Part shown: piece after piece, positions 1 through 64,000 of the stretch | How positions within the stretch are numbered: position 1 is the first letter of the stretch | Layout: each line of letters starts with the position of its first letter | Source of the DNA: Acidobacteriota bacterium | Lineage (GTDB): Bacteria; Acidobacteriota; UBA6911; RPQK01; JAJDTT01 | DNA: 64,000 bases | NCBI GenBank assembly: GCA_965209055.1 | Contig: OZ242374.1 | Location: 2,496,001 to 2,560,000, forward strand | Direction: 5' to 3' | The notes under the pieces: generated by a model | What the model saw: the letters and a program-made list of their open reading frames with translations, nothing else | Database searches by the model: none | What the model was told of the DNA's origin: nothing | Position numbers and translations under genes: made by a program

Positions 1-1179
1 GTCCAGGACCCTCTCCAGAAACCGCAGCGCATTACCGCCCAATATCTTCCGAATCTCCTCGTCGCTGAAGCCGCGGGCCACAAGGCCGACGGTCCAGTAG
101 GGCCAGTTGCTCCACTCCATGGGCCGGGCCGAATAGTTGGGAATATAGGTCAGGTCGGTGCCGATGCCGACATGGTCGATGCCGGCCACCTTGACGGCGT
201 GTTCCAGGTGGCGGGCGAACTGTTCGAACGTCGCTGGACGGGGCGGATCGCTGTTCCAATTGGAACGGTTCGACGGGTCCCCCTGCTCCCAGAGGCGGTG
301 GTCGATGATGTAGATCCCGATGAGGCCGCCTTTTCCCGCCACCACCCGGAGGTAGTCGTCGTCCACGTTGCGCTGGTCGATGTCCCGGTAGACGGCGGAA
401 CAGCCGGTGTGACTGTTGATCACCGGCTCTTGGGAGATCTCGGCCGCATCCAGAGCGGTCCGGCGGGCGGCGTGGGAGAGATCGACGGCGACGCCGAGTT
501 CATTCATCCGGCGCACGACTTGGCGGCCCTCCCGCGAGAGGCCACGGTCGCGGTGCCAGAGCTGGTAGGCGTCCCAGCCCACGGCGTTGGAATGGGTATG
601 GGTGAGTTGAGCCATGCGCACGCCCAGTCCGTAGAACAGGTCAAGGTGCTCCACCGACTTTCCGGGGACCCAGAGCGCGTGGACGCCCTGGAGCTGGGAG
701 AGAACGCCCAACTTCCCCTGGCTGCGGGCCCTGCTCAGGTCCTTGGCGCCGGCAATCCGCACCACGTCCGGCAAGCGGGCGTAGGCCAGATTGGAGGTGG
801 CCATCCAGCGCAGGCACTGATCGAAGGTGTAGTGTCCCGCGTTGTCCTCCACCGCGAGGTCCAACCCCGTGAGCTGGTAGAGAGCTCTCCAGTCCTCCTG
901 CCAGCCGTTTTCGAAGGCGGACTCCAAGGGTTTGTGGTTCCACCAGGTCTGGCGCACCTGGCGGGAGGCCTCCCTGGGTTCCAGGCCTTCGGCTTCCAGC
1001 TCCCGCCGGTCCCAAGCGAGCTTGTGCTGGAGCCTCGGTCCCGGCTGTCCGATGGCAGCGGCCACGTAGACCGCGCCCATAAGATCGGCGACGTAGGCGT
1101 CATGGTGGAGTTGCAGGCCGTGTTCCAACTGTTTCGGAGTCGGCTTCAACTCGTCCAGGATGGTCGCTCTTCCAGCCAT
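1..1179 (-). CDS. Membrane dipeptidase (peptidase M19), runs off the left edge
   Basis: Manual translation of the minus strand (not in the ORF track): MAGRATILDELK...GVRMAQLTH...RMNELGVAVDLSH...SHTG...AGIDHVGIGTDL...EEIRKILGGNALRFL, the typical M19 motifs. Confidence 0.85.
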   Translation of the reverse strand, partial: MAGRATILDELKPTPKQLEHGLQLHHDAYVADLMGAVYVAAAIGQPGPRLQHKLAWDRRELEAEGLEPREASRQVRQTWWNHKPLESAFENGWQEDWRALYQLTGLDLAVEDNAGHYTFDQCLRWMATSNLAYARLPDVVRIAGAKDLSRARSQGKLGVLSQLQGVHALWVPGKSVEHLDLFYGLGVRMAQLTHTHSNAVGWDAYQLWHRDRGLSREGRQVVRRMNELGVAVDLSHAARRTALDAAEISQEPVINSHTGCSAVYRDIDQRNVDDDYLRVVAGKGGLIGIYIIDHRLWEQGDPSNRSNWNSDPPRPATFEQFARHLEHAVKVAGIDHVGIGTDLTYIPNYSARPMEWSNWPYWTVGLVARGFSDEEIRKILGGNALRFLERVLD

Positions 1180-1372
1180 CACGCGTGACCGGATCGGTTC
1201 CCTCAGCGATTTTCCGGTCAGAGCCTCGGGTGTGGGGACGGCTCCGCGCGAGTAGACATATGGCGCCGCGCCGAGGCCGCCGGCGAGAGTTCCCCGCAGG
1301 AGCGAACGCCTGGAGAACGGAAATTGCTTCATGGCCCGTTTCCTCGGTGGGACGTTACCTCTCGGTGGGACG

Positions 1373-3268
1373 TCATCTCTCAAATCGGCGAAGCCATCCC
1401 GATTCGGGATTGGATTCCATCGACCCCCAGCTGGACCGCCACCAGATGTCCGTCCGCGCCCCGGTGGGAGTGTCCACGTCGCGAACCATCAGGTTCGTCC
1501 GCAAAGTCCGCCAGGTGCCCCCGGCGATCCCGTCCAAAGAGGCGTGGGGGATAGCCACCTCCAGCGTATATCCGGCCGGGTTGGGAGCGCTCCAGGCCCG
1601 CAGGCCGTCGATGGGGTCCCGTCCCCGAAAGACGATGGCAGCTCCCGGCTGGGAATCCGGGGCGAGACGAACCGTTCGGTCGGTCCCCTTCGTCCCGGCC
1701 TCATCGGACTGGTCCGTGCCTCCACCCGCTTCGGCTGGCCGGGGATCCAGGTACAGGACCACGCTGTCTCGGAGTGAGGATCGCCTGCCGGCCAGATGAA
1801 TCCGCCGGTCATCCCGCACCTCCACCCCCAGGTACAGGTAGGCCGAGTCTTGAACCAGGCCGAACCGGACTCCGAGGTCGTCAGGACCGGTCCAGTTGGC
1901 GGGGGTTCCGGTCAACTGCCGGGGGCGGGCCATGGACACGGCCAGGGACGGCCAATCGTCGAGTCGTCCGTCCAGCGTCGGCGGACCGTCGTCCAAGTTC
2001 GCGATTAACGGCCGGTGGTCCGGCGCGGCGTAGATGGTTCGCGTCCAGGAGACGGGCCGGGGGAGCTGTTCCGGCCGGTACGTGGTCCGGACTTCTGCCG
2101 CCAAGGCGTCCTCGGCAGTGGGTTGCCAGGAGTCGGCCCAGTTCAATGCGACCTCCAACCTCTCGGTGGAGTCGGGCGCCAGCGTCTTGACGACAGCATA
2201 GGGAGACGGCGTTAGACGCGGATGGGCTTCCCAACGAACGCGGACTTCGAGCGGTATGCCGGCGCGGTTTTCCATCGTAAGCGAGGTTCGTCCCCGCCCC
2301 GGGGAATCGGTTGTGATGGGTGCGAGTTGAACCGCATGTTCGCCTTGGAGCCGATTCGTGAGGCGCTCCATAGCCTCGGTCCGCACGTCCTCTCCCAGAA
2401 TCCCATCCAGCTTCAGGTTGGCCATCACCGGGCCGGCGTCGGTCATGGTGACCCAACTGACGTGGTCGAACCGGCCGTGAGCTAGTCCGGAAAGCGGACT
2501 CCCTCCGCCGGTGGTGGCCAGTTGGTAGTACTTGTACTGGGCGCGCTCGTAGCGGACATAGCGGTGCCGATGGCCGGCGAAGACCGTGTGGGGCCGGCCG
2601 GCCAGGGCCTTTTCCACCGCTTCCCACCCCGAATCCACCTGGTAGTCCCAAAGGGGCTTGTGGAGGAAGACCAGGGTCCAGCGGACCTGGGTATTGGCTT
2701 CCAAAGTCTGCCGCACGAACGCGATCTGTTCGGGGCCGATCCGGCTGGGAGCCCCGTCTTCGGTATTCAGGCAGAGGAAGAGGACCCCCTTGTAGAGGAA
2801 GTGGTAGTAGGTGGGTCCGAACCGCTTCGTCCACTCCCGCCAGGCCGTGTCGTCCCAGATGTCGTGGTTGCCGGGCACGTAGAAGAACCGCATCCGGAGG
2901 ATGTCGACGGCGTCCCGGAAATCGGACCACTCCCGCTCGACCTGATCCAGGTCGTCCGTCGCCCCCTCGATGAGGTCTCCCACGCTGACGACGAACTCCG
3001 GCCGCAGATGGTTGATCTTGCCCATCGCGCTGCGAAAGATGCCCTCGCGGTGTCCGCCGGTGCGGTCGGAGACGATGATGAATTGGAAGTCCTCGGGCCT
3101 GTTCAGCAAACCCTTGGCGGTCCACGGCGTGGGTCCCTCGATCTCGGGGAAACGGGTCGGGTGCTTCCCCGAGTCCCGGCTCGGCGGGGTCCATGCGGCA
3201 ACCAGTCCCAGTCCCGAGAGCACGCCCAGGATGAACAAACGGCGGATGGTGGTGTTTCCTGTCTTCAT
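1373..3268 (-). CDS. Secreted calcineurin-like metallophosphoesterase with C-terminal CBM9-like domain
   Basis: Signal peptide; motifs SDRT, GDLIEG, GNHD, AGHRH; C-terminal PTLDGRLDDW...YLYLGVEVRDD...GYTLEVAIP. Confidence 0.8.
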   Translation of the reverse strand: MKTGNTTIRRLFILGVLSGLGLVAAWTPPSRDSGKHPTRFPEIEGPTPWTAKGLLNRPEDFQFIIVSDRTGGHREGIFRSAMGKINHLRPEFVVSVGDLIEGATDDLDQVEREWSDFRDAVDILRMRFFYVPGNHDIWDDTAWREWTKRFGPTYYHFLYKGVLFLCLNTEDGAPSRIGPEQIAFVRQTLEANTQVRWTLVFLHKPLWDYQVDSGWEAVEKALAGRPHTVFAGHRHRYVRYERAQYKYYQLATTGGGSPLSGLAHGRFDHVSWVTMTDAGPVMANLKLDGILGEDVRTEAMERLTNRLQGEHAVQLAPITTDSPGRGRTSLTMENRAGIPLEVRVRWEAHPRLTPSPYAVVKTLAPDSTERLEVALNWADSWQPTAEDALAAEVRTTYRPEQLPRPVSWTRTIYAAPDHRPLIANLDDGPPTLDGRLDDWPSLAVSMARPRQLTGTPANWTGPDDLGVRFGLVQDSAYLYLGVEVRDDRRIHLAGRRSSLRDSVVLYLDPRPAEAGGGTDQSDEAGTKGTDRTVRLAPDSQPGAAIVFRGRDPIDGLRAWSAPNPAGYTLEVAIPHASLDGIAGGTWRTLRTNLMVRDVDTPTGARTDIWWRSSWGSMESNPESGWLRRFER

Positions 3269-3336
3269 GGGCTCAATTCTATGCGCCTTCCTGGGACTTC
3301 GTCACGAACGAAATGTGAGAAATAGACGAATTTCGG

Positions 3337-3365
3337 GAATTCGGCGATTGGAATGCCGCCGCTCC
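3337..3365 (-). repeat. REP-like palindromic repeat, copy 1
   Basis: Reverse complement GGAGCGGCGGCATTCCAATCGCCGAATTC resembles the copies at 54767 and 56420-56470. Confidence 0.5.
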
Positions 3366-3403
3366 GGGTTCTTTCGATGGCAACACGGCGCCGGAAAGGA
3401 AAA

Positions 3404-3417
3404 TGGTGGGCCTAAGT
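3404..3417 (-). repeat. att core, duplicate of the tRNA-Ile 3' end
   Basis: TGGTGGGCCTAAGT is identical to 30393-30406. Confidence 0.9.
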
Positions 3418-3435
3418 ACTACCGAAAAACAATCT

Positions 3436-3448
3436 TAAGTAATTGATT
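3436..3448 (-). promoter_or_regulatory. IHF binding site in the att arm
   Basis: Reverse complement AATCAATTACTTA matches the WATCAANNNNTTR consensus exactly. Confidence 0.65.
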
Positions 3449-3480
3449 TCAAAGAAAAAATGGAATCTATCTTTGTTACG

Positions 3481-3501
3481 TTGCCCCCATCGTTGCCCCC
3501 A
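3481..3501 (+). repeat. Integrase arm-type sites (TTGCCCCCA x2)
   Basis: The same tandem motif occurs at 30261-30280, and inverted at 30230-30238. Confidence 0.7.
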
Positions 3502-3845
3502 TACGATCAATTGTCACTGCCGATCGCGACCTGTTAGGTCGCCCGTTGGGCCAAATCATCTCCGCCTGCGCCAGCACGGTCCGCGTCACTTTTCCTGTCT
3601 ATCCGGTGGTTAGCCATGTTACCGCACAATGTGCGTAATGGGCACGCACAAATGCGCTGGCGAGTTTTCTCGCAGCATCCGGTCGATGGTGACGGTGTTG
3701 CGATTGGAAATCCGTTACTCTGTCCAGATGAGCTACTGGCGTGATCCTTTAGTTTCAACAGGTTATCCTGATACACGCCTCTAATCATCGCCCCTTGTTT
3801 CCTACCTGTTGCCTGCCTGTAGCCTGTTGCGTATGTGAGTCTTCG

Positions 3846-4620
3846 TTAGCCTGTGCCTCCCGAATGCTGGCAAGCGCGTGCGAACTGACGTACCCCGCAT
3901 AGCGCATCGTCGTGCTGATCGTCGATTGGCCCATCAGCTTCTGCACCCTCCTCACGTCCACCCTCTGTATCAGCCAATGGCTGCACCGGAATCACCTCAG
4001 ATCGTGAAATCCGACCTTCAATCCCACCCGGTCGGCGGCTCGCCGTAGCGGCTTGTCGGGATTCACTAATCTCATGCGTGTCCGGGTGTTGACGAAGACG
4101 GATGGGGTGTTCAGGTGCCGGGGGAGCCCCGACAGGCATCCGGTAGCGTACTGCGAGAGCGGAATCTCTCTCGGCTCGCCGTCCTCGGTGAATTCCACCC
4201 AGAGTAATTTGCGAACCAAATCCGCCCGTGCCAGGTGAGCGACAACGCTTCGCCGTTTGGAATCCCAGTCTCGACAATCACTGCTACCATGGCTTGCAGG
4301 TAGCGATTGTCGACCGCGTCGACCAAGTCGCGGAACTGTTGAACCGTTAAAGGCCGGAAGATCTTTTTGGCCTCCTTCAGTTTGGGGAACCAAACCAGCG
4401 GGTGCGTGTCCACTGCCCCGCACTCCAGCGCGTGGAAAAACAGCTTGCTGATGGCGGTGGTGCCGCGGTTCACCGTGGCCGGTTGGGCTTGTTTATTCCT
4501 CAGTGCGACGTGGTGGTGCAAAACTTTGCGTAGGAACTCCTTCAGGGGAGTGTTCCCCAGCATGGTGTAGAGGCTCTTGAACGATAGCGCATAGCCCCGT
4601 CAGGAGCGCATGCGAGGTTT
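3846..4620 (-). pseudogene. Degenerate tyrosine recombinase
   Basis: Fragments in different frames: QPATVNR..., ETGIPNGEALSLTW, VGFHDLR* followed by VQKLMGQSTISTTMRY; frameshifts and an in-frame stop. Confidence 0.8.
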
Positions 4621-4767
4621 GCAGTGTTCCCTTAACCTCTCCGGCGAACCATGCTTTGCGGTCCAGACGGACTTAGTGGGTTCACGAAATCGCGGTTTGC
4701 GGATCATATAAGACAAAGGGGCTGGCAAGCGCAGTTCGGATCTACGTAATGCCAGCGGTCAAACGAC

Positions 4768-5274
4768 ATGATTCCATTCGCAAAGAGACCGGCCGATATC
4801 AGCGCCAAAGCCATCGACGATTACGGGTGCTTGGTCCTCAAGGTCGCCTATAGTTATGTCCCGAACCCGAACCCGGACCAGGCCCAAGAGATCCTCCAGG
4901 AGACCTTCCTCCGCTTCCACACCGCTTGCACTCGCGGAAAGGTAATCGCCTATTCCACGGCATGGCTCTGTCGAGTGGCGACCAACGTCGCCTTCAAGGC
5001 GCGTCGCCGGCAGCGAGCGATGCTTGCCATAGAAGAGGACACTGCGGTGGAAGCCAACGCCAGCAGAGACGTGGAGCGTCACTTGCTCATGGACCGGGTG
5101 CGCGACTTGGCAGCCGATTTGCCCGAGCGCCAGCGAACCGTCTTTGCCCTGCGCAACTTTGAGGGATGGACCTTCGCCGAAATTGCTGCGCAACTGGAGG
5201 GCAGCGAGAGTGCGGCAAGGTCCAGCGAGTACAAAGCACGGAGGAAGATCCGAGCTTGGATGAGAACCGTCTGA
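4768..5274 (+). CDS. ECF sigma factor
   Basis: AQEILQETFL, AWLCRVATN, LPERQRTVFALRNFEGWTFAEIA (regions 2 and 4). Confidence 0.85.
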   Translation: MIPFAKRPADISAKAIDDYGCLVLKVAYSYVPNPNPDQAQEILQETFLRFHTACTRGKVIAYSTAWLCRVATNVAFKARRRQRAMLAIEEDTAVEANASRDVERHLLMDRVRDLAADLPERQRTVFALRNFEGWTFAEIAAQLEGSESAARSSEYKARRKIRAWMRTV

Positions 5275-5287
5275 GAGGACCAGAACA

Positions 5288-5700
5288 ATGGACAGAATTG
5301 GTTTTGAGAGGAGATTGGGCGATTACGTGCGGGGCGAGGTGCCGGATGCGGTCGCGCGGGAAATCGATGACTACCTGGCCGCTCACCCGGAGGCGGTTGA
5401 CGATGTCGAGGCTGTACGCACCATACTGGAACTGAGTATTGACATCGGCGCCACGGAGCCACCCGCCCAGCTCCTGGCAGCCGCACGCGCCAGCACGCTA
5501 AAGGCGATTCGCTCGGAGAGCGAGCCACAGTAGCGGCCGAGATCTTGCCCTATGGCTGCCACGGGCAGCCTGGAATAAGGCGATTGCAATCGTTCTGGCT
5601 CCCGTATTCCTAGATGTCTTCTGGCGCGGAGCCTCCACTCCAGCTTGGGCACGCGTAGTCGAAGAAGTGCGCAAGCTCTCTCCGGTGCACACGGTGGACT
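5288..5700 (+). pseudogene. Truncated anti-sigma factor
   Basis: 81-aa anti-sigma-like N-terminus ends at TAG (5531-5533); a TM-like segment and AWARVVEEVRKL continue in another frame. Confidence 0.6.
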
Positions 5701-5958
5701 GCTTCCGTGGGAAAAAGTGAGAGTGGGTGCCGGTGAAGCACTAGATTAAGGCTCGGCATTTTTGCCGCGCCGGAATCTCTTCAATACGCCATCTGCGGAG
5801 AAGGTGTCGGCAATGCCGTTGATGTCGGCCGTTCAGGCATTCACCCCGGCCTGATTCGAGCAGCGTCAGGATTGGCTGGCTCACTACCCGCTAGGCGGGA
5901 CCTGTTTCTCATCTACCGGCATCGGATCCTGGGCTTGTTCAGAGCTAGAAGATTGAAT

Positions 5959-6510
5959 CTAGCAAGAGGTTGACGCGGGCCATGTAGCCTTACGAGGGGA
6001 GGGACGGCCGTCGAGAAAGCGGACCGGGCTCGGGAGGCCCTCAGGGGCGCCGTAGGCAGCAGCCCCACAGTCGGATCTGCTCCGCCTCCTGAGGACGAGA
6101 AGTAGGCGTCCCGTCACGAGGAGGAACCTGTGTACCTGAGCCCGGCGGCCCTCGAATATTCCTTGAGATGCAACCACCAATAGCGCCGTGACGACCGGCA
6201 GCAGAAGAATCCACTTCACGGAATAGGGTTTCCTCAGCCTTCAGTTGTGAGAGGCAGAGTCCCGTTGAGGGTTCAGTGTCCCCTCACCATGGCTTGGCCG
6301 GTGGTCGCGGTCTCGGTATTGCTGTTTCAACAGTCCCAGATTCAGCCGTCCGGTCTCGCGGTCCAGATTGGACACCGGTTCGTCCGTGAGGATCAGACTC
6401 GGTTCCATGATGAACGCCCGGGCAATGGAAATCCGTTACCGTTGACCGCCCGAGAGCTGCGTGGCCCTCCGGTAGAGATGCTCTTCCGCCAGTTCAACCT
6501 GATCCTGAAT
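5959..6510 (-). pseudogene. Remnants of an ABC transporter ATPase (PhnC-like) and a downstream membrane protein
   Basis: Minus strand reads [34 protein letters not shown], with a stop just after the signature motif. Confidence 0.7.
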
Positions 6511-6672
6511 CATGCCGGCCCGGCGGCGGTGGTGGGTCGGGAACCCGCCCAGCAGGCCGCGCTAGCGCAAGTTGGAAAACTGGGACAGGGTTCCGCAAAG
6601 AACGTTCCCCAAGACAGTTTCCCGTCAGACGCTGACACTGAACCAGATTCCCGTTGTTTCTACTCCCCTAGG

Positions 6673-6710
6673 GTGTCCGATATCGGACACTGAATCCCAA
6701 AACCGGACAT
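6673..6710. promoter_or_regulatory. Tandem enhancer (UAS) palindromes for a sigma54 activator
   Basis: Perfect palindrome GTGTCCGATATCGGACAC plus a degenerate copy 20 bp downstream; the same motif precedes two other sigma54 promoters. Confidence 0.75.
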
Positions 6711-6795
6711 CCGAAGTGTCCATCGCCGCAACTAAGATTCTCTTGGGATTCTCTAAGGTATTGCAATATAAAGAGATATACGAATGTCTCAGGAT

Positions 6796-6811
6796 TGGCA
6801 CACTGATTGCT
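6796..6811 (+). promoter_or_regulatory. sigma54 -24/-12 promoter
   Basis: TGGCACACTGATTGCT. Confidence 0.85.
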
Positions 6812-6850
6812 TGGATGTTTCACATGAGGAACAACCAAGAAGGGGGTGTG

Positions 6851-8188
6851 ATGATGTCCAAGATCCTGATGGCCGCATTTTCCGTCCTCATCGTTAGTAG
6901 CGCTTGCTACGACAAACAGCAGATTTCGTGGAGCCGGAGTGGCGAGTTCGAGTGGCGGCATGGACCGCGTACCGTCTTTGTGAAGCATCTTGGTGAAATC
7001 GGGTTCGCAGACAATGACGAAGACGTGCTGCGAGTTTCCACTGGGGGGTACCTGTTCATCCAGGAATCGGCACTTTTGGACTCAAGGAGTATGGAATTCA
7101 CTCGCCAGCCGGACGGCTCGGTCGGTCGTCGGTTCGTCGTCAATGGCGAGGAGACAGCCGTGGACCGGGATGCAAGGGAGTGGCTGGCGCGAATGCTTCC
7201 GGAGATTTTGAGGCGGACCGGCATCAACGCCAGCGAAAGAGCGACGCGAATTCTTGATCGCCAAGGATTTGAGGCCCTATTTGCAGAAGTGCGCCTGATG
7301 CCCAGAGATACCGACCGGGTCCGTTATCTTCAGGAAGCGATCGAGTCAGGGGGCCTAACCGAGGACCAAAAGCTACGGATTGTCCACGATGTGGCGACTA
7401 CGTTTTTTATGCCCGACTCCAAGAAGTCGGCAGTGCTTTCAGACTGGGCTCACAAATACAGCGAAGTCGAGCTTCTGGCCGGTCTCTTGAAAGCAGGAGA
7501 AACCATTGGTGCCGACAGCATCAAAGCACGCTTTGTACTCAGTCTCATCGAGCTGCATTGCGGTTCGGCAGAAAAGATGGGAATGATCCTCAATTCGGTG
7601 AAGGGAATTGGATCGGACTCACACAAGGAGAAGGTGCTTGGTGTGGCCACGGACTGTCTATCCCAAGACGATCACTTTCGAGAAGCATTCTTCGATTCTC
7701 TGAACAGTATCCTTTCGGACAGTCATAAGTCGAGTGTGCTGCGCAGGGTCGTCGAAAAATCTGCCGTTACTCCGGTCTCATCGAGTGTTGCCCGGAGCGC
7801 CGAGTTGGGCAAACAACTCGGCGCTAATGAGACTGTGGCGTCGGCACGAGTCAATGGAACCCATGACGTTTACATCGAAGATCCGGGGGTCAGTAAAGAA
7901 TTCTATGGGGCAGTGGACCGAATTGGCTCGAACAGTATTCGGGCGAGTGTTCTCTTGGCAGTTGTACGCCAGTCCGCTTTAGGAAAGACGACCCTCTTGC
8001 GAGTCATCGAATCTGCCGAGTGCCTTCTGAACGATTCCATCAAGGCGGATGTGCTGACGCAGATCGCTCACGTCGCCAGCGACGACGCTGAGGTTTCGAT
8101 GCGAATTCGACAGGCCGCCGAAACGATTGGGTCCAGTCATCTCTTCCGCACGGTTTTGTCGCAACTCGAAGCGAACTCGTCGAGGTAA
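6851..8188 (+). CDS. Exported helical-repeat protein, possibly a lipoprotein; resembles the C-terminal region of M56/BlaR1-like proteins
   Basis: Start reassigned downstream of the sigma54 promoter; signal peptide ending VSSAC; repeated I-x-SD-S-x-K-x-x-VL units. Confidence 0.65.
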   Translation: MMSKILMAAFSVLIVSSACYDKQQISWSRSGEFEWRHGPRTVFVKHLGEIGFADNDEDVLRVSTGGYLFIQESALLDSRSMEFTRQPDGSVGRRFVVNGEETAVDRDAREWLARMLPEILRRTGINASERATRILDRQGFEALFAEVRLMPRDTDRVRYLQEAIESGGLTEDQKLRIVHDVATTFFMPDSKKSAVLSDWAHKYSEVELLAGLLKAGETIGADSIKARFVLSLIELHCGSAEKMGMILNSVKGIGSDSHKEKVLGVATDCLSQDDHFREAFFDSLNSILSDSHKSSVLRRVVEKSAVTPVSSSVARSAELGKQLGANETVASARVNGTHDVYIEDPGVSKEFYGAVDRIGSNSIRASVLLAVVRQSALGKTTLLRVIESAECLLNDSIKADVLTQIAHVASDDAEVSMRIRQAAETIGSSHLFRTVLSQLEANSSR

Positions 8189-9042
8189 AAAAATGGAATG
8201 GAAGGGATTCGACGTCATTAAGCTGAACTGTTGGAAATTCGGATCAGTAGTCGGTGGCACATCATGAGAAATTTTCTTGAGAGTTCTCCCTTGAGCATAG
8301 GCGCCTTGGCTTTTCTGATTGGTCTTCTTCTTTTCCAAAGAGCCGAAGAGTTTGATCAACATCATAGTCATCATTCCTCTAATTCTCCCCTGACGGACCT
8401 GTTAGAACTGGAGACCCCGTTCGCAGAGACTATGCTCAAAACTCAGGATGGAGCTGGGTTGGAGTTGTTAGATCGTTGGACGTTTCTAATATACTCAGGT
8501 GCTCTGGACGAGCGTGGTTTCGACTATCCTGCCGTTTTGCTGAACCGGTACCATAAACGTGGGCTTAATTTTGTGTACGTTATGCCCTCAGCTAGTAACC
8601 CTGCCTGGCTACGATCCGTTTCAAGTTCTCTTAATGGCAGAGCACAAGGCTTTTCTATCGCTTTAGACGAGAGGGGAACGTTTGCAGAGTTGTTAGGTGT
8701 TCCGCGCGGCAGTCATGAGACATATACGGTTTTCGTAGGACCCGACACCCGAGTCAGGTTTGCTGTCCGGAAGAGTCTCCCATCAGATGTCATGCGCCAA
8801 CTCGTAGAACGCAATATTTTGGGGACGATAGACTACAGTCCTCCTTCTCCTCCTCCGGGCTATGTTGTTGGTTCACCGGTCCCCGAAATCGCTGTGCGCA
8901 ATGCCAGGACAGGGAGATCCATTCCTTTATCTACGCTTCTACAAGGACAAGGAACAGTATTGTTCTACCGTGCCAATTGCACGTCGTGCGGGATCGAATC
9001 TGAGATTCACAGACTCGCTACACTGGAAAGAACGGGAATTAA

Positions 9043-10231
9043 GGAAGGTCTGAACAAGTCGATTCAAGGGACGTGAGAGCCGTTATTGTTTCGGCTTTGC
9101 GGTGTCCAAACCTTCATTATGAGGAGTACCACCCTGGCAAGGCTCTGGGTGCCCCCATTCTCAGACTGATTCCCCGAATCTCGACGCACCTCTCCCGCGC
9201 CCGGATCAGGCGTTCACGCCAGAGCGCTCGGCGATCATCAGATTGGCGAACCCCACCAGCAAATAGATCCGTTGGGTGTTTTTCGCCAGCCCCCGGTAGC
9301 GCACCTTCGCGTAGCCGAAATGCCGTTTCAGGTACCCGAATACATGTTCTGCCTTGGCCCGAACCGACGCTTTGCGCCGCTCGGCCAACGCCGCCTCACT
9401 CTCCGGTGGCAGCCGCCAACGCTTCCCCGGCTTCATCATCACCTGCCAATCCACCGGCCGATCTCGATTCTCCGACCGCTTTCCCACTCCCTGGTATCCC
9501 GAATCCCCCCAAACTTGAGACTCCGAGCCGTGCAGCAACTCACCGGCTCGCGTCACGTCATGCTCGTTAGCCGGCGCCGTCACCACCGTGTGCGCCACCC
9601 CCGTCTGGGCGTCCACCCCCAGGTGGGCCTTCATTCCGAAATACCACTGTTTTCCCTTCTTCGTCTGATGCATCTCCGGGTCCCGCGCCCCCTCCCTGTT
9701 CTTGGTCGAGGAAGGCGCCGCCAGGATACTCGCGTCCACGATCGTCCCCCGGCTCAGCCGCAGGCCTTGCCGCTGCAGGTGAGAACCGATCTCCTCGAAC
9801 AGCGCCTCCCCCAGACCATGCTCCTCCAGCCGATGACGGAATTTCAGAATCGTCGTCTCGTCCGGCAGCGGCCCCGTGAGCTTCAGGCCCACGAACCGCC
9901 GCACCGACTCCACCTCATAGAGCAGATCCTCCATCCCCGGATCGCTCAGGTTGTAAAACAGCTGCACGCAGTGGATCCGAAGCATCGTCGAGAGCGGGTA
10001 GGGACGCCGTCCCCGTCCCGCTTTCGGGTAAACGGGCCGAATCCGGGCTTCCAACTGCTCCCATGGAATCAACCGGTCCATCCGGGCCAGAAATCTCTCC
10101 CGACGGGTCACCCGCTTCTTGCCGTCGTATTCCAGATCTGCGAACGTTCGTTGCGACATCATCTATCCTCCATGCAGTGATGATGGAAGAATTATCGTGC
10201 AGAACGCTGACTCGACTTAATCAGACCTTCC
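9043..10231 (-). mobile_element. IS5-family insertion sequence (1189 bp) with TTAA target duplication
   Basis: Inverted repeats GGAAGGTCTGAACAAGTCGA / TCGACTTAATCAGACCTTCC; TTAA at 9039-9042 and 10232-10235. Confidence 0.95.
9206..10162 (-). CDS. IS5-family DDE transposase
   Basis: TRRERFLARMD, GTIVDAS, RDPEMHQTKKGKQWYFGMKAH, GDSGYQG, RAKAEHVF. Confidence 0.95.
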   Translation of the reverse strand: MMSQRTFADLEYDGKKRVTRRERFLARMDRLIPWEQLEARIRPVYPKAGRGRRPYPLSTMLRIHCVQLFYNLSDPGMEDLLYEVESVRRFVGLKLTGPLPDETTILKFRHRLEEHGLGEALFEEIGSHLQRQGLRLSRGTIVDASILAAPSSTKNREGARDPEMHQTKKGKQWYFGMKAHLGVDAQTGVAHTVVTAPANEHDVTRAGELLHGSESQVWGDSGYQGVGKRSENRDRPVDWQVMMKPGKRWRLPPESEAALAERRKASVRAKAEHVFGYLKRHFGYAKVRYRGLAKNTQRIYLLVGFANLMIAERSGVNA

Positions 10232-10612
10232 TTAACATAGCCGAGCTGAAAACCTATGCCATTTTCAGTTACAGCTATTCGTGGCTAGACTTTAAGAGTG
10301 CCGCCGCGCGGTCGGGCGTTTCGTCTGAGATATACGTAGCAACTCATCTTATAACGGAATGGGAAGATCCGTATCGAACTGCGACTGAGCTTAATAGGCC
10401 CATGGCAATAGAAATCGTAGACAACTACATCGCTAAATCTACACCCCTGCCAACATGGATGTCAGCGAAAATCGCAGGCCACAGACAACGGACGTCGGTT
10501 GTCGCGCAACCAGGTCGAATCGGTGAAGACAGATGATTCGTAATCGAATTGAGTTACGGCCGACGTATCAACGTGGGTGGGCTCATACCGTAACAATGAG
10601 TTAGGAGATACC

Positions 10613-11620
10613 ATGCTCGGATTCCTGTTAATGTCTGCCACCATTGTATTTTCAGTCGGAGTGCTGGGAGCTTCATCGAGTGCCTCGACGGTAAGTTCAA
10701 TCGGTATAGAATCAATGTGTGCTGGCGACTTGTTCGCTTGGACTGGGGCGATTCAGAAATTCCAATCTGGACTGCTTGTGCTCGATCAGACAAATCACAG
10801 AATTGTTGTTGTGGGCAATGATGGAACAGCCAAGAATCAGTTCGGGGAGATCGGTCAAGGATACGGGGATCTATTGTTTCCTGAGGCGTTAGCGACGGAC
10901 ACTCATGGGCGCATTTATGTTGTGGACCATGGAAGTTCCTTTATCAAGATTCTTAACGTCGATGGCCAACCGATCACGAGATTTCCTATCGACACTTTCG
11001 TTGATAGCGTGACAGTAAATAGCCGTGGGCACATTCTCGCCAACACACCAAGAAAGGGAAGAATCGTTACCGTATATTCTTTTGACGGGGCTGAGATCAC
11101 GCGCTTTGGGGGACTGATGCCTCTAGATCTGGCGTATCCGGATCAAAACAATGAAGGCAATACAGAACACTGGACAATTCCACTGTCACGGGCGCATGTA
11201 GCAGTTGGTCCAGAAGACGAGATATATGTTGTCTTTAGACATGTGCCGATTGTCCGGAAATACTCCTCTTCAGCTAAGTTATTGTGGGAACACCGCATGA
11301 TGGGAGGGCCGATAGATTCACTCGTGAAGACATTTTGGTCGGAACCCGACTCCATACCTACCACGTCCGCCCGTAACGTGGATGGAGTTCAGTTGAGCAA
11401 CATAGTTATGGACGTTAGTCTGAGCGGTCACGATAATCTGGTGGTCTTGCTTGCTAATGGCGCCTTGTGCGCAATTGATCCTGAGGGGCGTCAGTTGTTA
11501 CTAGCCAAGCTTACGGGCGCCGCTCCACGTGTATATCGCAGTATAACAATCGTCCGGAACTCGTTGGTTCTGGTCGATAGGAGCACATGTTATCGCAGCA
11601 CAACACCCATCGAATTCTGA
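10613..11620 (+). CDS. Secreted 6-bladed beta-propeller (NHL-like) protein
   Basis: RBS AGGAG before ATG 10613; signal peptide; LVLDQTNHRIVV, GEIGQGYGDLLFPEALATDTHGRIYVVD. Confidence 0.8.
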   Translation: MLGFLLMSATIVFSVGVLGASSSASTVSSIGIESMCAGDLFAWTGAIQKFQSGLLVLDQTNHRIVVVGNDGTAKNQFGEIGQGYGDLLFPEALATDTHGRIYVVDHGSSFIKILNVDGQPITRFPIDTFVDSVTVNSRGHILANTPRKGRIVTVYSFDGAEITRFGGLMPLDLAYPDQNNEGNTEHWTIPLSRAHVAVGPEDEIYVVFRHVPIVRKYSSSAKLLWEHRMMGGPIDSLVKTFWSEPDSIPTTSARNVDGVQLSNIVMDVSLSGHDNLVVLLANGALCAIDPEGRQLLLAKLTGAAPRVYRSITIVRNSLVLVDRSTCYRSTTPIEF

Positions 11621-11742
11621 CGTAGTACCGTCTCCCATGAGGAGAAAATATGAAGATCAAGGATGCTGTTGCTAGAAGTCCCCCGCCCTCGCTATGGATA
11701 GAGAGGTTTATCATTCATGCTTTGACGAAGGAGGATAAGATC

Positions 11743-11955
11743 ATGTATTCCATTCCGCGAAAACTGGGAACTGTTTCGTATCTGGCGGTGTGTGTATGTA
11801 TGTTGGTGGTGGGAGCCGCACGGACCAATTCTATCTTGGCTTCCTTTTGTTCTGTCAACTGTTCAGATGGCAGCAGTTGTTCAATTTCATGTAGTAATAA
11901 CGCCAATTGTGGTTGCAGTTGGTGGTCGGGCGCCTACTGTTATTGTGACAGCTAA
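11743..11955 (+). CDS. 70-aa secreted Cys/Ser-rich peptide (candidate precursor)
   Basis: Strong RBS AAGGAGG; Sec-like signal ending ILA; core SFCSVNCSDGSSCSISCSNNANCGCSWWSGAYCYCDS. Confidence 0.85.
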   Translation: MYSIPRKLGTVSYLAVCVCMLVVGAARTNSILASFCSVNCSDGSSCSISCSNNANCGCSWWSGAYCYCDS

Positions 11956-11983
11956 CGACAGCAGCACTACACCGGCATGACAG

Positions 11984-12021
11984 GTGCGGCGGCGGCGATG
12001 CATCGTTCGCCGCCGCCGCAC
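11984..12021 (+). terminator. 15-bp GC-rich hairpin after the peptide gene (mRNA stabiliser or attenuator; no U-tract)
   Basis: GTGCGGCGGCGGCGA-8 nt-TCGCCGCCGCCGCAC perfect inverted repeat. Confidence 0.7.
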
Positions 12022-12085
12022 GTAGCCTAGTGTTCGCACAGGTAGCGAGTTCGGTATTTTGGTCGAAGCAACGGAGCTCGGATCC

Positions 12086-12547
12086 ATGAAGATATATCGA
12101 CGGTCTCCGATCATATTTGGTGTGCTGGCAGTAGCATTGAGTGGGGGGATAACGGTGTTGGTTATGCTCCTCCTGCAGGGTGACGGGCCACATTTGTCAT
12201 TTGATGAGAGGGTTGTCGATTTTGGCACTTTCAATCATGACAGTAAGATCGAACACAAATTCTCTTTTACAAACCGGGGCGATGCGACCCTGAAGATACT
12301 ACGTGTAGTGAGCGACTGTGGTTGCACGGTATCCACGGTAACCTCCAGGCGGTTGGCTCCGGGGGCCTCCGGAGCGATAACTGTTGCCGTCGAGCCACCA
12401 ATCAACGCTCCTGCCTATATAAATGCTCCCGAATCCGAAACTGTGTGGAGAGAGGTCCGGGTGTTCAGTAACGATCCCCAGGAACCATTGCAAGTGTTAG
12501 TGCTCAAAGGTGAGATGGATCGTCGGGATCCTTCTCTTTCTAAATGA
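12086..12547 (+). CDS. DUF1573 Ig-like domain protein, membrane anchored
   Basis: FSFTNRGDATLKILRVVSDCGCT motif; N-terminal TM segment. Confidence 0.85.
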   Translation: MKIYRRSPIIFGVLAVALSGGITVLVMLLLQGDGPHLSFDERVVDFGTFNHDSKIEHKFSFTNRGDATLKILRVVSDCGCTVSTVTSRRLAPGASGAITVAVEPPINAPAYINAPESETVWREVRVFSNDPQEPLQVLVLKGEMDRRDPSLSK

Positions 12548-12574
12548 TCTGCAACCGTAATGGGAGGCTGACGA

Positions 12575-14140
12575 GTGAATATAGGTTGGGTTAAAACAGT
12601 GCTCAGGACAGGTTGGATATCGGGCTTCTGCCTGGTCGTACTGTTCGGACTTTTGGTCCGGACATACAATCTTGGTGAGGCCGGACTATCGTGCAACGAA
12701 TTCGTAACCATACTCACATCACTTCGAGAGGATAGGGAGATAGGCAGCCAATCCAATACACCGTTCACACCAATAACTCTAGATCACGCGGCGGCCACCG
12801 TTACGCCGAGCTCAGATTCCGGAATGCTCAGTGTCGCCGAAGCTGCTAGAGAGAAATGGCAGTTGCCTATGTATTTCTGGATGATGAATGGATGGATTAA
12901 ATTATTCGGAAACTCAGAATTGAGCATCAGGCTGCCTGCGGCACTTATGGGGTCCTTCTCTATCGTCCTAGTGTTTTTGATTTGCAGGCTCATTTTCGAC
13001 ATACGAGTTGCGATTCTTGCTGCTCTCTCCGTCTCCGTCCTGGCAGGTCACATTGAGTTGTCACGAGAAGCGACTTCGCATGTGTTCCTTCTGGGAGTAA
13101 TCCTAGCATCGACATTCTTGGTGCTTGTTTCATGCTTCCAGTCAGCGTCACGTGTTGCATTCGGCGCATACTTGATTACTTCGATCATTGGCATGTTTAC
13201 ACATTATCTCTATCTCCCATACGCTGCCTGTCATGTGATGATCATGCTCTATGGCCTTCGGATGCCAAAGTCACCCATTAATACACTGAAAGCATCGGTA
13301 TCCGTAATAGTATTTTTACTCGGGGTTGTTGGCGTATGCATTATGACACCCTTGTACAGTTCTACGCCATGGCAACATTTGGCACCATTGAAATCGGATA
13401 GTTACATTTACGATGTAGGTAGTGGGGCAGTGGGCGTGATATGGTCCAAGGGCCTGCCCCTTCTCGCAAACTCGTTTGACATTGTTGTCGCGATTACTCT
13501 TATTGTTGTGTCTTTTCGGCTTCTTTCCAAAAGAGAGTCCTCTGCCGTAGTCTTAGGTCTGTGGTTTGCAATACCATTGATCGTTGTTGCGGCGTTGGAT
13601 TTTACCAGTGGGACTGGATTCTTGGGATTGCCGGAATTGTGGATGATACTCGGTTTTCCCGTTCTGCTGGTCATTGCATCGGGCATGGATTGGCTGTTCA
13701 ATAAACCGCTAGGTAGGGAGGCATTGATAGTGTATCTTTCTTGTCTTACCGCTAGTGGCCTGTGGGTCCATGTCAGCGCAACGGATGGACAAGTTGACCA
13801 GCATCGGCAGTTGACGGAGTTTATTGAATCCGTCACGGATACAAATAGCGATGACATCACAATTGTAGAAGGCGGTGAAATCGCCAAGGGAGCAATCGCC
13901 TATTATGCCCGGAGAAATCTGACTATGAAGATATGGGAACCAAACACATTGATGTCACCGTCGAGTTCTGAACTTGATGAGTTTCTTTTGCCCGCTGCCA
14001 TGCGAGGTGCGAAAATTCGATTGGTCACTTTCGGGAATAGCGACGGTAACATAAGACGCCGGGTGGAAGAAGTGGGATTTCGGACCACTGGAGACGACAG
14101 GCGATTTGGCCATGTAAATGTCTATCAATATACATGGTGA
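12575..14140 (+). CDS. GT-C fold glycosyltransferase (GT39/PMT_2, ArnT-like)
   Basis: LVRTYNLGEAGLSCNE, PMYFWMMNGWIKLFGNSELSIRLPAAL, IELSREA; many TM segments. Confidence 0.8.
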   Translation: MNIGWVKTVLRTGWISGFCLVVLFGLLVRTYNLGEAGLSCNEFVTILTSLREDREIGSQSNTPFTPITLDHAAATVTPSSDSGMLSVAEAAREKWQLPMYFWMMNGWIKLFGNSELSIRLPAALMGSFSIVLVFLICRLIFDIRVAILAALSVSVLAGHIELSREATSHVFLLGVILASTFLVLVSCFQSASRVAFGAYLITSIIGMFTHYLYLPYAACHVMIMLYGLRMPKSPINTLKASVSVIVFLLGVVGVCIMTPLYSSTPWQHLAPLKSDSYIYDVGSGAVGVIWSKGLPLLANSFDIVVAITLIVVSFRLLSKRESSAVVLGLWFAIPLIVVAALDFTSGTGFLGLPELWMILGFPVLLVIASGMDWLFNKPLGREALIVYLSCLTASGLWVHVSATDGQVDQHRQLTEFIESVTDTNSDDITIVEGGEIAKGAIAYYARRNLTMKIWEPNTLMSPSSSELDEFLLPAAMRGAKIRLVTFGNSDGNIRRRVEEVGFRTTGDDRRFGHVNVYQYTW

Positions 14141-14225
14141 TATGCCGTGCGTTCGAACGAGTCCGTTGTCCGATCACCCTGTAAGCGCAACATTCACGAG
14201 TAGGAATTTCAGGAGTAGCAGGGCC

Positions 14226-15053
14226 ATGAAAGTAAATGGAACAGTATCCCCGGAACGTAAAGTGGCGATTGTTGGGTTCGCGCCGACAACGAGGCATCAA
14301 GCACCGTTTTTCGACGATGAGTTCGAGATATGGGGGTTGAACGAATTGTACATGTTCATCCCTCGATTTGACAGGTGGTTTGAGATGCATAGGCGTGACG
14401 AATTTGAGAATAGCATAAGAAACAATCGGCACTTGGAGTGGTTGAGGAAGTGTAAGAAACCTATCTATATGCAGGAGCATTTCGATGATATTCCGGGATC
14501 GATTGAATATCCGAAGGAGCGAATGGTCAAGGCCTTTGGAAACTACTTTCGTAGCACTTTCAATTATATGCTGGCCTTGGCAATTGATGAGCAATTCACT
14601 CATATTCACCTATACGGGATTGATTTGATAAGCAAGGGTGAATACATTGAGCAGCGGCCGAGTGGAGAGTACTTTTTGGGTATAGCAAAAGGTAGAGGCA
14701 TTGAAGTCCGTGTTCCCCCCGACTCGTCCCTTCTGAGGGAGGGTGCGTATGGATACGATCAGTATACTGTGGCGGAACAATACGAGATCCGGTTAAACGA
14801 GCTGACAATTCGCAAGCGGAAACTGGAAGGTGATCTCAATCAGGTCATGGGTTCTATTGGAGAATGCCAAGGGCAAACGAAGGTTGGGGCTCCGGGTGTA
14901 TCGTCGGTTACGCAGCTACTGAAGTTGTCGTTAAGTAGTAAACTGCGGCTGAGGATCGAGGCGTTACAGGACCAGCATCGCGTCTTGGCAGCGGAACTCA
15001 ATGTTGTCCTGGGTGCAATTAATGAGTGTAAGTATTGGATGTCACGAGGATAG
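14226..15053 (+). CDS. Putative CMP-nonulosonate-dependent transferase (CstII/GT42-, Maf-like fold) with C-terminal coiled coil
   Basis: RKVAIVGFAPT, EFEIWGLNELY and STFNYMLALAIDEQFTHIHLYGIDL parallel the CstII-type motifs; adjacent to a CMP-NulO synthetase. Confidence 0.55.
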   Translation: MKVNGTVSPERKVAIVGFAPTTRHQAPFFDDEFEIWGLNELYMFIPRFDRWFEMHRRDEFENSIRNNRHLEWLRKCKKPIYMQEHFDDIPGSIEYPKERMVKAFGNYFRSTFNYMLALAIDEQFTHIHLYGIDLISKGEYIEQRPSGEYFLGIAKGRGIEVRVPPDSSLLREGAYGYDQYTVAEQYEIRLNELTIRKRKLEGDLNQVMGSIGECQGQTKVGAPGVSSVTQLLKLSLSSKLRLRIEALQDQHRVLAAELNVVLGAINECKYWMSRG

Positions 15054-15212
15054 ATGTGCCACGTAGTCGGACGGAGTATCTGCAAAGTTGTGAGAATGAG
15101 TGAGCCAAGGATAAAATGTACGCGGCCGTATCCGGCGGGGAAAGGGAGAAACCTGACGGGGGTGGTTGCTGGTGAGGGGTATGTACACAAGTGTGAAAGG
15201 GTGAAGAGCTTG

Positions 15213-15923
15213 ATGAAACCGATTTGCGTGGTTCCGGCTAGGGGCGGGTCTAAGCGACTTCCTCGAAAGAACATAATTGAGCTGGCGGGTAAGCCATTGG
15301 TGGCGTGGGTCATTGGCGCCGCGAGGAGATCCGGCATATTTGCTCATGTATATGTTTCGACCGAAGATGACGAAATCAAGGCGGTTGCCGAGCGTTATGG
15401 CGCGGAGGTCCCGTTCCGACGACCGCGAGACTTGGCGAATGATTCGGTCAGTGCCATAAAAGCAGCTGCACATATGGCTGACACGCTACGCAAGATGGGA
15501 GAAAGGTTTGGAACAGTTTGCGTCAGTGCACCGACCGTACCGCTATTGACGGCAAGAGAGTTTTGCTTCGCCTATGAAATGTTTCGGTCGAGTGGGGCGG
15601 ATGTTCTGTACAGCGTGTGCAAGATGGAAGAGCCACCGCAGTGGGCTCTCAGGCGCAGTGGTAGATGGCTTACACCTTTATTTGACGGCGACAGTTTCGA
15701 AAAGGAGTCGCAAGACCTCGAACCTGCTTACCGAATAGTCGGAGGAATCCAGTTTTTCCGTGCGGATCATCTCAGGCGGAACAGCAATACGTACATAGCC
15801 GATAAAATGATCGGTTACGTGATTGGGCCGGAGATAGGAGTGGAAATCGACACAGCGGAGGATTTACGCAAAGCGCACTATTATCTTCAGCGGCGGGCGT
15901 CGAGGGAGATTGGGTCGATGTGA
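15213..15923 (+). CDS. Acylneuraminate cytidylyltransferase (NeuA/PseF family)
   Basis: VVPARGGSKRLPRKNI, VSTEDDEI, VPFRRPRDLAND, EIDTAEDL. Confidence 0.9.
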   Translation: MKPICVVPARGGSKRLPRKNIIELAGKPLVAWVIGAARRSGIFAHVYVSTEDDEIKAVAERYGAEVPFRRPRDLANDSVSAIKAAAHMADTLRKMGERFGTVCVSAPTVPLLTAREFCFAYEMFRSSGADVLYSVCKMEEPPQWALRRSGRWLTPLFDGDSFEKESQDLEPAYRIVGGIQFFRADHLRRNSNTYIADKMIGYVIGPEIGVEIDTAEDLRKAHYYLQRRASREIGSM

Positions 15924-16071
15924 TGGAATCGCTATGGAGGCGGCGAGTCCATCTGATTTCTGGTGATGAGGGAGAACATGTGTGCTGAAGGCGAGCCTGA
16001 CCGGCGAGAGCGTGTCTAAAGCAGTTTGCTTCCTGGAGGGGGGTGAAGACGTCGGGCTGGAACCTCACACC

Positions 16072-17385
16072 CTACGCCACGGGCAACACTAGCACTGCTC
16101 TGCAGCCCGGCGCCTGCTTCCGGTTGGTCAGGCTAAGGGAGCCGCCGTGGGCTTCGGCGATCTGCCGGGCCAGGACCAGACCGATGCCACTCCCCTGGGG
16201 TTTGGTTGTGAAGAATGGGACGAACAGGTTGGCGGTGTTGGCCAGGCCTTTTCCCTCGTCCTCAACGTAGACTTCCAATTGTTCGCCGACCCGCCTCCAG
16301 CCGATGCTAGCGCCCCCTCCGGTTTCCGATGCCGCGTCAACCGCATTGTGAACCAGATTGATCAGCAACTGCTCCAATTGATCCGGGTCAGCGGGGAATA
16401 GGACCGGTGGCCCGGCGCGAACCACGACCGGCATCCGGGTCTCTAGGCCCACGACCTTCCGGACGGAGTCTTCGATGGAAACCGGGCGCTTGTCCGGGGC
16501 CGGTAACCGGGCGAGCCGGGAGTAGGCACCCATGAACCGGCTCAGAGCCTGGGCCCGCGAGGAAATGACGCGCAGACCTTCCCGCAGGTCATGTTCCCGG
16601 TCCGAATTCGAGATGTCCTGCTCCAAAATGGATTCGAGACTCCCGGCGATGGACTTGATGGGGGTCAGCGAGTTGTTCAATTCATGTCCCAAAACCCGGA
16701 TCAGCCGGCGCCAGGCCTGCCGCTCCTCCTCTCGGAGCGTCTGGTTCAAATCCGTCAGGACCACCAGGTGATGGGGCCGACCCTCCTCGCGAAACACGAT
16801 CCGGTGCATTCCCCAGCGGCCGCTCCCCCCGGGCAATTGGATTTGGAGCGTCTGGACCGGGTCTCCTTTCAAGCAGTCCTTCAGTTTCAGCTCAGCCGCT
16901 GACTTGCCCAACGCTTGGTCTCCCGGAATTCCTAGGAGTCTCTGCCCGGCTCGGTTGATGAGTCGCAGGCACCATCCGTCATCGAACGCGAAGACCGCAA
17001 CGTCGATCTCCTTCATCACCTTCTGCAGCAGGGCGGCCGCCTCGACCGCTCCCAGGCGTTGTCGCCGTAGGACCTCACCCAGAATGTTCAGTTCCGCGGC
17101 AAACTCGCCCAGTCCCTTGTCGGTCCCACTCCGGGCCCGGATGGAGAAGTCCCCTTCTCGAATCGCCGATACCACGTTGGCCAGTGTCTGAAACTGAAAC
17201 GTCAACTTCCGATACAGTAGGATCAGGCCGCCTGACAGGGCTCCCACGGCCAGCAGCGAGAGGCCGTAACGCACTCGGGGATCGTGATCGCCGGTCCAGA
17301 GCAGGACCAGTAGCGCGGCACAGGAGGGGAGGCCGGCGGCAAGAGAGATCAAGATGATCCGCGCCTGAAAGCCCAGCCGATTCAT
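16072..17385 (-). CDS. Sensor histidine kinase (HAMP-PAS-HisKA-HATPase)
   Basis: Two TM segments, LGHELNNSLTPI, LINLVHNA, DEGKG, PFFTTKPQGSGIGL; ATGA overlap with the regulator. Confidence 0.9.
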   Translation of the reverse strand: MNRLGFQARIILISLAAGLPSCAALLVLLWTGDHDPRVRYGLSLLAVGALSGGLILLYRKLTFQFQTLANVVSAIREGDFSIRARSGTDKGLGEFAAELNILGEVLRRQRLGAVEAAALLQKVMKEIDVAVFAFDDGWCLRLINRAGQRLLGIPGDQALGKSAAELKLKDCLKGDPVQTLQIQLPGGSGRWGMHRIVFREEGRPHHLVVLTDLNQTLREEERQAWRRLIRVLGHELNNSLTPIKSIAGSLESILEQDISNSDREHDLREGLRVISSRAQALSRFMGAYSRLARLPAPDKRPVSIEDSVRKVVGLETRMPVVVRAGPPVLFPADPDQLEQLLINLVHNAVDAASETGGGASIGWRRVGEQLEVYVEDEGKGLANTANLFVPFFTTKPQGSGIGLVLARQIAEAHGGSLSLTNRKQAPGCRAVLVLPVA

Positions 17386-18752
17386 AGCCCGAGTTTTTCT
17401 ATGCGCCGGTAGAGGGCGGTTCGGCTCAGCCCCAAGCTTCGAGCGGCGTGGCTCACGTTGCCGCCGACGCGGGCCAGCACCTTGCCGATCAGGACGCCTT
17501 CGGCTTCCTCCAGGGTCATCATCTCCAGCGGATTCGAATCGGGCGAGTCCGCAGGGAGGCTCAGATCCTCCACCGAAATGGAGGACTCCCGGGCAAGTAG
17601 GACGGAGCGCTCCACCACGTGACTGAGTTCCCGGACGTTTCCCGGCCACGAGTAGTGAGCCAGTGCCGCCAGTGCCGGTTCGCCGAATCCTTCCAGATTC
17701 CTCCGGTATTTCTGGTTGTATCGGCCCAGGAAGTGGTTGGCCAACAGAAGGATGTCCTCGCCCCGGTCCCGGAGTGGTGGCAGGTGGATCTCCACTGTGT
17801 TGAGACGAAACAGGAGATCCTCCCGAAACCGGCCGCGGTTCACCTCCTGCTTCAGGTCGGCGTTGGTGGCCGACAGCACCCGCACGTCAACGTTTCTGGT
17901 TCGGGAGGAGCCGACTCGCTGCATCTCTCCGCTTTCCAGGACCCGGAGGAGGTTGGCCTGTTGGCTCACGGGAATGCTGGTGACCTCGTCCAAAAGCAGC
18001 GTTCCTCCGTCGGCCAGCTCGAAGCGGCCGATTCGATCGGTACGGGCGTCGGTGAAGGCGCCCTTGACGTGGCCGAACATCTCGCTGACGAAGACACCTT
18101 CAGAGAGTCCTCCCAGATTGACGGCTACAAGAGGCATTGAGGCGCGAGCGGAGACCGAATGCAGAGTTCGGGCCACCACTTCCTTGCCGGTGCCGTGGTC
18201 TCCTGTGATCAGCACGTGGGCGTCGGAGGGTCCTACCCGGGTGATCAGATCAAGGACGGGCCGCATGACCCGCGACTGTGTGATCAGACGAACGTTTTGC
18301 CGAGAGCGTAGGACCCGGTTCTCCTCCTCCAGACGGCGGCCTAGCCGTAGCGCCCGCCGAATTTCGATCTGGCTCTTCAAGACTATGAGCAGTCGCTCGT
18401 TCTCCCAGGGTTTCGGAATGAAGTCCCGCGCACCGCGCCGCATGGCTTCCACAGCCAGGTCGATTGTGCCCCACGCGGTCATAACGACCACGCGCAGCGA
18501 GCTGTCCACCGACAGCAACTGCGTCAGAAGATCGAGTCCCTCCCGGCCCGAAGTCGTGTCCCGAGCATAGTTCATGTCCATCAGAACGACATCGAGGTCG
18601 AGACGCCGCGCGCACTCCAGGATACGGTCCGGAGTGTCGGCGGTGGTGATTTCGTAGCCCTCGCTCTTTAGCAGGAGGCGGAGGGAAAGGAGCACGTCGG
18701 CCTGATCGTCGGCGATCAGAACGCGGGGTCTTTTGGAACGGGTATTTGTCAT
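17382..18752 (-). CDS. NtrC-family sigma54-dependent response regulator
   Basis: Receiver domain, GDHGTGKE, GAFTDA, LLDE, WPGNVREL, Fis-type HTH. Confidence 0.95.
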   Translation of the reverse strand: MTNTRSKRPRVLIADDQADVLLSLRLLLKSEGYEITTADTPDRILECARRLDLDVVLMDMNYARDTTSGREGLDLLTQLLSVDSSLRVVVMTAWGTIDLAVEAMRRGARDFIPKPWENERLLIVLKSQIEIRRALRLGRRLEEENRVLRSRQNVRLITQSRVMRPVLDLITRVGPSDAHVLITGDHGTGKEVVARTLHSVSARASMPLVAVNLGGLSEGVFVSEMFGHVKGAFTDARTDRIGRFELADGGTLLLDEVTSIPVSQQANLLRVLESGEMQRVGSSRTRNVDVRVLSATNADLKQEVNRGRFREDLLFRLNTVEIHLPPLRDRGEDILLLANHFLGRYNQKYRRNLEGFGEPALAALAHYSWPGNVRELSHVVERSVLLARESSISVEDLSLPADSPDSNPLEMMTLEEAEGVLIGKVLARVGGNVSHAARSLGLSRTALYRRIEKLGL

Positions 18753-18780
18753 CTGGTTCGTTCGTCACGGCGGCAGACAG

Positions 18781-21291
18781 TCATTCGTGGCGTAGCGCCT
18801 GCATCGGTTCCAGCTTGGTGATTCTATAGGCTGGAACCCCGGACGCCAGCAGGGATACAGACAATACCACTAGGGTGGCGATCAAATACGTCACCGGACC
18901 GAATGAGTCCAAATCGGACAGGAAGGAACTCATCAGTTGACTTAGGCCCAATGCCAAACCCAACCCAATGAATAGACCGATGGTCACCAGCACGAGGGAT
19001 TGTTTGAGGATCAGCCAAACCGCATGGTTCCGTGTTGCTCCCAGCGCCAACCGAACTGCGATCTCACGGGTTCGTCGTACGACCGAATGGGAGAGGACAC
19101 CGTAGAGTCCAACCGAAACCAAGATGAGGGCCAACAGGCCAAAGGAGCCCAACAGGAAATTCACGCGTAGCCACAGGGCGACGCTCTCCGCGATCGTTGC
19201 CGATAAGGATGGCGGTCCGTAGGTCGGCAGATCGGGGTCCAACTCGTGGACCGCTTGGCGCATCGAGGCAACCGTGCCGGAAGTCTGCTGTTGTCGCGAT
19301 CGAGCCAGGGCGGTGAAAGTTCCCTGATATTGCTGGAGCAAGGAAAAGTACACATGGGGATTCTGGTGGCCTCCCAGCCGGCGATGCCGGATCTCGCCGG
19401 CGACTCCGACCACTTCCCAGCGTCCTGAGTCGGAAAAGATCTGCCGCCCAATGGGATCGGCGTTGGGCCAGAATCGCTCGGCCACCGGCTGACTGATGAT
19501 GGCGACCAGCCGAGAGTCCTGATCGTCTGTCCAACGAAAGTCGCGACCCCGGATCAGTGGAATACGGATCGTGTCGAAGTATCCAGGGCCGACGGAATTT
19601 GATTCGATTTGAATCCGTTCCTCATTATTCTTGCGGATGGAAGTCCCGTAATAGCTTTTGGCCGCAGGGGAGAATTGCGCCAGGGTCGCGGATTCTATTC
19701 CCGGTGCCGACTCGATCCGTCGCAGAAGTTGTCGTTGGAACAGTGCGCCTCGTGTCTCGTCGTACCCCTGGGTGGCCACGTCAACGGACATTGAGCCCAC
19801 ATTTGCCGGGTCGAACCCCAAATCCTGAGCGAGTCGATCTCCCAGCGTCCGGATGGAAAACCCGGCCGTGACCAGAAGTGCAAAGGACAATGCCACTTGG
19901 ACGATGACCAGACGATGCCGCCAGCGACCATACTGGGTACTACTGGACGCCCCTGTGGCCCTGAGTACCGAAAAGAGGTCGATTCGGCTGGATTGAGTCG
20001 CTGGAGCGAGACCGAAGATGATGGCAGTTACCGATGAAAGGAACATAGTGAACAACAGCGTGCGGTTGTCCAGTTCCAAGCCGAAGTTCAACAGATCCGG
20101 CCGGACGAGATGGTCGGGGACCGAGAGCACACTGGTCACTGCTATGATCCAGGGTGCCACTATGGTCGCGGCGACGCCTCCGGCAAGAAAGAGCATGGTG
20201 GTTTCGGTGAGCAGGTAGCGCAACAGACGCCGCCGACTGGCTCCGGCAGCCAGACGAATTGCCATCTCGAGCCTTCTTTCCCCGGCGCGGGAGAGGAGTA
20301 GATTGGCGACGTTGGTGCAAGCAATGAAAAGTACGGAGCCCATGATCACACTCAGGATGATTCCGAAGATCCAGAGTTGGGGGCCTGTTTGTTGGCCAGT
20401 CGTTCCCCGGTGTCCTGGAGCCAGGCGCAGGACTCGATCCTTCCAGCCGGAGTCTTCCAGTTCCAGTTGGGGAACAATCGCGGCCAGACTGGATTGAGCA
20501 CCTTCCAAATTGATATCGGATTTGAGCCGTCCGATCAGGTTTAGCCACGGGTGGTTCGCCTCGTCGAGGCGATTCGGCGGCGACACTTGTGGCTGCATCA
20601 TTATGGGCACCCACAGGTCTGGTTCCCCGGAGATTCCTTTGAAATGCGAGGGCATGACTCCCACCAGAGTGAATGGGTGGCCGTTCACCTTTACGGTTTT
20701 TCCAACAATCTCTCGATCGCCGTGAAACCGCGTTCGCCAAAGACGATCACTGATCATGGCCACCGGATGCAGTCCGGGAGCTTGTTCCTCCTCCGATAGA
20801 AAGCCCCGGCCGACGCTGGGCTCAATCCCCACGACCTCAGTGAAGTTGGCCGAAACCATTTCTCCTGGAAGCCTTTCCGTGAATCCATCGGCGCTAAGGT
20901 GGGCTCTGAACGGGCTCCGTGCAATCAGACCCGAGAAAGCTTGGTTGGCCTCCCTGATCCTGAGGTAGGCGGGAAACGAGAAAACTTGGTTGGTGCTGTC
21001 GTGCCGTCTTTGCCCGGCAGAACCGAGACTCACGATCTCGTGGGGATTCGGCACTGGTAGTGGGCGAAATAAAAGGGTGTCGACCAGAGTGAACACTGCC
21101 GTATTCACACCGATCCCCAGAGCCAAGGTCGCAATGACGACGACTGTGAAGCCAGGTTTCCTGGCTAACGTCCGGAACGAGAGCCTGAGATCCCGGACGG
21201 TGTCCTCCAGATGGAGAAGCAGGCTGCGCGACTGTTTGTTCGGCATCGTATGGGTATCATTGGGAGAGACGGGGCCGGAAAATCCATTCAT
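18781..21291 (-). CDS. ADOP/MacB-type duplicated ABC permease
   Basis: DLRLSFRTLARKPGFT, IACTNVANLLL, RRTREIAVRLALGA, LEPMQALRHE. Confidence 0.9.
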   Translation of the reverse strand: MNGFSGPVSPNDTHTMPNKQSRSLLLHLEDTVRDLRLSFRTLARKPGFTVVVIATLALGIGVNTAVFTLVDTLLFRPLPVPNPHEIVSLGSAGQRRHDSTNQVFSFPAYLRIREANQAFSGLIARSPFRAHLSADGFTERLPGEMVSANFTEVVGIEPSVGRGFLSEEEQAPGLHPVAMISDRLWRTRFHGDREIVGKTVKVNGHPFTLVGVMPSHFKGISGEPDLWVPIMMQPQVSPPNRLDEANHPWLNLIGRLKSDINLEGAQSSLAAIVPQLELEDSGWKDRVLRLAPGHRGTTGQQTGPQLWIFGIILSVIMGSVLFIACTNVANLLLSRAGERRLEMAIRLAAGASRRRLLRYLLTETTMLFLAGGVAATIVAPWIIAVTSVLSVPDHLVRPDLLNFGLELDNRTLLFTMFLSSVTAIIFGLAPATQSSRIDLFSVLRATGASSSTQYGRWRHRLVIVQVALSFALLVTAGFSIRTLGDRLAQDLGFDPANVGSMSVDVATQGYDETRGALFQRQLLRRIESAPGIESATLAQFSPAAKSYYGTSIRKNNEERIQIESNSVGPGYFDTIRIPLIRGRDFRWTDDQDSRLVAIISQPVAERFWPNADPIGRQIFSDSGRWEVVGVAGEIRHRRLGGHQNPHVYFSLLQQYQGTFTALARSRQQQTSGTVASMRQAVHELDPDLPTYGPPSLSATIAESVALWLRVNFLLGSFGLLALILVSVGLYGVLSHSVVRRTREIAVRLALGATRNHAVWLILKQSLVLVTIGLFIGLGLALGLSQLMSSFLSDLDSFGPVTYLIATLVVLSVSLLASGVPAYRITKLEPMQALRHE

Positions 21292-21330
21292 AATCAGTAC
21301 GCTCCCTTCCGATCAGTAGCATCCACGGTT

Positions 21331-22029
21331 CTATGCTGCCTCATTCTCGTCGACGATCTGACCGTCGAAGAGGTGGACGGTCCGCTCGGCATGTTCGGCA
21401 TAGCGGGGATCGTGGGTCACGATGCAGACGGTCGACCCTTCCTGGTGCATCTTTCCTAGAAGTTCCATGACGGCTCCACCGTTTCTGGAGTCCAGATTCC
21501 CGGTAGGCTCGTCCGCCAATAGAATCGCCGGTCTGCCCACCAACGCCCGCGCCACGGCGACGCGCTGTTGTTGACCGCCCGAGAGCTGCGCGGGGTAGTG
21601 GTTCATCCGGTGGGACATGCCGACCCGCTCCAGGGACTCCTCCACGCGCCGGCGCCTCTCGACCCGTTTCAGGTTGCGGTAGGTCAGCGGCAACTCCACG
21701 TTCTCGAATACCCGGAGATCGCCGATAAGGTTGAAGTTCTGGAAGATGAATCCGATCTCCCGGTTTCTCAGGTGGGTCCTCTGGGCGAAGGAGAGGCCTG
21801 CCACCGGGTGGCCGTGGAGGTAGTATTCCCCGGCCGTGGGAGCGTCCAGCAGTCCCATGATAGAGAGCAGTGTGGACTTGCCGCAGCCCGAAGGGCCGGC
21901 AATCGAGACGTACTCACCCTTCCTCACCCCCAGGTGGACCCCGGACAGGGCGTGGGTCTCCACCTCCTCCGTCAGGAAGATCTTGGTGATCCCGTTCATC
22001 CGAATCAGCCATTCTCCGTTTCCATTCAT
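21331..22029 (-). CDS. ABC transporter ATP-binding protein (LolD/MacB-like)
   Basis: GPSGCGKST, LSGGQQQR, LLADEPTGNLD. Confidence 0.95.
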   Translation of the reverse strand: MNGNGEWLIRMNGITKIFLTEEVETHALSGVHLGVRKGEYVSIAGPSGCGKSTLLSIMGLLDAPTAGEYYLHGHPVAGLSFAQRTHLRNREIGFIFQNFNLIGDLRVFENVELPLTYRNLKRVERRRRVEESLERVGMSHRMNHYPAQLSGGQQQRVAVARALVGRPAILLADEPTGNLDSRNGGAVMELLGKMHQEGSTVCIVTHDPRYAEHAERTVHLFDGQIVDENEAA

Positions 22030-22059
22030 CGGTTCTTCTCCTTGGTCTGATCTCTGCGC

Positions 22060-23313
22060 CTATTCCAGTCGGATCCGGTCATGATCTTTCCATTGGGCCA
22101 TGTCCGAGAGCACCACATGATCTCCGACGTTCAGGCCCTCCATAACTTGAATCTCGCTGACCGAGCTGGCCCCCAATTCGACGCGGACCCGGTGGGCGTG
22201 AATCCTGTCCGGCTCGATCCGGAAGACGCTGGCGGAGCCGTCCTCCTGGCTGAAGCCGGGCCGCGGCATATAGACGACGTCGGCTAGATGCTCCAGTTCC
22301 ACGGTTCCGTCCACGCTCAGGTCGGGGCGCGCCCCTCGGGGCAGTTCTCCCTCCAACGCCACGTCCACAGTGACTAGCCCCTCCTTCACTGCAGGGGCGA
22401 TCCGCGAAACCCGTCCTGGGACGACGCCGTTTCGAGTATCGATCTCCGCCTTTTGACCCACCTCAAGATCCCGTGCTTGGGTCGCCGCCACCTCGATCTC
22501 CGCCTTGAGCCGGCTGGGTTCGGCGATGCGGAGCAAATTCGTGCCCGGAGTGACCTGCTGGCCGACTTCCACCTCCACCTGTTGCAGCACTCCGGAGATT
22601 CCGGGACGCACTCGCAAGGACTCCAGTTGGCTCCTCCGCAGTGAGTGGAGCAGACGCCGCTGCTCGACCTCGGCCCGCTTGGCCTCCAGTTGGGCCTCCA
22701 GAGATTTGGAGAAGATGTCCGTCCTTCTCTTTTCCAGCAGACGTTGAGTCTCAAGGGCCTCGGCTTTGCTTCGGCTGATCTTTGTATCCATCTCCGAGAC
22801 TAGGCCCTCGCGAAGCAGAGCGGCGTCCGCCTCCGCCTTAAGGGTCGCCTCCAGATAATCTGACTCGACGCTGGCGGCGTCGGCTTGGCGTTGCATCTTC
22901 TCGCTTTCGAGCTGGATCCGGAGATGGGCCATCTCCGCTTCGCTCCGTTTCAACTGGCTCTCCGCATCCAGAGCCTGCTGCTCCAGCTCGGGATTGCTCA
23001 ACTCCAGGAGAACCGTCTGGGGAGTGACCCGTTCTCCCGGGTTAATCAGGATCCGCTCGACGCGGCCCTGGGTGGCGGCGGGAATCCAGCGGATGATCTC
23101 GGGGATCAGCTTGCCCAGGCCGCGAATGCGGCGGGTGAGTTCGCCCCGCTTGACCTCCCCCATCCAGAGGGTGGATCGGTCGACACGGGGAGCGGCCGGC
23201 TCCAGGCGGGAAAGGCCCGCGCTGATGGCGGCAATGGAGACGATCACCGACAGCAGGTAGAGAGTGTGTCTGATTTTGCGTCGGCGGGCGGCGAAAGGTC
23301 TTTGGATGTCCAT
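22060..23313 (-). CDS. Efflux periplasmic adaptor (HlyD/MacA family)
   Basis: TM anchor, GRVERILINPG, coiled coil, VRPGISGVLQQVEVEVGQ; RBS AAGGAGG. Confidence 0.9.
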   Translation of the reverse strand: MDIQRPFAARRRKIRHTLYLLSVIVSIAAISAGLSRLEPAAPRVDRSTLWMGEVKRGELTRRIRGLGKLIPEIIRWIPAATQGRVERILINPGERVTPQTVLLELSNPELEQQALDAESQLKRSEAEMAHLRIQLESEKMQRQADAASVESDYLEATLKAEADAALLREGLVSEMDTKISRSKAEALETQRLLEKRRTDIFSKSLEAQLEAKRAEVEQRRLLHSLRRSQLESLRVRPGISGVLQQVEVEVGQQVTPGTNLLRIAEPSRLKAEIEVAATQARDLEVGQKAEIDTRNGVVPGRVSRIAPAVKEGLVTVDVALEGELPRGARPDLSVDGTVELEHLADVVYMPRPGFSQEDGSASVFRIEPDRIHAHRVRVELGASSVSEIQVMEGLNVGDHVVLSDMAQWKDHDRIRLE

Positions 23314-23340
23314 GCTGTACCTCCTTGTGCTGTACATCCT

Positions 23341-23356
23341 AGCAATCAGTGTGCCA
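23341..23356 (-). promoter_or_regulatory. sigma54 -24/-12 promoter of the exporter operon
   Basis: Reverse complement TGGCACACTGATTGCT, identical to 6796-6811. Confidence 0.85.
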
Positions 23357-23430
23357 AGTTTAGGGAAAGAGTCAAATGTATGTAATTCAATGACTTATAC
23401 GAAATCGGACATTTGAGTCCGAAACCCCGA

Positions 23431-23468
23431 GTGTCCGGTTCCGGGATCACGCGTCCGGTATCGGACAC
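23431..23468. promoter_or_regulatory. Tandem UAS palindromes
   Basis: GTGTCCGGTTCCGGGATC and GCGTCCGGTATCGGACAC, 20-bp spacing. Confidence 0.75.
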
Positions 23469-23584
23469 TTGGACCATAACGGGGAGAAGGACTTCGAGTA
23501 AGTAGAAAAAAACAGATCGGCACGGTCCGGATGCCTTAGGACCGGCGGGATGTGGTGCTGCTCAACCACCGGAGAGCCTCCCAT

Positions 23585-25321
23585 CTAATCACGGCGGGCC
23601 AGTACGATGTCGTTGCTGTCGACGAGGGTGTACATGGCCTTCTCCAAGTCGGTCACGGCCTGCTGATAGTCCACGCGCGCCCTCAGCTCCTGCACCTGCG
23701 ACTGGCTGAGATCACGCTGATACCGGAGCACCTCGAAGTTGGTGGACAGGCCGGCCTGGAAACGCTTGTTCTCCCCCTCCAACTGCGCCTCTGAGAGCTG
23801 TCGAGCAACGCGGGCCGCTTCCAGCCGCTTCCTCTGGGTGGCGATGCTCTCGTAGGCGTTGCGCACTTCCACGATGATCATCTGCTGCTGGTTCTTGCGC
23901 TGACTGGCGAGTTGGCGGTCCCGGATCAGCAGGCTGGCCCTCTCCGCCTTGTTGGCACGGTTCCTCAGGGGAATCTCCACGCTGACGCCGAGAGTGTAGT
24001 TGATGTAATCGAACCCGAAGACCTGACCCCATGAATTTCCGAAGCCGCCGAAAAACGGATTCGACGGCTGGGGCACGTTCTGCAAACGGGTGTCTGGGAC
24101 GCCGTCTCCGTCCGTATCCACGAACTCGCTCCCGAAGATCTCGCCGGCCCGCCCCGTATTGGTCAGGCTCGCCACCAGGTCCACGATGGGCCTGCCGTCC
24201 TGTTTGTAATACTCCCGATCCACTTCCACCTGTTCCCGGAGCAGCCGGTTCTGTTCCAGTTCTGGACGCCTCTCCATGGCCCTGGCGATGGCCTCATCCA
24301 GCGTGATGGCCAGGTCCTGGACTTGTGGAAGCTGAGTCGGGATCAAGGTCATATTCCAAATGGGTGCCGTCGGGTCGGGCGCCAAATGGCGCTTGAGTCC
24401 ATTCTGCGCGGTGATGATCTGGACCTCCGATTGGATCATCTCTTGCTCTCGCGTGGCCACCTCGGCCCGGGAGGCGGTGATCTCGATGGACGCCATGACG
24501 CCGATCCGGACTCGCTTTTGATTGTTCTCGTGCTGGATGATGGCCAACTCCATGGACTTGCGAATAGCCTCGTAGCTCTGAATGGCGAACACCAGCTCCC
24601 AATACTGGTTCTGCACCTGTTGGACGATCTCCGACACCTTCTGTTGGAACTGGCTTTCGCTGATTTCCGTCTCCAGGTTGTAGAGCTTGAGCTCGCGCCT
24701 GGTCTGGGTCTTACGGAATCCCCTCCAAAGCGGCTGGCGTAGCGAGACTGCGAAATTGGATCCGAAAGAGGGGTTCATGAAGGAGAAGGCGCTGTTAGTG
24801 CTGAAGCGGTTGTTGTTGAAGTTCAAAGTGAGGCTGCTTCCGTTGGGCAGATTCTGCACCAGCGACGTATCGAAGTAGATGAGGCCCGTCGTGTTCACTG
24901 GGATTCCCTGACCGGCGTCCAGGATGGACCGGGCCGGGTTTTCGGTGGCCGTCCAGCCTACCTCGACCCGCAGCCGGGGATCGTAGAAGCCCTTGCTTCT
25001 GAAGATATTCTGGCGGTTCAGATCCTCGTTGTAGTCCTCGATGGCGATCTCCAGGTTGTTGGTCAGCGCCAGACGGATGGCGCCCTTGACGCTCAACTCC
25101 CGCACCGGACTCTCCCGGCGCATCCGGTCCGCCCACGACTCGGGCCTGTCGATCGCTGGCATTTCTGATTGGGCCTGATCAAAGGCCATTTTCTCTAGAG
25201 GACCAGCTCGCAAGAATGGCACGGTCAACACGAGAAGAATCGGAAGGACGATCCCCGCAAGCGGATCGTGGGTGCGTCTGATTCTGCCTCGGCGATCGGC
25301 GAATGGTCTTGGGATATTCAT
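23585..25321 (-). CDS. TolC-family outer membrane efflux protein
   Basis: LSVKGAIRLALTNNLEI, SLRQPLWRG, YWELV, SVEIPLRNR, ENKRFQAGLSTNFEVL; start codon uncertain. Confidence 0.9.
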   Translation of the reverse strand: MNIPRPFADRRGRIRRTHDPLAGIVLPILLVLTVPFLRAGPLEKMAFDQAQSEMPAIDRPESWADRMRRESPVRELSVKGAIRLALTNNLEIAIEDYNEDLNRQNIFRSKGFYDPRLRVEVGWTATENPARSILDAGQGIPVNTTGLIYFDTSLVQNLPNGSSLTLNFNNNRFSTNSAFSFMNPSFGSNFAVSLRQPLWRGFRKTQTRRELKLYNLETEISESQFQQKVSEIVQQVQNQYWELVFAIQSYEAIRKSMELAIIQHENNQKRVRIGVMASIEITASRAEVATREQEMIQSEVQIITAQNGLKRHLAPDPTAPIWNMTLIPTQLPQVQDLAITLDEAIARAMERRPELEQNRLLREQVEVDREYYKQDGRPIVDLVASLTNTGRAGEIFGSEFVDTDGDGVPDTRLQNVPQPSNPFFGGFGNSWGQVFGFDYINYTLGVSVEIPLRNRANKAERASLLIRDRQLASQRKNQQQMIIVEVRNAYESIATQRKRLEAARVARQLSEAQLEGENKRFQAGLSTNFEVLRYQRDLSQSQVQELRARVDYQQAVTDLEKAMYTLVDSNDIVLARRD

Positions 25322-25333
25322 GCGGAACATCTC

Positions 25334-25349
25334 AGCAATCCGTGTGCCA
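25334..25349 (-). promoter_or_regulatory. sigma54 -24/-12 promoter of tolC
   Basis: Reverse complement TGGCACACGGATTGCT. Confidence 0.8.
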
Positions 25350-25424
25350 AGGTGGGACGAGATCTACATCTGCTGTTATGTCAATAAGATACTGGAATCC
25401 AAAACGAACGGACGCACGATCCAA

Positions 25425-25462
25425 GTGTCCGTTTCCGGGACAAAGTGTCCGTTATCGGACAC
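25425..25462. promoter_or_regulatory. Tandem UAS palindromes
   Basis: GTGTCCGTTTCCGGGACA and GTGTCCGTTATCGGACAC, 20-bp spacing. Confidence 0.75.
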
Positions 25463-25566
25463 TTTTCCGGTTGTCCTCTACCTGGAACGCCCAGATGGTA
25501 GCGTCCGGGTATTAGGAACTACAGGCGGACAGCCCTGCCTTTCAATGCGGCGAGAGAACGGCCCTT

Positions 25567-25988
25567 CTAGGTCACCGGGTGAGCCAGACGGTCCCCCCAG
25601 TTTTCGTCGCAGACTTCGCGGCGAAATCCGTCCACCTTCTGCTCGGCGACGCCGATGTATTGGCTCATGTGGACCCTCTTCCCGGTGACGAACTGCCTCG
25701 CCGTGGGGTCCACCACGTCGAACCGCAGTTCCCCGCCGACTTGGGTGCTGTCGACCAACTCGTCCCCCTCCACCACGATCGGTCGGTTCAGAATGACCTG
25801 CTTTCCATCCGGCCGCTCCCGACCGCCCCGAAGATCAGGACGCCGGTATAGAGGCCCCGCTCGGGAATGACCAGCCACGACGGACCGGTGATCTCCCGTG
25901 CTTCCACGGGATGGTGCACTTCACCCACCACGACGGATGGCGCCTCGGCTTCGGGGGCAATCGGCCACTCGGGAAGGTCTCCTCGCAT
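25567..25988 (-). pseudogene. Truncated VirD4/TraG-like coupling-protein fragment joined to an unrelated C-terminal fragment
   Basis: VVGEVHHP...WLVIPERGLYTGVLIFGAVGSG breaks off at the Walker A motif. Confidence 0.6.
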
Positions 25989-26205
25989 TTTTCTGGCGCT
26001 TGCTTTTGGCTCGAACCAAACGCGCCAGACGGATAGCGAAATCAGTCCGGCGAGCAGGACGGCGGCGCCTGGCGCGCTAGATCATCGCCGCCGCACCGGC
26101 TAGAACGAGCACCGCGTGCCGCCATTCATCGGGTCTTTCTCTAATACGTCAGCGCGGCATTCGTGGGCCATTTCCTAGTCCAGGCCTTCCCGCAGGGATC
26201 AATGA

Positions 26206-26317
26206 AGAAGTGAGCGACCCCCCCCCGCGCATGCCACGCCGGTGTCCAACGGAGTGGAACACCGGCAGCGCTTGCGTGGACGTGCGAGGCACGAAAACGG
26301 GGGGGTCGCTCACTTCT
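26206..26317. repeat. 19-bp perfect inverted repeat enclosing an internal hairpin
   Basis: AGAAGTGAGCGACCCCCCC (26206-26224) / GGGGGGGTCGCTCACTTCT (26299-26317); inner GCCGGTGT..ACACCGGC at 26238-26266. Confidence 0.8.
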
Positions 26318-26608
26318 CCTACCCGGACTCCCCGTCCGGGCGCGCCTCCTCCCGAAGGGCGGGGACAACCCGAAGGGGCTCAATAAGATGGCGGAAAGGG
26401 AGCTTGTAACACTCGCCGCTCCGAGAGTGGAACACACCCCCCCATGTGTGCTTCACATCCTGGGACTTCGCCGGCCACGCCCTTCGGAGGTGGAACACGG
26501 CCCGGGAGCGGTCCGCCACATTGCCGTCAATGGGACTTTTCGTGCTCTTTGCAGCCCGTGGATGCCCGACATCCACAGGGTCCACCCGGACCCGGCGCGC
26601 GCGGCCAC

Positions 26609-28573
26609 TTAGGCGGTCCACAACACTCCCCCCGGTTCCGCTGGAATCCGGACCGAGAGCCAGGTCCGGCTCCGGTCGATGCGGATGCGGTTTTGGGGGA
26701 TGGGGGCGGTGGCCCGCTCCAGCAACGCCTGGCGTTGGTCCAGGGCGTTCAAAAAGCCACCGTAGCGGGCGAGGCACTCCCGGTCGTTGGTCCGGACGGC
26801 CTGCCCGATGCGGCGGATGACCTGCTCCTCCTCCGGGGACAGGGGCTCGAACTCGGCCTCGGGACCCGGGCCGGCCCAGCGCCGCAGGACCTTCCCGGCC
26901 CGCTCCCGGCGGAGGTCGTCGCGGGCCACCGCGACCACGTGGACCGGGCGGTCTTGTGCGCGTAGCGCCGTCCAGAGCCGGGCGTGCTCCGCCCCCCACG
27001 AGAGCAGCTCCGAGTCGGTGTCCCGGCCGGGATCGACGTAGACGAAGGTCGCCCGGTCCTCCTCCAGGGCCAGTGGGAGCTTGCGGGGGAAGTAGCGGCT
27101 GCGTCCCTGGGCATGGCCGGCATAGTGCCGGCACGGGAACAGCCGCCGGGAAAGGCCCAGCGCCTCCAGCGCCCAGGCCTTCTCCCGCCCGGTGGGAAGC
27201 CACCGATGATTGGGGTGATCGAGAACGTAATCGAGCGAGAGCAGCCGGCGGAGCCGGACCCAGGCGGAAGATCCGGGGTGCGGGACGCGCTCCAGGTCCA
27301 GCGCCCGGTACAGGGCCTTGGCGGCGATGCGGCAGGTCCGGGTGGTGGTGGGCAGGCCGTCGAGGTCCTCCTCGACGCCGTGGCGGCGTGCGACGAGGCG
27401 GCGGACGAAGCGCAGGGCGCGGTTTCTCCGGCAGCGGAAATGGGCGCAGAACTGGGCGCGGGTGAACCAGCCGCCGTACCGGCAGACCAGGGCGATCCAC
27501 TCGGCCTCGGGACCGTGCCAGCCGAAGCGCTCCAGCATGTCGGCGCCCGGCGCCGGACGGGGCGGTCCCAGAATAGGGAGCGGAGGGGAGACGAGCGCCG
27601 GGTCAATCTGGCGGAGACGGATACGCGGTGCCTCCTGGACGCCGGGACGGCCGGAGGACGGCTCGGCGGTCCGCTCCTTGAGCTCGCGGGCGCCGGCGAG
27701 CAGGGCCTCGCTCATGCGCCAGGCGTCGGCAGCGGCCCGGACCAGTTCCCGGGGATCGGACTCCAGGAGTTGGATCCAGCGTTTGGTGTAGAACTCCCCA
27801 TTGCGGGGCCGGTGGCCGAGGCCGATCCGGACGCCGGTCATCAGGGCCGCGATCTCGGCCCGGAGATCTTCGCGGGCGGCAGCAGGCGAGGCGGTCCCGT
27901 CCCGAAGCGCGGCGGCGAGGCCCGGGCGGTTCAACCGGTCCGGGTGGCCGGTCCCGTGGCCGAGTTCGTGAAGAAGGGTCTGGTAATAGCGCTGGGCGCC
28001 GACGAATTGGGAGGGTGGCGGCAGGACGATCCGGTCCTCTTCCAGGTGGTAGTAGGCCCGGTCGCCGGGTTCGTGGCGGCGGCCGACGCCGCTGGCTTCG
28101 AGCAGGCGCTCGACCCGTTCGTGGACCTCCCAGGAAGGCGGGGGCCGGTCGTCGCGCGGTGGGAGGAACAGGCCCTCGGTCTGCTCGACGTTGAAAAGAC
28201 CGACCGAGCCCTCTTCGGAGCCGTCCTCCGCTGGGGGGCTCTCTGCCGGCGGGGAATCAAGATCCCGAGTCGGGAGGGGGAGGACGCCCTTCTGGTCCTT
28301 AGAAATTCGGCCCCCGGCGGCTTCGATCCGGTCCCGGGTGCCCCAGCGGGGATCCGAGTATCCCCGCTCGACGGCCAGGCAGAGAAGGTGGAGTCCCTGG
28401 ACCCCGTCGTAGTACTGGCGGGAAGGGAAGCGCTCGGGCCAGATCCGGTCCTCGGAAGACTGGTGTTGTTGCCAGGGGGACCGGCGGTTGCGAAGCTGGG
28501 CGAGGACCCGCAGGACGAAGGTCTCCAGGACCGGCCGGGGTTCGGGGGGTGGGACTCGGCGGCGCCAGAGCAT
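26609..28573 (-). CDS. ArdC-like ssDNA-binding/zincin antirestriction protein fused to a C-terminal domain of unknown function
   Basis: GYSDPRWGT...KDQKG; RAYYHLEEDRIVLP...LLHELGHGTGHPDRLNR; start moved to ATG 28573 (RBS AGAGGT) because the longer ORF overlaps a tRNA. Confidence 0.75.
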   Translation of the reverse strand: MLWRRRVPPPEPRPVLETFVLRVLAQLRNRRSPWQQHQSSEDRIWPERFPSRQYYDGVQGLHLLCLAVERGYSDPRWGTRDRIEAAGGRISKDQKGVLPLPTRDLDSPPAESPPAEDGSEEGSVGLFNVEQTEGLFLPPRDDRPPPSWEVHERVERLLEASGVGRRHEPGDRAYYHLEEDRIVLPPPSQFVGAQRYYQTLLHELGHGTGHPDRLNRPGLAAALRDGTASPAAAREDLRAEIAALMTGVRIGLGHRPRNGEFYTKRWIQLLESDPRELVRAAADAWRMSEALLAGARELKERTAEPSSGRPGVQEAPRIRLRQIDPALVSPPLPILGPPRPAPGADMLERFGWHGPEAEWIALVCRYGGWFTRAQFCAHFRCRRNRALRFVRRLVARRHGVEEDLDGLPTTTRTCRIAAKALYRALDLERVPHPGSSAWVRLRRLLSLDYVLDHPNHRWLPTGREKAWALEALGLSRRLFPCRHYAGHAQGRSRYFPRKLPLALEEDRATFVYVDPGRDTDSELLSWGAEHARLWTALRAQDRPVHVVAVARDDLRRERAGKVLRRWAGPGPEAEFEPLSPEEEQVIRRIGQAVRTNDRECLARYGGFLNALDQRQALLERATAPIPQNRIRIDRSRTWLSVRIPAEPGGVLWTA

Positions 28574-28781
28574 GAGGATCGCACCTCTTCCGGGAATGCG
28601 GGTCTGGAACCAGGATCTCGTGGATTGAGGATACACTCCGGAGAAAACCCCTGTTGGGATCTTCCCTGGCTGTTGGAGACGGATTCGCCGGTCGGGGAGG
28701 CCGGAACCGTCGGTGGTGGCTTCCGGGCGCGCTTCCTGGATATGATCGGTTCGCCGGTCCCCGGTGGAGAGGTGGATGGAT

Positions 28782-28868
28782 GCCCGGGTGGCGAAACCGG
28801 CAGACGCGCGGGACTTAAAATCCTGTGGAGGTTCTCCCTCCATGTGGGTTCGACTCCCACCCCGGGCA
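28782..28868 (+). tRNA. tRNA-Leu(TAA), island-borne, CCA not encoded
   Basis: GCCCGGG acceptor stem, D-arm GGCGAAACCGGCAGACGC, anticodon loop CTTAAAA, long variable arm, T-arm GTGGGTTCGACTCCCAC. Confidence 0.9.
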
Positions 28869-28979
28869 CTCTTTGAAAGCCCCCCGCCACAGGCCGCCCA
28901 GGAGATTGAAAGCCGGTTCCGTTCCCTTCCAGGCGATCTCTGGATGTCTTGGGTTTTTTCAACGGGAAACGAGCTGGCG

Positions 28980-30230
28980 CTAGAGACCACCGCTCAGGTG
29001 GATTCCTGAGTCTTGATCCAGTCGCTTTGGATGCGTCGGAACGGCATCAGTTTTCAGTTGATCGAGGTAGTCGGCCCACTCCTGCATCATCTTTCGCCGT
29101 TCCGGCAGATAGGCCGTGCGGTTGTAGGCTCGGCCGTTGGGGTCCCGCACCGCGTGTGCCAACTGGTGCTCGATGAAGTCGGGACGAAAGCCCAGCACCT
29201 CATCCAGGATCGTTCTTGCCATCGCCCGAAACCCATGGCCCGTCATCTCCTCCTTGCCGACACCCATACGCCGCAGGGCGGCGAGAACGGCATTGTCGCT
29301 CATGGGCCGGTCTCCCCTCGGAGTGCGGGCACTCGGAAACACATAGCGCCCCTGCCCGGTCAGAGGGTGTAGTTCGCGCAGGATCTCCACCGCTTGGCGG
29401 GAGAGCGGAACGATATGGCGAATCTCGGTCTTGCTGACTGTGTAGCGCCACTCGGCCGCCTCCAGATCGATGTCCGACCACTGAGCTTGGCGTAACTCTC
29501 CAGGTCGAACGAAGACCAGCGGAGCGAAGCGCAGGGCACAGCGCACGATCAGTGTCCCTTGGTAGCCGTCCAAGACTCGCAGCAAGGGACCCACCTGCTT
29601 CGGTTCGGTGAGCGCTGCAAAGTGTTTGGTCCTGAACGGCGGCAACGCACCCCGTAAGTCACCCGAAGGGTCACGCTGTGCCCTTCCAGTGGCCACGGCA
29701 TAGCGAAATACTTGGCCGCAGATCTGAAGCGTCCGGTGGGCACTCTCCAGAGCCCCCCGTTGTTCGATCCGGCGAACGACCGTCAACAATTCGGGTGCGG
29801 TGATGGTAGACGCGGGGTTGCTGCCCATCCACGGGAAAACATCTCGCTCCAGTCGGCTGAGGACCCGGCTGGCATGACTGGTGGCCCAGTTGAGAGAATG
29901 TTTGCTGAACCATTCCCGCGCCACGGCTTCGAAGCTGTTGGCGGCCCCTTGCTCTTTCGCGGCCTTCTGCGCTTTGCGGTGCTCGCTGGGATTGATCCCC
30001 TGAGCCAATAGCCGGCGAGCCTCCTGGCGCCGAGTCCGGGCTTGTTTCAGAGATACGTCCGGATAGACACCCAGGGAGATCCGCTTCTCCTTGCCTGCGA
30101 AGCGGTATTTCAGGCGCCACCACTTGTTGCCGCGGGGAGTTAATTCCAAGTACAGACCGCCTCCGTCGAACATTTTTCGGGTCTTCGGCGAGGGTTTGGC
30201 ATGACGGATGGCAATGGCGGTGAGTGGCAT
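28980..30230 (-). CDS. P4-like integrase (arm-binding domain plus tyrosine recombinase)
   Basis: MPLTAIAIRHAKP, DGGGLYL, WRLKYRFAGKEKRISLGVYP, VRPGELR, HGFR, QLAH, AYNR. Confidence 0.95.
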   Translation of the reverse strand: MPLTAIAIRHAKPSPKTRKMFDGGGLYLELTPRGNKWWRLKYRFAGKEKRISLGVYPDVSLKQARTRRQEARRLLAQGINPSEHRKAQKAAKEQGAANSFEAVAREWFSKHSLNWATSHASRVLSRLERDVFPWMGSNPASTITAPELLTVVRRIEQRGALESAHRTLQICGQVFRYAVATGRAQRDPSGDLRGALPPFRTKHFAALTEPKQVGPLLRVLDGYQGTLIVRCALRFAPLVFVRPGELRQAQWSDIDLEAAEWRYTVSKTEIRHIVPLSRQAVEILRELHPLTGQGRYVFPSARTPRGDRPMSDNAVLAALRRMGVGKEEMTGHGFRAMARTILDEVLGFRPDFIEHQLAHAVRDPNGRAYNRTAYLPERRKMMQEWADYLDQLKTDAVPTHPKRLDQDSGIHLSGGL

Positions 30231-30260
30231 GGGGGCAACTCCTCTCGACAATTTCTAATC

Positions 30261-30290
30261 TGCCCCCAATATTGCCCCCAGATACCCCCG
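30261..30290 (+). repeat. Integrase arm-type sites
   Basis: TGCCCCCAATATTGCCCCCAGATACCCCCG mirrors 3481-3501. Confidence 0.7.
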
Positions 30291-30392
30291 GATGTCAAGA
30301 ATACTATTGGAATAGGATAGGCGAAAATTCGAGCTAAATAGCTGTTGAATAGATACTTGATGGACTTTCATGGATCTCTATGGAAGAGGAAT

Positions 30393-30469
<77 letters not shown>

Positions 30470-30553
30470 TTGCAGAAACGAAAATTATAGCCCAGCCCGG
30501 AAGAACCTGGCAACCGGCCCCGGCCCCGTGGAGGCGCCTCCCGCTAGGGTAGA

Positions 30554-31018
30554 ATGAAGCCTGTGGCCAGGAACGTGGGGGTCGAAATACCTGAACGGAT
30601 CATCGCCGAGATCCGCAAGGATCCTCCGGTTTCCGAGGCCGTTCCGCTCGTCAGCGTCGACCCGGATGGGTATCCTCATGTCGCTCTCCTGTCCTATCTC
30701 GAACTGTTCCTCCAGGACGGGTCCCTCTGCTTTTTCGTCCACGGCGGGAGCCGTACGGGACGCTTCCTCAAATCCGGCCGACGCTGTACTCTCCTGTTCG
30801 TGAACCGCGACTACGTGGTCTACGTCAAGGGACGGGCTCGTTGGCAGGGGGACCGGGAGTCCTGCTCCGTTTTCCGGCTCCGGGTGGAGGCGGTGTTGGA
30901 AGACTCTCCGCTGCCCGAGGAAGGGGACGTGTTCCTGCAAAGCGGAATCCGGTTCGGAGCCGGTGAAGAATGGATTGAGAGTCGAGTCCGGTTGAGACGG
31001 AGGATGGTATGGAACTGA
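30554..31018 (+). CDS. Pyridoxamine 5'-phosphate oxidase-like FMN-binding protein
   Basis: LVSVDPDGYPHVALLS, GSRT. Confidence 0.65.
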   Translation: MKPVARNVGVEIPERIIAEIRKDPPVSEAVPLVSVDPDGYPHVALLSYLELFLQDGSLCFFVHGGSRTGRFLKSGRRCTLLFVNRDYVVYVKGRARWQGDRESCSVFRLRVEAVLEDSPLPEEGDVFLQSGIRFGAGEEWIESRVRLRRRMVWN

Positions 31019-32436
31019 CGAATCACCGGGCCGACGCCGTTGTGGTCGGCGCCGGTCCCGGAGGCTACGCGGCCGCGTTCCGGGCGGCCGATCTGGGGCT
31101 CAAGGTGATCCTGGTGGACGCCCGGGGACGGCCCGGAGGCGTCTGTCTTCACGACGGCTGCATTCCCTCGAAGACGTTGCTCCATGTGGCCGGCCTGCTG
31201 GGACAGATCCGCGAGGCGGATCGGCTGGGGATCGAGGTGGGAGAGCCGAGGGTGAATCTGAAACGGCTCCGGGCCTGGAAGACCTCGGTCATCGACCGGC
31301 TCGCGTCCGGAGTTGCGGATCTGGCCCGGCGGCGCGGCGTGCAATCGATGTGGGGAAGAGCTCGATTCCTGTCCTCGGGCCGGCTCGCCGTGGAGGGCGA
31401 GGAAGCTGCGGAGATCGCCTTCGATCACGCGGTCCTGGCCACGGGGTCGCGCCCCGTGGTTCTGCCGGGCATGCCGCGAAACAGCTCCCGCCTCCTGGAC
31501 TCCACCAGTGCCCTCGACCTGGAGACGATTCCCGAAACCTTGTTGGTGATCGGCGGTGGCTACATTGGCCTGGAGCTGGGGACGGTCTACGCGGCTCTGG
31601 GAAGCCGGGTCACCGTGGTGGAGATGTTGGACGGGTTGCTTCCCGGCGTCGACCGCGATCTGGTCCGGCCTCTGGCGAAACGCCTTCAGAATCTATTCGA
31701 GGCCATCCATCTGCGGAGCCGGGTCGGCCGCGTTCGGGAAACGGACGGGGGACTGGAGGTCGATCTGGAGTTGCCGGGCCAGGCGGTTTCGCTCGTCTTC
31801 GATCAGGTGCTGGTGGCGGTGGGCCGCCGTCCCAACTCGGAAGGGCTGGGTCTGGAGAACACGGGGGTGAGGGTCGACGCCCAGGGCTTCATCCGGACCG
31901 ATTCCCAGTGCCGGACCGATGATCCGGCCATCTTCGCCATCGGCGACGTGGCAGGCCAACCCATGCTGGCTCACAAGGCGACGAGGGAAGCCAAGGTGGC
32001 CGCCGAGGTCATCGCCGGCGAGGAATCCAGTTATGAGCCGGAGGCGGTTCCGGCCGTGGTCTTCACCGATCCGGAGGTGGCCTGGTGCGGCCTGACCGAA
32101 GGGGAAGCCAGGGACGAGGGTCAGGACATTCAGGTGGTGCGGTTCCCCTGGGCGGCGTCGGGCCGGGCCCTGACCATGGGAAGGCCCGAGGGGCTGACGA
32201 AGATGATTCTTGATCCGGACTCGGGACAGGTCCTGGGAGTCGGCATCGTGGGCGCCCACGCCGGCGAGCTCATCGCGGAAGGGGTGGCGGCCATCGAGAT
32301 GGCGGCCCTGGCCGAGGATCTGGCGCTCTGTATTCACGCCCATCCCACCCTTTCCGAGACCCTGGGCGAGGCGGCTGAGTCCTTCATGGGCCAGCCCACC
32401 CACCTGTACCGTCCGCCGCGAAGGAGGAGATTCTAG
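31009..32436 (+). CDS. lpdA: Dihydrolipoyl dehydrogenase
   Basis: GAGPGGY, GGVCLHDGCIPSK, GGGYIGLE, MLAHKA, HAHPTLSE. Confidence 0.95.
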   Translation: MELTNHRADAVVVGAGPGGYAAAFRAADLGLKVILVDARGRPGGVCLHDGCIPSKTLLHVAGLLGQIREADRLGIEVGEPRVNLKRLRAWKTSVIDRLASGVADLARRRGVQSMWGRARFLSSGRLAVEGEEAAEIAFDHAVLATGSRPVVLPGMPRNSSRLLDSTSALDLETIPETLLVIGGGYIGLELGTVYAALGSRVTVVEMLDGLLPGVDRDLVRPLAKRLQNLFEAIHLRSRVGRVRETDGGLEVDLELPGQAVSLVFDQVLVAVGRRPNSEGLGLENTGVRVDAQGFIRTDSQCRTDDPAIFAIGDVAGQPMLAHKATREAKVAAEVIAGEESSYEPEAVPAVVFTDPEVAWCGLTEGEARDEGQDIQVVRFPWAASGRALTMGRPEGLTKMILDPDSGQVLGVGIVGAHAGELIAEGVAAIEMAALAEDLALCIHAHPTLSETLGEAAESFMGQPTHLYRPPRRRRF

Positions 32437-32588
32437 GAGGGAAGGAAGGGCGTTTTTCAGGCGCGCCGTAGGTACAATAGCGTCCGGCGCCCGGAACGAC
32501 GCTGCTCCAGTCGCCGCTCCAGCCGTTTGCCTTGCGCTGGCGATCGGGGGTATTTTTGGGGCCGCCGCCGAGAAAGGATCGATCCACC

Positions 32589-35294
<2,706 letters not shown>

Positions 35295-35331
35295 CCCGGA
35301 ATGAGGGAGGGGACCGGTTGAGGCTGAATCG

Positions 35332-36000
35332 TTGACCGCTCGAGCCCGAACCATTGAGTTGCCCATTTTTCCCCTCCCCGGAGTCGTGTTCTTCCCCCGG
35401 GTGGTCCTCCCCCTGCACATCTTCGAACCGCGCTACAAGGCCATGGTGGCCAGCGCCCTGGACGGGAACGGACACATCGGCATGGTCCTCCTCCGGGAGG
35501 GGTGGCGCCCTCAATACCACGCTTCCCCGCCGGTCTTCGGAACCGGCACCATGGGTCTGATCACTCAGCCGGAAGAGCTTGAGGACGGCAAGTACAACCT
35601 CCTGCTCCGGGGGCTTCAGCGTTATCAGATCTTGGAATTCCTGCAGGAAACGCCCTTCCGGCTGGCCCGGGTCCGGCTTCTGGAGGACGTGGCCCCGGAC
35701 GAACGCGACGCTCAGGCCCTTCGCTGGAAGATGGCCAAGCGCCTGGACCAGTTGGCGCCCGAGATCAAGTTTCCGCCTCTGGAGCCCAAATTGGCCGGAC
35801 GGATCGATTTCCTGACCATGATCAACCTGATCTGTTGTTGCCTGGACCTCTCCGTCTACGACAAGCAGCGGCTGCTGGAGACGGGCGATCTGTCGGTGCG
35901 GGCTCGCGGAGTCCTGGGGGTGCTGGACCGGAAGCTGAAGGCCAAGAAACTGGTCTCGGGCTTTCAGACGCTCCGGCCCGAGCATCCGGAGCGGAATTGA
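35332..36000 (+). CDS. LON peptidase substrate-binding domain protein
   Basis: LPIFPLPGVVFFP, LPLHIFEPRYKAMV. Confidence 0.9.
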   Translation: MTARARTIELPIFPLPGVVFFPRVVLPLHIFEPRYKAMVASALDGNGHIGMVLLREGWRPQYHASPPVFGTGTMGLITQPEELEDGKYNLLLRGLQRYQILEFLQETPFRLARVRLLEDVAPDERDAQALRWKMAKRLDQLAPEIKFPPLEPKLAGRIDFLTMINLICCCLDLSVYDKQRLLETGDLSVRARGVLGVLDRKLKAKKLVSGFQTLRPEHPERN

Positions 36001-36046
36001 GTTTACGACGCGGCGACCGGCCACAGACGGCGGGACTGGATTTTCG

Positions 36047-38128
36047 ATGAGAGTGATTCGGCTGCTGGCGCTTTGTCTGACGACCACGGTCCTTCCGGCG
36101 GCCACGTCCGGTCCGGAACGGAATCTCAGTTATGACATCCAGGCCAGTCTGGATCCGGTTTCCAGGACGGTCGAGGCTCAACAGGTTCTGAACTGGCGAA
36201 ACTCCTCGGACACGCCCGTCAGGGAGTTCCACTTTCACCTCTACCTGAACGCCTTCCGGAACAACCGCTCCACCATGATGTGGGAGCTGGATTTCGCCCC
36301 CTTCTGGAGGGACAAGGACCCGATTCCCGAGGACTACTGGGGTTTCATCGACGTCCAATCCATCCAGGTCGAGGCGGACGGACCGGAGGGCCCCACCCGC
36401 GTGGTGCGCCGCCGTTTCATCCATCCGGACGACGACAACGCCGAGGACCGGACGGTGCTGCAGGTCGAGCTGGACCGGCCTCTTGCCCCCGGCGAGCAGG
36501 TGCGTTTTCGAATCGCGTTCACCTCCAAGCTGCCCCGAGGCGCCCGCAGGACCGGCTGGGTGGAGGACTACTACTTCGTGGCCCAGTGGTTTCCCAAGCT
36601 GGGCGTCTTCGCCGACGGCGCCTGGTATTGCCACCAATATCATCGCCACTCCGAGTTCTTCGCCGATTTCGGGGACTATGAGGTGAGCCTCACGGTCCCG
36701 TCGGGCATGGTGGTGGGGGCCACAGGACGTCAGGTTGGCGAGACCGACAATGAGGACGGTACCCGCACGCACCGTTTTCAACAGGAAAACGTGCATGATT
36801 TCACCTGGGTGGCCAGCTCCCGGCTGATGCCCCGGACCCGGAGGTTCGATCATCCCGGCCTTCCCCCCGTCGACATGCGGCTGCTTCTGCTGGAGGAGCA
36901 TGAGCACCTGGAGGAACGGTACTTCCGGGCCATGGAGCATTCCCTGCGCCTCTTCGGGAGCTGGTTCGGACCCTATCCCTACTCGGTCCTGACCTTGGTC
37001 GATCCTCCCTACAACAGCCGCACCGGGGGAATGGAATACCCCACTCTCGTGACCGGGAGGACCGATTTCTGGTCGCCCCCGGAGACGCTCTCGCCCGAAG
37101 GGGTCACCATTCATGAAGTGGCCCATCAATGGTGGTACGGCCTGGTGGCCACCAACGAAGCCGAAGAGGCCTGGCTGGACGAAGGGATCACCTCTTGGGC
37201 TACGGACCGGGCCGCACGCGAAGCCTATGAGCCCCGGGTCCACGTGGAATGGCTCCTGGGGGAGGTCCCGCTTTCGTTCCCCTCCGTGACCCGCCCGTTC
37301 GAGACCCGGAACCTGGCCTGGGTGCGCCGCGGCGGACGCCTGGACGTCATGACCCGCAATTCCTGGAGTTTCCGGAACCGGCGCAGCTATTTCGTCAACG
37401 CCTACGCCAAGCCCGATATGGTCTTGTGGACCCTGGAACGGTACCTGGGCGCCGAGGTCATGCTGCGGGCGATCCGGACCTGGTTCGAGCGTTACCGGTA
37501 CCGCCATCCCACCGCGGAGGACTTTGTCCGAACGGTCAGCGAGGTGGCCGGCGAGGACCTGGATTGGTTCTTCCGGGAGACGATCCACAGCGCCGAGACG
37601 GTGGACTACGCCGTGACCGAAGCCCGTTCCAGGGCTATTCCGGACCTGAAGGGGGTGCCTCCGGGCGAAGCCGAAATCGTTGAGGAGGTGACCGTCGCGG
37701 AGGGCGGTGAGAGTTCCGAGCCGGAGGGCTCGGCCGCCGATCGGGATCCGGAAGACGCCGAAGCTGTTTCGACCGGAGGGGAAGGCGAGTCGAAGAAGAT
37801 CTACTGGAGCCGCGTGGTGGTGACGCGATTGCAGGGAGGACGGTTCCCGGTCGAGGTGGTCATGGAGTTCGACGACGGGAAACGGTTCCGGCGCCTCTGG
37901 GACGGGCAGTACCGGTGGGTCCGATACGAGTTCAAGCGTCCGTCGCGGCTCAAGTCCGCCGTGGTCGATCCGGACCGGAAGCTGCTTCTGGACATCAATC
38001 CCACCAACAACAGTCGACTGGTGAAGCCGCCGGCAAGCGGCCGACACTCCCTGGCCACCCGGAAGTGGACCGCAAAGTGGCTCTTCTGGCTGCAGAACCT
38101 GATGGAAGTCTTCGCTCTGATCTCATGA
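36047..38128 (+). CDS. M1-family aminopeptidase, secreted
   Basis: GGMEYP, HEVAHQWW, WLDEG; signal peptide. Confidence 0.92.
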   Translation: MRVIRLLALCLTTTVLPAATSGPERNLSYDIQASLDPVSRTVEAQQVLNWRNSSDTPVREFHFHLYLNAFRNNRSTMMWELDFAPFWRDKDPIPEDYWGFIDVQSIQVEADGPEGPTRVVRRRFIHPDDDNAEDRTVLQVELDRPLAPGEQVRFRIAFTSKLPRGARRTGWVEDYYFVAQWFPKLGVFADGAWYCHQYHRHSEFFADFGDYEVSLTVPSGMVVGATGRQVGETDNEDGTRTHRFQQENVHDFTWVASSRLMPRTRRFDHPGLPPVDMRLLLLEEHEHLEERYFRAMEHSLRLFGSWFGPYPYSVLTLVDPPYNSRTGGMEYPTLVTGRTDFWSPPETLSPEGVTIHEVAHQWWYGLVATNEAEEAWLDEGITSWATDRAAREAYEPRVHVEWLLGEVPLSFPSVTRPFETRNLAWVRRGGRLDVMTRNSWSFRNRRSYFVNAYAKPDMVLWTLERYLGAEVMLRAIRTWFERYRYRHPTAEDFVRTVSEVAGEDLDWFFRETIHSAETVDYAVTEARSRAIPDLKGVPPGEAEIVEEVTVAEGGESSEPEGSAADRDPEDAEAVSTGGEGESKKIYWSRVVVTRLQGGRFPVEVVMEFDDGKRFRRLWDGQYRWVRYEFKRPSRLKSAVVDPDRKLLLDINPTNNSRLVKPPASGRHSLATRKWTAKWLFWLQNLMEVFALIS

Positions 38129-39186
38129 CACTCACCGGCTGCGTGGCTCAGGGTTGGCGGAATCTGTCGGCCCACAAGAAGTCGATTCTCTATCTCTACC
38201 TGGTGATCCTGGGATCGGCGTCCATCCTCCTCCTTCCCTTCATGGAGAGCTTCGAGTCCTCCCTGGGCGCCGGCGTCTATCGGGAACGGCTGGTGACGAC
38301 TCTGGACTACGACTGGTACCAGCTCTTCCGGGACCGGACCCGGGGAGCGGCCGAGAGCTTCGGTCCCTGGGTCCTGGGAGCAGGACCGTTCCTCCACACC
38401 CTGGAGTTCCTGTTGGAAGACGGTTTCGGCAAGTTGCCGCCGGCGGTTCTCGGCGCCGTTGCCATCTATCTTCTGTTGCACACCTTCGTGCTCTCGGCGG
38501 CAGTCAGCTCCCTTCACCTGCACCCCGGAGGAGGCAGCACGCGGGGTTTCCTCCGCAACGGAGCCGATTTCTTCGGCCGGTTTCTCAGGCTGAGCGTGCT
38601 GGCGCTTCTTCTCTACTGGTGCCTGAGGCAGTTGCTGATCCCGGTGGACGGGTGGGTCGACTCGTATTCCGACGCCGCTGCGACCGAGGTCACAGGTTTC
38701 TACCTCAGCCTGGCCCGCTATCTCCTGGTCCTCGTCCTGATTCTGTTACTGGACCTGGTTCTCGACTACGCTCGAATCAAGGTCGTCCTGGAAGACCGCA
38801 CCAGCATCCTGCTGGCCGTGTTGGCCGCCGCCCGATTCTGCGCGAGTCATTTCCTGGGCGCCACCGGACTCTATCTGCTCCTGGCCTGTTTCACCCTGGT
38901 CTGGGCCGGGCTCTACCTGGGCGTCGACACGTTGGTTGACGGCCATTCCCGGGGAGGAATCCTGGTGGCGTTCGTGGTGCAGCAGATCTGCATGCTGGGC
39001 AGAATGGCCCTCAAGCTCCTGGGCTTCGGCGCCCAGATCCAGTTCGTCATGAGCCGGGACCCCTGGTTCCGCGACCGGGACCCTCTGGGAGGTGGACCGG
39101 GAGGGGGGACTTTCCTGTCCCCTCCGGAGCAGGCGACGTCCCCGTCCCCCGCACCCCCATCAGCAAAACCGGAGGAATCGGCATGA
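38125..39186 (+). CDS. Multi-pass membrane protein
   Basis: Several TM segments; ATGA overlaps with both neighbours. Confidence 0.75.
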   Translation: MTLTGCVAQGWRNLSAHKKSILYLYLVILGSASILLLPFMESFESSLGAGVYRERLVTTLDYDWYQLFRDRTRGAAESFGPWVLGAGPFLHTLEFLLEDGFGKLPPAVLGAVAIYLLLHTFVLSAAVSSLHLHPGGGSTRGFLRNGADFFGRFLRLSVLALLLYWCLRQLLIPVDGWVDSYSDAAATEVTGFYLSLARYLLVLVLILLLDLVLDYARIKVVLEDRTSILLAVLAAARFCASHFLGATGLYLLLACFTLVWAGLYLGVDTLVDGHSRGGILVAFVVQQICMLGRMALKLLGFGAQIQFVMSRDPWFRDRDPLGGGPGGGTFLSPPEQATSPSPAPPSAKPEESA

Positions 39187-40958
39187 CCGGGCGGCTCCGA
39201 TGGTCTCTCCTCGCTCTCGTCTTGCTCACCGGCACCGCCGGCGCCCGGGACGAAGGACGGCTCCTGGAGCACCTGCGCTATCTTGCCTCCGACGAGTTGG
39301 AGGGCCGGGGCAACGGGTCGCCCGGCATGGAGCTGGCGGCGCGCTACGTGGCGATGGAGCTCCGGCGGATCGGCGTGGAGCCGGCCGGGTCCGACGGCAC
39401 GTACTTTCAGCCCTTTACCATCACCACGGGCCAGGACCTGGGTCCAAACAACCGACTGGAGATCCGGGGGCCCGAGAACGTTCGAGAGCTTTCAATCGGC
39501 CCTGAGTACCAACTGCTGACCTACGGTCCGAATCCAACCGTCTCCGGAGAGCTCTTCTTCGCCGGTTTCGGAATCACGGCGGACGAACCCAAGTACGACG
39601 ACTACGGCGACTGGGACGTTCGAGGCCGGGTGATCGTGGCGTTCGAGCACGAACCCCAGGAACGATTGGCCTCCAGCCCGTTTCACGGCAAGAACCTGAC
39701 GTCTTATTCGACGGTGACCCACAAGGCGCTCAACGCCAGAAGCCGCGGCGCCGCGGCGCTGATCCTGATTCCCGATCGATTCAATCATCCGAAGCAACGC
39801 TCCCGGCAGGCCACGCAACTCGAGAAGGTGGCCAACATGGGCATCCCCACCGTTCGCCTGACCGGACGTTTGGGCGAGCGCCTGCTCCGGGAGGCTGGAC
39901 GGGACCCGTCGGAAATCGACCGCTGGATCCACCATCACCTCACCCCCTATTCGTTCCCCATGGACGGGATTTCCATCCGCCTGGATGTGGACGTGGTGCC
40001 GGTCCGTCACCGGGTAAAGAACGTCGTTGGCGTCGTACCCGGCGAATCGGAGGAAGCGGTGGTGATCGGCGCTCACTACGACCACCTGGGTTTCGGGGAC
40101 GAATCCTCCCTGGCGGAACAGCACCTGGGTCAGATCCACAATGGGGCGGATGACAATGCTTCCGGGGTGGCCGCGCTACTGGTGCTCGCCCGCGACCTGT
40201 CGGCGGCCCGGCCCGGCCGCACCATCGTTTTCGCCGCATTTGCAGCCGAGGAACTGGGACTCCTGGGCTCCCGCCACTACGTGCAGCATCCGCCTTTGCC
40301 GCTGGAACGAACCGTGGCCATGGTGAACCTGGACATGATCGGACGCAGCGACGGCGACGTGCTCATTGGAGGAGTGGGCACGGCAAAGGAGTTTCGCGAC
40401 CTGCTCCACGACGTAGAGGCGCACACACCGTTGACCTTCAAATACGCCAGCACTCCCCGGGGTTCGAGCGACCATCTCTCTTTCGCCTCGGCGGGAATCC
40501 CGGTCCTCTTCTTCTTTACGGGCCTGCACCCCGACTACCACAAGCCGTCCGACGACTGGGAGAAGATCGACCTGGTCCGAACCTGGCAGGTGGTGGAGGC
40601 CGTGCGTAAGACCGTGGAGCGGCTGAGCCGTCTGGAGAGCCGGCCCCGGTACGTGGACCTCCGGCAGGGGAGGATGCCGCTCGACGACCGGCCCTGGCTG
40701 GGTATCGCCCCCGACATGAGCTGGACGCTGGGCGGCATCCAGATCGCACAGGTCCTGAGCTGGAGTCCAGCCCACGAGGCGGGATTGGAGGAGAAGGACG
40801 TGCTGGTGGAATTCGGCGGGCGGGTGATACGCAATCTCCGGGACCTGCGCAACCTGATCCGGTCACGGAAGCCGGGAGATCAGGTCAAGATCCTGGTGCT
40901 ACGACGAGGGCAACTAGTCGAGGTGACCGCCCGGCTCGACCGGCGGTCCGCACGGTAA
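39183..40958 (+). CDS. M28 peptidase with PA and PDZ domains
   Basis: YLASDELEGRG, GAHYDHLG, NGADDNASG, AEELGLLGS, NLDMIG, SDH, C-terminal PDZ. Confidence 0.92.
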   Translation: MTGRLRWSLLALVLLTGTAGARDEGRLLEHLRYLASDELEGRGNGSPGMELAARYVAMELRRIGVEPAGSDGTYFQPFTITTGQDLGPNNRLEIRGPENVRELSIGPEYQLLTYGPNPTVSGELFFAGFGITADEPKYDDYGDWDVRGRVIVAFEHEPQERLASSPFHGKNLTSYSTVTHKALNARSRGAAALILIPDRFNHPKQRSRQATQLEKVANMGIPTVRLTGRLGERLLREAGRDPSEIDRWIHHHLTPYSFPMDGISIRLDVDVVPVRHRVKNVVGVVPGESEEAVVIGAHYDHLGFGDESSLAEQHLGQIHNGADDNASGVAALLVLARDLSAARPGRTIVFAAFAAEELGLLGSRHYVQHPPLPLERTVAMVNLDMIGRSDGDVLIGGVGTAKEFRDLLHDVEAHTPLTFKYASTPRGSSDHLSFASAGIPVLFFFTGLHPDYHKPSDDWEKIDLVRTWQVVEAVRKTVERLSRLESRPRYVDLRQGRMPLDDRPWLGIAPDMSWTLGGIQIAQVLSWSPAHEAGLEEKDVLVEFGGRVIRNLRDLRNLIRSRKPGDQVKILVLRRGQLVEVTARLDRRSAR

Positions 40959-41062
40959 GCGCTCGGCTCTGCGATCAGAGGCTGGGGGCTCGAAGCGCAG
41001 ATTTCGCCAATTCCTCACGGTTCCTGAGACCCTCTCCCCAGCAGGCTTAAACGCCTCCCTCG

Positions 41063-41845
41063 TCATCCACAGTCCAGGACACGTTTGCCGAGCGGCTGCA
41101 CGGTCCGAAAGTTGTTCGGATAGACGGCGCCGAACGCGGCGATCTGCTCCGGCGACATCGTGAGGGGCTCGGTCAGGACGGTCCAATTGACGCCTTCGGT
41201 GCAGGGTGGAGTCGTGAGCGATCCCCGGTAGCGCCACGTGGTTCGGGTAGCCGGCAGCAACGCCGCCAGGTCGAGCTCGCCCGAAACCACGTGCGAGGCC
41301 GTCGGTTCGGTCGGAAAGTTTGCCCAGACCGGAGCCAGAGCTTCGTTCGCCGGTCCTTCCTGGAACAGGATTCCGACCACCGCCAGCGAGCCGCCATCAT
41401 TTTGATGCACCAAGTGCATCTCCAAGGGGAATTGAATGCCGTCAACCGTATGCTCGCTGGCATGGTGGAAGTGGAACTGCAGCAGTTCGAAGCGTACCCC
41501 GCTGAGGACGGTGGCGCTGCCGGGGTCCGGGTTCACCTGAATCGTGTGCCCGTTATTCTCGACGGCGATGCGGGTCCGCCGGTATTCAAACTCGATCGCC
41601 ATCGGATCGGCATTCCGGTCGGCGGTCAGATCGATGGGAGACTGCTCTTCGCCCATGGCGCACACGCTGAACGCCGGGTCGAGCGTGCCCCAGTGCGCCG
41701 GGCCGTTGTGCGGCTCATACCCCCATGACGATTCGGTATGTTGCGATGCATCTTCGCCCCCGACGGGTGCCGGCTCTTCCGCGCTCTGGCAGCCGAACGG
41801 CGCCAAGGCGACGATGGCGATTGCGGATAAGATACTTCGTGTCAT
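41063..41845 (-). CDS. Alpha-carbonic anhydrase, lipoprotein-like
   Basis: WGY..GPAHWG, QSPID, NNGHTIQ, QFHFH..SEH, EMHLVH, GSLTTPPCTEGV. Confidence 0.93.
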   Translation of the reverse strand: MTRSILSAIAIVALAPFGCQSAEEPAPVGGEDASQHTESSWGYEPHNGPAHWGTLDPAFSVCAMGEEQSPIDLTADRNADPMAIEFEYRRTRIAVENNGHTIQVNPDPGSATVLSGVRFELLQFHFHHASEHTVDGIQFPLEMHLVHQNDGGSLAVVGILFQEGPANEALAPVWANFPTEPTASHVVSGELDLAALLPATRTTWRYRGSLTTPPCTEGVNWTVLTEPLTMSPEQIAAFGAVYPNNFRTVQPLGKRVLDCG

Positions 41846-42020
41846 TTTCCCTCCGATTCTCTGTTGTCAACTTGAGAGCCTACAGTATCCGATGCCGGAC
41901 GACCCCTTTGAAGAACTCGTCGCCGAACCTGGTCATGAATTCCCAAATGACGCCTGCGCCGAGCCGGATGGCAACGGTATCTTACACCGGCGTCCCGGAG
42001 CCTTGTTGCTGGTCCCGATC

Positions 42021-42464
42021 TTAGCCTTTCCGGACCCACGCCCTGACACGTTTCACGTGGGTCCATGGCCGCAACATCGCGGAAATAACATCGCATACGA
42101 TCCCCTGCTCATCCACAAGGAATGTGACGCGCCCGGGCAGCCCCCATGAATAGGCTCCGTACAGGCGACGAACGACATTTCCCGGGTCGCTGGCGATCTG
42201 AAAGGGCAGGGCCTGGCATTCGGCAAATTTACGGTGCGAGTCTACGCTGGCGCTGTTGATGCCGATCACCTCCACCCCCAGTTCGACCAGGTCTTCATGA
42301 ATATCTCGGAGACCGCGAACCTGGAGGGTGCACCCCGGGGAATCGTCCGCCGGATAGAAAAACAGAACCACCTTCCGGCCGCGTAACGAACTCAGCCGGA
42401 GAGAATCATTCTTCGTTGTCTTCAGAACGAAGTCGGGTGCGGTGTCACCGGCGGAAACGGCCAC
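42021..42464 (-). CDS. bcp: Peroxiredoxin (BCP/PrxQ family)
   Basis: LFFYPADDSPGCT, GRVTFLVD. Confidence 0.8.
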   Translation of the reverse strand: MAVSAGDTAPDFVLKTTKNDSLRLSSLRGRKVVLFFYPADDSPGCTLQVRGLRDIHEDLVELGVEVIGINSASVDSHRKFAECQALPFQIASDPGNVVRRLYGAYSWGLPGRVTFLVDEQGIVCDVISAMLRPWTHVKRVRAWVRKG

Positions 42465-42629
42465 AGTGTGAAATGCCTGTCAAACCGGGACGAACGAAAC
42501 GACGAAAGACACGGAAGAGCCGATTGGCCGGTGCGAAGCACGCGCCTCCAGGATGAGTCGGGTCAGGAAGAATTGTCTGGTCAGCGGGCTCACAGCGCGG
42601 CTGGGCCGAAAAGTCAAACGTCGAACCGG

Positions 42630-43058
42630 CTAATCGGCGGAATCCTGCGTGCGGTCGCCCATATCGACGGTGCCTTTGAAGTTGGAACCCTCTTTCAGAA
42701 TGACTTCGGGAGCGATCAGCTTGCCTCGGACGCATCCCGTTTCACTCAAGAGAATCTGTTCCTCTCCCCGAAGGAGGCCGTCTACATAACCATCAACCCG
42801 AATCACCCTGGCCAGGAGGTCGGCCTTGATCCGGCCTTCCTTCCCCACTGTGATGTTGCACCCGGTCAGGGAGAGCTGTCCTTCGACACGACCCTTGATG
42901 ACCATATCCTGCGATCCGCTCACCTCCCCCTTGATGGTGATGCTGGAGCCGATGACGGATCGGTTCCCGTTTCGCCCCCCGGCATCCGGCTGGGTAGAAA
43001 TTCGAGGTAGAGTCCCTCGGGACGCTTTCAATGGCTCCGGCGAATCCTTTTCCCACAT
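42630..43058 (-). CDS. Bactofilin (polymer-forming cytoskeletal protein)
   Basis: SVIGSSITIKGEVSG..DMVIKGRVEG, EGSNFKGTVDM. Confidence 0.88.
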   Translation of the reverse strand: MWEKDSPEPLKASRGTLPRISTQPDAGGRNGNRSVIGSSITIKGEVSGSQDMVIKGRVEGQLSLTGCNITVGKEGRIKADLLARVIRVDGYVDGLLRGEEQILLSETGCVRGKLIAPEVILKEGSNFKGTVDMGDRTQDSAD

Positions 43059-43412
43059 GTATTACTCCCTTCGGCGCAAACCCACATTAGGATAGATGAC
43101 ATCCCTGTCATCTCTTTGTGGTCTTTCCTGCACTGGGCTGATCAGCCCGGCCCTGGGGTTGGACAATCCGAAAATACCGGCGCCGCGTCAGCGAGCCGGG
43201 ACGATGTTCACGGTCACCGCAGATACTGCGGGCTGCTGGACATCCACCCGGTACGCAACAAAAACAGAGCAGGAAACGACAACGGATAAGGCAAAGACGT
43301 GGAAGATGCAGCCCCCCCGTTCCCGTTAGCCTCAGCGTTGAAACCAGTGGTGGATCCGCGTCGCGGTCGACCGCGGTGCTACAGACCGTTGGGCTCAAAA
43401 AGGGAACCCCGT

Positions 43413-43784
43413 ATGTCGAAGAAACCTTCTGAATTCAGTCATCACATCCGGCGTGAGGGCAACGTCGTCATTGTCGCGCTGCGGGGACATCTGGATGGCT
43501 TTGCCGCGATGGAACTAAAGCCGGTAATTGACGAACTGCTCAGCGGAGGCGCCATGATTGTCGTCTTTGCCTGCCGTGAGCTTAGCTACACAGGCCTGAT
43601 CGGCTACCAGGTCGTGCTCACCACAGCCAAGAAGCTACAACGGCGCAAAGGGCGTTTCGCAATGTGCGGCCTGGCACCCGACCTGAAGGAAATCTTCCAG
43701 TTGGCCGGAAGGATGAGTCCGGACATTCCGATCTTCGGCTCCTTGGACGAAGCTCTGGCCGCCATCAGGAATGACTGCAAGTAG
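43413..43784 (+). CDS. STAS-domain anti-sigma factor antagonist
   Basis: VIVALRGHLD, LKEIFQLAG, IFGSLDEAL. Confidence 0.8.
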   Translation: MSKKPSEFSHHIRREGNVVIVALRGHLDGFAAMELKPVIDELLSGGAMIVVFACRELSYTGLIGYQVVLTTAKKLQRRKGRFAMCGLAPDLKEIFQLAGRMSPDIPIFGSLDEALAAIRNDCK

Positions 43785-43813
43785 ACCTCGACCTTTCCCT
43801 TGATCGGCGGCCG

Positions 43814-44707
43814 TTACGGGCGGCGTTCTCGATACGCTCCCGGCGTGGCGCCGACAAGTTGCTTGAACCGCTTTGTGAAGTGCGCCTGTGATGAAAACCC
43901 CAAATCGTAGGCAATTGCGGCAAGCGGGCGCCCTTTGGCAATCCAGGACTTTGCCCTTTCGATCCGGAGCTCCGTGATGTATCTGTGCGGCGCCAACCCT
44001 GTTGCGGCCTTGAAGGCGCGAGCGAAATGGAAAGGACTCAGGCAGGCCTCCTTCGCCATCGTCTCGATAGTCAGGTTTCGACCGAGATTGCATTCGATGA
44101 AATCCTTGACGCGCCGGAGGCGTTGGGGGTCGAGTGCGCCGCGGACTTCCGGCAGCGAAATCCTTGCCGACTCCAGGTTGGAATGATGTCGGAGGACGTG
44201 AACGCCAAGAGCGGACGTCAGGTTTTCGACCAGCATTTTCCCAGCCGGCGTGGGGTCGAGCATCTCGGCGCGGATGTTAAGCGCAATCTGTTCGATCAGG
44301 GGATCTCGAAAGCCGCCATCGTAACGCAGGCTGATTCTGTCGGGGTCGACGTCTAGTTCGCGAATGGCGGTTTCGGCCAGCGGCAACGCGGGAAGGAAGA
44401 GGTGGAGACTCTCTCGGACCTCTCCATAGAGATGGATCATATCCTCGTAAACGCCCGCTGGACACACCCAGATCGTGCCCGGGACCGCGTCGCAATGCTG
44501 AATCCGGCCGTCGCCGCGCCGCCTGACGGGCAGTTGGCCCCGAATCAGGACGATGACTTCAGTGTCGCGGACCTCGACTTCGCCGAGTTCGCCTTCCGAG
44601 TGACGCCAGCATTCCGCCCGCAGGCCCTTCCATCCCCGGTCTTCACTGGTCCTGAGCCGCGTCCCGGTTGTGTATTTCGCGCGTTCATGTCCACCGATGT
44701 AGGGCAC
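43814..44707 (-). CDS. AraC-family transcriptional regulator
   Basis: LSPFHFARAFKAATG, GFSSQAHFTKRFKQLVGATPG. Confidence 0.92.
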   Translation of the reverse strand: MPYIGGHERAKYTTGTRLRTSEDRGWKGLRAECWRHSEGELGEVEVRDTEVIVLIRGQLPVRRRGDGRIQHCDAVPGTIWVCPAGVYEDMIHLYGEVRESLHLFLPALPLAETAIRELDVDPDRISLRYDGGFRDPLIEQIALNIRAEMLDPTPAGKMLVENLTSALGVHVLRHHSNLESARISLPEVRGALDPQRLRRVKDFIECNLGRNLTIETMAKEACLSPFHFARAFKAATGLAPHRYITELRIERAKSWIAKGRPLAAIAYDLGFSSQAHFTKRFKQLVGATPGAYRERRP

Positions 44708-45027
44708 TGTTCTTACCTATTGTAAATAAGTAAGGGACCCGCGCGGCTGCGTATTCCAGTTCCTTGCCGCACACGTTGTCATTGTTTGCTCTGTGTCGTG
44801 ACAGTCCGGACGGATCGGGTGGAAACCGCTCCGATCCTACGGTGGCATTTATCTTCGGATACAGGGGTGGGTCCCGGGAGATCCCTGTACGCTGCGTAAT
44901 GCGCCGGTGGATCGCGGCTTATCTCGAGGGGTGCGGGTTGCCCGAAACTCCTCTCGTCCCACTCCGTCCGGATCCTGGTGATCACGGATCCGGTGAGACA
45001 GAAGGCAGCGCACATCGCTGCCGCAGA

Positions 45028-45552
45028 CTAGATGAAATTATCTTCGTCCGTGGTGTAGACGTCGGCGGGCCGCCGGCTCCGGCCGAACCATTTTTCGACG
45101 ATCGACCGGCCGGTTTGAATCAAGTCCGAAATCTGCCGTGTCGGCGCCATGATGGTACGGTGGATGCGGTAGGTTTCCTTGGAGATCCGGTTCAGGGCCC
45201 TGTTCATCTGGGAGGCTGCTTCCTGGGCGCCTGCCCGCATCTTCTCCAGGCTCCTGACGGTCTGTCCCTCGATCTCCCGGACTGAATCGCGGACGGTGTC
45301 CGAATGTCCGGTGGCCTCGCTGGCCCATCCGGACACCATCTTCAGCACGGGAATCATTTCCTCCAATCCGTCGTCGGCCTTCCTCACTGCTCGCCGAAGC
45401 CGCCGGGACGTCCGGGTCAGTTCCTGGCACAATGAGCCGAGACCGCGCAGTGTGGCGGTCAGCAGGAAGCTGGTGAAAAGAGTCTGCACGATGACGAGCA
45501 CCGTCATGATGACGACACCGATCACCAAGGTTTGGGAGAGTTCGGACCCCAT
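45028..45552 (-). CDS. Hypothetical protein with TM segment and coiled coil
   Basis: N-terminal TM segment followed by a long helical region. Confidence 0.6.
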   Translation of the reverse strand: MGSELSQTLVIGVVIMTVLVIVQTLFTSFLLTATLRGLGSLCQELTRTSRRLRRAVRKADDGLEEMIPVLKMVSGWASEATGHSDTVRDSVREIEGQTVRSLEKMRAGAQEAASQMNRALNRISKETYRIHRTIMAPTRQISDLIQTGRSIVEKWFGRSRRPADVYTTDEDNFI

Positions 45553-45647
45553 GCCGGGAAGAAACGTATCACATGCCCCTGGGACCGGGAAGAGTCCTCT
45601 GAGGACCCTTCACCCGGACGCGGCCGGTGGTTGAGGGCCGGGCCGGG

Positions 45648-46799
45648 ATGGAACCGGATCTTCGCGCTCAGCTCACCCGCAGGATAAAGAGGAGGGCCCG
45701 CCGGCTGGGTTTTCACGGCGTAGGCGTCTCACCGGCGGACCCCGGACCCGGCGAGAAGCTCCGCGTCTGGCTGGAGCTCGGGTACCAGGGTTCCATGGCC
45801 TATCTGGAGCGCCAGGCCGAAAAAAGGCTCGATCCGGGAAGGGTCTTGCCGGGCGTCCGCTCCATGGTCTGCGTAGCCCTGGCCTATCCGCATTCCCAGC
45901 CGTTGCCCTACGACGATCCCGAGCGGGGAGTCATCTCCAGGTATGCCTCGGGGGACGACTACCACTCGGTCATGGGATCCCTCATGGCCCGGCTCCTGGA
46001 GTCGATCCGGGAGGAAGTGCCGGGAGTCGGAGCGAGATTCTACGTCGACAGCGGTCCGGTGATGGACAAGTACTGGGCGGCCCGGGCGGGTATCGGGTGG
46101 CTGGGAAAGCACACGAACCTACTGGACCGGAAGCTGGGATCGTGGTTTTTCCTGGGCGAGATCCTGCTGGATGTGGAGTTGGACCCTGACGAACCGGCTG
46201 TGGACCATTGCGGTTCCTGCACCCGCTGCATCGACGCCTGTCCCACGGACGCCATCGTCGAACCCTACCTGCTGGACAGCCGCCGCTGCATTTCCTATCT
46301 GACCATCGAGTTGAAGGAGGATATTCCCCAGGAGCTGCGTCAACCCATGGGCAACCTGGTCTTCGGCTGCGACATCTGCCAGGACGTCTGTCCCTGGAAC
46401 CATCCGGTTCCCGATTCCTCCGTCCCCGAACTGGCCCCCCGTCCCGTCAACCGCTCGCCCGAACTCCGGGAGCTGGCCCAGTTGTCGCCGGACGAATTCC
46501 GAGAACGATTCAGCGGCAGTCCCGTCAAGCGCGCCAAGTGGCGCGGTTTCGTCCGCAACGTGGCCGTGGCCATGGGCAACTCCGGCAACCCCGGTCTGGC
46601 GCCGGAGTTGACGAATCTGCTGAACTCGGAGGATCCCATGGTCAGGCGCCACGCGGGTTGGGCTCTGACGCGGTTGGGCACGGGCGAGGCGCTGGACGCT
46701 GTCCGCAGGCGTTGCTCCGAGGAGCCGGATTCTGAGACAAGAGCGACGCTGCGAGAACTGCTCGGCGGCGAGCCGGAGGATCCGCCGGGGGTCAGTTGA
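45648..46799 (+). CDS. queG: tRNA epoxyqueuosine reductase
   Basis: ISRYASGDDYH, GWLGKH, CGSCTRCIDACPT, RCISYLTIE, GCDICQDVCPWN. Confidence 0.95.
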   Translation: MEPDLRAQLTRRIKRRARRLGFHGVGVSPADPGPGEKLRVWLELGYQGSMAYLERQAEKRLDPGRVLPGVRSMVCVALAYPHSQPLPYDDPERGVISRYASGDDYHSVMGSLMARLLESIREEVPGVGARFYVDSGPVMDKYWAARAGIGWLGKHTNLLDRKLGSWFFLGEILLDVELDPDEPAVDHCGSCTRCIDACPTDAIVEPYLLDSRRCISYLTIELKEDIPQELRQPMGNLVFGCDICQDVCPWNHPVPDSSVPELAPRPVNRSPELRELAQLSPDEFRERFSGSPVKRAKWRGFVRNVAVAMGNSGNPGLAPELTNLLNSEDPMVRRHAGWALTRLGTGEALDAVRRRCSEEPDSETRATLRELLGGEPEDPPGVS

Positions 46800-47301
46800 T
46801 TCGGGTCGAGGAATGCTGTCCGACTCCGGCCGCGGCGGCGACCGGCGCCATCCTGCGCTCCAGGTCGGCCAGTTTCGCCCGGTTCGCCTCCAGCGTCTTG
46901 GGTTGGATGAGCTTGCCGGTAAACTCGACGTGCATGGTCCAAGCCTGTTCCACCTGTCCGCTGTCCGGATTCCGGTACCAGCCCGCCTCCCAGGTGCGCT
47001 TGTTGTTCAGATCCCAGGTGATGATCTGGCCCGGCTGGTAGCTCACCCGGGTCGGAACGACGTCCAGTTCCAGGATCTGGTCGTCGGGATCCAAAGGAAG
47101 AAGGACTGCGATGTGGGCATCGGAAATCCGCTTGCGGCACGCCGCGTCGGAGTACACGGGCAGATCGGTATAAAGGACCCGATAGGGCACGACCGGCATC
47201 TGGTCGGTTTCTTCCGGGGGCGCACCTAAATGGGCAATCGTCCTGTCGGCTTCATGGGACATTTCAAGATCCTCCCAGGCCGGCTCTTCCGGCGCCGGCA
47301 T
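46792..47301 (-). CDS. Hypothetical protein
   Basis: Globular-looking ORF convergent with queG; start uncertain. Confidence 0.55.
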   Translation of the reverse strand: MPAPEEPAWEDLEMSHEADRTIAHLGAPPEETDQMPVVPYRVLYTDLPVYSDAACRKRISDAHIAVLLPLDPDDQILELDVVPTRVSYQPGQIITWDLNNKRTWEAGWYRNPDSGQVEQAWTMHVEFTGKLIQPKTLEANRAKLADLERRMAPVAAAAGVGQHSSTRIN

Positions 47302-47517
47302 GAACGCGGCGCCCGGATCTCATGTGATCGCCACCGGCCGAATCGGAGGGGAATGATAGCAGAGGGGGACCGGGAAAGAGAAAAACGGAAACAAAATTAA
47401 AGAGTGTGCGCGAGCGGGTTGGTCACATGGAGGTGAGAGAGTTGCTCCCGACCTGGCCGGTGAGAGCGTCAACGGCCAGGGATGGAACCGGGATATCCAA
47501 CAACGGGTATTGACGGC

Positions 47518-48069
47518 ATGAGCAGATTCGTCGCCATCGATTTCGAGACCGCCAATGACAGCCGGGACAGTGCGTGTTCGGTGGGTCTCGTCGTGGGCCG
47601 CGACGGCGAGATCGAGGTGTCGCGGACGTTTCTGATTCGACCGCCGGCGCCGGAGTTCAGTTTCACCTGGGTTCATGGACTCGGATGGGAGGACGTTCGC
47701 CATGCGCCCACCTTCGGCGAACTCTGGCCGACTCTCCTTCCTTGGCTCGAGAGCGCGGAGTTCGTCGCGGCTCACAACGCGCCGTTCGACAGAAGCGTCC
47801 TCCAAGCCTGTTGCGCCGCCTATGGCGTCATGGCTCCCCGGAAGCCGTTTGTCTGCACGGTGCAGTTGGCGCGAAAGCAATGGGGAATCTACCCGACGAC
47901 GCTGCCGGACGTCTGCCGGCGGCTCCGCATCCCGCTGAGTCATCACGAATCGGGATCGGATGCGCAGGCGTGTGCGCGCATCGTCCTGGCCGCCCAGGCG
48001 GCGGGATGGAGTCGGCGGCGACCCCGTCGCCGGCGAAAACGATTCCGCAGGTCGCGCCGAAAAGGATGA
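47518..48069 (+). CDS. DEDDh 3'-5' exonuclease (DnaQ-like)
   Basis: FVAIDFETAN, AHNAPFD, HHESGSDAQACA. Confidence 0.9.
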   Translation: MSRFVAIDFETANDSRDSACSVGLVVGRDGEIEVSRTFLIRPPAPEFSFTWVHGLGWEDVRHAPTFGELWPTLLPWLESAEFVAAHNAPFDRSVLQACCAAYGVMAPRKPFVCTVQLARKQWGIYPTTLPDVCRRLRIPLSHHESGSDAQACARIVLAAQAAGWSRRRPRRRRKRFRRSRRKG

Positions 48070-48135
48070 AATGAACAACAATCCTTGAAAATATGTAGGT
48101 GACCTGCCGATTTTCAAGGATTATAATGTTCTGCC

Positions 48136-49311
48136 ATGCTGATCGAGCGGCCGGCCCCTTTGCGACGAATCGAAGAGGCGTTCGTCGTCCATCCGGTCGT
48201 AGCCCTGACCGGACCGCGGCAATGTGGGAAGACGACTCTCGCGCGGGTGATCGTACAGGATTCAACTTCCAGCACGTATTTCGATTTGGAAGCAGAGGTG
48301 GACCGGCGGCGTCTTGAAACGCCGGAATATTCTCTTGGCAGCCTCACCGGGCTCGTCGTCATCGACGAAGTGCAACGTCGGCCGGAGTTGTTCGAGACTC
48401 TGCGGGTGCTGGTTGACCGGCCGAATCACGCCGCGCGCTTTCTGGTGCTGGGAAGCGCCTCTCCCGTGCTGGTGAAAGGGGTGTCAGAATCGCTGGCGGG
48501 TCGCGTCGGGTTGGTCGGTCTTTCCGGATTCGATATCGGCGAGGTGGCTGCCGCATCCTGGCGCCGGCTCTGGCTGCGGGGCGGCTTTCCCCGCTCCTAT
48601 TTGGCGCCTGATCTGTCGGCGTCCGCACTCTGGCGCACGAATTTCGTCAGCACTTTCCTTGAACGTGACATTCCGCAGTTGGGGATCACGATCCCAGCCG
48701 AAACCCTTCGCCGTTTCTGGACCATGATCGCCCACTACCATGGCCAGGTCTGGAACTCGGCCGAGTTGGCGCGTGCACTCGGCGCCAATCAGCGCACCGC
48801 ACGCCGATACCTGGACATCCTTGCCGGAGCGTTCATGGTGCGGGTGTTGCCGCCGTGGGTTCCCAATCTCCGAAAGCGGCAGGTCAAGTCGCCCAAGGTC
48901 TACCTGCGCGATACCGGCCTGCTGCACACTCTGCTCGGCCTGACCAGCGAACAGGACGTGGCCGGACATCCCAAAGTCGGAGCGTCGTTCGAAGGATTCG
49001 CCATCGAGCAGTTGCTGGCTGTTCTGGCAACCGGCAACGTTTATTTCTGGGCCACGCACGCGGGCGCTGAACTCGATCTGCTGTTTACCCGCTCCGGCAA
49101 AAACTTCGGTGTGGAGGTCAAGCTGGCGGATGCTCCCCGCACTACCAAGTCGATGCGAGTGGCGATCGCGGACTTGCAATTGCAACATCTTTGGATCGTA
49201 TACCCTGGCAACGAAACCTATTCCCTGGATGATCGGATCACGGTCCTCCCGGTCTCGCGAGTGCCCGAGTTTGCAACCGGTTTGCCTGGGGTGAGTGGCG
49301 GTTTTGGATGA
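48136..49311 (+). CDS. AAA+ ATPase with DUF4143 domain
   Basis: GPRQCGKTT, IDEVQ, RGGFP, KSPKVYLRDTG, ELDLL, VEVK. Confidence 0.9.
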   Translation: MLIERPAPLRRIEEAFVVHPVVALTGPRQCGKTTLARVIVQDSTSSTYFDLEAEVDRRRLETPEYSLGSLTGLVVIDEVQRRPELFETLRVLVDRPNHAARFLVLGSASPVLVKGVSESLAGRVGLVGLSGFDIGEVAAASWRRLWLRGGFPRSYLAPDLSASALWRTNFVSTFLERDIPQLGITIPAETLRRFWTMIAHYHGQVWNSAELARALGANQRTARRYLDILAGAFMVRVLPPWVPNLRKRQVKSPKVYLRDTGLLHTLLGLTSEQDVAGHPKVGASFEGFAIEQLLAVLATGNVYFWATHAGAELDLLFTRSGKNFGVEVKLADAPRTTKSMRVAIADLQLQHLWIVYPGNETYSLDDRITVLPVSRVPEFATGLPGVSGGFG

Positions 49312-49351
49312 GTCCATCGTCGCCGCAACAAGCCCTGAGGAGGATTTTGAC

Positions 49352-49603
49352 ATGAAGAAGAACGTCAGCGTCTATCCGTTGCGTTTGCCTGCGTCCCTGA
49401 AGGCGGCCGTCGCCGAGATCAGCAGAGAAGAGGGCACGAGCATCAATCAGTTCGTGGCCATGGCCGTCGCCGAAAAGATCTCCGCCATGAAAACCGCTGA
49501 ATTCTTCACCGCCCGGGGCGCCGAAGCCGATATTGAGGCGGCACGCCGCCTCGTTCGTCGTGACGGGGGCCAATCGCCGGCGCCCGATGACCACCTGGAA
49601 TGA
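49352..49603 (+). CDS. HicB-like/RHH antitoxin (orphan)
   Basis: YPLRLPASLKAAV..EGTSINQFVAMAVAEKISA. Confidence 0.8.
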   Translation: MKKNVSVYPLRLPASLKAAVAEISREEGTSINQFVAMAVAEKISAMKTAEFFTARGAEADIEAARRLVRRDGGQSPAPDDHLE

Positions 49604-49766
49604 AATTGCCGAGTTTCGTATGGGCAAGAAAAAATGCGCCTAGGGATTGGCGGACGCGAAATCCGAAGCGCTTTTCGCGGATGAATGCTGAGCTTGTCTT
49701 CCTGGAGACAAACGCTGTAGCCGGGGGCGGATTACGGTTCCAAGGGCCGCCGCCGACCGGAAACTC

Positions 49767-51134
49767 TCAAGTCAGCCGGCCGAATCCCTGTTCGGGCAAG
49801 GGGCCCTTCAGTCTGGACTCCAGGTCGTCCTTCCGGAGGGCTTTTTTCAGGACTGCCAGGACCTCGTCCAGGGCCGCCAGGTAGCCGTCGATGACCTCGT
49901 CGGTGTGGGCCAGGGAGACGGTGAACGCTCCCGTGGACAGGTATCCGCGGTCCAGCATTTCCTGGGTCATCAGAGCCTGCAGCGCCAGACTCTTCTCGCC
50001 GTGCCCGAAAGCCATGTGCGACATGGGGTATTGGCCGTGCGGCTGCATGTCGATTCCGTGCCGGCGGGCCAGTTTCCGCCAGCCGTCGTGGACCTTGGCG
50101 CCGATCCTCATGGTGTGCTCCGAGAGGCGGACCCGCTCCATCTTGCGGATGGCGGCGACGGCGGCGGTAGGTCCCACGGCGTCGGTCCAGTAGGTGCTGC
50201 TGATAAAGGAGCTCTGGGCCGCCTCCATTACCTCCCGGCGGCCGATCACGGCGCCCATGGGATAGCCGTTGGAGGTGGACTTGGAATACGCGGCCAAGTC
50301 CGGCTCAACGTCCAGCGTCAGGTGGGCGCCGCCCAGGCAGAACCGCCAGCCGGCGCTGATCTCATCGATGATCATGACCGCGCCGATCCGGTCGGCCAGC
50401 TCGCGGATGCGGTGGAGGAACCGGTCTTTCGGAGGAACGTCCCGGAGCGGTTCCGTAATGATGGCGGCCAGTTTGCCTCCCGTCCGGTCGATGATGGCCT
50501 CCAATTCGTCGATCCGGTTGTAGTGGAAAGGCAGGGCGGTGCCGGCCAGCGAGCGGGGAACTCCCGTCGGGTTCAGGCCCCGCATGAGCAGTCCGTCCAG
50601 GGCGTCGTGGTCCCCCAGGTTGGCCGCCAGATACCAGTCGCTCCAGCCGTGGTAGCCGCAGAAGGCAACCGTCTCCCGCCCCGTGGCGGCCCGCGCAATG
50701 CGGACGGCGACGGACATGGTTTCACCTCCGGCGCGGGCGTAGCGCACCATGTCGGCCCAGGGGTGGAGCTCGCAGAGCAGCTCCGCCAGCTCCACCTCGG
50801 CGGGCGAGTTGAGAGTGGACATGTTTCCGCGGTCGATGGCGCCTCGAACGGCCGCGTTCACATCGGGGTCCGCGTATCCCAGCAGGCAGGCTCCCACGCA
50901 GTGGATGGTGGTGTCGTAGAAATGCCGTCCGTCCAGGTCCCAGATCTCGCATCCGCGAGCCTTGCTGAAATAGGCGGGCCACTGCCGGGGCAGGAACCGT
51001 TCGGGCCGCTTGGAAAGCAGTTGAACTCCTCCCGGGATGAGCTTCTTGGCTTTTCGATACAGCCGTGCGCCGGTGGTTTCGGTCCAATCCACGCCGGAGT
51101 ATTCCGTGATCTCTTTAACGTCGGAGTCATCCAT
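49767..51134 (-). CDS. Class III aminotransferase (GSA-aminomutase-like, glycan-cluster type)
   Basis: IPGGVQLLSKRPE, WDLDGR, GYHGW, IIDEISAGWR, SKSTSNGYP. Confidence 0.85.
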   Translation of the reverse strand: MDDSDVKEITEYSGVDWTETTGARLYRKAKKLIPGGVQLLSKRPERFLPRQWPAYFSKARGCEIWDLDGRHFYDTTIHCVGACLLGYADPDVNAAVRGAIDRGNMSTLNSPAEVELAELLCELHPWADMVRYARAGGETMSVAVRIARAATGRETVAFCGYHGWSDWYLAANLGDHDALDGLLMRGLNPTGVPRSLAGTALPFHYNRIDELEAIIDRTGGKLAAIITEPLRDVPPKDRFLHRIRELADRIGAVMIIDEISAGWRFCLGGAHLTLDVEPDLAAYSKSTSNGYPMGAVIGRREVMEAAQSSFISSTYWTDAVGPTAAVAAIRKMERVRLSEHTMRIGAKVHDGWRKLARRHGIDMQPHGQYPMSHMAFGHGEKSLALQALMTQEMLDRGYLSTGAFTVSLAHTDEVIDGYLAALDEVLAVLKKALRKDDLESRLKGPLPEQGFGRLT

Positions 51135-51310
51135 GATTCTTGCCTCGACTTTCCGTGGGCGGGCGCCTGCGACAGTTTGTGAAAGGCAAAAGTTAGAACC
51201 GTCTCCCGGATAAAGTCAACCGGACCGGCCGGGGTTGAAGGAGACGGTTCACGGAATGCGGTCCGGCGGTGCTGCGGGGCGGCCCGATTCCGGTTGTTAT
51301 AATCCGCACC

Positions 51311-53113
51311 GTGCGGGATCTTCGCCGGCTCTTCCCCTTCATTCGACCCTATTCTCCGCTACTGGTTCTGGCCCTGGTGCTGCTGTCCGTCACCAGCGCC
51401 GTGGAGATGGGAATCGTCCTCCTGCTGGGTCCCCTGTTCAACCAGTGGGCGGGTGTCCCCCTGGGTCCGGAGGGCGGTTTTGTGGACAAGTTCGCGTTCC
51501 TCCGCGACCTGCTGGGCATCGGCGAGGACAACTTCACTCGGATCGCCGTGGCCCTGGTCTGCTTCTCGCTCCTCAAGGGGGTGTTCCTTTATTTCGCGGA
51601 ATATTCCATGAGCTACACGGGCCAGCGCGTGGTGGCCGATCTGCGCAAGCGGCTCTACGGCCATCTGCTGAACCAGTCCCTCTCTTTCTTCGCCCTCAAC
51701 CCCACGGGTCGCCTCATGTCGCGCCTCGTCGTCGACACCGAGCGGTTGCAGCTCATGGTGAGCCGCATGCTGACCGACCTGATGCGGCAGGTCTCGCTGT
51801 TCATCTGTTTCCTGGTCCTGATGATCTACATCGACTGGTTGCTGTCCCTCTTCGCCTGCGTCGTGGGTCCGCTGGTGGTGGCGCTGGCGCTGGCGCTGGG
51901 GCGCCGGGTCCGCCGGGCCGGGCAGGAGAGTCAGGAGAACCTGGAGGAGATGAGCCATCTGCTGCAGGAGACCATCGCCGGCCACCGCACGGTGAAGGCA
52001 TTCTGCATGGAGGAGTACGAAGCCGGCCGCTTCCGCGAGCTGAATCGGCGGCAGGTGCGGGTCAACGTCCAGGCCGCCCGAATCGGCGCCCTGGGGTCCC
52101 CTCTGACCGAGCTCATCGGTTACGTCTCGTTCGTGCCCTTTCTCCTGTACGCCCACAGTCAGATCCAACAGGGTTTCAGCCTGGGAGCCTTCGTCGTCTT
52201 CATCGTCGCCCTGTTCCGGCTCTATGAACCGCTGCGCAAGCTCTCCCGCATGCACCTGCACTTCCAGCACGGGTTCGCCGCCTCCACCCGCATCTTTCAA
52301 CTGCTGGACACCCGGCATGAGGTCCCCCGCGTTCCCGAGGCGCCTCCGCTGCCTCCCCTGAGCCGGGAGATCCGGTTCGAAGACGTGGCGTTCAGCTACC
52401 AGGAAGAAGCTGCGGCGGCGCTCCAGGATGTCGACCTGTCCATTCGCCGGGGAGAAGTCGTGGCCCTGGTGGGGCCGAGCGGCGCCGGCAAGACGACCCT
52501 GGCGAGCCTGATTCCCAGGTTCTTCGACGTGAGCCAGGGGCGGGTCGCCGTCGACGGAACCGACATTCGCAAAGTAGATCTGGACAGCCTGCGGGATCAG
52601 GTCGCCGTCGTGACCCAGGAGGTTTTCCTCTTCAACGACACGGTCCGGGACAACATCGGCTACGGCCGGGAGAACTGCTCGCGGGAGGAGATCGAGGAGG
52701 CGGCCCGGGCGGCCTTCATCCATGACGTCATCACCGCGCTTCCGTCCGGCTACGAGACCGGCATCGGCGAGTGGGGCGAAAAGCTCTCCGGGGGGCAGAG
52801 GCAGCGCCTGGCCATCGCCCGGGCGATTCTGAAGAAGGCTCCGATCCTGATTCTGGACGAGGCCACTTCGGCGCTGGACAGCGAATCGGAGCGGCTGGTC
52901 CAGGAGGCCCTGGACCATCTCATGGCCAACTGCACGACCCTGGTCATCGCCCACCGGCTGTCCACCATCCGGCGGGCCGACCGGATCGTGGTCATGGATG
53001 CGGGACGAATCGTGGAACAGGGCGACCACCGGACACTGCTGAAGACGTCCGGTCTCTACCGCCGCCTCCACCAGCTCCAGTTCTCGGCGCCGGGGGCAGG
53101 CAACGGAGGCTAG
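51311..53113 (+). CDS. msbA: MsbA-like ABC transporter (TMD+NBD)
   Basis: ABC transmembrane domain, GPSGAGKT, LSGGQRQR, LDEATSALD; start uncertain (51269 or 51311). Confidence 0.75.
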   Translation: MRDLRRLFPFIRPYSPLLVLALVLLSVTSAVEMGIVLLLGPLFNQWAGVPLGPEGGFVDKFAFLRDLLGIGEDNFTRIAVALVCFSLLKGVFLYFAEYSMSYTGQRVVADLRKRLYGHLLNQSLSFFALNPTGRLMSRLVVDTERLQLMVSRMLTDLMRQVSLFICFLVLMIYIDWLLSLFACVVGPLVVALALALGRRVRRAGQESQENLEEMSHLLQETIAGHRTVKAFCMEEYEAGRFRELNRRQVRVNVQAARIGALGSPLTELIGYVSFVPFLLYAHSQIQQGFSLGAFVVFIVALFRLYEPLRKLSRMHLHFQHGFAASTRIFQLLDTRHEVPRVPEAPPLPPLSREIRFEDVAFSYQEEAAAALQDVDLSIRRGEVVALVGPSGAGKTTLASLIPRFFDVSQGRVAVDGTDIRKVDLDSLRDQVAVVTQEVFLFNDTVRDNIGYGRENCSREEIEEAARAAFIHDVITALPSGYETGIGEWGEKLSGGQRQRLAIARAILKKAPILILDEATSALDSESERLVQEALDHLMANCTTLVIAHRLSTIRRADRIVVMDAGRIVEQGDHRTLLKTSGLYRRLHQLQFSAPGAGNGG

Positions 53114-53137
53114 CTCCGGCCGGTGGCGCCGGGACCG

Positions 53138-53968
53138 TCAGCCCTCGTCGGGCCCGTACAGGGCATCCAACAGGGCGTCGCTCATGCCGACGGAGCTGAA
53201 TCCGCCGTCGTGGTAGAGGTTCTGCATCGTGACCTTGCGGGTCAGGTCCGAGACCAGCGCCACGACGAAATCGGCGCAGTCCTCGGCTTGGGCATTGCCC
53301 AGGGGCGACATCTTTTCCGCGGCCTCGTAAAGGCGGTCGAATCCCTTGATCCCGCTCCCGGCGGTGGTGCGGGTCGGGCTCTGGGACACGGTGTTGATCC
53401 GGATGCCCCGCCGGCCCAGCCGATACCCGAAGCTCCGGGCCACGCTCTCCAGCAGGGCCTTGGCGTCTCCCATGTCCGAATAACGGGAGAAGATCCGTTG
53501 CGCGCCGATGTAGGTCAGGGCCACGATGCTGCCGCCGTCGTTGAGACTGTCGGACTTGAGCGCTTCGGACACGATCCGGTGCAGGGAGAGGGCCGAGACG
53601 TCCAGCGTCTTGTGGAACCAGTCGTAGTTGAGGTCGCCGTAGGAACGTTTCTTGCGGACGTTGGGAGACATGCCGATGGAATGGACGATGAAGTCGACCC
53701 TTCCCAGCGTGGACTTCAACTCCTGGAAGGCCTTCTCCAGATCCGGCGAGGAAGAGGCGTCGCAGGCGATGAGAGGGGCGTCGCCGCAGGTCCGGGACAG
53801 TTCCCGGATGGGGCCAAAGCGGAACGCCATCCTGGTGTTGGAGAGGGCCAACCGGGCGCCCTCCCGGTGGCAGGCCAGGCTGATTTTCCAAGCCAGGCTC
53901 TGTTCGTTCAGGGGACCGAAGATGAGTCCCCGTTTGTCCCGCAGCAGGTTGTGACTCTCTAGTGACAT
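53138..53968 (-). CDS. fabI: Enoyl-ACP reductase
   Basis: GPLNEQSLAWKI, DFIVHSIGMS, Y..MGDAKALLES, QNLYHDGG. Confidence 0.88.
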   Translation of the reverse strand: MSLESHNLLRDKRGLIFGPLNEQSLAWKISLACHREGARLALSNTRMAFRFGPIRELSRTCGDAPLIACDASSSPDLEKAFQELKSTLGRVDFIVHSIGMSPNVRKKRSYGDLNYDWFHKTLDVSALSLHRIVSEALKSDSLNDGGSIVALTYIGAQRIFSRYSDMGDAKALLESVARSFGYRLGRRGIRINTVSQSPTRTTAGSGIKGFDRLYEAAEKMSPLGNAQAEDCADFVVALVSDLTRKVTMQNLYHDGGFSSVGMSDALLDALYGPDEG

Positions 53969-53982
53969 GAGCGATTCCTCGG

Positions 53983-54714
53983 CTAGTTGACGGGGACCGT
54001 TCCTCCCAGCGTGACCCGGTCCAGGTCGATCCGGCAGCGCCTCGCCACGATCTGCACGCCCCGGGCCCGGGCCTCGTCCAGGGCGGCGGCAAATCCCGGA
54101 TCCAACTCGCGGGCCGCCCGGAAACGGCGGACGTCCTCCCGCTGGATCACGAAGAGAATGGCGGCGCTCCAGCCGTCCTGCTGGGCCAGGTGCGCCAACT
54201 CCCTGGCGTGGCGGGCTCCCCGGGCGGTGACTGCGTCGGGAAAAAGGCCGACTCCGTCTTCCACAAGGGTGACGCTCTTCACCTCCAGGGCCAGTTGCCG
54301 CCCATCCTCCCGGCCCAAGAGGAAATCGATCCTGGAGCGTCTAAGCGCCGCTTCCGCCCGCCGGAGCTCCCAGTCCTCGAACTCGTCGATAGCGGACCGG
54401 GCCAAAGCGCGGCCGACGAGCCGGTTGGGGATCCGGGTGTCGACCGAGACCAGACCGCACCGGTCGGGGTTCTCGACCAGGAGGGCGGTCCAACGGGTCT
54501 TTCTCTTCGCGCCCGAAGCCGGAAGCAGCCAGATCCGGACCCCGGGGATGAGGAGTTCCCGCAGGCGGCCCGGATCGGCCAGATGGGCGTCCACCGGTTC
54601 CGCCTCGCCGAGCGGCCTGCACCTCACCAGAAAGCGGTTGGGGCGCTCCACGAAGACCGCTTCCTGGAGTTTCCCCGGAATGGGGATCCAGGTTCTGGTT
54701 CGTTCTCCCAGCAT
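53983..54714 (-). CDS. sfsA: Sugar fermentation stimulation protein (nuclease-like)
   Basis: RPNRF, HLADPGRLRELL, SRIDFLL, EVKSVTL, FPDAVTARGARH. Confidence 0.92.
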   Translation of the reverse strand: MLGERTRTWIPIPGKLQEAVFVERPNRFLVRCRPLGEAEPVDAHLADPGRLRELLIPGVRIWLLPASGAKRKTRWTALLVENPDRCGLVSVDTRIPNRLVGRALARSAIDEFEDWELRRAEAALRRSRIDFLLGREDGRQLALEVKSVTLVEDGVGLFPDAVTARGARHARELAHLAQQDGWSAAILFVIQREDVRRFRAARELDPGFAAALDEARARGVQIVARRCRIDLDRVTLGGTVPVN

Positions 54715-54766
54715 TCCAGGCCGCCCAGTCTACTACGGATGGGAGCGGCGGATTTCCTGCCCCCGC

Positions 54767-54794
54767 GGAGCGACGGTTTCCAACCGCCGATTCC
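54767..54794 (+). repeat. REP-like repeat, copy 2
   Basis: GGAGCGACGGTTTCCAACCGCCGATTCC. Confidence 0.55.
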
Positions 54795-54866
54795 GGGAAC
54801 GAGGGGCAAGAACGTCCCCTTCTGCGACACTGCGGAAAATGGGGAAAGTGAAGGGGCCGTGTTAGA

Positions 54867-55889
54867 GTGACCTCCAAAAAGGAGGTGTCCTTGGACTTGA
54901 TACGAATCGGCCTCGCCGGTTACGGCGAATGGACCCGCGAAGCCTTGATCCCTTCGCTGGAACGGGACGGCCGGGCGAGGATCGTGGCCGCGGCGGCGCG
55001 CACTTCGGCGACTCGCGCCCGCATCCGGGCGGAACTGGGCTCACACGTCGCGCTGCACTCCGGCTTCGCCGGCCTTTTCGACGAGGAAGTGGACGCCCTC
55101 ATCCTGGCTCTTCCCTCGTCCTTGCACGAGGAAGGGGTTCTGGCCGCCGTCGAATCGGGCCTCCCCTTCTTCCACGAGCCTCCCGTGGCCAATCACCGGG
55201 ATCGGGTCCGTCCCGTCCTGCGGCGTCTCCTGTGCGCCCGTCAGGTGACTCACGCCGACATGGAGCTGCGGTTCATTCCGGTCATCCATCGCGCCGCCCG
55301 GCGTGTGGCGGAGGGCGCCATCGGCGAGCCCCGCACCGCCATGATCTGGATGCGCGGCTCGTGGAGCCCCGATCCGTCGGCGGGAATCAGTCTCATGCAC
55401 TCCCTCTCGCCCTGGTACGTCGACGCACTGGATCAGGTGCTGGGAGTCTCCCCCAAGCGCGTGCTGGTGCAGGACGGCCGGGGGTATCCGGGACGGATGC
55501 AATCCTTTGCCTTGACCCAGCTCGACTACGACGGGGTCTGGGGCAGCTTCGACGCCAACATCTCGGCGGTTCCGGGCATGACCACCAGCCTCGAGGTCAC
55601 GGGCACGGAGGGTGACCTGCAAGCGGATCTTTTCACCGCCGAAATCCGGCTGCGGACCCTGACCCGGCCGGAACCGGAAATCGAACGGGTCCCGGCACTG
55701 GAGCCCTACGCCGGATGGCCCGGGATGTGCGAATGCGTTGCGGCCTTTCTGGATGCCGTCTCCGGTCAAGCCCCCCAGCGCGCCGGAGCCCGGGCCGTCG
55801 CCCGCAGCCATCTGGTGGGACTGGCGGGTGAGCGCTCCATCGACACGGGGACCTGGGCCGAGGTCGAAAGTTTGGCGGTTCTGCAATGA
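54867..55889 (+). CDS. Gfo/Idh/MocA oxidoreductase
   Basis: IRIGLAGYG Rossmann fold, VDALILALP, HEPP in place of EKP. Confidence 0.8.
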   Translation: MTSKKEVSLDLIRIGLAGYGEWTREALIPSLERDGRARIVAAAARTSATRARIRAELGSHVALHSGFAGLFDEEVDALILALPSSLHEEGVLAAVESGLPFFHEPPVANHRDRVRPVLRRLLCARQVTHADMELRFIPVIHRAARRVAEGAIGEPRTAMIWMRGSWSPDPSAGISLMHSLSPWYVDALDQVLGVSPKRVLVQDGRGYPGRMQSFALTQLDYDGVWGSFDANISAVPGMTTSLEVTGTEGDLQADLFTAEIRLRTLTRPEPEIERVPALEPYAGWPGMCECVAAFLDAVSGQAPQRAGARAVARSHLVGLAGERSIDTGTWAEVESLAVLQ

Positions 55890-56416
55890 GCCTCTGGCGT
55901 CTTCTGGGCCTGAACAAGTTGGAATCGTCCCAGGAGCCCGCCGAAGAGGGACACATCGTCCTTGAGATCGCCGCCAAGCTGGATCAACTGGAAGCCTCGG
56001 AAGCCCGATACATCGCCTGCTTCTCCTACATTCTGAACCGCGTGGCCCATGCCGATCTGGAGATCAGTCCGGAGGAAGTCGTCCAGATGGAGACGATCGT
56101 CCGGGAGCAGGGGGGCCTGCCGGAGTCGCAATCGGTTCTGGTGGTTCAGATGGCAAAGACCCACAATCGGCTCTTCGGCGCCACGGACAACTATCTCGTG
56201 ACCCGCGAGTTCAATCGCATCGCCACCCGCAGTCAGAAGCTGGAACTGATGGGTTGCCTCTTGGCGGTGTCGGCCTCCCATGAAGGGATCTCAACGGCCG
56301 AGGACGCCGAAATGCGCCAGATCACCAAAGAACTGCAACTCTCGCACCGGGATTTCATCGCCCTCAGGTCCCGCTTCCGGGACCACCTGAACGTCCTCAG
56401 GAGGATCGAGGAATAA
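55886..56416 (+). CDS. TerB-family protein
   Basis: RVAHADLEISPEE, ISTAEDAEMRQITKEL. Confidence 0.8.
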   Translation: MSLWRLLGLNKLESSQEPAEEGHIVLEIAAKLDQLEASEARYIACFSYILNRVAHADLEISPEEVVQMETIVREQGGLPESQSVLVVQMAKTHNRLFGATDNYLVTREFNRIATRSQKLELMGCLLAVSASHEGISTAEDAEMRQITKELQLSHRDFIALRSRFRDHLNVLRRIEE

Positions 56417-56419
56417 GAG

Positions 56420-56475
56420 GGGCGATTGGAAATCGCCCTTCCGGCCGGGGCGGCGGTTTCCCAACCGCCGATTCC
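56420..56475. repeat. REP-like doublet, copies 3 and 4
   Basis: GGGCGATTGGAAATCGCCC and CGGCGGTTTCCCAACCGCCGATTCC. Confidence 0.6.
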
Positions 56476-56954
56476 TTATCTGGATCCACTTGACCTCGGC
56501 CTGCCGCGAGCAGGGGGTCTTCTGGCGGGTCCTGGGTCGATTACATCCGACGTAGTCGCCATCTGTCGTCACAACAACCCTGTTTTCGAACTCTCAAAGG
56601 AGGGGGTGCCTCCGGAAAACGGTCTCTTGGACGTTCACCGGCCACTCTGGAGCCGAGCGGAAGGCTGACCCCCTGAACCCACGCACCAAGACCTGCGATC
56701 CCGGCAAAAAATCGAGGCGCTTTGTCAGTTGTATTAATAATCGGTGCCAATGGAAACGGAAATTTCACCTGATAACGACACATCTGCTGCGATTGTTAAC
56801 CGCCTCGTGATAAATTTAACGAGTTGTTGATCGATAGGCCCGATCACATGTGTCCGTCGTCCGAGTAACTCCGCAACGTCAAAGGCGCAAGAGAAGGACC
56901 GGCAAAAGCATGGTCCGGCGGGCCATGGGAGGTTCGACCGACTTGGAGACTGTC

Positions 56955-58331
56955 GTGGGGGAGAAAAGGGTCATCATCATCGGTGGAGGAGCCTCCGGGC
57001 TGAGCGCCGCATGGACCCTCAAGAAACGCGGCATCGACCCCATCCTGTTCGAGGCCAACGACCGTGTGGGTGGACGCTTGGGCGGCGACCGGGTGGACGG
57101 TTTCTGTCTGGACGAAGGCGCGGACTTCTTCTGCTCCTCATACGACGTTGCCTTTCGCATGTGCGAGGAGTTGGGATTGCGTCTGGTTGGTTCGGAGATG
57201 AACTTGGGCTGGCGCAGAAACGGCCGGTGGGTGCTCACGACGCCGGTCCAGTCTGTTGGCGCCCTCGTCAGAAACCTGCCGGCGTTCTGGACGCTGGGAT
57301 TCCTCTCGCCCGGGGTCGTCCGGCCGATCCTGAAACTGGTCAGGGAGATCAACCGGCAATCCGAGTACCTGAATTTCTCCAGCGAGTGCAGGATCGTCGA
57401 GATCGACGGAGAGGAGACCTTCGGCGACTACCTGGCGAGGATCGGCGTGCCCGATTATCTGAAGACCACGCTGGCTGGATTCCTCGAGATGACGATGGGT
57501 CGCACCGAAGACGCCGGCGCCGCGTATATGCGGACCTATCTGGCGGAAATGCTGTTGAAGGCCGATCAGATCTACGTTCCGGAGAAGGGCGCAGGCGCTC
57601 TGTCTCACGCGCTGGCCGCCGCGTGCGGAGATGCCGTTCGCGTTTCAACCCCCGTCCGCCGCGTGGTTATCCGGGACGGCGCCGTGGCGAGTGTGATGGT
57701 CGACGACGGCCCCATGGAGGCGGACGCGGTCATCTGCGCCCTTCCCGCCACAAAGGTGGCAGACGTCATCCCCGGCCTGCCGCCCGGTATTCGCCGCACA
57801 CTCGACGGGATCCCCTACTCGCGCGGGTGTCGAGTGGTGATCGGCCTCGACCACGCGCCCCTTCCTCCGGGCTGGCACGGCGCGTTGTATCCCGAAGACG
57901 AGACCCCGCTCTTGCTGGACCGGTCCATCAACCTTCCGGGCATCGCACCGCGGGGCAAGAGCACGCTCGACCTGCTCGTCGGTCGCGACCGCGCGGAGGA
58001 GCTTTTTCCGCTGGACGATGAGGAGATCAAGCGCCGGATGCTCGGCGACGTGCGACGCACCCCCCCTCCCGGCTCCGCGCTTCCCGGCGACGACGAGGGG
58101 GTGTTCACGCGTGTCTACCGTTGGAGGGAGGCCGTATGCATGATGCCGCCCGGCATGTTCAAGGAGATCGCGGAGATGCGCCGTCAACTGCGCGCGGACG
58201 TGAAAAACCTCTTCCTGGCGGGTGACTACATGCGAGTGCCGTCGGTGAACGGGGCCCTGGCCAGTGGCGTCAACGCGGCGACGGAGGTTGCGGACATGCT
58301 GGCGTCCCAAGAAAGTGAAGCCGGTCTATGA
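56955..58331 (+). CDS. FAD-dependent oxidoreductase (amine oxidase / protoporphyrinogen oxidase-like)
   Basis: VIIIGGGASGLSAA, EANDRVGGR, DEGA, LAGDY...GALASG; GTG start with GGAG RBS. Confidence 0.85.
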   Translation: MGEKRVIIIGGGASGLSAAWTLKKRGIDPILFEANDRVGGRLGGDRVDGFCLDEGADFFCSSYDVAFRMCEELGLRLVGSEMNLGWRRNGRWVLTTPVQSVGALVRNLPAFWTLGFLSPGVVRPILKLVREINRQSEYLNFSSECRIVEIDGEETFGDYLARIGVPDYLKTTLAGFLEMTMGRTEDAGAAYMRTYLAEMLLKADQIYVPEKGAGALSHALAAACGDAVRVSTPVRRVVIRDGAVASVMVDDGPMEADAVICALPATKVADVIPGLPPGIRRTLDGIPYSRGCRVVIGLDHAPLPPGWHGALYPEDETPLLLDRSINLPGIAPRGKSTLDLLVGRDRAEELFPLDDEEIKRRMLGDVRRTPPPGSALPGDDEGVFTRVYRWREAVCMMPPGMFKEIAEMRRQLRADVKNLFLAGDYMRVPSVNGALASGVNAATEVADMLASQESEAGL

Positions 58332-60610
58332 CACCGATGGACCGCTATATCGATTTTGTTCTTCGCCGTCGGTGGCTGGTTATCGTGCTCGCGGTGCTGG
58401 TCATGCTTGCGACAGCAGCGGGCATGTCTGGTCTTACCGTTTCCAGCAGCTATCGCGTGCTGTTCGGCGAGGACAATCCTGATCTCCTTGCGTTCGACGA
58501 GCTGCAGGACACCTACGTCGCGTCGAGGTCGGCGCTGATCGCGATTTCCCCGCGCGAGGGGACGGTGTTCACCCGCGACACCCTCGCCGCGATCGAGGAG
58601 CTGACTGAGATTGCGTGGCAGACGCCGTACTCCGTCCGAGTCAATTCGCTCACCAACTATTTCCACAGCGAGGCGGAGGGGGACGAACTGACCATCGCCC
58701 CACTCGTAGCGGACGCCAAGTCCTTCAGCAATGATGACCTCAAGCGGGTCCGGACCATCGCCCTGAACGAGTCCGAACTCGTCGGGCAACTGATTTCCGG
58801 TGATGGCCGCACGACCGGACTGGCCATCAGCTTCGCTCTGCCCGAGCCGGAGGAAGCGGCCTGGGCAGAGATTTCGAGCCATCTCCGAGACTTGCTCGAC
58901 AACGCCAGGGCGACCCATCCGGATCTACGCTACTTCCTGACCGGGAATGTGATCCTGAACCAGACCTTCACCGAGGCAGCGCAGGATGACGCAAAGAAGA
59001 TCCCCATCGCATTCCTGGTCATCGTCGCCATCACCGTCCTCATCCTGCGCTCGGTGTACGCTACCCTTGCCATCGCCGTTTTGCTCGTGTTCGTTGTGCT
59101 CAGCACCCTCGGAGTGGCGGGCTGGTCGCGCGTCCTGCTGACGCCGATCAGCGCAAGCGTGCCGATCATCATCGTGACGGTCGGCGTCGCCCATGCGATT
59201 CATATCGCGACCATGGTGCTGGCCGGCCTCCGCCGGGGGCAGGAACGGAACGCGGCGATCAGGGCATCCCTTAGTGACAATCTGTATCCGGTGTTTCTGA
59301 CATCCGCCACCACGGCGATAGGATTCCTCAGCCTGAACATGTCAGATTCGCCGCCGTTCCATGTCCTTGGCAATTTGGTGGCACACGGTGTGCTGTTCGG
59401 TTTCGTCTACTCGGTAACGCTTCTGCCCGCGCTGTTCTCGATCCTGCCTCTGCGGGCGAGGCCCGCCCGTCCCGGGAGGTCGCCTTTCTTCGACCGTCTG
59501 GGAGATTTCGTGGTCGCGCACCGGGCACTGGTTCTTTGGTCCTGCATCTTCGTGGTTGTTGCGCTGGCGACCGGTATTCCCCGCAATGAGTTAAGCGACA
59601 ACTGGGCGCACCATTTCGATGATCGCTACGCTTTCCGCACCGATACGGATTTTGTCACCGCGAATCTGACGGGGCTCGATCGGCTCGAATACTCGTTGAA
59701 CTCGGGGCGCGAGGGCGGCATCACGGATCCCGAATATCTGCGCACGGTCGATGCGTTCGCCGAATGGTGCCGCGACCAGGCCGAAGTGCATCACGTGCAG
59801 GCGTTCACGGACATTATGAAGCGCGTGAACCGAAACCTGCACGGGGACGATCCCGCGTTCTACCGGATACCGGACGATCCCGAACTCGCGGCACAGTTTC
59901 TGCTGCTTTACGAGTTCTCGTTGCCCTTCGGCGCTGATCTCAATGATCGGGTGGACATCGCCAAATCCGCGACACGGATGACCGTGGTGCTCAAGGAAAC
60001 ATCCACGGTGGAGCATCTCGACCTCGACGCACGCGCCCGGAACTGGCTGGAGGCCAACGCACCCGGGCTCTCCGGGCCGGCTTCGGGCTTCACCATGATC
60101 GCCGCCCACATGTCGAGCGATAACACCAGGAGCATGCTGGAGGGGACGATCCTTGCCGCTGGACTGATTTCAGTGATCCTGCTCCTGGTCTTCCGAAACG
60201 TGCTCATCGGAATGGTTTGTCTCGTGCCGAACTTCATCCCGGCAGTGCTATTGTTCGGTTTGTGGGGATATCTCCATGGCAATGTCGGACTCGGCGGCTC
60301 CGTGGTGGTCGCGGTCGCCATCGGCGTCATCGTGGACGACACCATTCATTTTATGACCCACTACATGAGAGACCGGCAAAAAGGGCGTTCGGCATCCGAG
60401 GCGGTTCGAACCACGTTTGGCGCGGTGGGTCGAGCGTTGGGCACGACCACCGCCATTCTGGTGGCGGGCTTCCTCGTGTTCTCCACGTCCGGATACGAGC
60501 CCGGTGCCCAGCTCGGCTTCATGGTCGCCCTCGCGATCACCTTCGCGCTGCTTGCGGATCTCCTGCTCCTCCCACCGATTCTGATGACCCTCGATCGGCG
60601 AAAAACATGA
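58328..60610 (+). CDS. MMPL/RND family transporter
   Basis: Duplicated RND topology, TSATTAIGFLSL, IGVIVDDTIHF; ATGA coupling to the upstream gene. Confidence 0.9.
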   Translation: MTPMDRYIDFVLRRRWLVIVLAVLVMLATAAGMSGLTVSSSYRVLFGEDNPDLLAFDELQDTYVASRSALIAISPREGTVFTRDTLAAIEELTEIAWQTPYSVRVNSLTNYFHSEAEGDELTIAPLVADAKSFSNDDLKRVRTIALNESELVGQLISGDGRTTGLAISFALPEPEEAAWAEISSHLRDLLDNARATHPDLRYFLTGNVILNQTFTEAAQDDAKKIPIAFLVIVAITVLILRSVYATLAIAVLLVFVVLSTLGVAGWSRVLLTPISASVPIIIVTVGVAHAIHIATMVLAGLRRGQERNAAIRASLSDNLYPVFLTSATTAIGFLSLNMSDSPPFHVLGNLVAHGVLFGFVYSVTLLPALFSILPLRARPARPGRSPFFDRLGDFVVAHRALVLWSCIFVVVALATGIPRNELSDNWAHHFDDRYAFRTDTDFVTANLTGLDRLEYSLNSGREGGITDPEYLRTVDAFAEWCRDQAEVHHVQAFTDIMKRVNRNLHGDDPAFYRIPDDPELAAQFLLLYEFSLPFGADLNDRVDIAKSATRMTVVLKETSTVEHLDLDARARNWLEANAPGLSGPASGFTMIAAHMSSDNTRSMLEGTILAAGLISVILLLVFRNVLIGMVCLVPNFIPAVLLFGLWGYLHGNVGLGGSVVVAVAIGVIVDDTIHFMTHYMRDRQKGRSASEAVRTTFGAVGRALGTTTAILVAGFLVFSTSGYEPGAQLGFMVALAITFALLADLLLLPPILMTLDRRKT

Positions 60611-60720
60611 TCTGTCAATCCAGCCCGAGCGGGGCTGCTGCTGTTTGAGTCCTGCCTGGTCGGCATGGAAGCTCCGCCCGTCGTGCACGATCTCGGCGAC
60701 AAGGATGTCGCCGTTCCCGG

Positions 60721-62499
60721 CTACAGAATTCCCAGGCGCCTGGCGGTGTTCCGGATTTTCTCCATCCGATCCTCAATGGGGACGATCTTCGTGCCTTTCG
60801 GATTCGGCCTGGAGAGGTGGGCGTACTCGTAGACGTCGAAGCCGGCGAATCGGGGGTCGTGGTAGATCTGCTCCAGGTCGGAGACGTATTCCTGCATGGA
60901 AACGGTTCGTTTCAGGTAGCGGTTGAGGTAGACGGGGATTCCGCTGCGATTGCAGAGCGCCAGGGCTTCCTCCACTACGGAATCGTCCAGGGCGTTGTGG
61001 AGCAGGCCCCGGTCCGCCTCCGGCGCCTCGAACCAGGTGGTTCGGAGCGTGATGCCATCGGCCAGTCCTTCCAGGAGCCAGGTCCGCCAGTCGAATTCCA
61101 GGTTGGCGGGGAAGCCCATGAGCTGACCGTGACAGGGGTCGGGTCCGAAGGCTTCGGCGTGGACGTGGACCTGGAACTTCTTGCCGGCGCTCCGGACCCG
61201 GCGGCTGGCCTCGCGGATGAACCGGGTGTAGTGGCGGCCCCGGAGCCGGGCGAGCCGTGCGCGATCCCCATCCGTATTTCCGACCTCGCGTCCGAATCTC
61301 TCCCGGTACTCTTCCAACAGCGGGGGGTTGAAGCCATATTCCAGGGGTTCGTCCGTCAGCGACCCGTGGGCGGAGACCCGGACGTCCACTCCGTCCACGC
61401 CCGCTTCGAGGAGCCGGTCCACCCAGCCCGTCCAGAGCTTCTCCACCTCGGGGTAGACGGCGCAGGGAGTGCAGGCCAGCGTGCCGTTTCGTCCCCGGGC
61501 GAAGGCGATGCAACCGCCCCAGTTCCATTTCGACTTGGTGACGATGCCGAACATGGTGCCGTCGGTGGAGGCGTTGTCGGTGTCCAACTGCACCGGGAAC
61601 GGTCCCATCCCCGAGTCGAATTCCAATCCTCCGGTGCGGAAATCCCGGGGACGGATCCACATGGCGCTTCGGGTGGCGATGACGATGGGCAGCGGATCCG
61701 GACCCGGGCCGTAGGCTTCGATCATGGCCGAGGGGGCGTTGCCGAAGTCTCCCTCCCGGTCCTGGAAGTCGGTGGTGACCAGGATGTAGCGCTCGGTCAG
61801 GTCAAGTCCCTCCAGCGTCAGGCTCCGCACGGGTGCGCCGCAAGCGGTCAACAGGCCGCCGAAGAACTCCCGGACCTCCCGGGGAGACGGTTCCACCCGG
61901 TCCGCCAGGGAGAAGTCCACCGGGTGCCGCCGGTAGCGGTGGTTGTCCGCGCTGGTCCAGATCTGGAGATGCTCCTTGCGGATGCGGGTGGGCGAGTCGT
62001 CCGCTTTCAGAAGCCGGATCTTCCGGATCGGAACGGAATCGAGATTCGGCGGGGCCTCCCATGGACGCCTCGCGACGCGAGTGTGGGGAAACCGCTCCAC
62101 GAAGGGGAACACCTGTTGGAGGCAACCCCCGATTCGGTGGACACGGGTGTGGTTACCCTGGGGGGACCCTTGGGGATAGGTACCCGCCAAGCCGGTGTTG
62201 AAGGGCTTCAGGACCGCGTAGACTTCCAGTCCGTGACGGTGGGCGATGGGGGTCACCGCCTTCAGAGGCTCCCCGATTCGGTTCACGGTGGCCCGGCCGT
62301 ACCGCATGTAGTCGAAGGTGTTGCCCGCCCAATATGAGTCGGACTCCTCGTCGCCGTAGTAGAGCCAGTAGATTCTGCGGACCCCCAGGCTCTTGATCTG
62401 GAGGACCATTTCCTCCAGGAGTCCCAGGCTGTAGGGCCCGTAGCGGACATCGTCCGGAAAATCGACGGTTGCCGAGAGCAGGAACGGACGGGAACTCAA
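60721..62499 (-). CDS. Hypothetical protein, glycoside-hydrolase-like TIM barrel with an inserted domain
   Basis: GVRRIYW, HRHGLEVYA, LLEAGVDGVDVR, EYGFN, DWRTWLLEGLADGI; TTG start with GAGG RBS. Confidence 0.6.
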   Translation of the reverse strand: MSSRPFLLSATVDFPDDVRYGPYSLGLLEEMVLQIKSLGVRRIYWLYYGDEESDSYWAGNTFDYMRYGRATVNRIGEPLKAVTPIAHRHGLEVYAVLKPFNTGLAGTYPQGSPQGNHTRVHRIGGCLQQVFPFVERFPHTRVARRPWEAPPNLDSVPIRKIRLLKADDSPTRIRKEHLQIWTSADNHRYRRHPVDFSLADRVEPSPREVREFFGGLLTACGAPVRSLTLEGLDLTERYILVTTDFQDREGDFGNAPSAMIEAYGPGPDPLPIVIATRSAMWIRPRDFRTGGLEFDSGMGPFPVQLDTDNASTDGTMFGIVTKSKWNWGGCIAFARGRNGTLACTPCAVYPEVEKLWTGWVDRLLEAGVDGVDVRVSAHGSLTDEPLEYGFNPPLLEEYRERFGREVGNTDGDRARLARLRGRHYTRFIREASRRVRSAGKKFQVHVHAEAFGPDPCHGQLMGFPANLEFDWRTWLLEGLADGITLRTTWFEAPEADRGLLHNALDDSVVEEALALCNRSGIPVYLNRYLKRTVSMQEYVSDLEQIYHDPRFAGFDVYEYAHLSRPNPKGTKIVPIEDRMEKIRNTARRLGIL

Positions 62500-62521
62500 G
62501 CGGCGGACCTCGTGAGGATGC

Positions 62522-63295
62522 TCATACCGTCGCCATCCAGCCGCCGTCCACCACCAGCGCCGAGCCGGTGATCCAGGACGCGTCGTCGGAGGCGAGGAAG
62601 ACGCAGGCCCGGGCGATGTCCCGGGGAGTTCCGAATCGGGGCAGGAGCGTCCGCCGGCGTCCATCCTCGATCTGTTCCGGAGTCAGGTAGTCCTGGTTGG
62701 CCGTTTCAATGAAGCCGGGACAGACGGCGTTGACGGTTATGCCCAGGGGACCCAACTCCGCGGCCGTGTCGCGGGCCAGGTTCACCACTGCGGCCTTGGT
62801 CGGAGCATAGACCGGACCCGCTCCTCCGCCTCTGTAGTTCACCGAAGAGATATGGATAATCCGCCCGTGAGAGGAGCGCTTCAAATGGGGAACCGCCACC
62901 TTCGTGGTCAGGAAGAGCGCCCGGAGATTGATCGACAGGACCCGGTCCCAGTCGGCCACGGCCAGGGTCTGGGACGTTCCCGGGATGTGGACGCCGGCGT
63001 TGTTGACCAGGATGTCCAACGCCCCGAATTCCTCAACCGTCGTGTCCACGAGTTGTTGGACGAAATCCTCGCAGGCGATGTCGCCCTGGAGGAAGATCCC
63101 CCGGCCGCCGTTCCCCCGGATCTCATCCACGGTGGGCTTGCGGGGCTCGGTCTCGTAGTAACGGCCGACCTTGGGCGTCTCCCGGATGTCGGCGACCGCC
63201 ACCGCGGCGCCCTCCCGGGCCAGCTCCAGGGCGATGCCCCGGCCGATTCCCGAACTTCCTCCGGTCACAATGGCCACTCTGCGCTGCAACCGCAT
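62522..63295 (-). CDS. SDR-family oxidoreductase
   Basis: TGGSSGIG, NNAG, YAPTK, ITGSALVVDGG. Confidence 0.93.
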   Translation of the reverse strand: MRLQRRVAIVTGGSSGIGRGIALELAREGAAVAVADIRETPKVGRYYETEPRKPTVDEIRGNGGRGIFLQGDIACEDFVQQLVDTTVEEFGALDILVNNAGVHIPGTSQTLAVADWDRVLSINLRALFLTTKVAVPHLKRSSHGRIIHISSVNYRGGGAGPVYAPTKAAVVNLARDTAAELGPLGITVNAVCPGFIETANQDYLTPEQIEDGRRRTLLPRFGTPRDIARACVFLASDDASWITGSALVVDGGWMATV

Positions 63296-63395
63296 AGGAT
63301 GTCGCCTTGGGAAATTGACCGCGAAGTGGGGGAATGATACCAGACTCCCAGGCGGGACCGTACCGCTTCAAGCGCGGTGCGGGAAGGGGAGCCAG

Positions 63396-64000
63396 ATGCT
63401 GGGAAATGCGTTCAAGGCCGAGTTTCTGGATTTCCAAAAAGGCATCCGGGTGGGGCACCTGGAGCCCCGGGCCCGCATCACGCAGATCCTGAAGCTGTCC
63501 CTGCAGCAGCTTTACGGGCAGGACTTCATCATCGACCGCTGGGGCCGTGGCGTCTACTGGCAATGGATCTGTTTCCTGCCGCGGGCCAATCGTCGCGCCA
63601 AGCCCATCTCGGGCGGCCGCAACTTCTCCAGCGCCAAGTTCTTCATCATGGTCGACCGGGAGGAGGACCTGTTCAAGACCGGGCTTCATGTGGAACGAGG
63701 GTTGATCCAGGCGCCGGACTCGCAGGAAGACTACCGGCTGCGGCCGGACTGGGACTGGCATCGGCTGCGGCAGGGTCTGGCGCCGAACGGATGGTGGGAA
63801 CCGGAGGTCCGCCGGTTGATCGAAGAAGACGGTTTCCAGGTGACGCTGGGGTCGTTCGGAACCGGTCTCCAATCCTTCTCCGGACGCCTGCCTCCGGCAT
63901 CGGACCTTCGTGAAATCATTGCGAATGCGCCGCCGGACAAGTGGTTCGTATTCCAGTTGCACTATCCCATGGCGCCGGAAGAGGTCGAAGGCTCGGCGGG
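63396..64000 (+). CDS. Hypothetical protein, runs off the right edge
   Basis: Manual translation MLGNAFKAEFLDFQKGIRVGHLEP...DRWGRGVYWQWICFLP; high GC at third codon positions; GGGGAG RBS. Confidence 0.7.
   Translation, partial: MLGNAFKAEFLDFQKGIRVGHLEPRARITQILKLSLQQLYGQDFIIDRWGRGVYWQWICFLPRANRRAKPISGGRNFSSAKFFIMVDREEDLFKTGLHVERGLIQAPDSQEDYRLRPDWDWHRLRQGLAPNGWWEPEVRRLIEEDGFQVTLGSFGTGLQSFSGRLPPASDLREIIANAPPDKWFVFQLHYPMAPEEVEGSA

Follow-up and report, generated by a model that had tools for sequence, protein, structure and literature searches.

A strain-variable cassette of an Acidobacteriota bacterium joins a Cys-rich peptide gene to a CstII/Maf-fold protein: a plausible but unproven peptide-glycosylation unit

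Several described systems resemble parts of the locus that we analysed. The Maf flagellin glycosyltransferases are soluble, cytoplasmic enzymes with a protein acceptor, and they modify Ser/Thr residues of flagellin with pseudaminic or legionaminic acid. Haemophilus influenzae carries out sialylation without a synthase, using the CMP-Neu5Ac synthetase SiaB and the GT42 enzyme Lic3A. Glycocins, such as sublancin and glycocin F, are disulfide-bonded, glycosylated ribosomal peptides. In mycobacteriophages, phage-encoded glycosyltransferases decorate capsid proteins of the virion; our literature search found no sialyltransferase-fold or nonulosonic-acid case in phages.

The locus lies in a 64,000-nucleotide stretch of contig OZ242374.1 (the window). 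All of the elements listed in the initial annotation were located by ORF and family searches, at the positions given there. The cassette proper occupies 8191..16071 (7.9 kb, or 6.7 kb when a recent insertion sequence is subtracted) and contains seven genes on the + strand. These encode a thioredoxin-like CxxC protein broken by the insertion sequence (IS), an NHL propeller, a secreted peptide with eight Cys, a DUF1573 protein, a GT-C glycosyltransferase, a protein that we call X311 and a PseF-like cytidylyltransferase. The cassette had been described as lower in GC, and this is borne out: GC3 is 0.45-0.56 in the seven genes and 0.66-0.81 in the neighbouring pump and sensor genes.

No DNA match to positions 5773..16050 was found in any of eight genomes of the same genus (0/8); only the flanks, 5000-5772 and 16051-17000, aligned. 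By eye, a remnant of an ABC ATPase is visible at the left edge, at about 6241-6560. On one metagenome contig (X8) the cassette is absent as a block, with 8191 joined to 16071 and 937 other letters in between. Another contig, of 9.8 kb (X7), carries 5506-15959 at ~92% identity and has a clean 9038-to-10232 joint, which makes it an IS-free cassette, with 0 indels across 10232-12043. Additionally, a contig of 238,588 bp encodes NHL, DUF1573, GT-C, X311 and PseF-like proteins that fall in the same 90% clusters as those of the window. The sister cassettes are ~8% diverged in DNA, and their proteins are full-length and 91-95% identical where the search reported identity. Four runs with the label sponge metagenome contained contigs that bear the cassette or a variant. 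The block joint at 8191/16071, the whole IS-free copy and the homogeneous GC3 support the earlier view of the + strand genes as a unit: the seven genes are one co-inherited, foreign cassette. The best explanation is that this cassette (8191-16071) was acquired horizontally and varies between strains.

The first gene encodes a membrane-anchored thioredoxin-like protein. Its N-terminal part (8264..9037, +) ends with CTSC directly before the break, and its C-terminal part (10234..10536, +) is in the same frame, by eye, once the IS is removed. The match to AhpC-TSA is weak (E 2.9e-4, 21.2 bits against a cut-off of 26) and covers profile positions 1-43. The IS belongs to the IS5 family (9039..10234, -; DDE_Tnp_1 and DUF772 transposase at 9206-10162), occurs in nine identical copies in the genome and may be polar on the downstream genes. 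A secreted NHL-repeat beta-propeller follows at 10613..11620 (+; PF01436, 25.4 bits, cut-off 20). The predicted peptide precursor (11743..11955, +) has 70 aa, a GGAGGA ribosome-binding site and a signal-like N-terminus. Its 37-aa core contains 11 Ser and 8 Cys, spaced C-x3-C-x5-C-x3-C-x5-C-x-C-x7-C-x-C. The peptide is an orphan: in a search of 1.84 billion representatives the only matches were the peptide itself and five long, repetitive proteins, with no small-peptide homolog. It also matched no Pfam family, including NVEALA, the type of locus with which the initial annotation compared the gene neighbourhood. A perfect 15-bp GC-rich hairpin 3' of the peptide gene (11984..12021, +; z -3.6, no T-run) may act as a stabiliser or partial terminator. 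Next come a membrane-anchored DUF1573 protein (OS_HP2-like) with a CGC motif (12086..12547, +; 70.3 bits) and a divergent GT-C glycosyltransferase of the PMT_2 type (12575..14140, +; 46.7 bits), whose sole close relative is the protein of the sister cassette.

X311 (14226..15053, +) had been called CstII-like, and in terms of fold this is upheld. The protein has no Pfam, NCBIfam or PHROGs match, and its AF2 model (pLDDT 90.3) contains an N-domain (residues 7-171) and a coiled-coil hairpin (178-275). In Foldseek comparisons the modelled N-domain matched CstII/Cst-I with E 6e-6 to 4e-4 and TM 0.38-0.45, the match to CstII being at E 6e-6. The model aligned with Cst-I at Z 10.9 and with Maf (5mu5) at Z 11.1 over 159 residues, the best-covering fold match. 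A profile search of the PDB also placed CstII first, at a non-significant E of 0.09. The profile alignment with CstII is in register at a YM.A.AI..G[FY]KEI.L.G[VI]D segment and at an N-terminal K-K-V-x-I-x-G-x-x-P strand. Judging from the model, X311 is best explained as a CstII/Maf-fold, sialyltransferase-like transferase.

The family of X311 is unannotated and mostly borne by phages. None of 115 homologs has a Pfam domain, the single deposited phage homolog is annotated as a 'type 11 methyltransferase', and 154 relatives were found on viral contigs. In viral loci the major capsid gene usually precedes X311 by ~1 kb: at 55 of 80 loci a capsid homolog on the same strand stands no more than 5 kb upstream, and so it does at 43 of the 51 with at least 3 kb of upstream sequence. 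The capsid gene was confirmed with Pfam in 12 of 14 loci examined. A cytidylyltransferase adjoins X311 at 13 of the 80 viral loci and at the bacterial loci L009, L010, L015 and L020, and in L084 and L115 the gene order is NeuB-X311-NeuC-CTP_transf_3. Because of this adjacency to capsid genes and these NeuB/NeuC/NeuA clusters, X311 most likely adds an ulosonic acid to a protein-type acceptor; in phages, its position suggests decoration of the capsid protein.

The last cassette gene (15213..15923, +; start set after a 236-aa sister protein) had been called a CMP-nonulosonic-acid synthetase. It encodes a cytidylyltransferase (PF02348, 76.7 bits) that is nearest to the PseF/NeuA type and scores 176.7 bits against the PseF model, under the cut-off of 205.7. 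Nonulosonylation, which had been put forward as a possibility, is weakened by the two genomes that bear such a locus. We found no NeuB-family nonulosonic-acid synthase in the window genome, where the sole Pfam NeuB match is a DAHP synthase, or in the genome of the second locus described below. Thus, the donor sugar would need to be scavenged, or be another compound, and a peptide-glycosylation cassette is plausible but unproven.

A genome of the same genus (G417/G200) has a second, highly diverged peptide/X311 locus, L010. It encodes two X311 paralogs, 42% and 31% identical to that of the window, and between them a membrane-anchored CVWC protein whose weak matches to Thioredoxin_2/Redoxin span nearly the whole profile. 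On a single strand, three signal-bearing ORFs with 8-9 Cys are interspersed with the thioredoxin-like gene and both X311 paralogs. The locus, which is lower in GC than its flanks, also encodes a cytidylyltransferase and a PseH-like GNAT. As both loci are in one genus, they are not fully independent. The proposed co-occurrence of the gene families was partly recovered: L010 links Cys-rich peptides, a thioredoxin-like protein, X311 and a cytidylyltransferase, but GT-C, NHL and DUF1573 genes were not found beside X311 in 96 other loci, except for a PMT_2 gene 6 kb away in L009. No homolog of the GT-C, NHL, DUF1573 or peptide genes occurred at the 80 viral loci, and no signal-bearing Cys-rich ORF at the bacterial loci L008, L009, L015, L018 and L020 (L013, on a contig of 1,854 bp, was too short to count). 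For want of any small-peptide homolog, the co-occurrence of these genes with homologous peptides cannot be demonstrated.

On the - strand beyond the cassette lie a PAS histidine kinase (HK; 16072..17649, an upper bound for the ORF), an NtrC-type sigma-54-dependent response regulator (RR; 17382..18752), an ADOP-family duplicated MacB-type permease (18781..21291; TIGR03434, 793.8 bits), an ABC ATPase (21331..22029), an HlyD/RND-type membrane fusion protein (MFP; 22060..23337) and a TolC-type outer-membrane factor (OEP; 23585..25330), which has an 85% identical paralog elsewhere in the genome. On the other side is a putative lipoprotein with helical repeats (6854..8188, +), which matches no family and is accessory, as it was not found in any of the eight congeners; on the cassette-free X8 contig its gene adjoins the HK gene. 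The initial annotation's promoter motif in common was confirmed. The sigma-54 consensus TGGCAC-N5-TTGCT occurs with 0 mismatches at 23341..23356 (-), preceding the MFP-ABC-ADOP-RR-HK string, at 25334..25349 (-), preceding the TolC gene, and at 6796..6811 (+), where the -24/-12 promoter TGGCACACTGATTGCT, identical to that preceding the MFP gene, precedes the lipoprotein gene. Upstream of all three are palindromes of the GTGTCCG..CGGACAC type (23427..23472, 25423..25465 and, as a candidate enhancer site, 6671..6712, +).

The pump and sensor had been counted as parts of the system. A collinear HK-RR-ADOP match is found in six of eight congeners, which lack the cassette (for example, G260 at 82% over 16051-23473 and G303 at 90-91% over 16581-25833), and congener homology begins ~20 bp beyond the HK stop codon. 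No ABC, MFP, TolC, HK or RR homolog lies in the 20.7 kb of the L010 locus, and G200 has no collinear pump/sensor cluster among the matches listed. The HK/sigma-54 regulator and ADOP-MacB/MFP genes are core genes that predate the arrival of the cassette, and the idea of an exporter and sensor dedicated to it is not supported. If there is any link, it would be read-through into the cassette from the adjacent sigma-54 promoter; the interval from the lipoprotein gene to the cassette contains no predicted terminator.

We propose a model in which the cassette entered the intergenic space that separates the lipoprotein gene, with its sigma-54 promoter, from the 3' end of the core sigma-54 two-component/ADOP-MacB cluster. 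The acquired unit would encode an orphan peptide, rich in Ser and Cys and with Sec-type secretion, and three envelope helpers (the thioredoxin-like CxxC protein, the NHL propeller and DUF1573 with its CGC) suited to oxidative folding or handling. The divergent GT-C would be a further component. In the cytoplasm, the cytidylyltransferase would make a CMP-activated ulosonic acid and X311 would transfer the sugar. The best candidate acceptor in the cassette is the peptide or a partner protein of it, because the diverged congener locus keeps peptide, thioredoxin-like gene, X311 and cytidylyltransferase. The pump and sensor would be older neighbours, outside the system. Here we infer the donor sugar, the acceptor, the order of steps and any co-regulation. 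The model as a whole, a mobile seven-gene unit in which X311 transfers sugar to the Cys-rich peptide or its partner, has in our judgement about an even chance of being right. Against it stand the missing synthase, the broken thioredoxin-like gene, the orphan status of the peptide, the five other bacterial and 80 viral X311 loci without peptide partners and the methyltransferase annotation of the phage homolog. Additionally, X311 and the cytidylyltransferase have, by eye, neither signal nor membrane segment, whereas the peptide has a Sec-type signal.

The last point would fit two unrelated modules that travel together, one for a disulfide-rich peptide and one for surface remodelling with a scavenged ulosonic acid, a reading that we regard as rather unlikely. 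The peptide, thioredoxin-like, NHL and DUF1573 genes might then yield, for instance, a bacteriocin-like or metal-binding secreted peptide, and GT-C, X311 and the cytidylyltransferase would modify a cell-surface glycan or surface protein, much like the synthase-less SiaB and Lic3A route of H. influenzae. At L009, L015, L020 and the 13 viral loci, X311 and the cytidylyltransferase do occur together without peptide, NHL, DUF1573 or GT-C homologs; a genome without a synthase fits scavenging, and surface mimicry could pay in the sponges named by the metagenome labels. However, L010 interleaves peptide and X311 genes, the window's seven genes are kept or lost as a single block, and genes for a flippase, a polyprenyl-phosphate glycosyltransferase or other LPS/EPS functions are absent from both loci.

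It is improbable that the cassette is a decaying mobile or phage-derived fragment, at present functionless in this strain. The split thioredoxin-like gene, the IS with its identical copies, the missing synthase, the ABC ATPase remnant and the phage associations of X311 all point that way, but six of seven genes are intact, the diverged sister cassettes keep full-length proteins and indel-free NHL and peptide genes, and an IS-free copy exists. Last, we find very improbable the initial annotation's full model, of Sec export, oxidative folding, Ser glycosylation by GT-C and the CstII-like protein, MacAB-TolC-like export and autoinduction via the two-component system: the common promoter and palindromes before the TolC gene, the MFP operon and the lipoprotein gene heading the + strand block, the lack of a predicted terminator and the ability of MacB-type pumps to take periplasmic peptides speak for it, but the pump and sensor are collinear in cassette-free congeners and have no counterpart near L010, the synthase is absent and GT-C does not recur beside X311. 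What stands of that interpretation is the cassette unit, the fold, the PseF/NeuA type of the cytidylyltransferase, the promoter motif and the gene link that L010 repeats; the dedicated exporter and sensor, the sugar identity and autoinduction are not supported.

How does the locus compare with the known systems? The MacAB-TolC/ADOP parts (permease, ATPase, MFP and OEP) are all present here, each over its family cut-off, but the pump is a core feature of the genus that is not tied to the cassette. Like the glycocin loci, the cassette sets a small Cys-containing ribosomal peptide beside glycosyltransferase and thiol-disulfide oxidoreductase-like genes. However, glycocins depend on a GT2 enzyme and hexose donors, and their double-glycine leader goes with an ABC-peptidase exporter. 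The cassette has none of these domains; its peptide leader is signal-peptide-like and its candidate donor is CMP-activated. As with SiaB and Lic3A of H. influenzae, a cytidylyltransferase and a CstII-like transferase occur in a genome that lacks a NeuB-type synthase; there, the acceptor is LOS and the sugar comes from the animal host, whereas here the adjacent genes encode a peptide and redox helpers. The X311 N-domain superposes on CstII/Cst-I (GT42), and X311 often adjoins a CMP-ulosonic-acid synthetase, but it has no significant sequence match to them, carries the extra C-terminal coiled-coil hairpin and usually lies in the head modules of phages, not in LOS loci. Compared with Maf (DUF115), X311 has about half the size and neither a PF01973 match nor a flagellin context, yet it shares the 5mu5 fold, and its capsid neighbourhood suggests a protein acceptor. 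Finally, the mycobacteriophage enzymes have other folds and other sugars, but the genomic position of X311 in phages suggests an equivalent role.

ORF listing and family scans recovered every element that the initial annotation had listed for this part of the window; its gene inventory was correct. GC content here dips to about 48–53%, compared with 60–68% in the flanks. The order on the + strand is a putative lipoprotein with helical repeats and no family match (6854–8188), a membrane-anchored thioredoxin (Trx)-like protein with a CTSC motif (8264–9037, resuming at 10234–10536 with an IS5-family element between), a secreted NHL propeller (10613–11620), a 70-aa peptide ORF (11743–11955), a hairpin with a perfect 15-bp GC stem and without a T-run (11984–12021), a DUF1573 protein with CGC (12086–12547), a PMT_2 GT-C transferase (12575–14140), the 275-aa ‘CstII-like’ protein that we call X311 (14226–15053, no family match) and a PseF/NeuA-like cytidylyltransferase (15213–15923). 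A GGAGGA ribosome-binding site precedes the peptide ORF; the N-terminus of the product is signal-like, and the 37-aa core contains 8 Cys and 11 Ser. Convergent with these, on the − strand, are genes for a PAS histidine kinase, a sigma-54 response regulator, an ADOP duplicated MacB-type permease, an ABC ATPase, a membrane fusion protein (MFP) and a TolC-type factor.

The genes labelled ‘redoxin’ and CMP-NulO synthetase are present, but the labels are weak, with scores for AhpC-TSA and for the PseF equivalog under the cut-offs. The Trx-like protein matches AhpC-TSA with 21.2 bits (E 2.9e-4; cut-off 26) and retains its CTSC motif; the match is limited to profile positions 1–43 because the IS element cuts the domain. 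The cytidylyltransferase scores 176.7 bits against the PseF equivalog TIGR03584 (cut-off 205.7), covering positions 1–219 of 222, and 76.7 bits against PF02348 (cut-off 22.6). The DUF1573 protein exceeds the PF07610 cut-off (70.3 versus 26.1 bits) and stays below that of OS_HP2 (60.5 versus 100).

The IS element (9039–10234) is of the IS5 family (DDE_Tnp_1 plus DUF772) and has 14-bp terminal inverted repeats. The genome carries nine identical copies, all told, and thus transposition is recent or ongoing. In the window strain, the Trx-like gene is broken by this insertion, which may also be polar on the cassette. One congener, G088, has a copy at 92% identity. That genome also has one copy, again at 92%, of a repeat of about 315 bp at window ~26182–26500, which may be a MITE- or REP-like element and has at least 10 more copies in the window's own genome (82–97% identity).

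The source genome is a single 6.08-Mb contig, 98.4% complete. DNA matches in all eight same-genus genomes lay at window positions 5000–5772 and 16051–17000 only, and everything between was missing; a protein-level search of these congeners for the lipoprotein also found nothing. Contigs from four coded runs (X5–X8), all with the label sponge metagenome, were aligned to window 5500–16500. A 9.8-kb contig from X7 spans 5506–15959 at about 92% identity, and in it position 9038 is fused straight to 10232, without the IS element. Thus, a sister cassette with an intact Trx-like gene exists. The stretch 10232–12043, which includes its NHL and peptide genes, is free of indels; in the interval from the peptide gene to DUF1573, directly behind the hairpin (12043–12047), the sister cassette has 70 additional letters. 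A contig from X8 contains the lipoprotein gene, after which 937 other letters stand between position 8191 and position 16071. This jump indicates that the seven genes from the Trx-like gene to the cytidylyltransferase were gained or lost as a single block, and the block exactly fills the gap between two convergent genes. Short contigs from X5 and X6 gave near-perfect matches to parts of the cassette, and in a 238,588-bp contig from a protein collection, the NHL, DUF1573, GT-C, X311 and cytidylyltransferase proteins fall in the same 90% clusters as those of the window. GC3 is 0.45–0.56 in all seven cassette genes, 0.62 in the lipoprotein gene and 0.66–0.81 in the pump and sensor genes. The window contains a mobile cassette, whose plausible role is to produce a secreted, disulfide-rich peptide and to modify it. 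The left edge of the accessory region (~6241–6560) carries, on the − strand, an ABC ATPase gene remnant, in which the signature and Walker B region can be read before the gene breaks off.

The pump and the sensor, which the initial annotation had included in the system as its exporter and its two-component regulator, are older than the cassette and should not be counted in it. The pump is complete: TIGR03434 scored 793.8 bits (cut-off 622.3), PF00005 115.9, TIGR01730 109 (cut-off 94.9) and PF02321 142.3. The permease carries MacB_PCD and FtsX, and with the ABC ATPase, the MFP and the outer-membrane factor it makes up a tripartite pump; going by its NCBIfam name, the ADOP family is typical of Acidobacteriota. 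All eight congeners lack the cassette, and in six of them a match collinear with the window begins about 20 bp beyond the kinase stop codon and extends through the kinase, regulator and permease. Identity is 82% across 16051–23473 in G260 and 90–91% across 16581–25833 in G303; G301, G302, G148 and G170 show similar collinear matches, with additional permease paralogs. In G088 and G200, there was no collinear pump/sensor match among the matches listed. The pump and sensor are thus core neighbours of the cassette. A paralog of the TolC-type gene (23585–25256), at 85% identity, is present at another place in the window's genome (G000:C1:5792517-5794188). The best TolC match of most congeners is located outside the pump cluster, and adjacency of TolC therefore varies.

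The promoter motif said to be shared by these genes is real. We take TGGCAC-N5-TTGCW to be the −24/−12 sigma-54 consensus, and the sites described here are predicted from it. TGGCAC-N5-TTGCT occurs without mismatch at three sites in the 64 kb, before the TolC, MFP and lipoprotein genes; with up to two mismatches there were 27 sites, no excess over chance (mean 20.75). All three perfect sites have inverted repeats of the GTGTCCG/CGGACAC type 80–130 bp upstream, and the congeners retain two such promoters in their own copies of the cluster. An NtrC-family activator is nearby, as the regulator matches Sigma54_activat with 205.5 bits. The lipoprotein gene, with its sigma-54 promoter, heads the + strand block. 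A terminator scan gave counts not above those of shuffles, and none was convincing within 8188–8264. Transcription from a promoter of the same regulon could therefore continue into the cassette, and such read-through would follow from the place where the cassette landed.

We found no small-peptide homolog of the peptide itself. It has one copy in its own genome. A search of 301 genomes of the phylum gave two weak matches, both with internal stops, and a search of 1.84 billion representatives returned the peptide and five long repetitive proteins but no small-peptide homolog. The best score in the ESM Atlas was 0.82, under the lead level of 0.9.

The initial annotation proposed that the sugar might be a nonulosonic acid, and the gene content of the genome calls for caution here. 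A six-frame search of the 6.08-Mb genome with PF03102, which covers NeuB/PseI/LegI-type synthases, gave one match of 32 bits, a DAHP synthase, and the only other PF02348 gene is KdsB. The genome of L010, a second peptide/X311 locus in the same genus (G417/G200), likewise has only a weak DAHP-type match to PF03102. True NeuB genes are present in the genomes of two other X311 loci, L008 and L009. A scavenged donor sugar is one possibility and another 2-keto-3-deoxy acid a second; or the enzyme pair may be idle. Location is also a reason for caution: X311 and the cytidylyltransferase look cytoplasmic and the peptide looks Sec-exported. GT-C enzymes act in the periplasm with a lipid-linked donor, and the cassette family scan revealed neither a flippase nor a polyprenyl-phosphate glycosyltransferase. 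The GT-C protein of the cassette is a multi-span membrane protein with a PF13231 (PMT_2) score of 46.7 bits (cut-off 26.1). Enzymes of this type typically have an acidic DE-type motif in the first periplasmic loop; by eye, this one has N-E in place of the usual D-E. No relative in the phylum exceeds 31% identity to this GT-C over the core, and a word-indexed search found one homolog among 8000 candidates. Neither it nor the DUF1573 protein has a PDB relative by sequence, and a metagenome scan with DUF1573 found nothing.

The most interesting product of the analysis lies partly outside the original finding: it is the X311 family. X311 matched no Pfam (E ≤ 0.01), NCBIfam or PHROGs family. A search of a collection of 5.8 billion proteins gave 115 homologs, none with a Pfam domain and none named at source as more than a ‘hypothetical protein’, save one ‘predicted transcriptional regulator YdeE’; the nearest relatives are 49–64% identical. 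In an AlphaFold model built from 48 sequences (pLDDT 90.3, pTM 0.72), residues 7–171 form a Rossmann-like domain and residues 178–275 a coiled-coil hairpin. Among solved structures, CstII and Cst-I, two sialyltransferases of Campylobacter, match best in fold, at Foldseek E-values of 6e-6 to 4e-4, with E 6.1e-6, probability 1.0 and TM 0.40/0.45 for 1ro7 and a Z-score of 10.9 for 2p56. Thus, the ‘CstII-like’ call was right at the level of fold, and the modelled protein appears to have the single-domain Rossmann-like sialyltransferase fold of GT42. The Maf flagellin glycosyltransferase 5mu5 aligned with Z 11.1 over 159 residues, and MptE-like kinases scored lower. A profile search of PDB sequences also ranked CstII first, at a non-significant E of 0.09 (15 bits); the N-terminal strand lines up in register, as does the segment around the G[VI]D motif. 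Matches in the viral structure library BFVD were led by uncharacterised proteins from uncultured tailed phages; a DUF115 protein (rank 9) and a GT29 protein of a giant virus ranked lower.

The neighbourhoods of X311 point to phages. Using a 12-row alignment, we found X311 relatives at 16 loci from many phyla among one-genome-per-species contigs, and five of these (L011, L012, L016, L019 and L022) have the gene within a phage head module. A search of IMG/VR gave 154 stretches that encode a relative; we retained 80 loci, which are not independent because several are near-identical. Capsid homologs were sought by tblastn with Pfam-identified capsid proteins as queries. A same-strand capsid homolog was found no more than 5 kb upstream of X311 at 55 of the 80 viral loci, and at 43 of the 51 with at least 3 kb of upstream sequence; the gap was most often about 1 kb. 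When Pfam was applied to 14 viral loci, the major capsid gene was upstream of X311 in 12. The remaining two, L084 and L115, encode, in this order, NeuB, X311, a UDP-GlcNAc 2-epimerase and a cytidylyltransferase, beside terminase or portal genes. Across the 80 viral loci, there were cytidylyltransferase homologs in 13, NeuB in six and the epimerase in six, and four bacterial loci (L009, L010, L015 and L020) have a cytidylyltransferase near X311. This unannotated sialyltransferase-fold family is thus a regular member of phage head modules. From its fold and neighbourhood, we infer that X311 transfers a ulosonic acid from its CMP-activated form and that the acceptor in phages is likely a virion protein.

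Deposited phage records contain the family rarely, with one homolog among 50,697. This relative (PP496355.1, 5905–6708), from Microcystis phage Mvi-Yong1342-1, lies directly before a small terminase gene. It is annotated as a ‘type 11 methyltransferase’, a label that looks wrong, as a fold search gave it no support. Between the major capsid gene and X311, the phage loci regularly have a gene of 200–280 aa that belongs to no Pfam family (L094, 7016–7855; L087, 6973–7740; L038, 7025–7627), and the copies in L094 and L087 have no PHROGs family. This gene may encode a decoration protein, which could be the actual acceptor. Two bacterial loci, L015 (897–2231) and L020 (2185–5573), encode a cytidylyltransferase–HAD phosphatase fusion, ATP-grasp enzymes, an HpcH-type aldolase and two cytidylyltransferases, which hints at NeuB-independent routes to ulosonic acids.

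Does the peptide belong with the sugar genes? The peptide and GT-C of the window were without a match at the 96 other X311 loci. In tblastn searches of those loci, there was also no match to the NHL, DUF1573 or Trx-like protein, so the roles proposed for GT-C, NHL and DUF1573 lack support from recurrence with X311; L009 has one PMT_2 gene 6 kb from X311. We scanned the 96 loci for small ORFs with at least six Cys in the last 45 residues. This gave 65 of 7654 ORFs, most of them plainly junk frames; three in L010 look real. In a stricter screen for signal-bearing Cys-rich ORFs at seven bacterial X311 loci, such ORFs were found in L010 only.

L010 was placed in G200, labelled as the same genus, with coordinates that agree across separate searches. 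On one strand, it encodes a 72-aa and two 77-aa peptides with basic-hydrophobic N-termini and 8–9 Cys, followed by an X311 copy 31% identical to that of the window, a 194-aa membrane-anchored CVWC protein with weak, near-full-length Thioredoxin_2 and Redoxin matches, and a second X311 copy at 42% identity. After these come a CarboxypepD_reg-repeat protein, a cytidylyltransferase, a PseH-like GNAT and a probable methyltransferase. The locus is bordered by an integrase fragment, and its GC content is under that of its surroundings. Among 31 relatives, the L010 peptides are confined to their own genome. No pump or sensor homolog was found in the 20.7 kb of the locus. The two Trx-like proteins show no pairwise similarity, the window copy being truncated. 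Two membrane proteins are encoded next to the locus (16380–16901 and 17910–18806), a MauE/DoxX protein and one of the 8xMP family whose tail is Cys-rich. The cassette and L010 thus have in common a secreted Cys-rich peptide, a Trx-like CxxC protein, X311 and a cytidylyltransferase. That the same four ingredients recur although X311 has diverged to 42% identity and the other genes differ argues for a functional link between them; a caveat is that both loci belong to one genus.

In sum, the cassette is mobile and plausibly makes a modified peptide, and the CstII-like assignment stands; the exporter and sensor are core neighbours, and a nonulosonic acid is at most a candidate for the sugar. None of these conclusions draws on the unpublished genome G049. 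Our broadest proposal is one that we ourselves regard as rather improbable: X311 would represent a new transferase family that attaches CMP-activated, sialic-acid-like sugars to proteins. Phages would coat their capsids with such sugars by means of it, and a lineage of Acidobacteriota would combine it with a cytidylyltransferase and thiol-redox helpers to make an undescribed class of secreted, disulfide-rich peptides glycosylated with ulosonic acids. If this were true, a family unnamed in Pfam, NCBIfam and PHROGs could be assigned a function open to testing, that of an enzyme with a sialyltransferase fold. Its place just after the major capsid gene and in NeuB/NeuC/NeuA clusters would point to virions that carry sialic-acid-like sugars; to our knowledge, phage virion decoration is otherwise known only with other sugars, in mycobacteriophages. 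Its place beside fast-evolving secreted Cys-rich peptides and Trx-like proteins, at two loci of one genus, would be a concrete basis for asking whether bacteria make glycopeptides of the sialic-acid type. Apart from this, the analysis revises how the locus should be viewed: the pump and sensor lie outside the system. The part of the literature that we searched contained no account of the X311 family, capsid sialylation or NVEALA-type loci.

How does the cassette compare with known systems? In contrast to glycocins and other RiPPs with a dedicated exporter, it has neither a GT2 enzyme nor a peptidase-ABC exporter, and the adjacent ABC pump is core and without a peptidase domain. The likeness to NVEALA-type loci was not borne out: the peptide has no Pfam family, and the propeller, which in such a locus would be of the BF3164 type, scores 16 bits for DUF5128, below the cut-off of 22.9. 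X311 is without PF01973 in the Pfam scan, so that it is like Maf/DUF115 proteins in fold only. Finally, although X311 has no significant sequence match to GT42, it is like CstII and its relatives in fold.

Follow-up and report, generated by a model that had tools for sequence, protein, structure and literature searches.

Gene sets that combine a small peptide, a beta-propeller and a DUF1573 protein are named in Pfam, and the sets built on NVEALA peptides come closest to the locus that we describe here. Two further groups of peptides and one form of gene organization are relevant to its interpretation. Fulvocin C is a non-cationic bacteriocin of about 45 residues with four disulfides, while tachyplesin and protegrin are disulfide-laddered beta-hairpin peptides. 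One variable peptide for each dedicated partner gene is the layout of toxin-immunity arrays. The literature that we searched, from which subscription journals were largely excluded, yielded no paper on the peptide-propeller-DUF1573 sets, no paper containing the word NVEALA, and no stated role for NVEALA modules. In the accessible parts of the papers concerned, DUF1573 and the six-blade propeller occur together only as separate table entries (PMC10434189), and fulvocin C is mentioned by name only (PMC8708641 and 10.1101/2024.10.08.616840).

A cysteine-rich peptide gene in an intergenic gap

The window, by which we mean the whole 64,000-nucleotide stretch of DNA analysed, contains a 465-nt gap between two co-oriented genes that is occupied by a small ORF. 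Translation bore out the frame given in a preliminary description of this DNA: positions 11743-11955 of the plus strand run from ATG to TAA and encode a 70-residue precursor. The 37 residues that follow an Ile-Leu-Ala (ILA) junction have exactly the Cys spacing claimed for them (3, 5, 3, 5, 1, 7 and 1 residues between successive Cys), with Cys at core positions 3, 7, 13, 17, 23, 25, 33 and 35. Their composition is also as described, with 8 Cys, 11 Ser, 2 Trp, 2 Tyr and 2 Asp and no Lys, Arg or His, and the aromatic patch of WW and YCY is present; the eight-Cys core itself spans 11848-11946 (plus strand). A Shine-Dalgarno sequence, AAGGAGG, lies where it had been reported, at 11728-11734 on the plus strand, 8 nt ahead of the ATG. 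The stop codon falls two codons past the last Cys of the 70-aa frame and is followed by a perfect 15-bp inverted repeat (11984-12021, plus strand), which would form an mRNA stem-loop with no U-tail; the hairpin region has a z score of -4.4, and 0 of 200 shuffles were as stable. A promoter and terminator scan gave chance-level results only, and Rfam had no match within 8000-16100.

To control for chance, we shuffled the 465-nt gap 4000 times with its dinucleotide content preserved. An ORF of 50-110 aa appeared in 3421 of these, an ORF of that length with at least eight Cys in its last 37 residues in one, and a Cys-rich ORF plus an RBS in none (0/4000). Because the shuffles almost never give a Cys-rich ORF, and never one with an RBS, a chance ORF is unlikely, and we consider the peptide gene very probably real. 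Cys density alone is not unique: a six-frame count for the window gave 3 stop-to-stop segments with 8 Cys per 40 residues and 15 with at least 6.

It is also conceivable that the product is something other than the 70-residue precursor, namely a membrane-anchored 101-aa form, or that the Cys frame is incidental to a Val-rich frame (taken as 11792-11980) or to non-coding DNA. A second in-frame ATG lies at 11650; with a GAGGAG of its own, it would add 31 residues (11650-11742, plus strand) through a frame that is open, and the protein database entry for the peptide is this 101-aa form. The Val-rich frame, of 84 codons, overlaps the peptide gene (11726-11980). TGT makes up 9 of the 10 Cys codons of the peptide (11743-11952) versus 9 of 23 in neighbouring genes (p = 0.0014), a bias that an overlapping Val-rich frame at +1 would give. 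A codon-usage test did not separate the two frames, no homologs were found in the searches reported below, and recognition of the peptide by the ESM Atlas was 2001, below the usual 2300. On the other hand, the Val-rich frame has no RBS and a GC3 of 0.34, compared with 0.47 in the Cys frame and 0.45-0.57 in the neighbours. The RBS, the n- and h-regions, the even number and periodicity of the Cys, the stop position and the hairpin all suit the 70-aa frame, and the shuffle control likewise argues for it. We prefer the start at 11743 and judge another product to be unlikely.

Leader, cleavage sites and predicted fold

Hydropathy places a hydrophobic signal-peptide core at residues 8-26, after Arg-Lys (11764-11820, plus strand), and thus predicts a Sec-type leader on a small, Cys-containing, non-cationic precursor. 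The leader has two further Cys, at residues 17 and 19. Cleavage sites with small residues at -3 and -1 are found at residues 24-26 and at residue 33. The preliminary description had taken the 37 residues after ILA as the mature form; the site at residue 33 does exist, but those at 24-26 are equally present. Similarly, the absence of basic residues holds for the 37-aa form but not if the precursor is cut after residue 25 or 26, which would leave 44-45 residues with one Arg. The pI is 4.05-4.21 for all three cleavage sites, with no net positive charge, in agreement with the earlier view that this is not a cationic antimicrobial peptide.

Single-sequence AlphaFold2 predicted strands at core residues 3-7, 13-17, 22-26 and 32-36 (pLDDT 68). 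The first Cys of each strand (3, 13, 23 and 33) recurs with an exact 10-residue period, which random placement gives in 0.27% of cases, and the Cys pairs are symmetric about both turns, which random placement gives in 0.9%, both patterns having been noted post hoc. Of the disulfide-bonded mini-protein proposed earlier, the parts that find support are the predicted export (by hydropathy), the non-cationic character (pI about 4), the even number of Cys and the four beta-strands (by AlphaFold2). A sequence search of the PDB returned a single chance match (E 2.1). By fold, the PDB gave no Foldseek match and a best VIA-align Z of 2.4, which does not in itself show the fold to be new.

The gene neighborhood

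ADOP permeases are linked to Acidobacteriota, and one encoded in the window scored above its cut-off, which makes an Acidobacteriota host probable. The peptide gene lies in a low-GC stretch (48-52%, versus 58-70% in most of the window). Along the plus strand the gene order is a CTSC redoxin split by an IS5 element, a propeller, the peptide, DUF1573, PMT_2, a CstII-like gene and a cytidylyltransferase, and the products of the redoxin, propeller, peptide and DUF1573 genes each have one N-terminal hydrophobic segment. The redoxin-like gene (8264-10536, plus strand) would encode a membrane-anchored protein with a CTSC motif and a weak AhpC-TSA match (E 3e-4). Its halves form one 359-codon frame once the insertion is removed, and with the redoxin interrupted in this way the module may be in decay in this genome. 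The IS5-family element itself (9039-10235, minus strand; transposase at 9206-10162) has 28-nt terminal inverted repeats that include the TTAA target duplication. It is inserted about 17 codons past the CTSC motif and could have polar effects on the genes for the propeller and the peptide.

The propeller gene (10613-11620, plus strand) encodes a predicted secreted six-blade beta-propeller, NHL/DUF5128-like, which we propose as the cognate partner of the peptide. On the other side of the peptide lies a gene for a membrane-anchored DUF1573 Ig-like protein with a CGC motif (12086-12547, plus strand). Two plus-strand genes further downstream are candidate links to the peptide, a GT-C (PMT_2) membrane glycosyltransferase (12575-14140) and a protein with a CstII sialyltransferase-like fold and a coiled coil (14226-15053). 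They are followed by a CMP-nonulosonate synthetase-like cytidylyltransferase (15096-15923, plus strand) that is PseF/NeuA-like and below the PseF cut-off. The assignment of ORF 14226 comes from a 98-sequence profile that found CstII sialyltransferases at E 0.03, and from a structural model (pLDDT 89) for which Foldseek found CstII sialyltransferases at E 8e-6. Its family has 176 matches, no Pfam entry and a long C-terminal coiled coil, with a relative in a Microcystis phage.

The preliminary description had suggested modelling the peptide together with the beta-propeller or a kinase. A link to the propeller stands by gene-set analogy only (see below), and a complex prediction for peptide and propeller scored 0.01, which we count neither way. 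A link to the histidine kinase finds no support: the kinase gene is on the opposite strand, outside the low-GC stretch, and is part of an efflux/ADOP operon. All 45 ORFs of at least 150 aa in window positions 1-30.3 kb were scanned, and none encodes an MNIO, radical SAM, YcaO or C39 transporter protein; beyond 30.3 kb the scan covered 22 of 72 such ORFs.

Directly upstream of the cassette (4768-8188) are genes for an ECF sigma factor, a short anti-sigma-like ORF and a 454-aa lipoprotein-like ORF with no family match, and ABC-ATPase-like fragments were seen by eye at 5959-6408 on the minus strand. At 26612-30469, a tRNA-Leu (28782-28869) and a tRNA-Ile (30393-30469) flank a phage-type integrase, with an ArdC/zincin-like ORF beside it. 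This region and recombinase-like fragments seen by eye near 3992-4563 may bound an integrated element.

Database relatives of the propeller (92% identical) and of the ORF 14226 product (95%) are encoded on contigs of equal length (238,588 nt), so that one relative seems to keep the cassette; no peptide was found from this relative. A database protein, P0010, follows the propeller to about residue 200 and continues with sequence from about 15966-16255. One relative may thus be without about 11200-15965 (4.8 kb), including the peptide and downstream genes, or the protein may be the product of mis-assembly.

Comparison with gene sets from Bacteroidota

We searched a plasmid collection with the DUF1573 protein, which matched 7 records, and with the propeller, which matched 3, and compared all 10 loci. 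A small secreted Cys-rich ORF was found at 2 of the 10. One locus, in Phocaeicola massiliensis (OY726023.1, 364-15914; hereafter L125), contains the best DUF1573 match among the 7 records (33% over 96 aa). Eight small ORFs at this locus encode NVEALA proteins, and the gene that follows encodes a six-blade propeller in 6 of the 8 cases and a CTSC and DUF1573 fusion in one, the remaining ORF being at the locus edge. The leaders of the eight are 79% identical and the cores 20% (28 pairs); the cores have 33-48 aa and 2-7 Cys, with a net charge of 0 or below in all eight. Another locus, in Bacteroides finegoldii (NZ_OY725911.1, 9914-18577; hereafter L123), has in one run genes for DUF1573, an 8-Cys fulvocin C-related lipoprotein, TlpA and a protein of the O-antigen ligase family.

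In the window, as in NVEALA-type modules, a six-blade propeller and a DUF1573 protein are encoded next to the peptide. This analogy crosses phyla, and sequence similarity is weak for every part but DUF1573. The window propeller scored at most 4.3 bits against the 7 L125 propellers, and the window redoxin aligned with the L125 fusion at E = 0.25, the CTSC motif alone being common to both. The peptide itself had no match to the NVEALA family (PF14055) in Pfam at E 0.1 and scored 1.5 bits against a profile of the 8 L125 leaders. The fulvocin C-related family (NF033852, cut-off 35 bits) was not matched by the 37- or the 44-aa form at E 10, compared with 111.9 for the L123 protein as a control, and an alignment of the peptide with the L123 protein was at shuffle level, as 1826 of 3000 shuffles scored as well. 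Altogether, the window gene set appears to resemble an NVEALA-type module by gene content, with a peptide that is neither an NVEALA nor a fulvocin C-related member.

Glycosylation and metal binding as possible alternatives

The downstream genes raise the question of whether the peptide is the substrate of their products, with sugars on Ser that include nonulosonic acid, and hence a disulfide-laddered glycopeptide. The 11 Ser among 37 residues would suit such a role, as would the PMT_2, CstII-like and cytidylyltransferase genes, which lie downstream on the same strand with gaps below 50 nt and in the same low-GC stretch. L123 too has a GT-C-type gene, of the O-antigen ligase family, and the peptide and glycosylation genes were apparently lost jointly in one relative. 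However, the CstII-like protein lacks a signal peptide and would be cytoplasmic, where its more likely substrate would be a surface glycan or one linked to lipid. The family to which it belongs is widespread (176 matches; also in a phage), there are no such genes among the 19 L125 ORFs scanned, and Ser-richness would also result from alternating beta-strands and turns. We regard a glycopeptide as improbable.

The same low probability attaches, in our estimate, to a periplasmic metal binder resembling metallothioneins or bufferins, in which Cys thiolates would hold Cu, Zn or Cd and the redoxin would keep them reduced. Eight Cys within 33 residues, the presence of CxC motifs, an acidic core and a Sec-type leader are consistent with this idea, bufferin precursors are described in the accessible part of one paper as Sec-exported Cys peptides (PMC11626156), and a TlpA-like redoxin could act as the reductant. 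Against it, the 45 ORFs of at least 150 aa in window positions 1-30.3 kb include no MNIO (DUF692) or DUF2063 gene, the core has no His or Met and no family match, and Cys that are symmetric about the predicted turns suit cross-strand disulfides. Because there is no MNIO partner nearby and no His, and because redox-folding genes are adjacent, chelation is the least supported of the three functions (toxin, signal or metal chelator) that the preliminary description had offered.

Searches for relatives of the peptide

No family for the peptide was present in Pfam (E 0.1), NCBIfam or PHROGs. A word-indexed search of 5.8 billion proteins found only the peptide itself (one of two candidates), and phmmer against 1.84 billion representatives found the peptide and 5 long proteins (399-846 aa) with multiple matches, and listed no short relative; relatives at 50-70% identity could escape both searches. 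A tblastn search of plasmid and phage collections with the peptide gave no match. In the ESM Atlas the best scores were 0.82 and 0.78, to unnamed clusters of 66-81 aa that are commonest in Acidobacteriota, which we treat as a lead only. We also scanned GTDB genomes with a six-Cys pattern, which occurred at 119 loci or more (at least 119), and with the propeller, for which 0 of 102 candidates were confirmed. Of the 123 pattern matches listed, 81 lay in open frames, most of them antisense runs of low complexity; the full eight-Cys spacing was found in 2 of these 81, both low-complexity Cys/Gly runs. Homologs that conserve the Cys spacing, which the preliminary description had looked to as support, were thus not found in searches that are incomplete, so that its claim is neither confirmed nor refuted.

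Two apparent real genes among the 81 open-frame matches listed, L006 and L112, encode deltaproteobacterial secreted C-x3-C-x4/5 repeat proteins with 23 and 28 Cys, and L006 has no NCBIfam match. They bring up the explanation that the peptide is a minimal or truncated C-x3-C-x5 repeat protein of this kind, which would form a structural or surface-binding beta-roll and have no dedicated partner. The exact 10-residue Cys period would fit a beta-roll, both proteins end in C-x3-C-x5-C-x3-C-x5-C-x-C, and the alignment score of L006 was reached by only 53 of 3000 Cys-fixed shuffles. That of L112, however, was reached by 697 of 3000, and because a pattern derived from the peptide had served to select both proteins, their match to it is partly circular. 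Their tails also differ (C-x-C-x4-C), and phmmer listed no such short relative among the 1.84 billion representatives. We consider this explanation quite improbable. That the peptide is a bacterial cis-defensin, of CS-alpha-beta fold and carrying a fourth disulfide, is very improbable indeed: the peptide matches CX(2,18)CX(3)CX(2,12)CX(4,17)CXC and passes the length and signal filters of a study whose list, in its accessible part, has one acidobacterial defensin, but it lacks the GXC motif that every sequence there contains, its single-sequence model (all-beta, pLDDT 68) has no helix, and the study dropped many regex-passing peptides that lacked the CSH motif (PMC11561630).

Discussion

The reading that we favor, tentatively and with somewhat less than even confidence, is that of a Sec-exported four-disulfide mini-protein with a module of its own, which by analogy would be either an antagonism peptide with an immunity propeller or a private signal with its receptor. 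Because the one-peptide-one-partner layout matches that of toxin-immunity arrays, antagonism with the propeller as immunity protein would be the most likely of these, and a private signal with its receptor would follow closely.

The antagonism reading implies the following sequence of events. The stem-loop 3' of the gene would keep the peptide message abundant relative to the downstream genes. The precursor would be exported by Sec, signal peptidase would cut the leader, perhaps with a short pro-piece that ends in ILA left behind, and the acidic eight-Cys core would fold in the periplasm into four strands with four disulfides. The module would consist of four parts, namely the redoxin (CTSC), the six-blade propeller, the peptide and DUF1573 (CGC). 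As their motifs and co-occurrence suggest, the membrane-anchored redoxin and DUF1573 proteins may help to make or sort the disulfides. The co-exported propeller would bind the peptide specifically, to judge from the one-peptide-one-propeller layout in L125, and the peptide would act as a non-cationic, receptor-targeted agent of antagonism.

There is a small chance that the peptide is the first representative of a so far undescribed class of Sec-exported bacterial four-disulfide peptides, which would occur across phyla with a cognate six-blade propeller and a folding set of DUF1573 and redoxin, and which would here also be O-glycosylated up to nonulosonic acid by the adjacent GT-C and CstII-like enzymes. 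If the window set is of the same kind as the named peptide-propeller-DUF1573 sets, such sets would occur in one more phylum, built there around an unrelated peptide, and the window peptide would be a small, synthesisable test case for the role of such peptides and propellers. A 37-44 aa four-disulfide scaffold that is predicted to be all-beta and has no match in solved structures may also deserve attention as a mini-protein. Bacterial orphans that are small, secreted and rich in Cys are not uncommon, and the case here is one sequence.

Comparison with known systems

Several described systems share part of what is seen in the window. Bufferins, MNIO-modified Sec-exported RiPPs, likewise have a Sec leader and a Cys-rich core, as the accessible part of their description indicates (PMC11626156), but there is no MNIO/DUF2063 gene in window positions 1-30.3 kb and the peptide has no DUF2282 match. 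Glycocins such as sublancin and glycocin F resemble the window in that a disulfide-bonded peptide is encoded close to a glycosyltransferase and a thiol-disulfide oxidoreductase. According to the accessible part of one paper, the leader of every known glycocin is removed by a C39 peptidase transporter (PMC12457901), whereas the window has no C39 transporter nearby, has GT-C and CstII-like enzymes rather than a GccA/SunS-type one, and encodes a peptide with a hydrophobic Sec-type leader and an all-beta model. With ladder-like beta-hairpins, as described for barrettides in the part of PMC12426817 available to us, the peptide shares Cys that are symmetric about the turn in each half. Unlike beta-hairpin peptides, the window peptide is bacterial and acidic, is predicted to form two tandem hairpins, and has no sequence or fold match.

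The fulvocin C-related family (NF033852) is alike in that L123 has a secreted 8-Cys C-terminal domain encoded beside DUF1573 and TlpA, and unlike in its Cys spacing (1, 9, 7, 4, 5, 7 and 3 in L123) and in a 150-aa pro-domain that the window peptide lacks. The closest parallel is with the sets of NVEALA (PF14055), propeller (PF17170, DUF5128, and PF15869) and DUF1573. Like them, the window has a small secreted precursor with a non-cationic Cys core after an LA junction, a neighbouring six-blade propeller, DUF1573 and a CTSC motif, and it has the four parts of L125 in one run. It differs in that its peptide is present in a single copy, with 8 regularly spaced Cys as opposed to 2-7 irregular ones in L125, a pro-piece that is 7 aa or absent, and no NVEALA match. 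The window propeller precedes the peptide, is NHL-like and has no lipobox-like Cys, and the redoxin and DUF1573 are separate genes, in a probable Acidobacteriota host.

Follow-up and report, generated by a model that had tools for sequence, protein, structure and literature searches.

This locus raises the question of whether three neighboring genes, encoding a GT-C membrane glycosyltransferase, a CstII-like protein and a NeuA-like cytidylyltransferase, work in a single lipid-carrier pathway, as a sequence-only reading had proposed, or in separate roles. The window, by which we mean the whole 64-kb stretch of DNA that was analysed, carries all three genes intact on the same strand within a low-GC stretch, with gaps of 85 nt (GT-C to CstII-like) and 159 nt (CstII-like to cytidylyltransferase). 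The genes are real and had been named and placed correctly:

12575..14140, + strand: GT-C membrane glycosyltransferase of the PMT_2 / ArnT type (521 aa; Pfam PMT_2, ArnT-like model)
14226..15053, + strand: CstII (GT42)-fold enzyme, predicted to be cytoplasmic (275 aa; AlphaFold2 model and Foldseek)
15213..15923, + strand: predicted CMP-nonulosonate synthetase (cytidylyltransferase) of the NeuA/PseF/LegF family (Pfam, TIGR03584 and solved NeuA matches)

The same-strand adjacency of the GT-C gene to the other two in the window is a point in favor of a joint pathway. The low-GC stretch is a probable Acidobacteria genome island, and the trio probably decorates an exported molecule. Further upstream, the stretch contains:

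6572..9076, + strand: two same-strand ORFs of unknown family (6572-8188 and 8231-9076), in the same lower-GC stretch as the trio
9039..10235, - strand: IS5-family insertion sequence (28-nt terminal inverted repeats, 89% complementary; NF033581 IS5 transposase, E 7.4e-100)

The IS5 element sits inside the low-GC stretch, with a GC content of 0.60–0.65 versus 0.45–0.54 on either side, and cuts the 3' end of ORF 8231-9076. Neither of the two upstream ORFs matched Pfam, NCBIfam or PADLOC.

The CstII likeness had been proposed from three motifs, all of which are present in the ORF beginning at 14226. This internal ATG of the long ORF 14118-15053 (+) yields 275 aa, and both start and length match those of a 95%-identical homolog (P0001). 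When the AlphaFold2 model (pLDDT 90.5) was compared to the PDB by Foldseek, ranks 1–15 were GT42 CstII/CstI chains (E 3.6e-6 to 8.1e-4, TM 0.38–0.49, 13–19% identity in the structural alignments), followed at rank 16 by a Pasteurella sialyltransferase. Weaker matches were obtained to thiamine pyrophosphokinase (E 4e-3) and to the pterin pyrophosphokinase MptE (E 1.9e-2). The HMMER alignment of the family profile on CstII falls exactly on motifs 1 and 3, at an E of 0.29 that is below significance. The window protein matched no Pfam, NCBIfam or PHROG model and no glycosyltransferase model at E≤1, the latter counting against a transferase reading. Nine of 79 family members gave a weak match to Pfam CST-I (best E 0.0023), the window protein not being one of them; no other Pfam family is touched as often, and the MptE-like model (PF01973) is touched weakly by three. 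The fold comparison, which the sequence-only reading had called for, thus favored GT42. The likeness to CstII exceeds chance, and the Foldseek ranks, the two HMMER motifs and the CST-I matches point to a transferase with CstII fold. Across the 79 family rows, conserved residues are E34 (76), W36 (79), N39 (76), H55 (77), S/T111 (77), G131 (79), Y140 (70), R/K144 (77) and E148 (72); every one is kept in the window protein, which ends in a two-helix hairpin (residues about 182–274). A simple Kyte-Doolittle scan detected no hydrophobic segment in the CstII-like or the NeuA-like protein, in agreement with the lack of signal peptides noted earlier and indicating a cytoplasmic site for both.

The CstII-like family is unannotated and mainly phage-borne. 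None of its 115 homologs has a precomputed Pfam domain, and the best match of the model in the viral Foldseek library was an uncharacterised Caudovirales protein (E 1.3e-17). Members also occur on Chloroflexota MAG contigs, within prophage-like modules of head genes. The sole GenBank phage copy, from a 41-kb Microcystis phage, is deposited as a 'type 11 methyltransferase'; no methyltransferase model gave a match. Among named Atlas clusters, the closest one is MptE-like, a name based on only 16% of its members (score 0.80). In two homologs an intein-like insertion is located 4–5 residues past the G-x-D motif and 2 before Y140. Inteins in enzymes usually sit at key sites, which suggests that the region between the motif and Y140 is such a site.

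The start of the cytidylyltransferase ORF (15054-15923) is probably at 15213, since the alignment to the PseF model begins only at residue 57 of the longer reading frame. The product matched Pfam CTP_transf_3 (E 2.8e-21) and 219 of the 222 profile positions of TIGR03584 PseF (E 1e-51), and it aligned at full length to solved NeuA / CMP-Neu5Ac synthetases (E 5.7e-32 to 1.3e-20); a KdsB match was confined to the first ~70 residues. By these alignments it is a predicted full-length NeuA/PseF-family enzyme, and its earlier identification holds. The 175.7 bits scored against PseF fall short of the equivalog cutoff (205.7), and the match therefore does not fix which sugar is used. As had been observed for the cassette, neither a NeuB-type nonulosonate synthase nor a GT2 was found among the scanned ORFs of the window, which also lacks a flippase, an initiating phosphoglycosyltransferase and further glycosyltransferases; no flagellar genes were found there.

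We compared the neighborhoods of six other loci with a family member and sought GT-C genes within 8 kb. Only one (L001) had a GT-C gene, 5.8 kb off behind opposite-strand genes and without tblastn match to the window GT-C. GT-C is not the usual partner of this family, which argues for a separate GT-C role. A cytidylyltransferase is encoded near the CstII-like gene in two of the three other Acidobacteriota loci. L003 harbors two CstII-like paralogs, a CTP_transf_3 cytidylyltransferase, a PseH-like GNAT acetyltransferase and three signal-bearing 8-Cys peptide genes, and no GT-C; in L001, a shortened PseF-like ORF lies 3.6 kb away beside a transposase. Together with the adjoining NeuA/PseF relative in the window, these cytidylyltransferases link the CstII-like enzyme to a CMP-sugar. 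All three phage loci, including the Microcystis phage (its genome by deposited annotation), are without a cytidylyltransferase, so the family as a whole may use another donor.

The CstII-fold protein might instead be another nucleotide-using phage enzyme, for example pyrophosphokinase-like or otherwise modifying, beside which the cytidylyltransferase gene came to lie incidentally in a mosaic, IS-ridden island. Consistent with this are the mostly viral family, whose phage copies lack a sugar-activating partner, the two pyrophosphokinase fold matches, the MptE-like Atlas cluster, the 'methyltransferase' deposit and the intein-like insertions, as phage genes with inteins often serve DNA metabolism. 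However, the GT42 E-values are ~1000-fold better than the kinase ones, CST-I is touched by more members than the MptE-like model (9/79 versus 3/79), the cytidylyltransferase recurs in Acidobacteriota, in one case with a PseH-like gene, and no methyltransferase model matched. We therefore regard this alternative as unlikely.

Four features lie between the IS5 element and the GT-C gene:

10577..11620, + strand: exported NHL-repeat beta-propeller protein (Pfam NHL, E 1.3e-5; N-terminal hydrophobic segment)
11743..11955, + strand: small exported peptide, candidate acceptor (70 aa; N-terminal hydrophobic signal-like segment)
11984..12021, + strand: GC-rich hairpin (perfect 15 bp), 29 nt past the peptide stop codon and without a following T run
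12059..12547, + strand: DUF1573 Ig-like protein, membrane-anchored or exported (Pfam DUF1573, E 1.5e-19; N-terminal hydrophobic segment; likely start at the ATG at 12086)

The peptide, preceded by AAGGAGG 8 nt before its ATG, has no family match, and its core of 37 residues contains 8 Cys and 11 Ser (30% Ser). The RNA of 11950-12060 folds at -52.3 kcal/mol (z -4.23), and none of 200 shuffles folded as well. Genes for 8-Cys peptides lie beside the CstII-like gene in two of four bacterial loci, the window and L003; the filter used detected no such peptide in L001 and L002. At phage locus L004, the directly upstream gene encodes a protein of Ser/Thr repeats whose S+T fraction (0.29) exceeds that of all others in the locus; the neighbors at L005 are not S/T-rich. 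The recurrence of the 8-Cys genes, the Ser content of the core and the L004 neighbor suggest the peptide as a candidate acceptor.

The GT-C protein passed Pfam PMT_2 (E 5e-12, 46.7 bits, cutoff 26.1) and has at least seven hydrophobic segments in the Kyte-Doolittle scan and a C-terminal soluble alpha/beta domain. An exhaustive HMMER search returned 3230 relatives at E≤1e-3 and only five at E≤1e-30, and the family profile matched ArnT 5ezm (E 2.5e-4) and AglB (E 3.1e-4). The best Foldseek match of the AlphaFold2 model (pLDDT 82.3, pTM 0.86) was ArnT 5ezm (E 2.3e-7), followed by STT3, AglB, PglB and ALG12; the oligosaccharyltransferases STT3, AglB and PglB came close behind ArnT (E 1.8e-6 to 2.2e-5). 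The modelled fold is thus of the ArnT/OST type. The acidic motif is altered, Asn41-Glu42 occupying the position in the first periplasmic loop where Asp-Glu is usual. The 50 aligned relatives have D (45), E (3) or N (2) at position 41 and E42 throughout, confirming an earlier remark on this exchange. The only N41 carriers are the window GT-C and its 91% ortholog P0116, which also shares the unusual H169. The closest relatives vary between D and E, indicating that position 41 tolerates change.

An inactive GT-C would fit a decaying mobile remnant without coherent present function, in which the donor sugar is unavailable and the genes are hitch-hiking. The Asp-to-Asn exchange, the low GC of the stretch, the IS5 insertion in it with its shortened neighboring ORF, the lack of a synthase in the window and the shortened PseF-like gene at L001 are in line with decay. 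We nevertheless consider it improbable, as none of the three ORFs is shortened relative to its family, the CstII-like protein keeps all conserved residues, a second assembly holds intact copies of the CstII-like protein (95% identical) and GT-C (91%), and the D/E variation speaks for a tolerant position.

The sequence-only reading had joined the trio into a lipid-carrier route, which would be ArnC/ArnT- or Gtr-like with the GT42-like enzyme replacing the GT2: nonulosonate would be placed from its CMP donor on undecaprenyl phosphate, the lipid flipped, and the sugar transferred by GT-C to peptide or LPS in the periplasm. The close spacing on one strand, the absence of a GT2 polyprenyl-phosphate glycosyltransferase and the resemblance of GT-C to ArnT, a user of a monophosphate-linked single sugar, favor such a route, and the shared N41 and H169 could reflect an unusual acidic donor. 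However, GT-C is present in only one of six other loci and not adjacent there, L003 combines both enzyme copies, cytidylyltransferase and peptides without GT-C, the cassette encodes no small membrane protein resembling a flippase, most of the family is viral, with members in prophage-like modules, and the catalytic Asp of GT-C is replaced. A literature search found no paper joining GT-C, pseudaminic acid and undecaprenyl, and enzymes of the GT42 or Maf type are not known to use a phosphate acceptor. Thus, the GT42 fold, the NeuA identity and the ArnT/OST-type GT-C of that interpretation stood, but its single lipid-carrier pathway, with undecaprenyl-phosphate-nonulosonate as intermediate, gained no support and appears very improbable.

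Alternatively, the CstII-like enzyme might cap an Und-PP oligosaccharide with nonulosonate at the cytoplasmic face, and GT-C, as an oligosaccharyltransferase or ligase, would move the finished glycan to lipid A-core or to one of the upstream products, whether the exported peptide, the DUF1573 protein or the NHL protein. CstII itself functions in the terminal capping of glycans, GT-C resembles STT3, AglB and PglB almost as closely as ArnT, also by profile for AglB, and three exported products are encoded just upstream. On the other hand, GT-C is PMT_2 by sequence, a family that includes ArnT-type and PMT-type enzymes, both of which use monophosphate-linked single sugars, the further genes of a glycan assembly pathway (initiating phosphoglycosyltransferase, glycosyltransferases, flippase) are lacking in the window, and five of six other loci have no GT-C, making this scheme rather unlikely.

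Among known systems, the window enzyme shares with CstII/CstI, the GT42 lipooligosaccharide sialyltransferases of Campylobacter jejuni (PF06002 CST-I), a single-domain alpha/beta nucleotide-binding fold, a Gly in the loop that follows strand 1, a conserved Asn just past strand 2, an S/T...A-L-A...G-x-D block aligned by HMMER to CstII residues 124-159, solubility without a signal peptide, and a gene beside that for a CMP-sugar synthetase. It differs in its low identity, the missing PF06002 match, a long C-terminal helical hairpin, the mostly phage-borne family and the intein-like insertion of some members. CstII uses a His as base and two lid tyrosines, which have no demonstrated counterparts in the window family; the latter has its own conserved polar set (E34, N39, H55, H69, Y140, R/K144 and E148), compared with CstII by fold and profile. 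Maf enzymes (PF01973, MptE-like / Maf_flag10) are cytoplasmic and move nonulosonate directly to Ser/Thr of flagellin before export. They belong to the same structural superfamily and may serve as a model for the Ser-rich peptide. In contrast to Maf, the window enzyme lacks the Maf N- and C-terminal domains, PF01973 is touched by only the three members, no flagellar genes were found in the window, and a small Cys-rich peptide or phage structural protein would be modified in place of flagellin; no Maf structure was among the Foldseek matches listed for the model. PMC11339370 describes the Maf central domain as resembling Cst-II and names CMP-Pse, -Leg, -Neu5Ac and -Kdo as Maf donors. With ArnT (GT83)/ArnC and the phage Gtr serotype-conversion systems (GT2, flippase and GT-C), the cassette has in common its ArnT-like GT-C, a mobile low-GC setting and the pairing of GT-C with cytoplasmic sugar-handling genes; unlike them, it is without GT2 and flippase, has Asn for Asp in the Asp-Glu motif, and its cytoplasmic partner is a CMP-sugar-type transferase rather than a polyprenyl-phosphate glycosyltransferase. 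The cytidylyltransferase resembles NeuA/PseF/LegF enzymes over its full length, differing in its score below the PseF equivalog cutoff.

The best explanation, to which we tentatively assign a probability of about 0.4, is a cytoplasmic activate-and-transfer pair of cytidylyltransferase and CstII-like enzyme with GT-C working separately. The cytidylyltransferase would produce a CMP-nonulosonate of the pseudaminic, legionaminic or neuraminic type, using a sugar whose synthesis is encoded at another place in the genome, and the CstII-fold enzyme would move the nonulosonate directly to an acceptor hydroxyl on the cytoplasmic side. By analogy to Maf, the favored acceptor would be the island's exported Ser-rich 8-Cys peptide, modified prior to export, with a lipid-linked glycan as second choice. 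GT-C would use an ordinary polyprenyl-phosphate sugar from a housekeeping GT2 in the periplasm. Its targets there may include these exported products, or its activity may be weakened by the Asp-to-Asn change. The CstII-fold gene itself would derive from a phage-borne family and have been recruited into Acidobacteriota islands.

The putative GT-C glycosyltransferase, the CstII-like enzyme and the NeuA/PseF-like cytidylyltransferase (the trio) are the last genes of a run on the plus strand, preceded by genes for an NHL propeller, a 70-aa peptide and a DUF1573 protein. The features concerned are as follows.

Features of the cassette (window positions)
9039–10235: complete IS5-family element with 28-nt inverted repeats (89% complementary), inside the lower-GC stretch
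10577–11620, plus strand: exported NHL propeller
11743–11955, plus strand: 70-aa exported peptide with a hydrophobic N-terminus and a strong ribosome-binding site (AAGGAGG before the ATG)
12059/12086–12547, plus strand: DUF1573 Ig-like protein, between the peptide and GT-C genes
12575–14140, plus strand: GT-C, 521 aa
14118–15053, plus strand: CstII-like ORF, internal ATG at 14226 giving 275 aa, with length and start as in its 95%-identical homolog P0001
15054–15923, plus strand: NeuA/PseF-like ORF, probable start ATG 15213

Because the PseF model aligns only from residue 57 of the long third ORF, ATG 15213 is the likely start of the cytidylyltransferase. The longer starts at 14118 and 15054 were discarded in favour of 14226, where the alignments of homologs set in, and 15213, where the match to the PseF model does. 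This leaves intergenic gaps of 85 and 159 nt within the trio. The GC content is 0.45–0.54 over 10200–15800 compared to about 0.6 in the flanks; the lower-GC stretch starts near 6600 and is broken by the IS5 element. The left end of this element overlaps the final codons of ORF 8231–9076, whose C-terminus has thus probably been altered. No direct repeats flanking the low-GC stretch were found, the only repeats seen being the inverted repeats of IS5. Eight cassette proteins were compared to PADLOC without a match to any defence-system model, and no cassette protein matched PHROGs. The region 10100–16200 contains 12 promoter-like sites (shuffled sequences: mean 7.3, sd 2.5) and 7 terminator-like sites (mean 5.3, sd 2.4); at these counts, the sites were set aside.

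The sequence-only reading had lined up motifs of the CstII-like protein by eye with those of CstII-type sialyltransferases. No match to this protein was obtained in Pfam (E≤1), NCBIfam or PHROGs, and none of its 115 homologs carries a precomputed Pfam domain. An AlphaFold2 model was built on an alignment of the query with 78 of these homologs (37, chiefly shorter ones, were left out) and reached a pLDDT of 90.5, displaying a single-domain alpha/beta fold of the sialyltransferase type. When the model was compared to the PDB by Foldseek, ranks 1–15 were all occupied by GT42 enzymes (CstII and CstI, E 3.6e-6 to 8.1e-4, TM 0.38–0.49, the query-normalised TM being lowered by an additional C-terminal hairpin), followed at rank 16 by a Pasteurella sialyltransferase. 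Further down appeared thiamine pyrophosphokinase (4e-3), GT29 sialyltransferases (1.5e-2 and weaker) and the pterin pyrophosphokinase MptE (1.9e-2). With these pyrophosphokinases below rank 16 and GT42 filling the places above it, a function of the CstII-fold protein other than glycosyl transfer is doubtful. The window protein did not reach the curated threshold of the GT42 family model (PF06002); among the 79 family members, the Pfam family most often touched is CST-I (9 members, best E 0.0023). The family profile aligned with CstII chains at E 0.29–0.87, which is non-significant, and this HMMER alignment falls on motifs 1 and 3. Matches of the profile to the coiled coils of YbgF, keratin and syntaxin reflect only the C-terminal helical hairpin. 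Taken together, the likeness first seen by eye is a real remote homology of fold and not chance.

Across the 79 aligned sequences, residues of the putative nucleotide-binding motifs are conserved: G17 (78) in the Gly loop that follows strand 1, N39 (76) past strand 2, and S/T111 (77), G131 (79) and D133 (60, plus 8 with Glu) in the Ser/Thr...G-x-D block. The window protein keeps every family-conserved residue and, judged from the alignment, is therefore likely to be active. CstII uses a catalytic His base and phosphate-binding lid tyrosines; H55, H69, Y140 and E148 are the candidate residues in the window protein. No longer or fused forms of the family were seen apart from two intein-bearing members, and no fusion to a cytidylyltransferase or other enzyme occurred.

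The CstII-fold family is mainly viral. ESM-Atlas clusters nearest to the window protein are 89–100% viral, and the best structure match in BFVD is an uncharacterised Caudovirales protein (E 1.3e-17). The organism-labelled close relatives are all from Acidobacteriota MAGs. A contig scan with a 9-row alignment yielded five related genome loci. Two of these, L004 and L005, are head modules of phages, with genes for the portal, the capsid and the connector; their MAG contigs bear the labels Dehalococcoidia and Anaerolineales. Among 50,697 GenBank phage records there was one match, a Microcystis phage gene adjoining the small terminase gene (L006, 5905–6708; PP496355.1, 34781–35584) and deposited as a 'type 11 methyltransferase'. 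No methyltransferase model matched the window protein (E≤0.1), nor did one rank among the 25 families with the most matches from the 79 members (E≤1), so the deposited name is probably a mis-annotation. According to the deposited annotation, the 41-kb genome of this phage lacks a cytidylyltransferase. PHROGs gave no match for the phage homologs either, and no paper on a phage GT42-like family was found in the literature searched. A quick maximum-likelihood tree was built from 86 rows, most of them unlabelled, and rooted at the midpoint only. In it, the window protein fell into a 15-row clade (SH-aLRT 84) together with the three closest Acidobacteriota-labelled rows (L001, L002 and L003b). A divergent paralog from L003, whose branch is long, was placed just outside this clade; the positions of the three phage-labelled rows are elsewhere in the tree.

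Two homologs of the L004 protein (7968–8735), P0266 and P0267, carry an insert of about 264 residues that starts with Cys and ends with His-Asn followed by Ser. It is located 4–5 residues past the G-x-D motif and 2 residues before a near-invariant Tyr, matches LAGLIDADG_3 weakly (E 0.0064, below cutoff) and looks like an intein. With the insert disregarded, P0266 and the uninterrupted L004 protein share 96% identity over residues 1–154. A further homolog, P0058, has an insertion with two CxxC pairs, resembling a zinc ribbon, between the second and third conserved blocks. These cases indicate that the family tolerates large insertions.

The third gene had been taken to be NeuA, and this identification was borne out. 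The protein matched CTP_transf_3 (E 2.8e-21), the PseF model TIGR03584 (E 1e-51, 219 of 222 positions covered) and the solved NeuA structure 9ftb (E 5.7e-32 over residues 4–218); KdsB matched the N-terminus only. From its sequence it is a full-length cytidylyltransferase of the NeuA/PseF family. Its score of 175.7 bits lies below the equivalog cutoff of 205.7, short of an assignment to pseudaminic acid (PseF).

The GT-C belongs to the PMT_2/ArnT family, scoring 46.7 bits with Pfam PMT_2 (cutoff 26.1). A word-based homolog search recovered only its 91% ortholog, P0116, and an exhaustive HMMER search was used for further relatives; of 150 relatives among the matches listed, 49 that cover the query at near full length were aligned with it. 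The model built on this alignment (pLDDT 82.3, pTM 0.86) was most similar to ArnT (5ezm, E 2.3e-7), with STT3, AglB and PglB close behind and 28 GT-C matches at E≤0.001. As noted in the sequence-only reading, the GT-C has Asn-Glu where Asp-Glu is usual in the first extracytoplasmic loop: position 41 is Asp in 45 of the 50 sequences, Glu in 3 and Asn in 2, and E42 is invariant. N41 is no sequencing error, since the 91% ortholog shares it, and this subfamily admits variation at position 41, as the three Glu belong to the closest relatives. Another lineage-specific change affects the near-invariant residue 169, which is His in the window protein and its 91% ortholog and Tyr in 47 of the 50. A cassette that is a decayed remnant would accommodate the departure from Asp-Glu; with the conserved residues of the CstII-like enzyme kept and the cytidylyltransferase full length, we regard this as improbable.

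The neighbourhoods of family members were compared across six other loci, the context being known for 5 of the 115 homologs.

Other loci with a CstII-like family member (GT-C within 8 kb; cytidylyltransferase; Cys-rich peptides)
L001, Acidobacteriota: GT-C 5.8 kb upstream, behind opposite-strand genes and unmatched by the window GT-C in tblastn; PseF-like ORF, truncated, next to a transposase; no peptides
L002, Acidobacteriota: no GT-C; no cytidylyltransferase; no peptides
L003, Acidobacteriota: no GT-C; intact cytidylyltransferase; three peptide genes
L004, L005 and L006, phage loci: no GT-C; no cytidylyltransferase; no peptides

The most telling locus is L003, from an Acidobacteriota MAG (features at 3878–4096, 5783–6016, 6080–6313, 6439–7257, 7312–7896 and 7980–8762). 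Here, two CstII-like paralogs occur on either side of a CXXC-containing, weakly thioredoxin-like membrane protein, together with three signal-bearing 8-Cys peptide genes, of which two form a near-identical tandem pair. The locus further encodes an ECF sigma factor, a CarboxypepD_reg protein, the cytidylyltransferase and a PseH-like GNAT acetyltransferase; a GT-C is absent across its 16.7 kb. Thus, an association of the CstII-like enzyme with a CMP-sugar-type activating enzyme is moderately supported, and one with Cys-rich exported peptides is seen in two of the four bacterial loci. An association with the GT-C is not supported: the trio had been read as a single unit, and only one of the six other loci has a GT-C within 8 kb, which is not adjacent. 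A scan of the 50-odd window ORFs with Pfam and NCBIfam revealed no nonulosonate synthase, no GT2 that could form a donor for the GT-C and no flippase, in line with the earlier remark that the cassette lacks a NeuB synthase and a GT2. In contrast to the ArnC/ArnE-F/ArnT and GtrB/GtrA/Gtr-type systems, neither a GT2 polyprenyl-phosphate glycosyltransferase nor a small flippase was found next to the window GT-C.

The CstII-like enzyme had been proposed to load nonulosonate onto a polyprenyl carrier for transfer by the GT-C. This lipid-linked donor is a striking idea that rests on adjacency in one locus only, and no paper joining GT-C, pseudaminic acid and undecaprenyl was found; we consider the route highly improbable and would not carry it forward without experiments. 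Capping of a glycan by the CstII-like enzyme, with the GT-C acting as oligosaccharyltransferase, would fit the structural proximity of STT3, AglB and PglB; given a GT-C near the enzyme in so few loci, it is rather unlikely. The GT-C is most likely independent and would act in the periplasm on a conventional polyprenyl-phosphate sugar.

Neither the CstII-like nor the PseF-like protein contains a hydrophobic segment, which agrees with the absence of signal peptides noted before, and the two would form a cytoplasmic activate-and-transfer pair. In view of the adjacent NeuA/PseF-family gene, the CstII-like enzyme may use a CMP-nonulosonate or -ulosonate donor; L003 likewise has a cytidylyltransferase gene close to that of the enzyme, and L001 a truncated one. 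Our favoured acceptor would be the Ser-rich 70-aa peptide, as Maf enzymes share the CstII-like core and glycosylate Ser/Thr in the cytoplasm. Maf enzymes are described as placing CMP-activated Pse, Leg, Neu5Ac or Kdo directly on flagellin Ser/Thr (PMC11339370). Unlike the Maf flagellin glycosyltransferases (PF01973), the family touches the MptE-like/Maf_flag10 model in only 3 of 79 members (best E 0.034), and the window ORFs scanned include no flagellar genes.

The core of the peptide comprises 37 residues with 8 Cys and 11 Ser; an ESM Atlas search with it gave weak leads only (best 0.82). A perfect 15-bp GC hairpin without a T run follows 29 nt past its stop codon (region 11743–12021), and the RNA of 11950–12060 folds at −52.3 kcal/mol (z −4.23). 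The order at 11743–12021 recalls bacteriocin/RiPP operons, in which a small structural gene is followed by a hairpin and then by enzyme genes. A parallel acceptor candidate, as a lead, is the 313-aa product of L004 6970–7911, whose gene immediately precedes that of the phage CstII-like enzyme, in the interval separating the capsid gene from the head-tail connector genes. It consists largely of AVSSTGTGTFN-type Ser/Thr/Gly repeats and has the highest Ser plus Thr fraction of the locus (0.29). Ser/Thr-rich neighbours as a general rule were rejected, L005 displaying no such enrichment. Mycobacteriophages offer a precedent for virion proteins being glycosylated by phage-encoded enzymes.

Directly downstream of the cassette, on the opposite strand and at normal GC (16072–25330), are genes for a sensor kinase, a sigma-54 response regulator (best model of the PEP-CTERM-box type, below cutoff), an ADOP duplicated permease, an ABC ATPase, a membrane-fusion protein and a TolC-like protein. 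The ADOP-family match in the surrounding genome scores 794 bits, and this permease family is typical of Acidobacteria. The exporter set could serve the island peptide; nothing connects the two. A second mobile-looking region (26609–30469) holds an ArdC-N/zincin-like metallopeptidase ORF and a tyrosine integrase (28980–30251), with tRNA-Leu (28782–28869) and tRNA-Ile (30393–30469) adjoining the integrase region. The long ORF 26609–28990 overlaps tRNA-Leu and so probably begins, in reality, at a more internal position.

Enzymes with a sialyltransferase fold have chiefly been described in the glycosylation of flagellin and in animal-associated bacteria, where they serve the mimicry of host glycans. 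The present analysis adds a separate family without a Pfam, NCBIfam or PHROG model, residing mostly in phages and including intein-bearing members, whose fold points to CMP-sugar chemistry. Its function is open to test, since soil-type Acidobacteriota encode the enzyme next to a CMP-nonulosonate synthetase and to exported small peptides rich in Cys. A bolder reading, to which we give a probability of roughly 0.12, is that these proteins are O-nonulosonyl (or related acidic-sugar) transferases of proteins and peptides. In phages they would modify Ser/Thr-rich head proteins with host CMP-sugars, and in Acidobacteriota they would have been recruited together with a cytidylyltransferase of their own to modify 8-Cys peptides ahead of their secretion. 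If true, no nonulosonate transferase encoded by a phage, and no secreted peptide carrying a nonulosonate, would have been described earlier.
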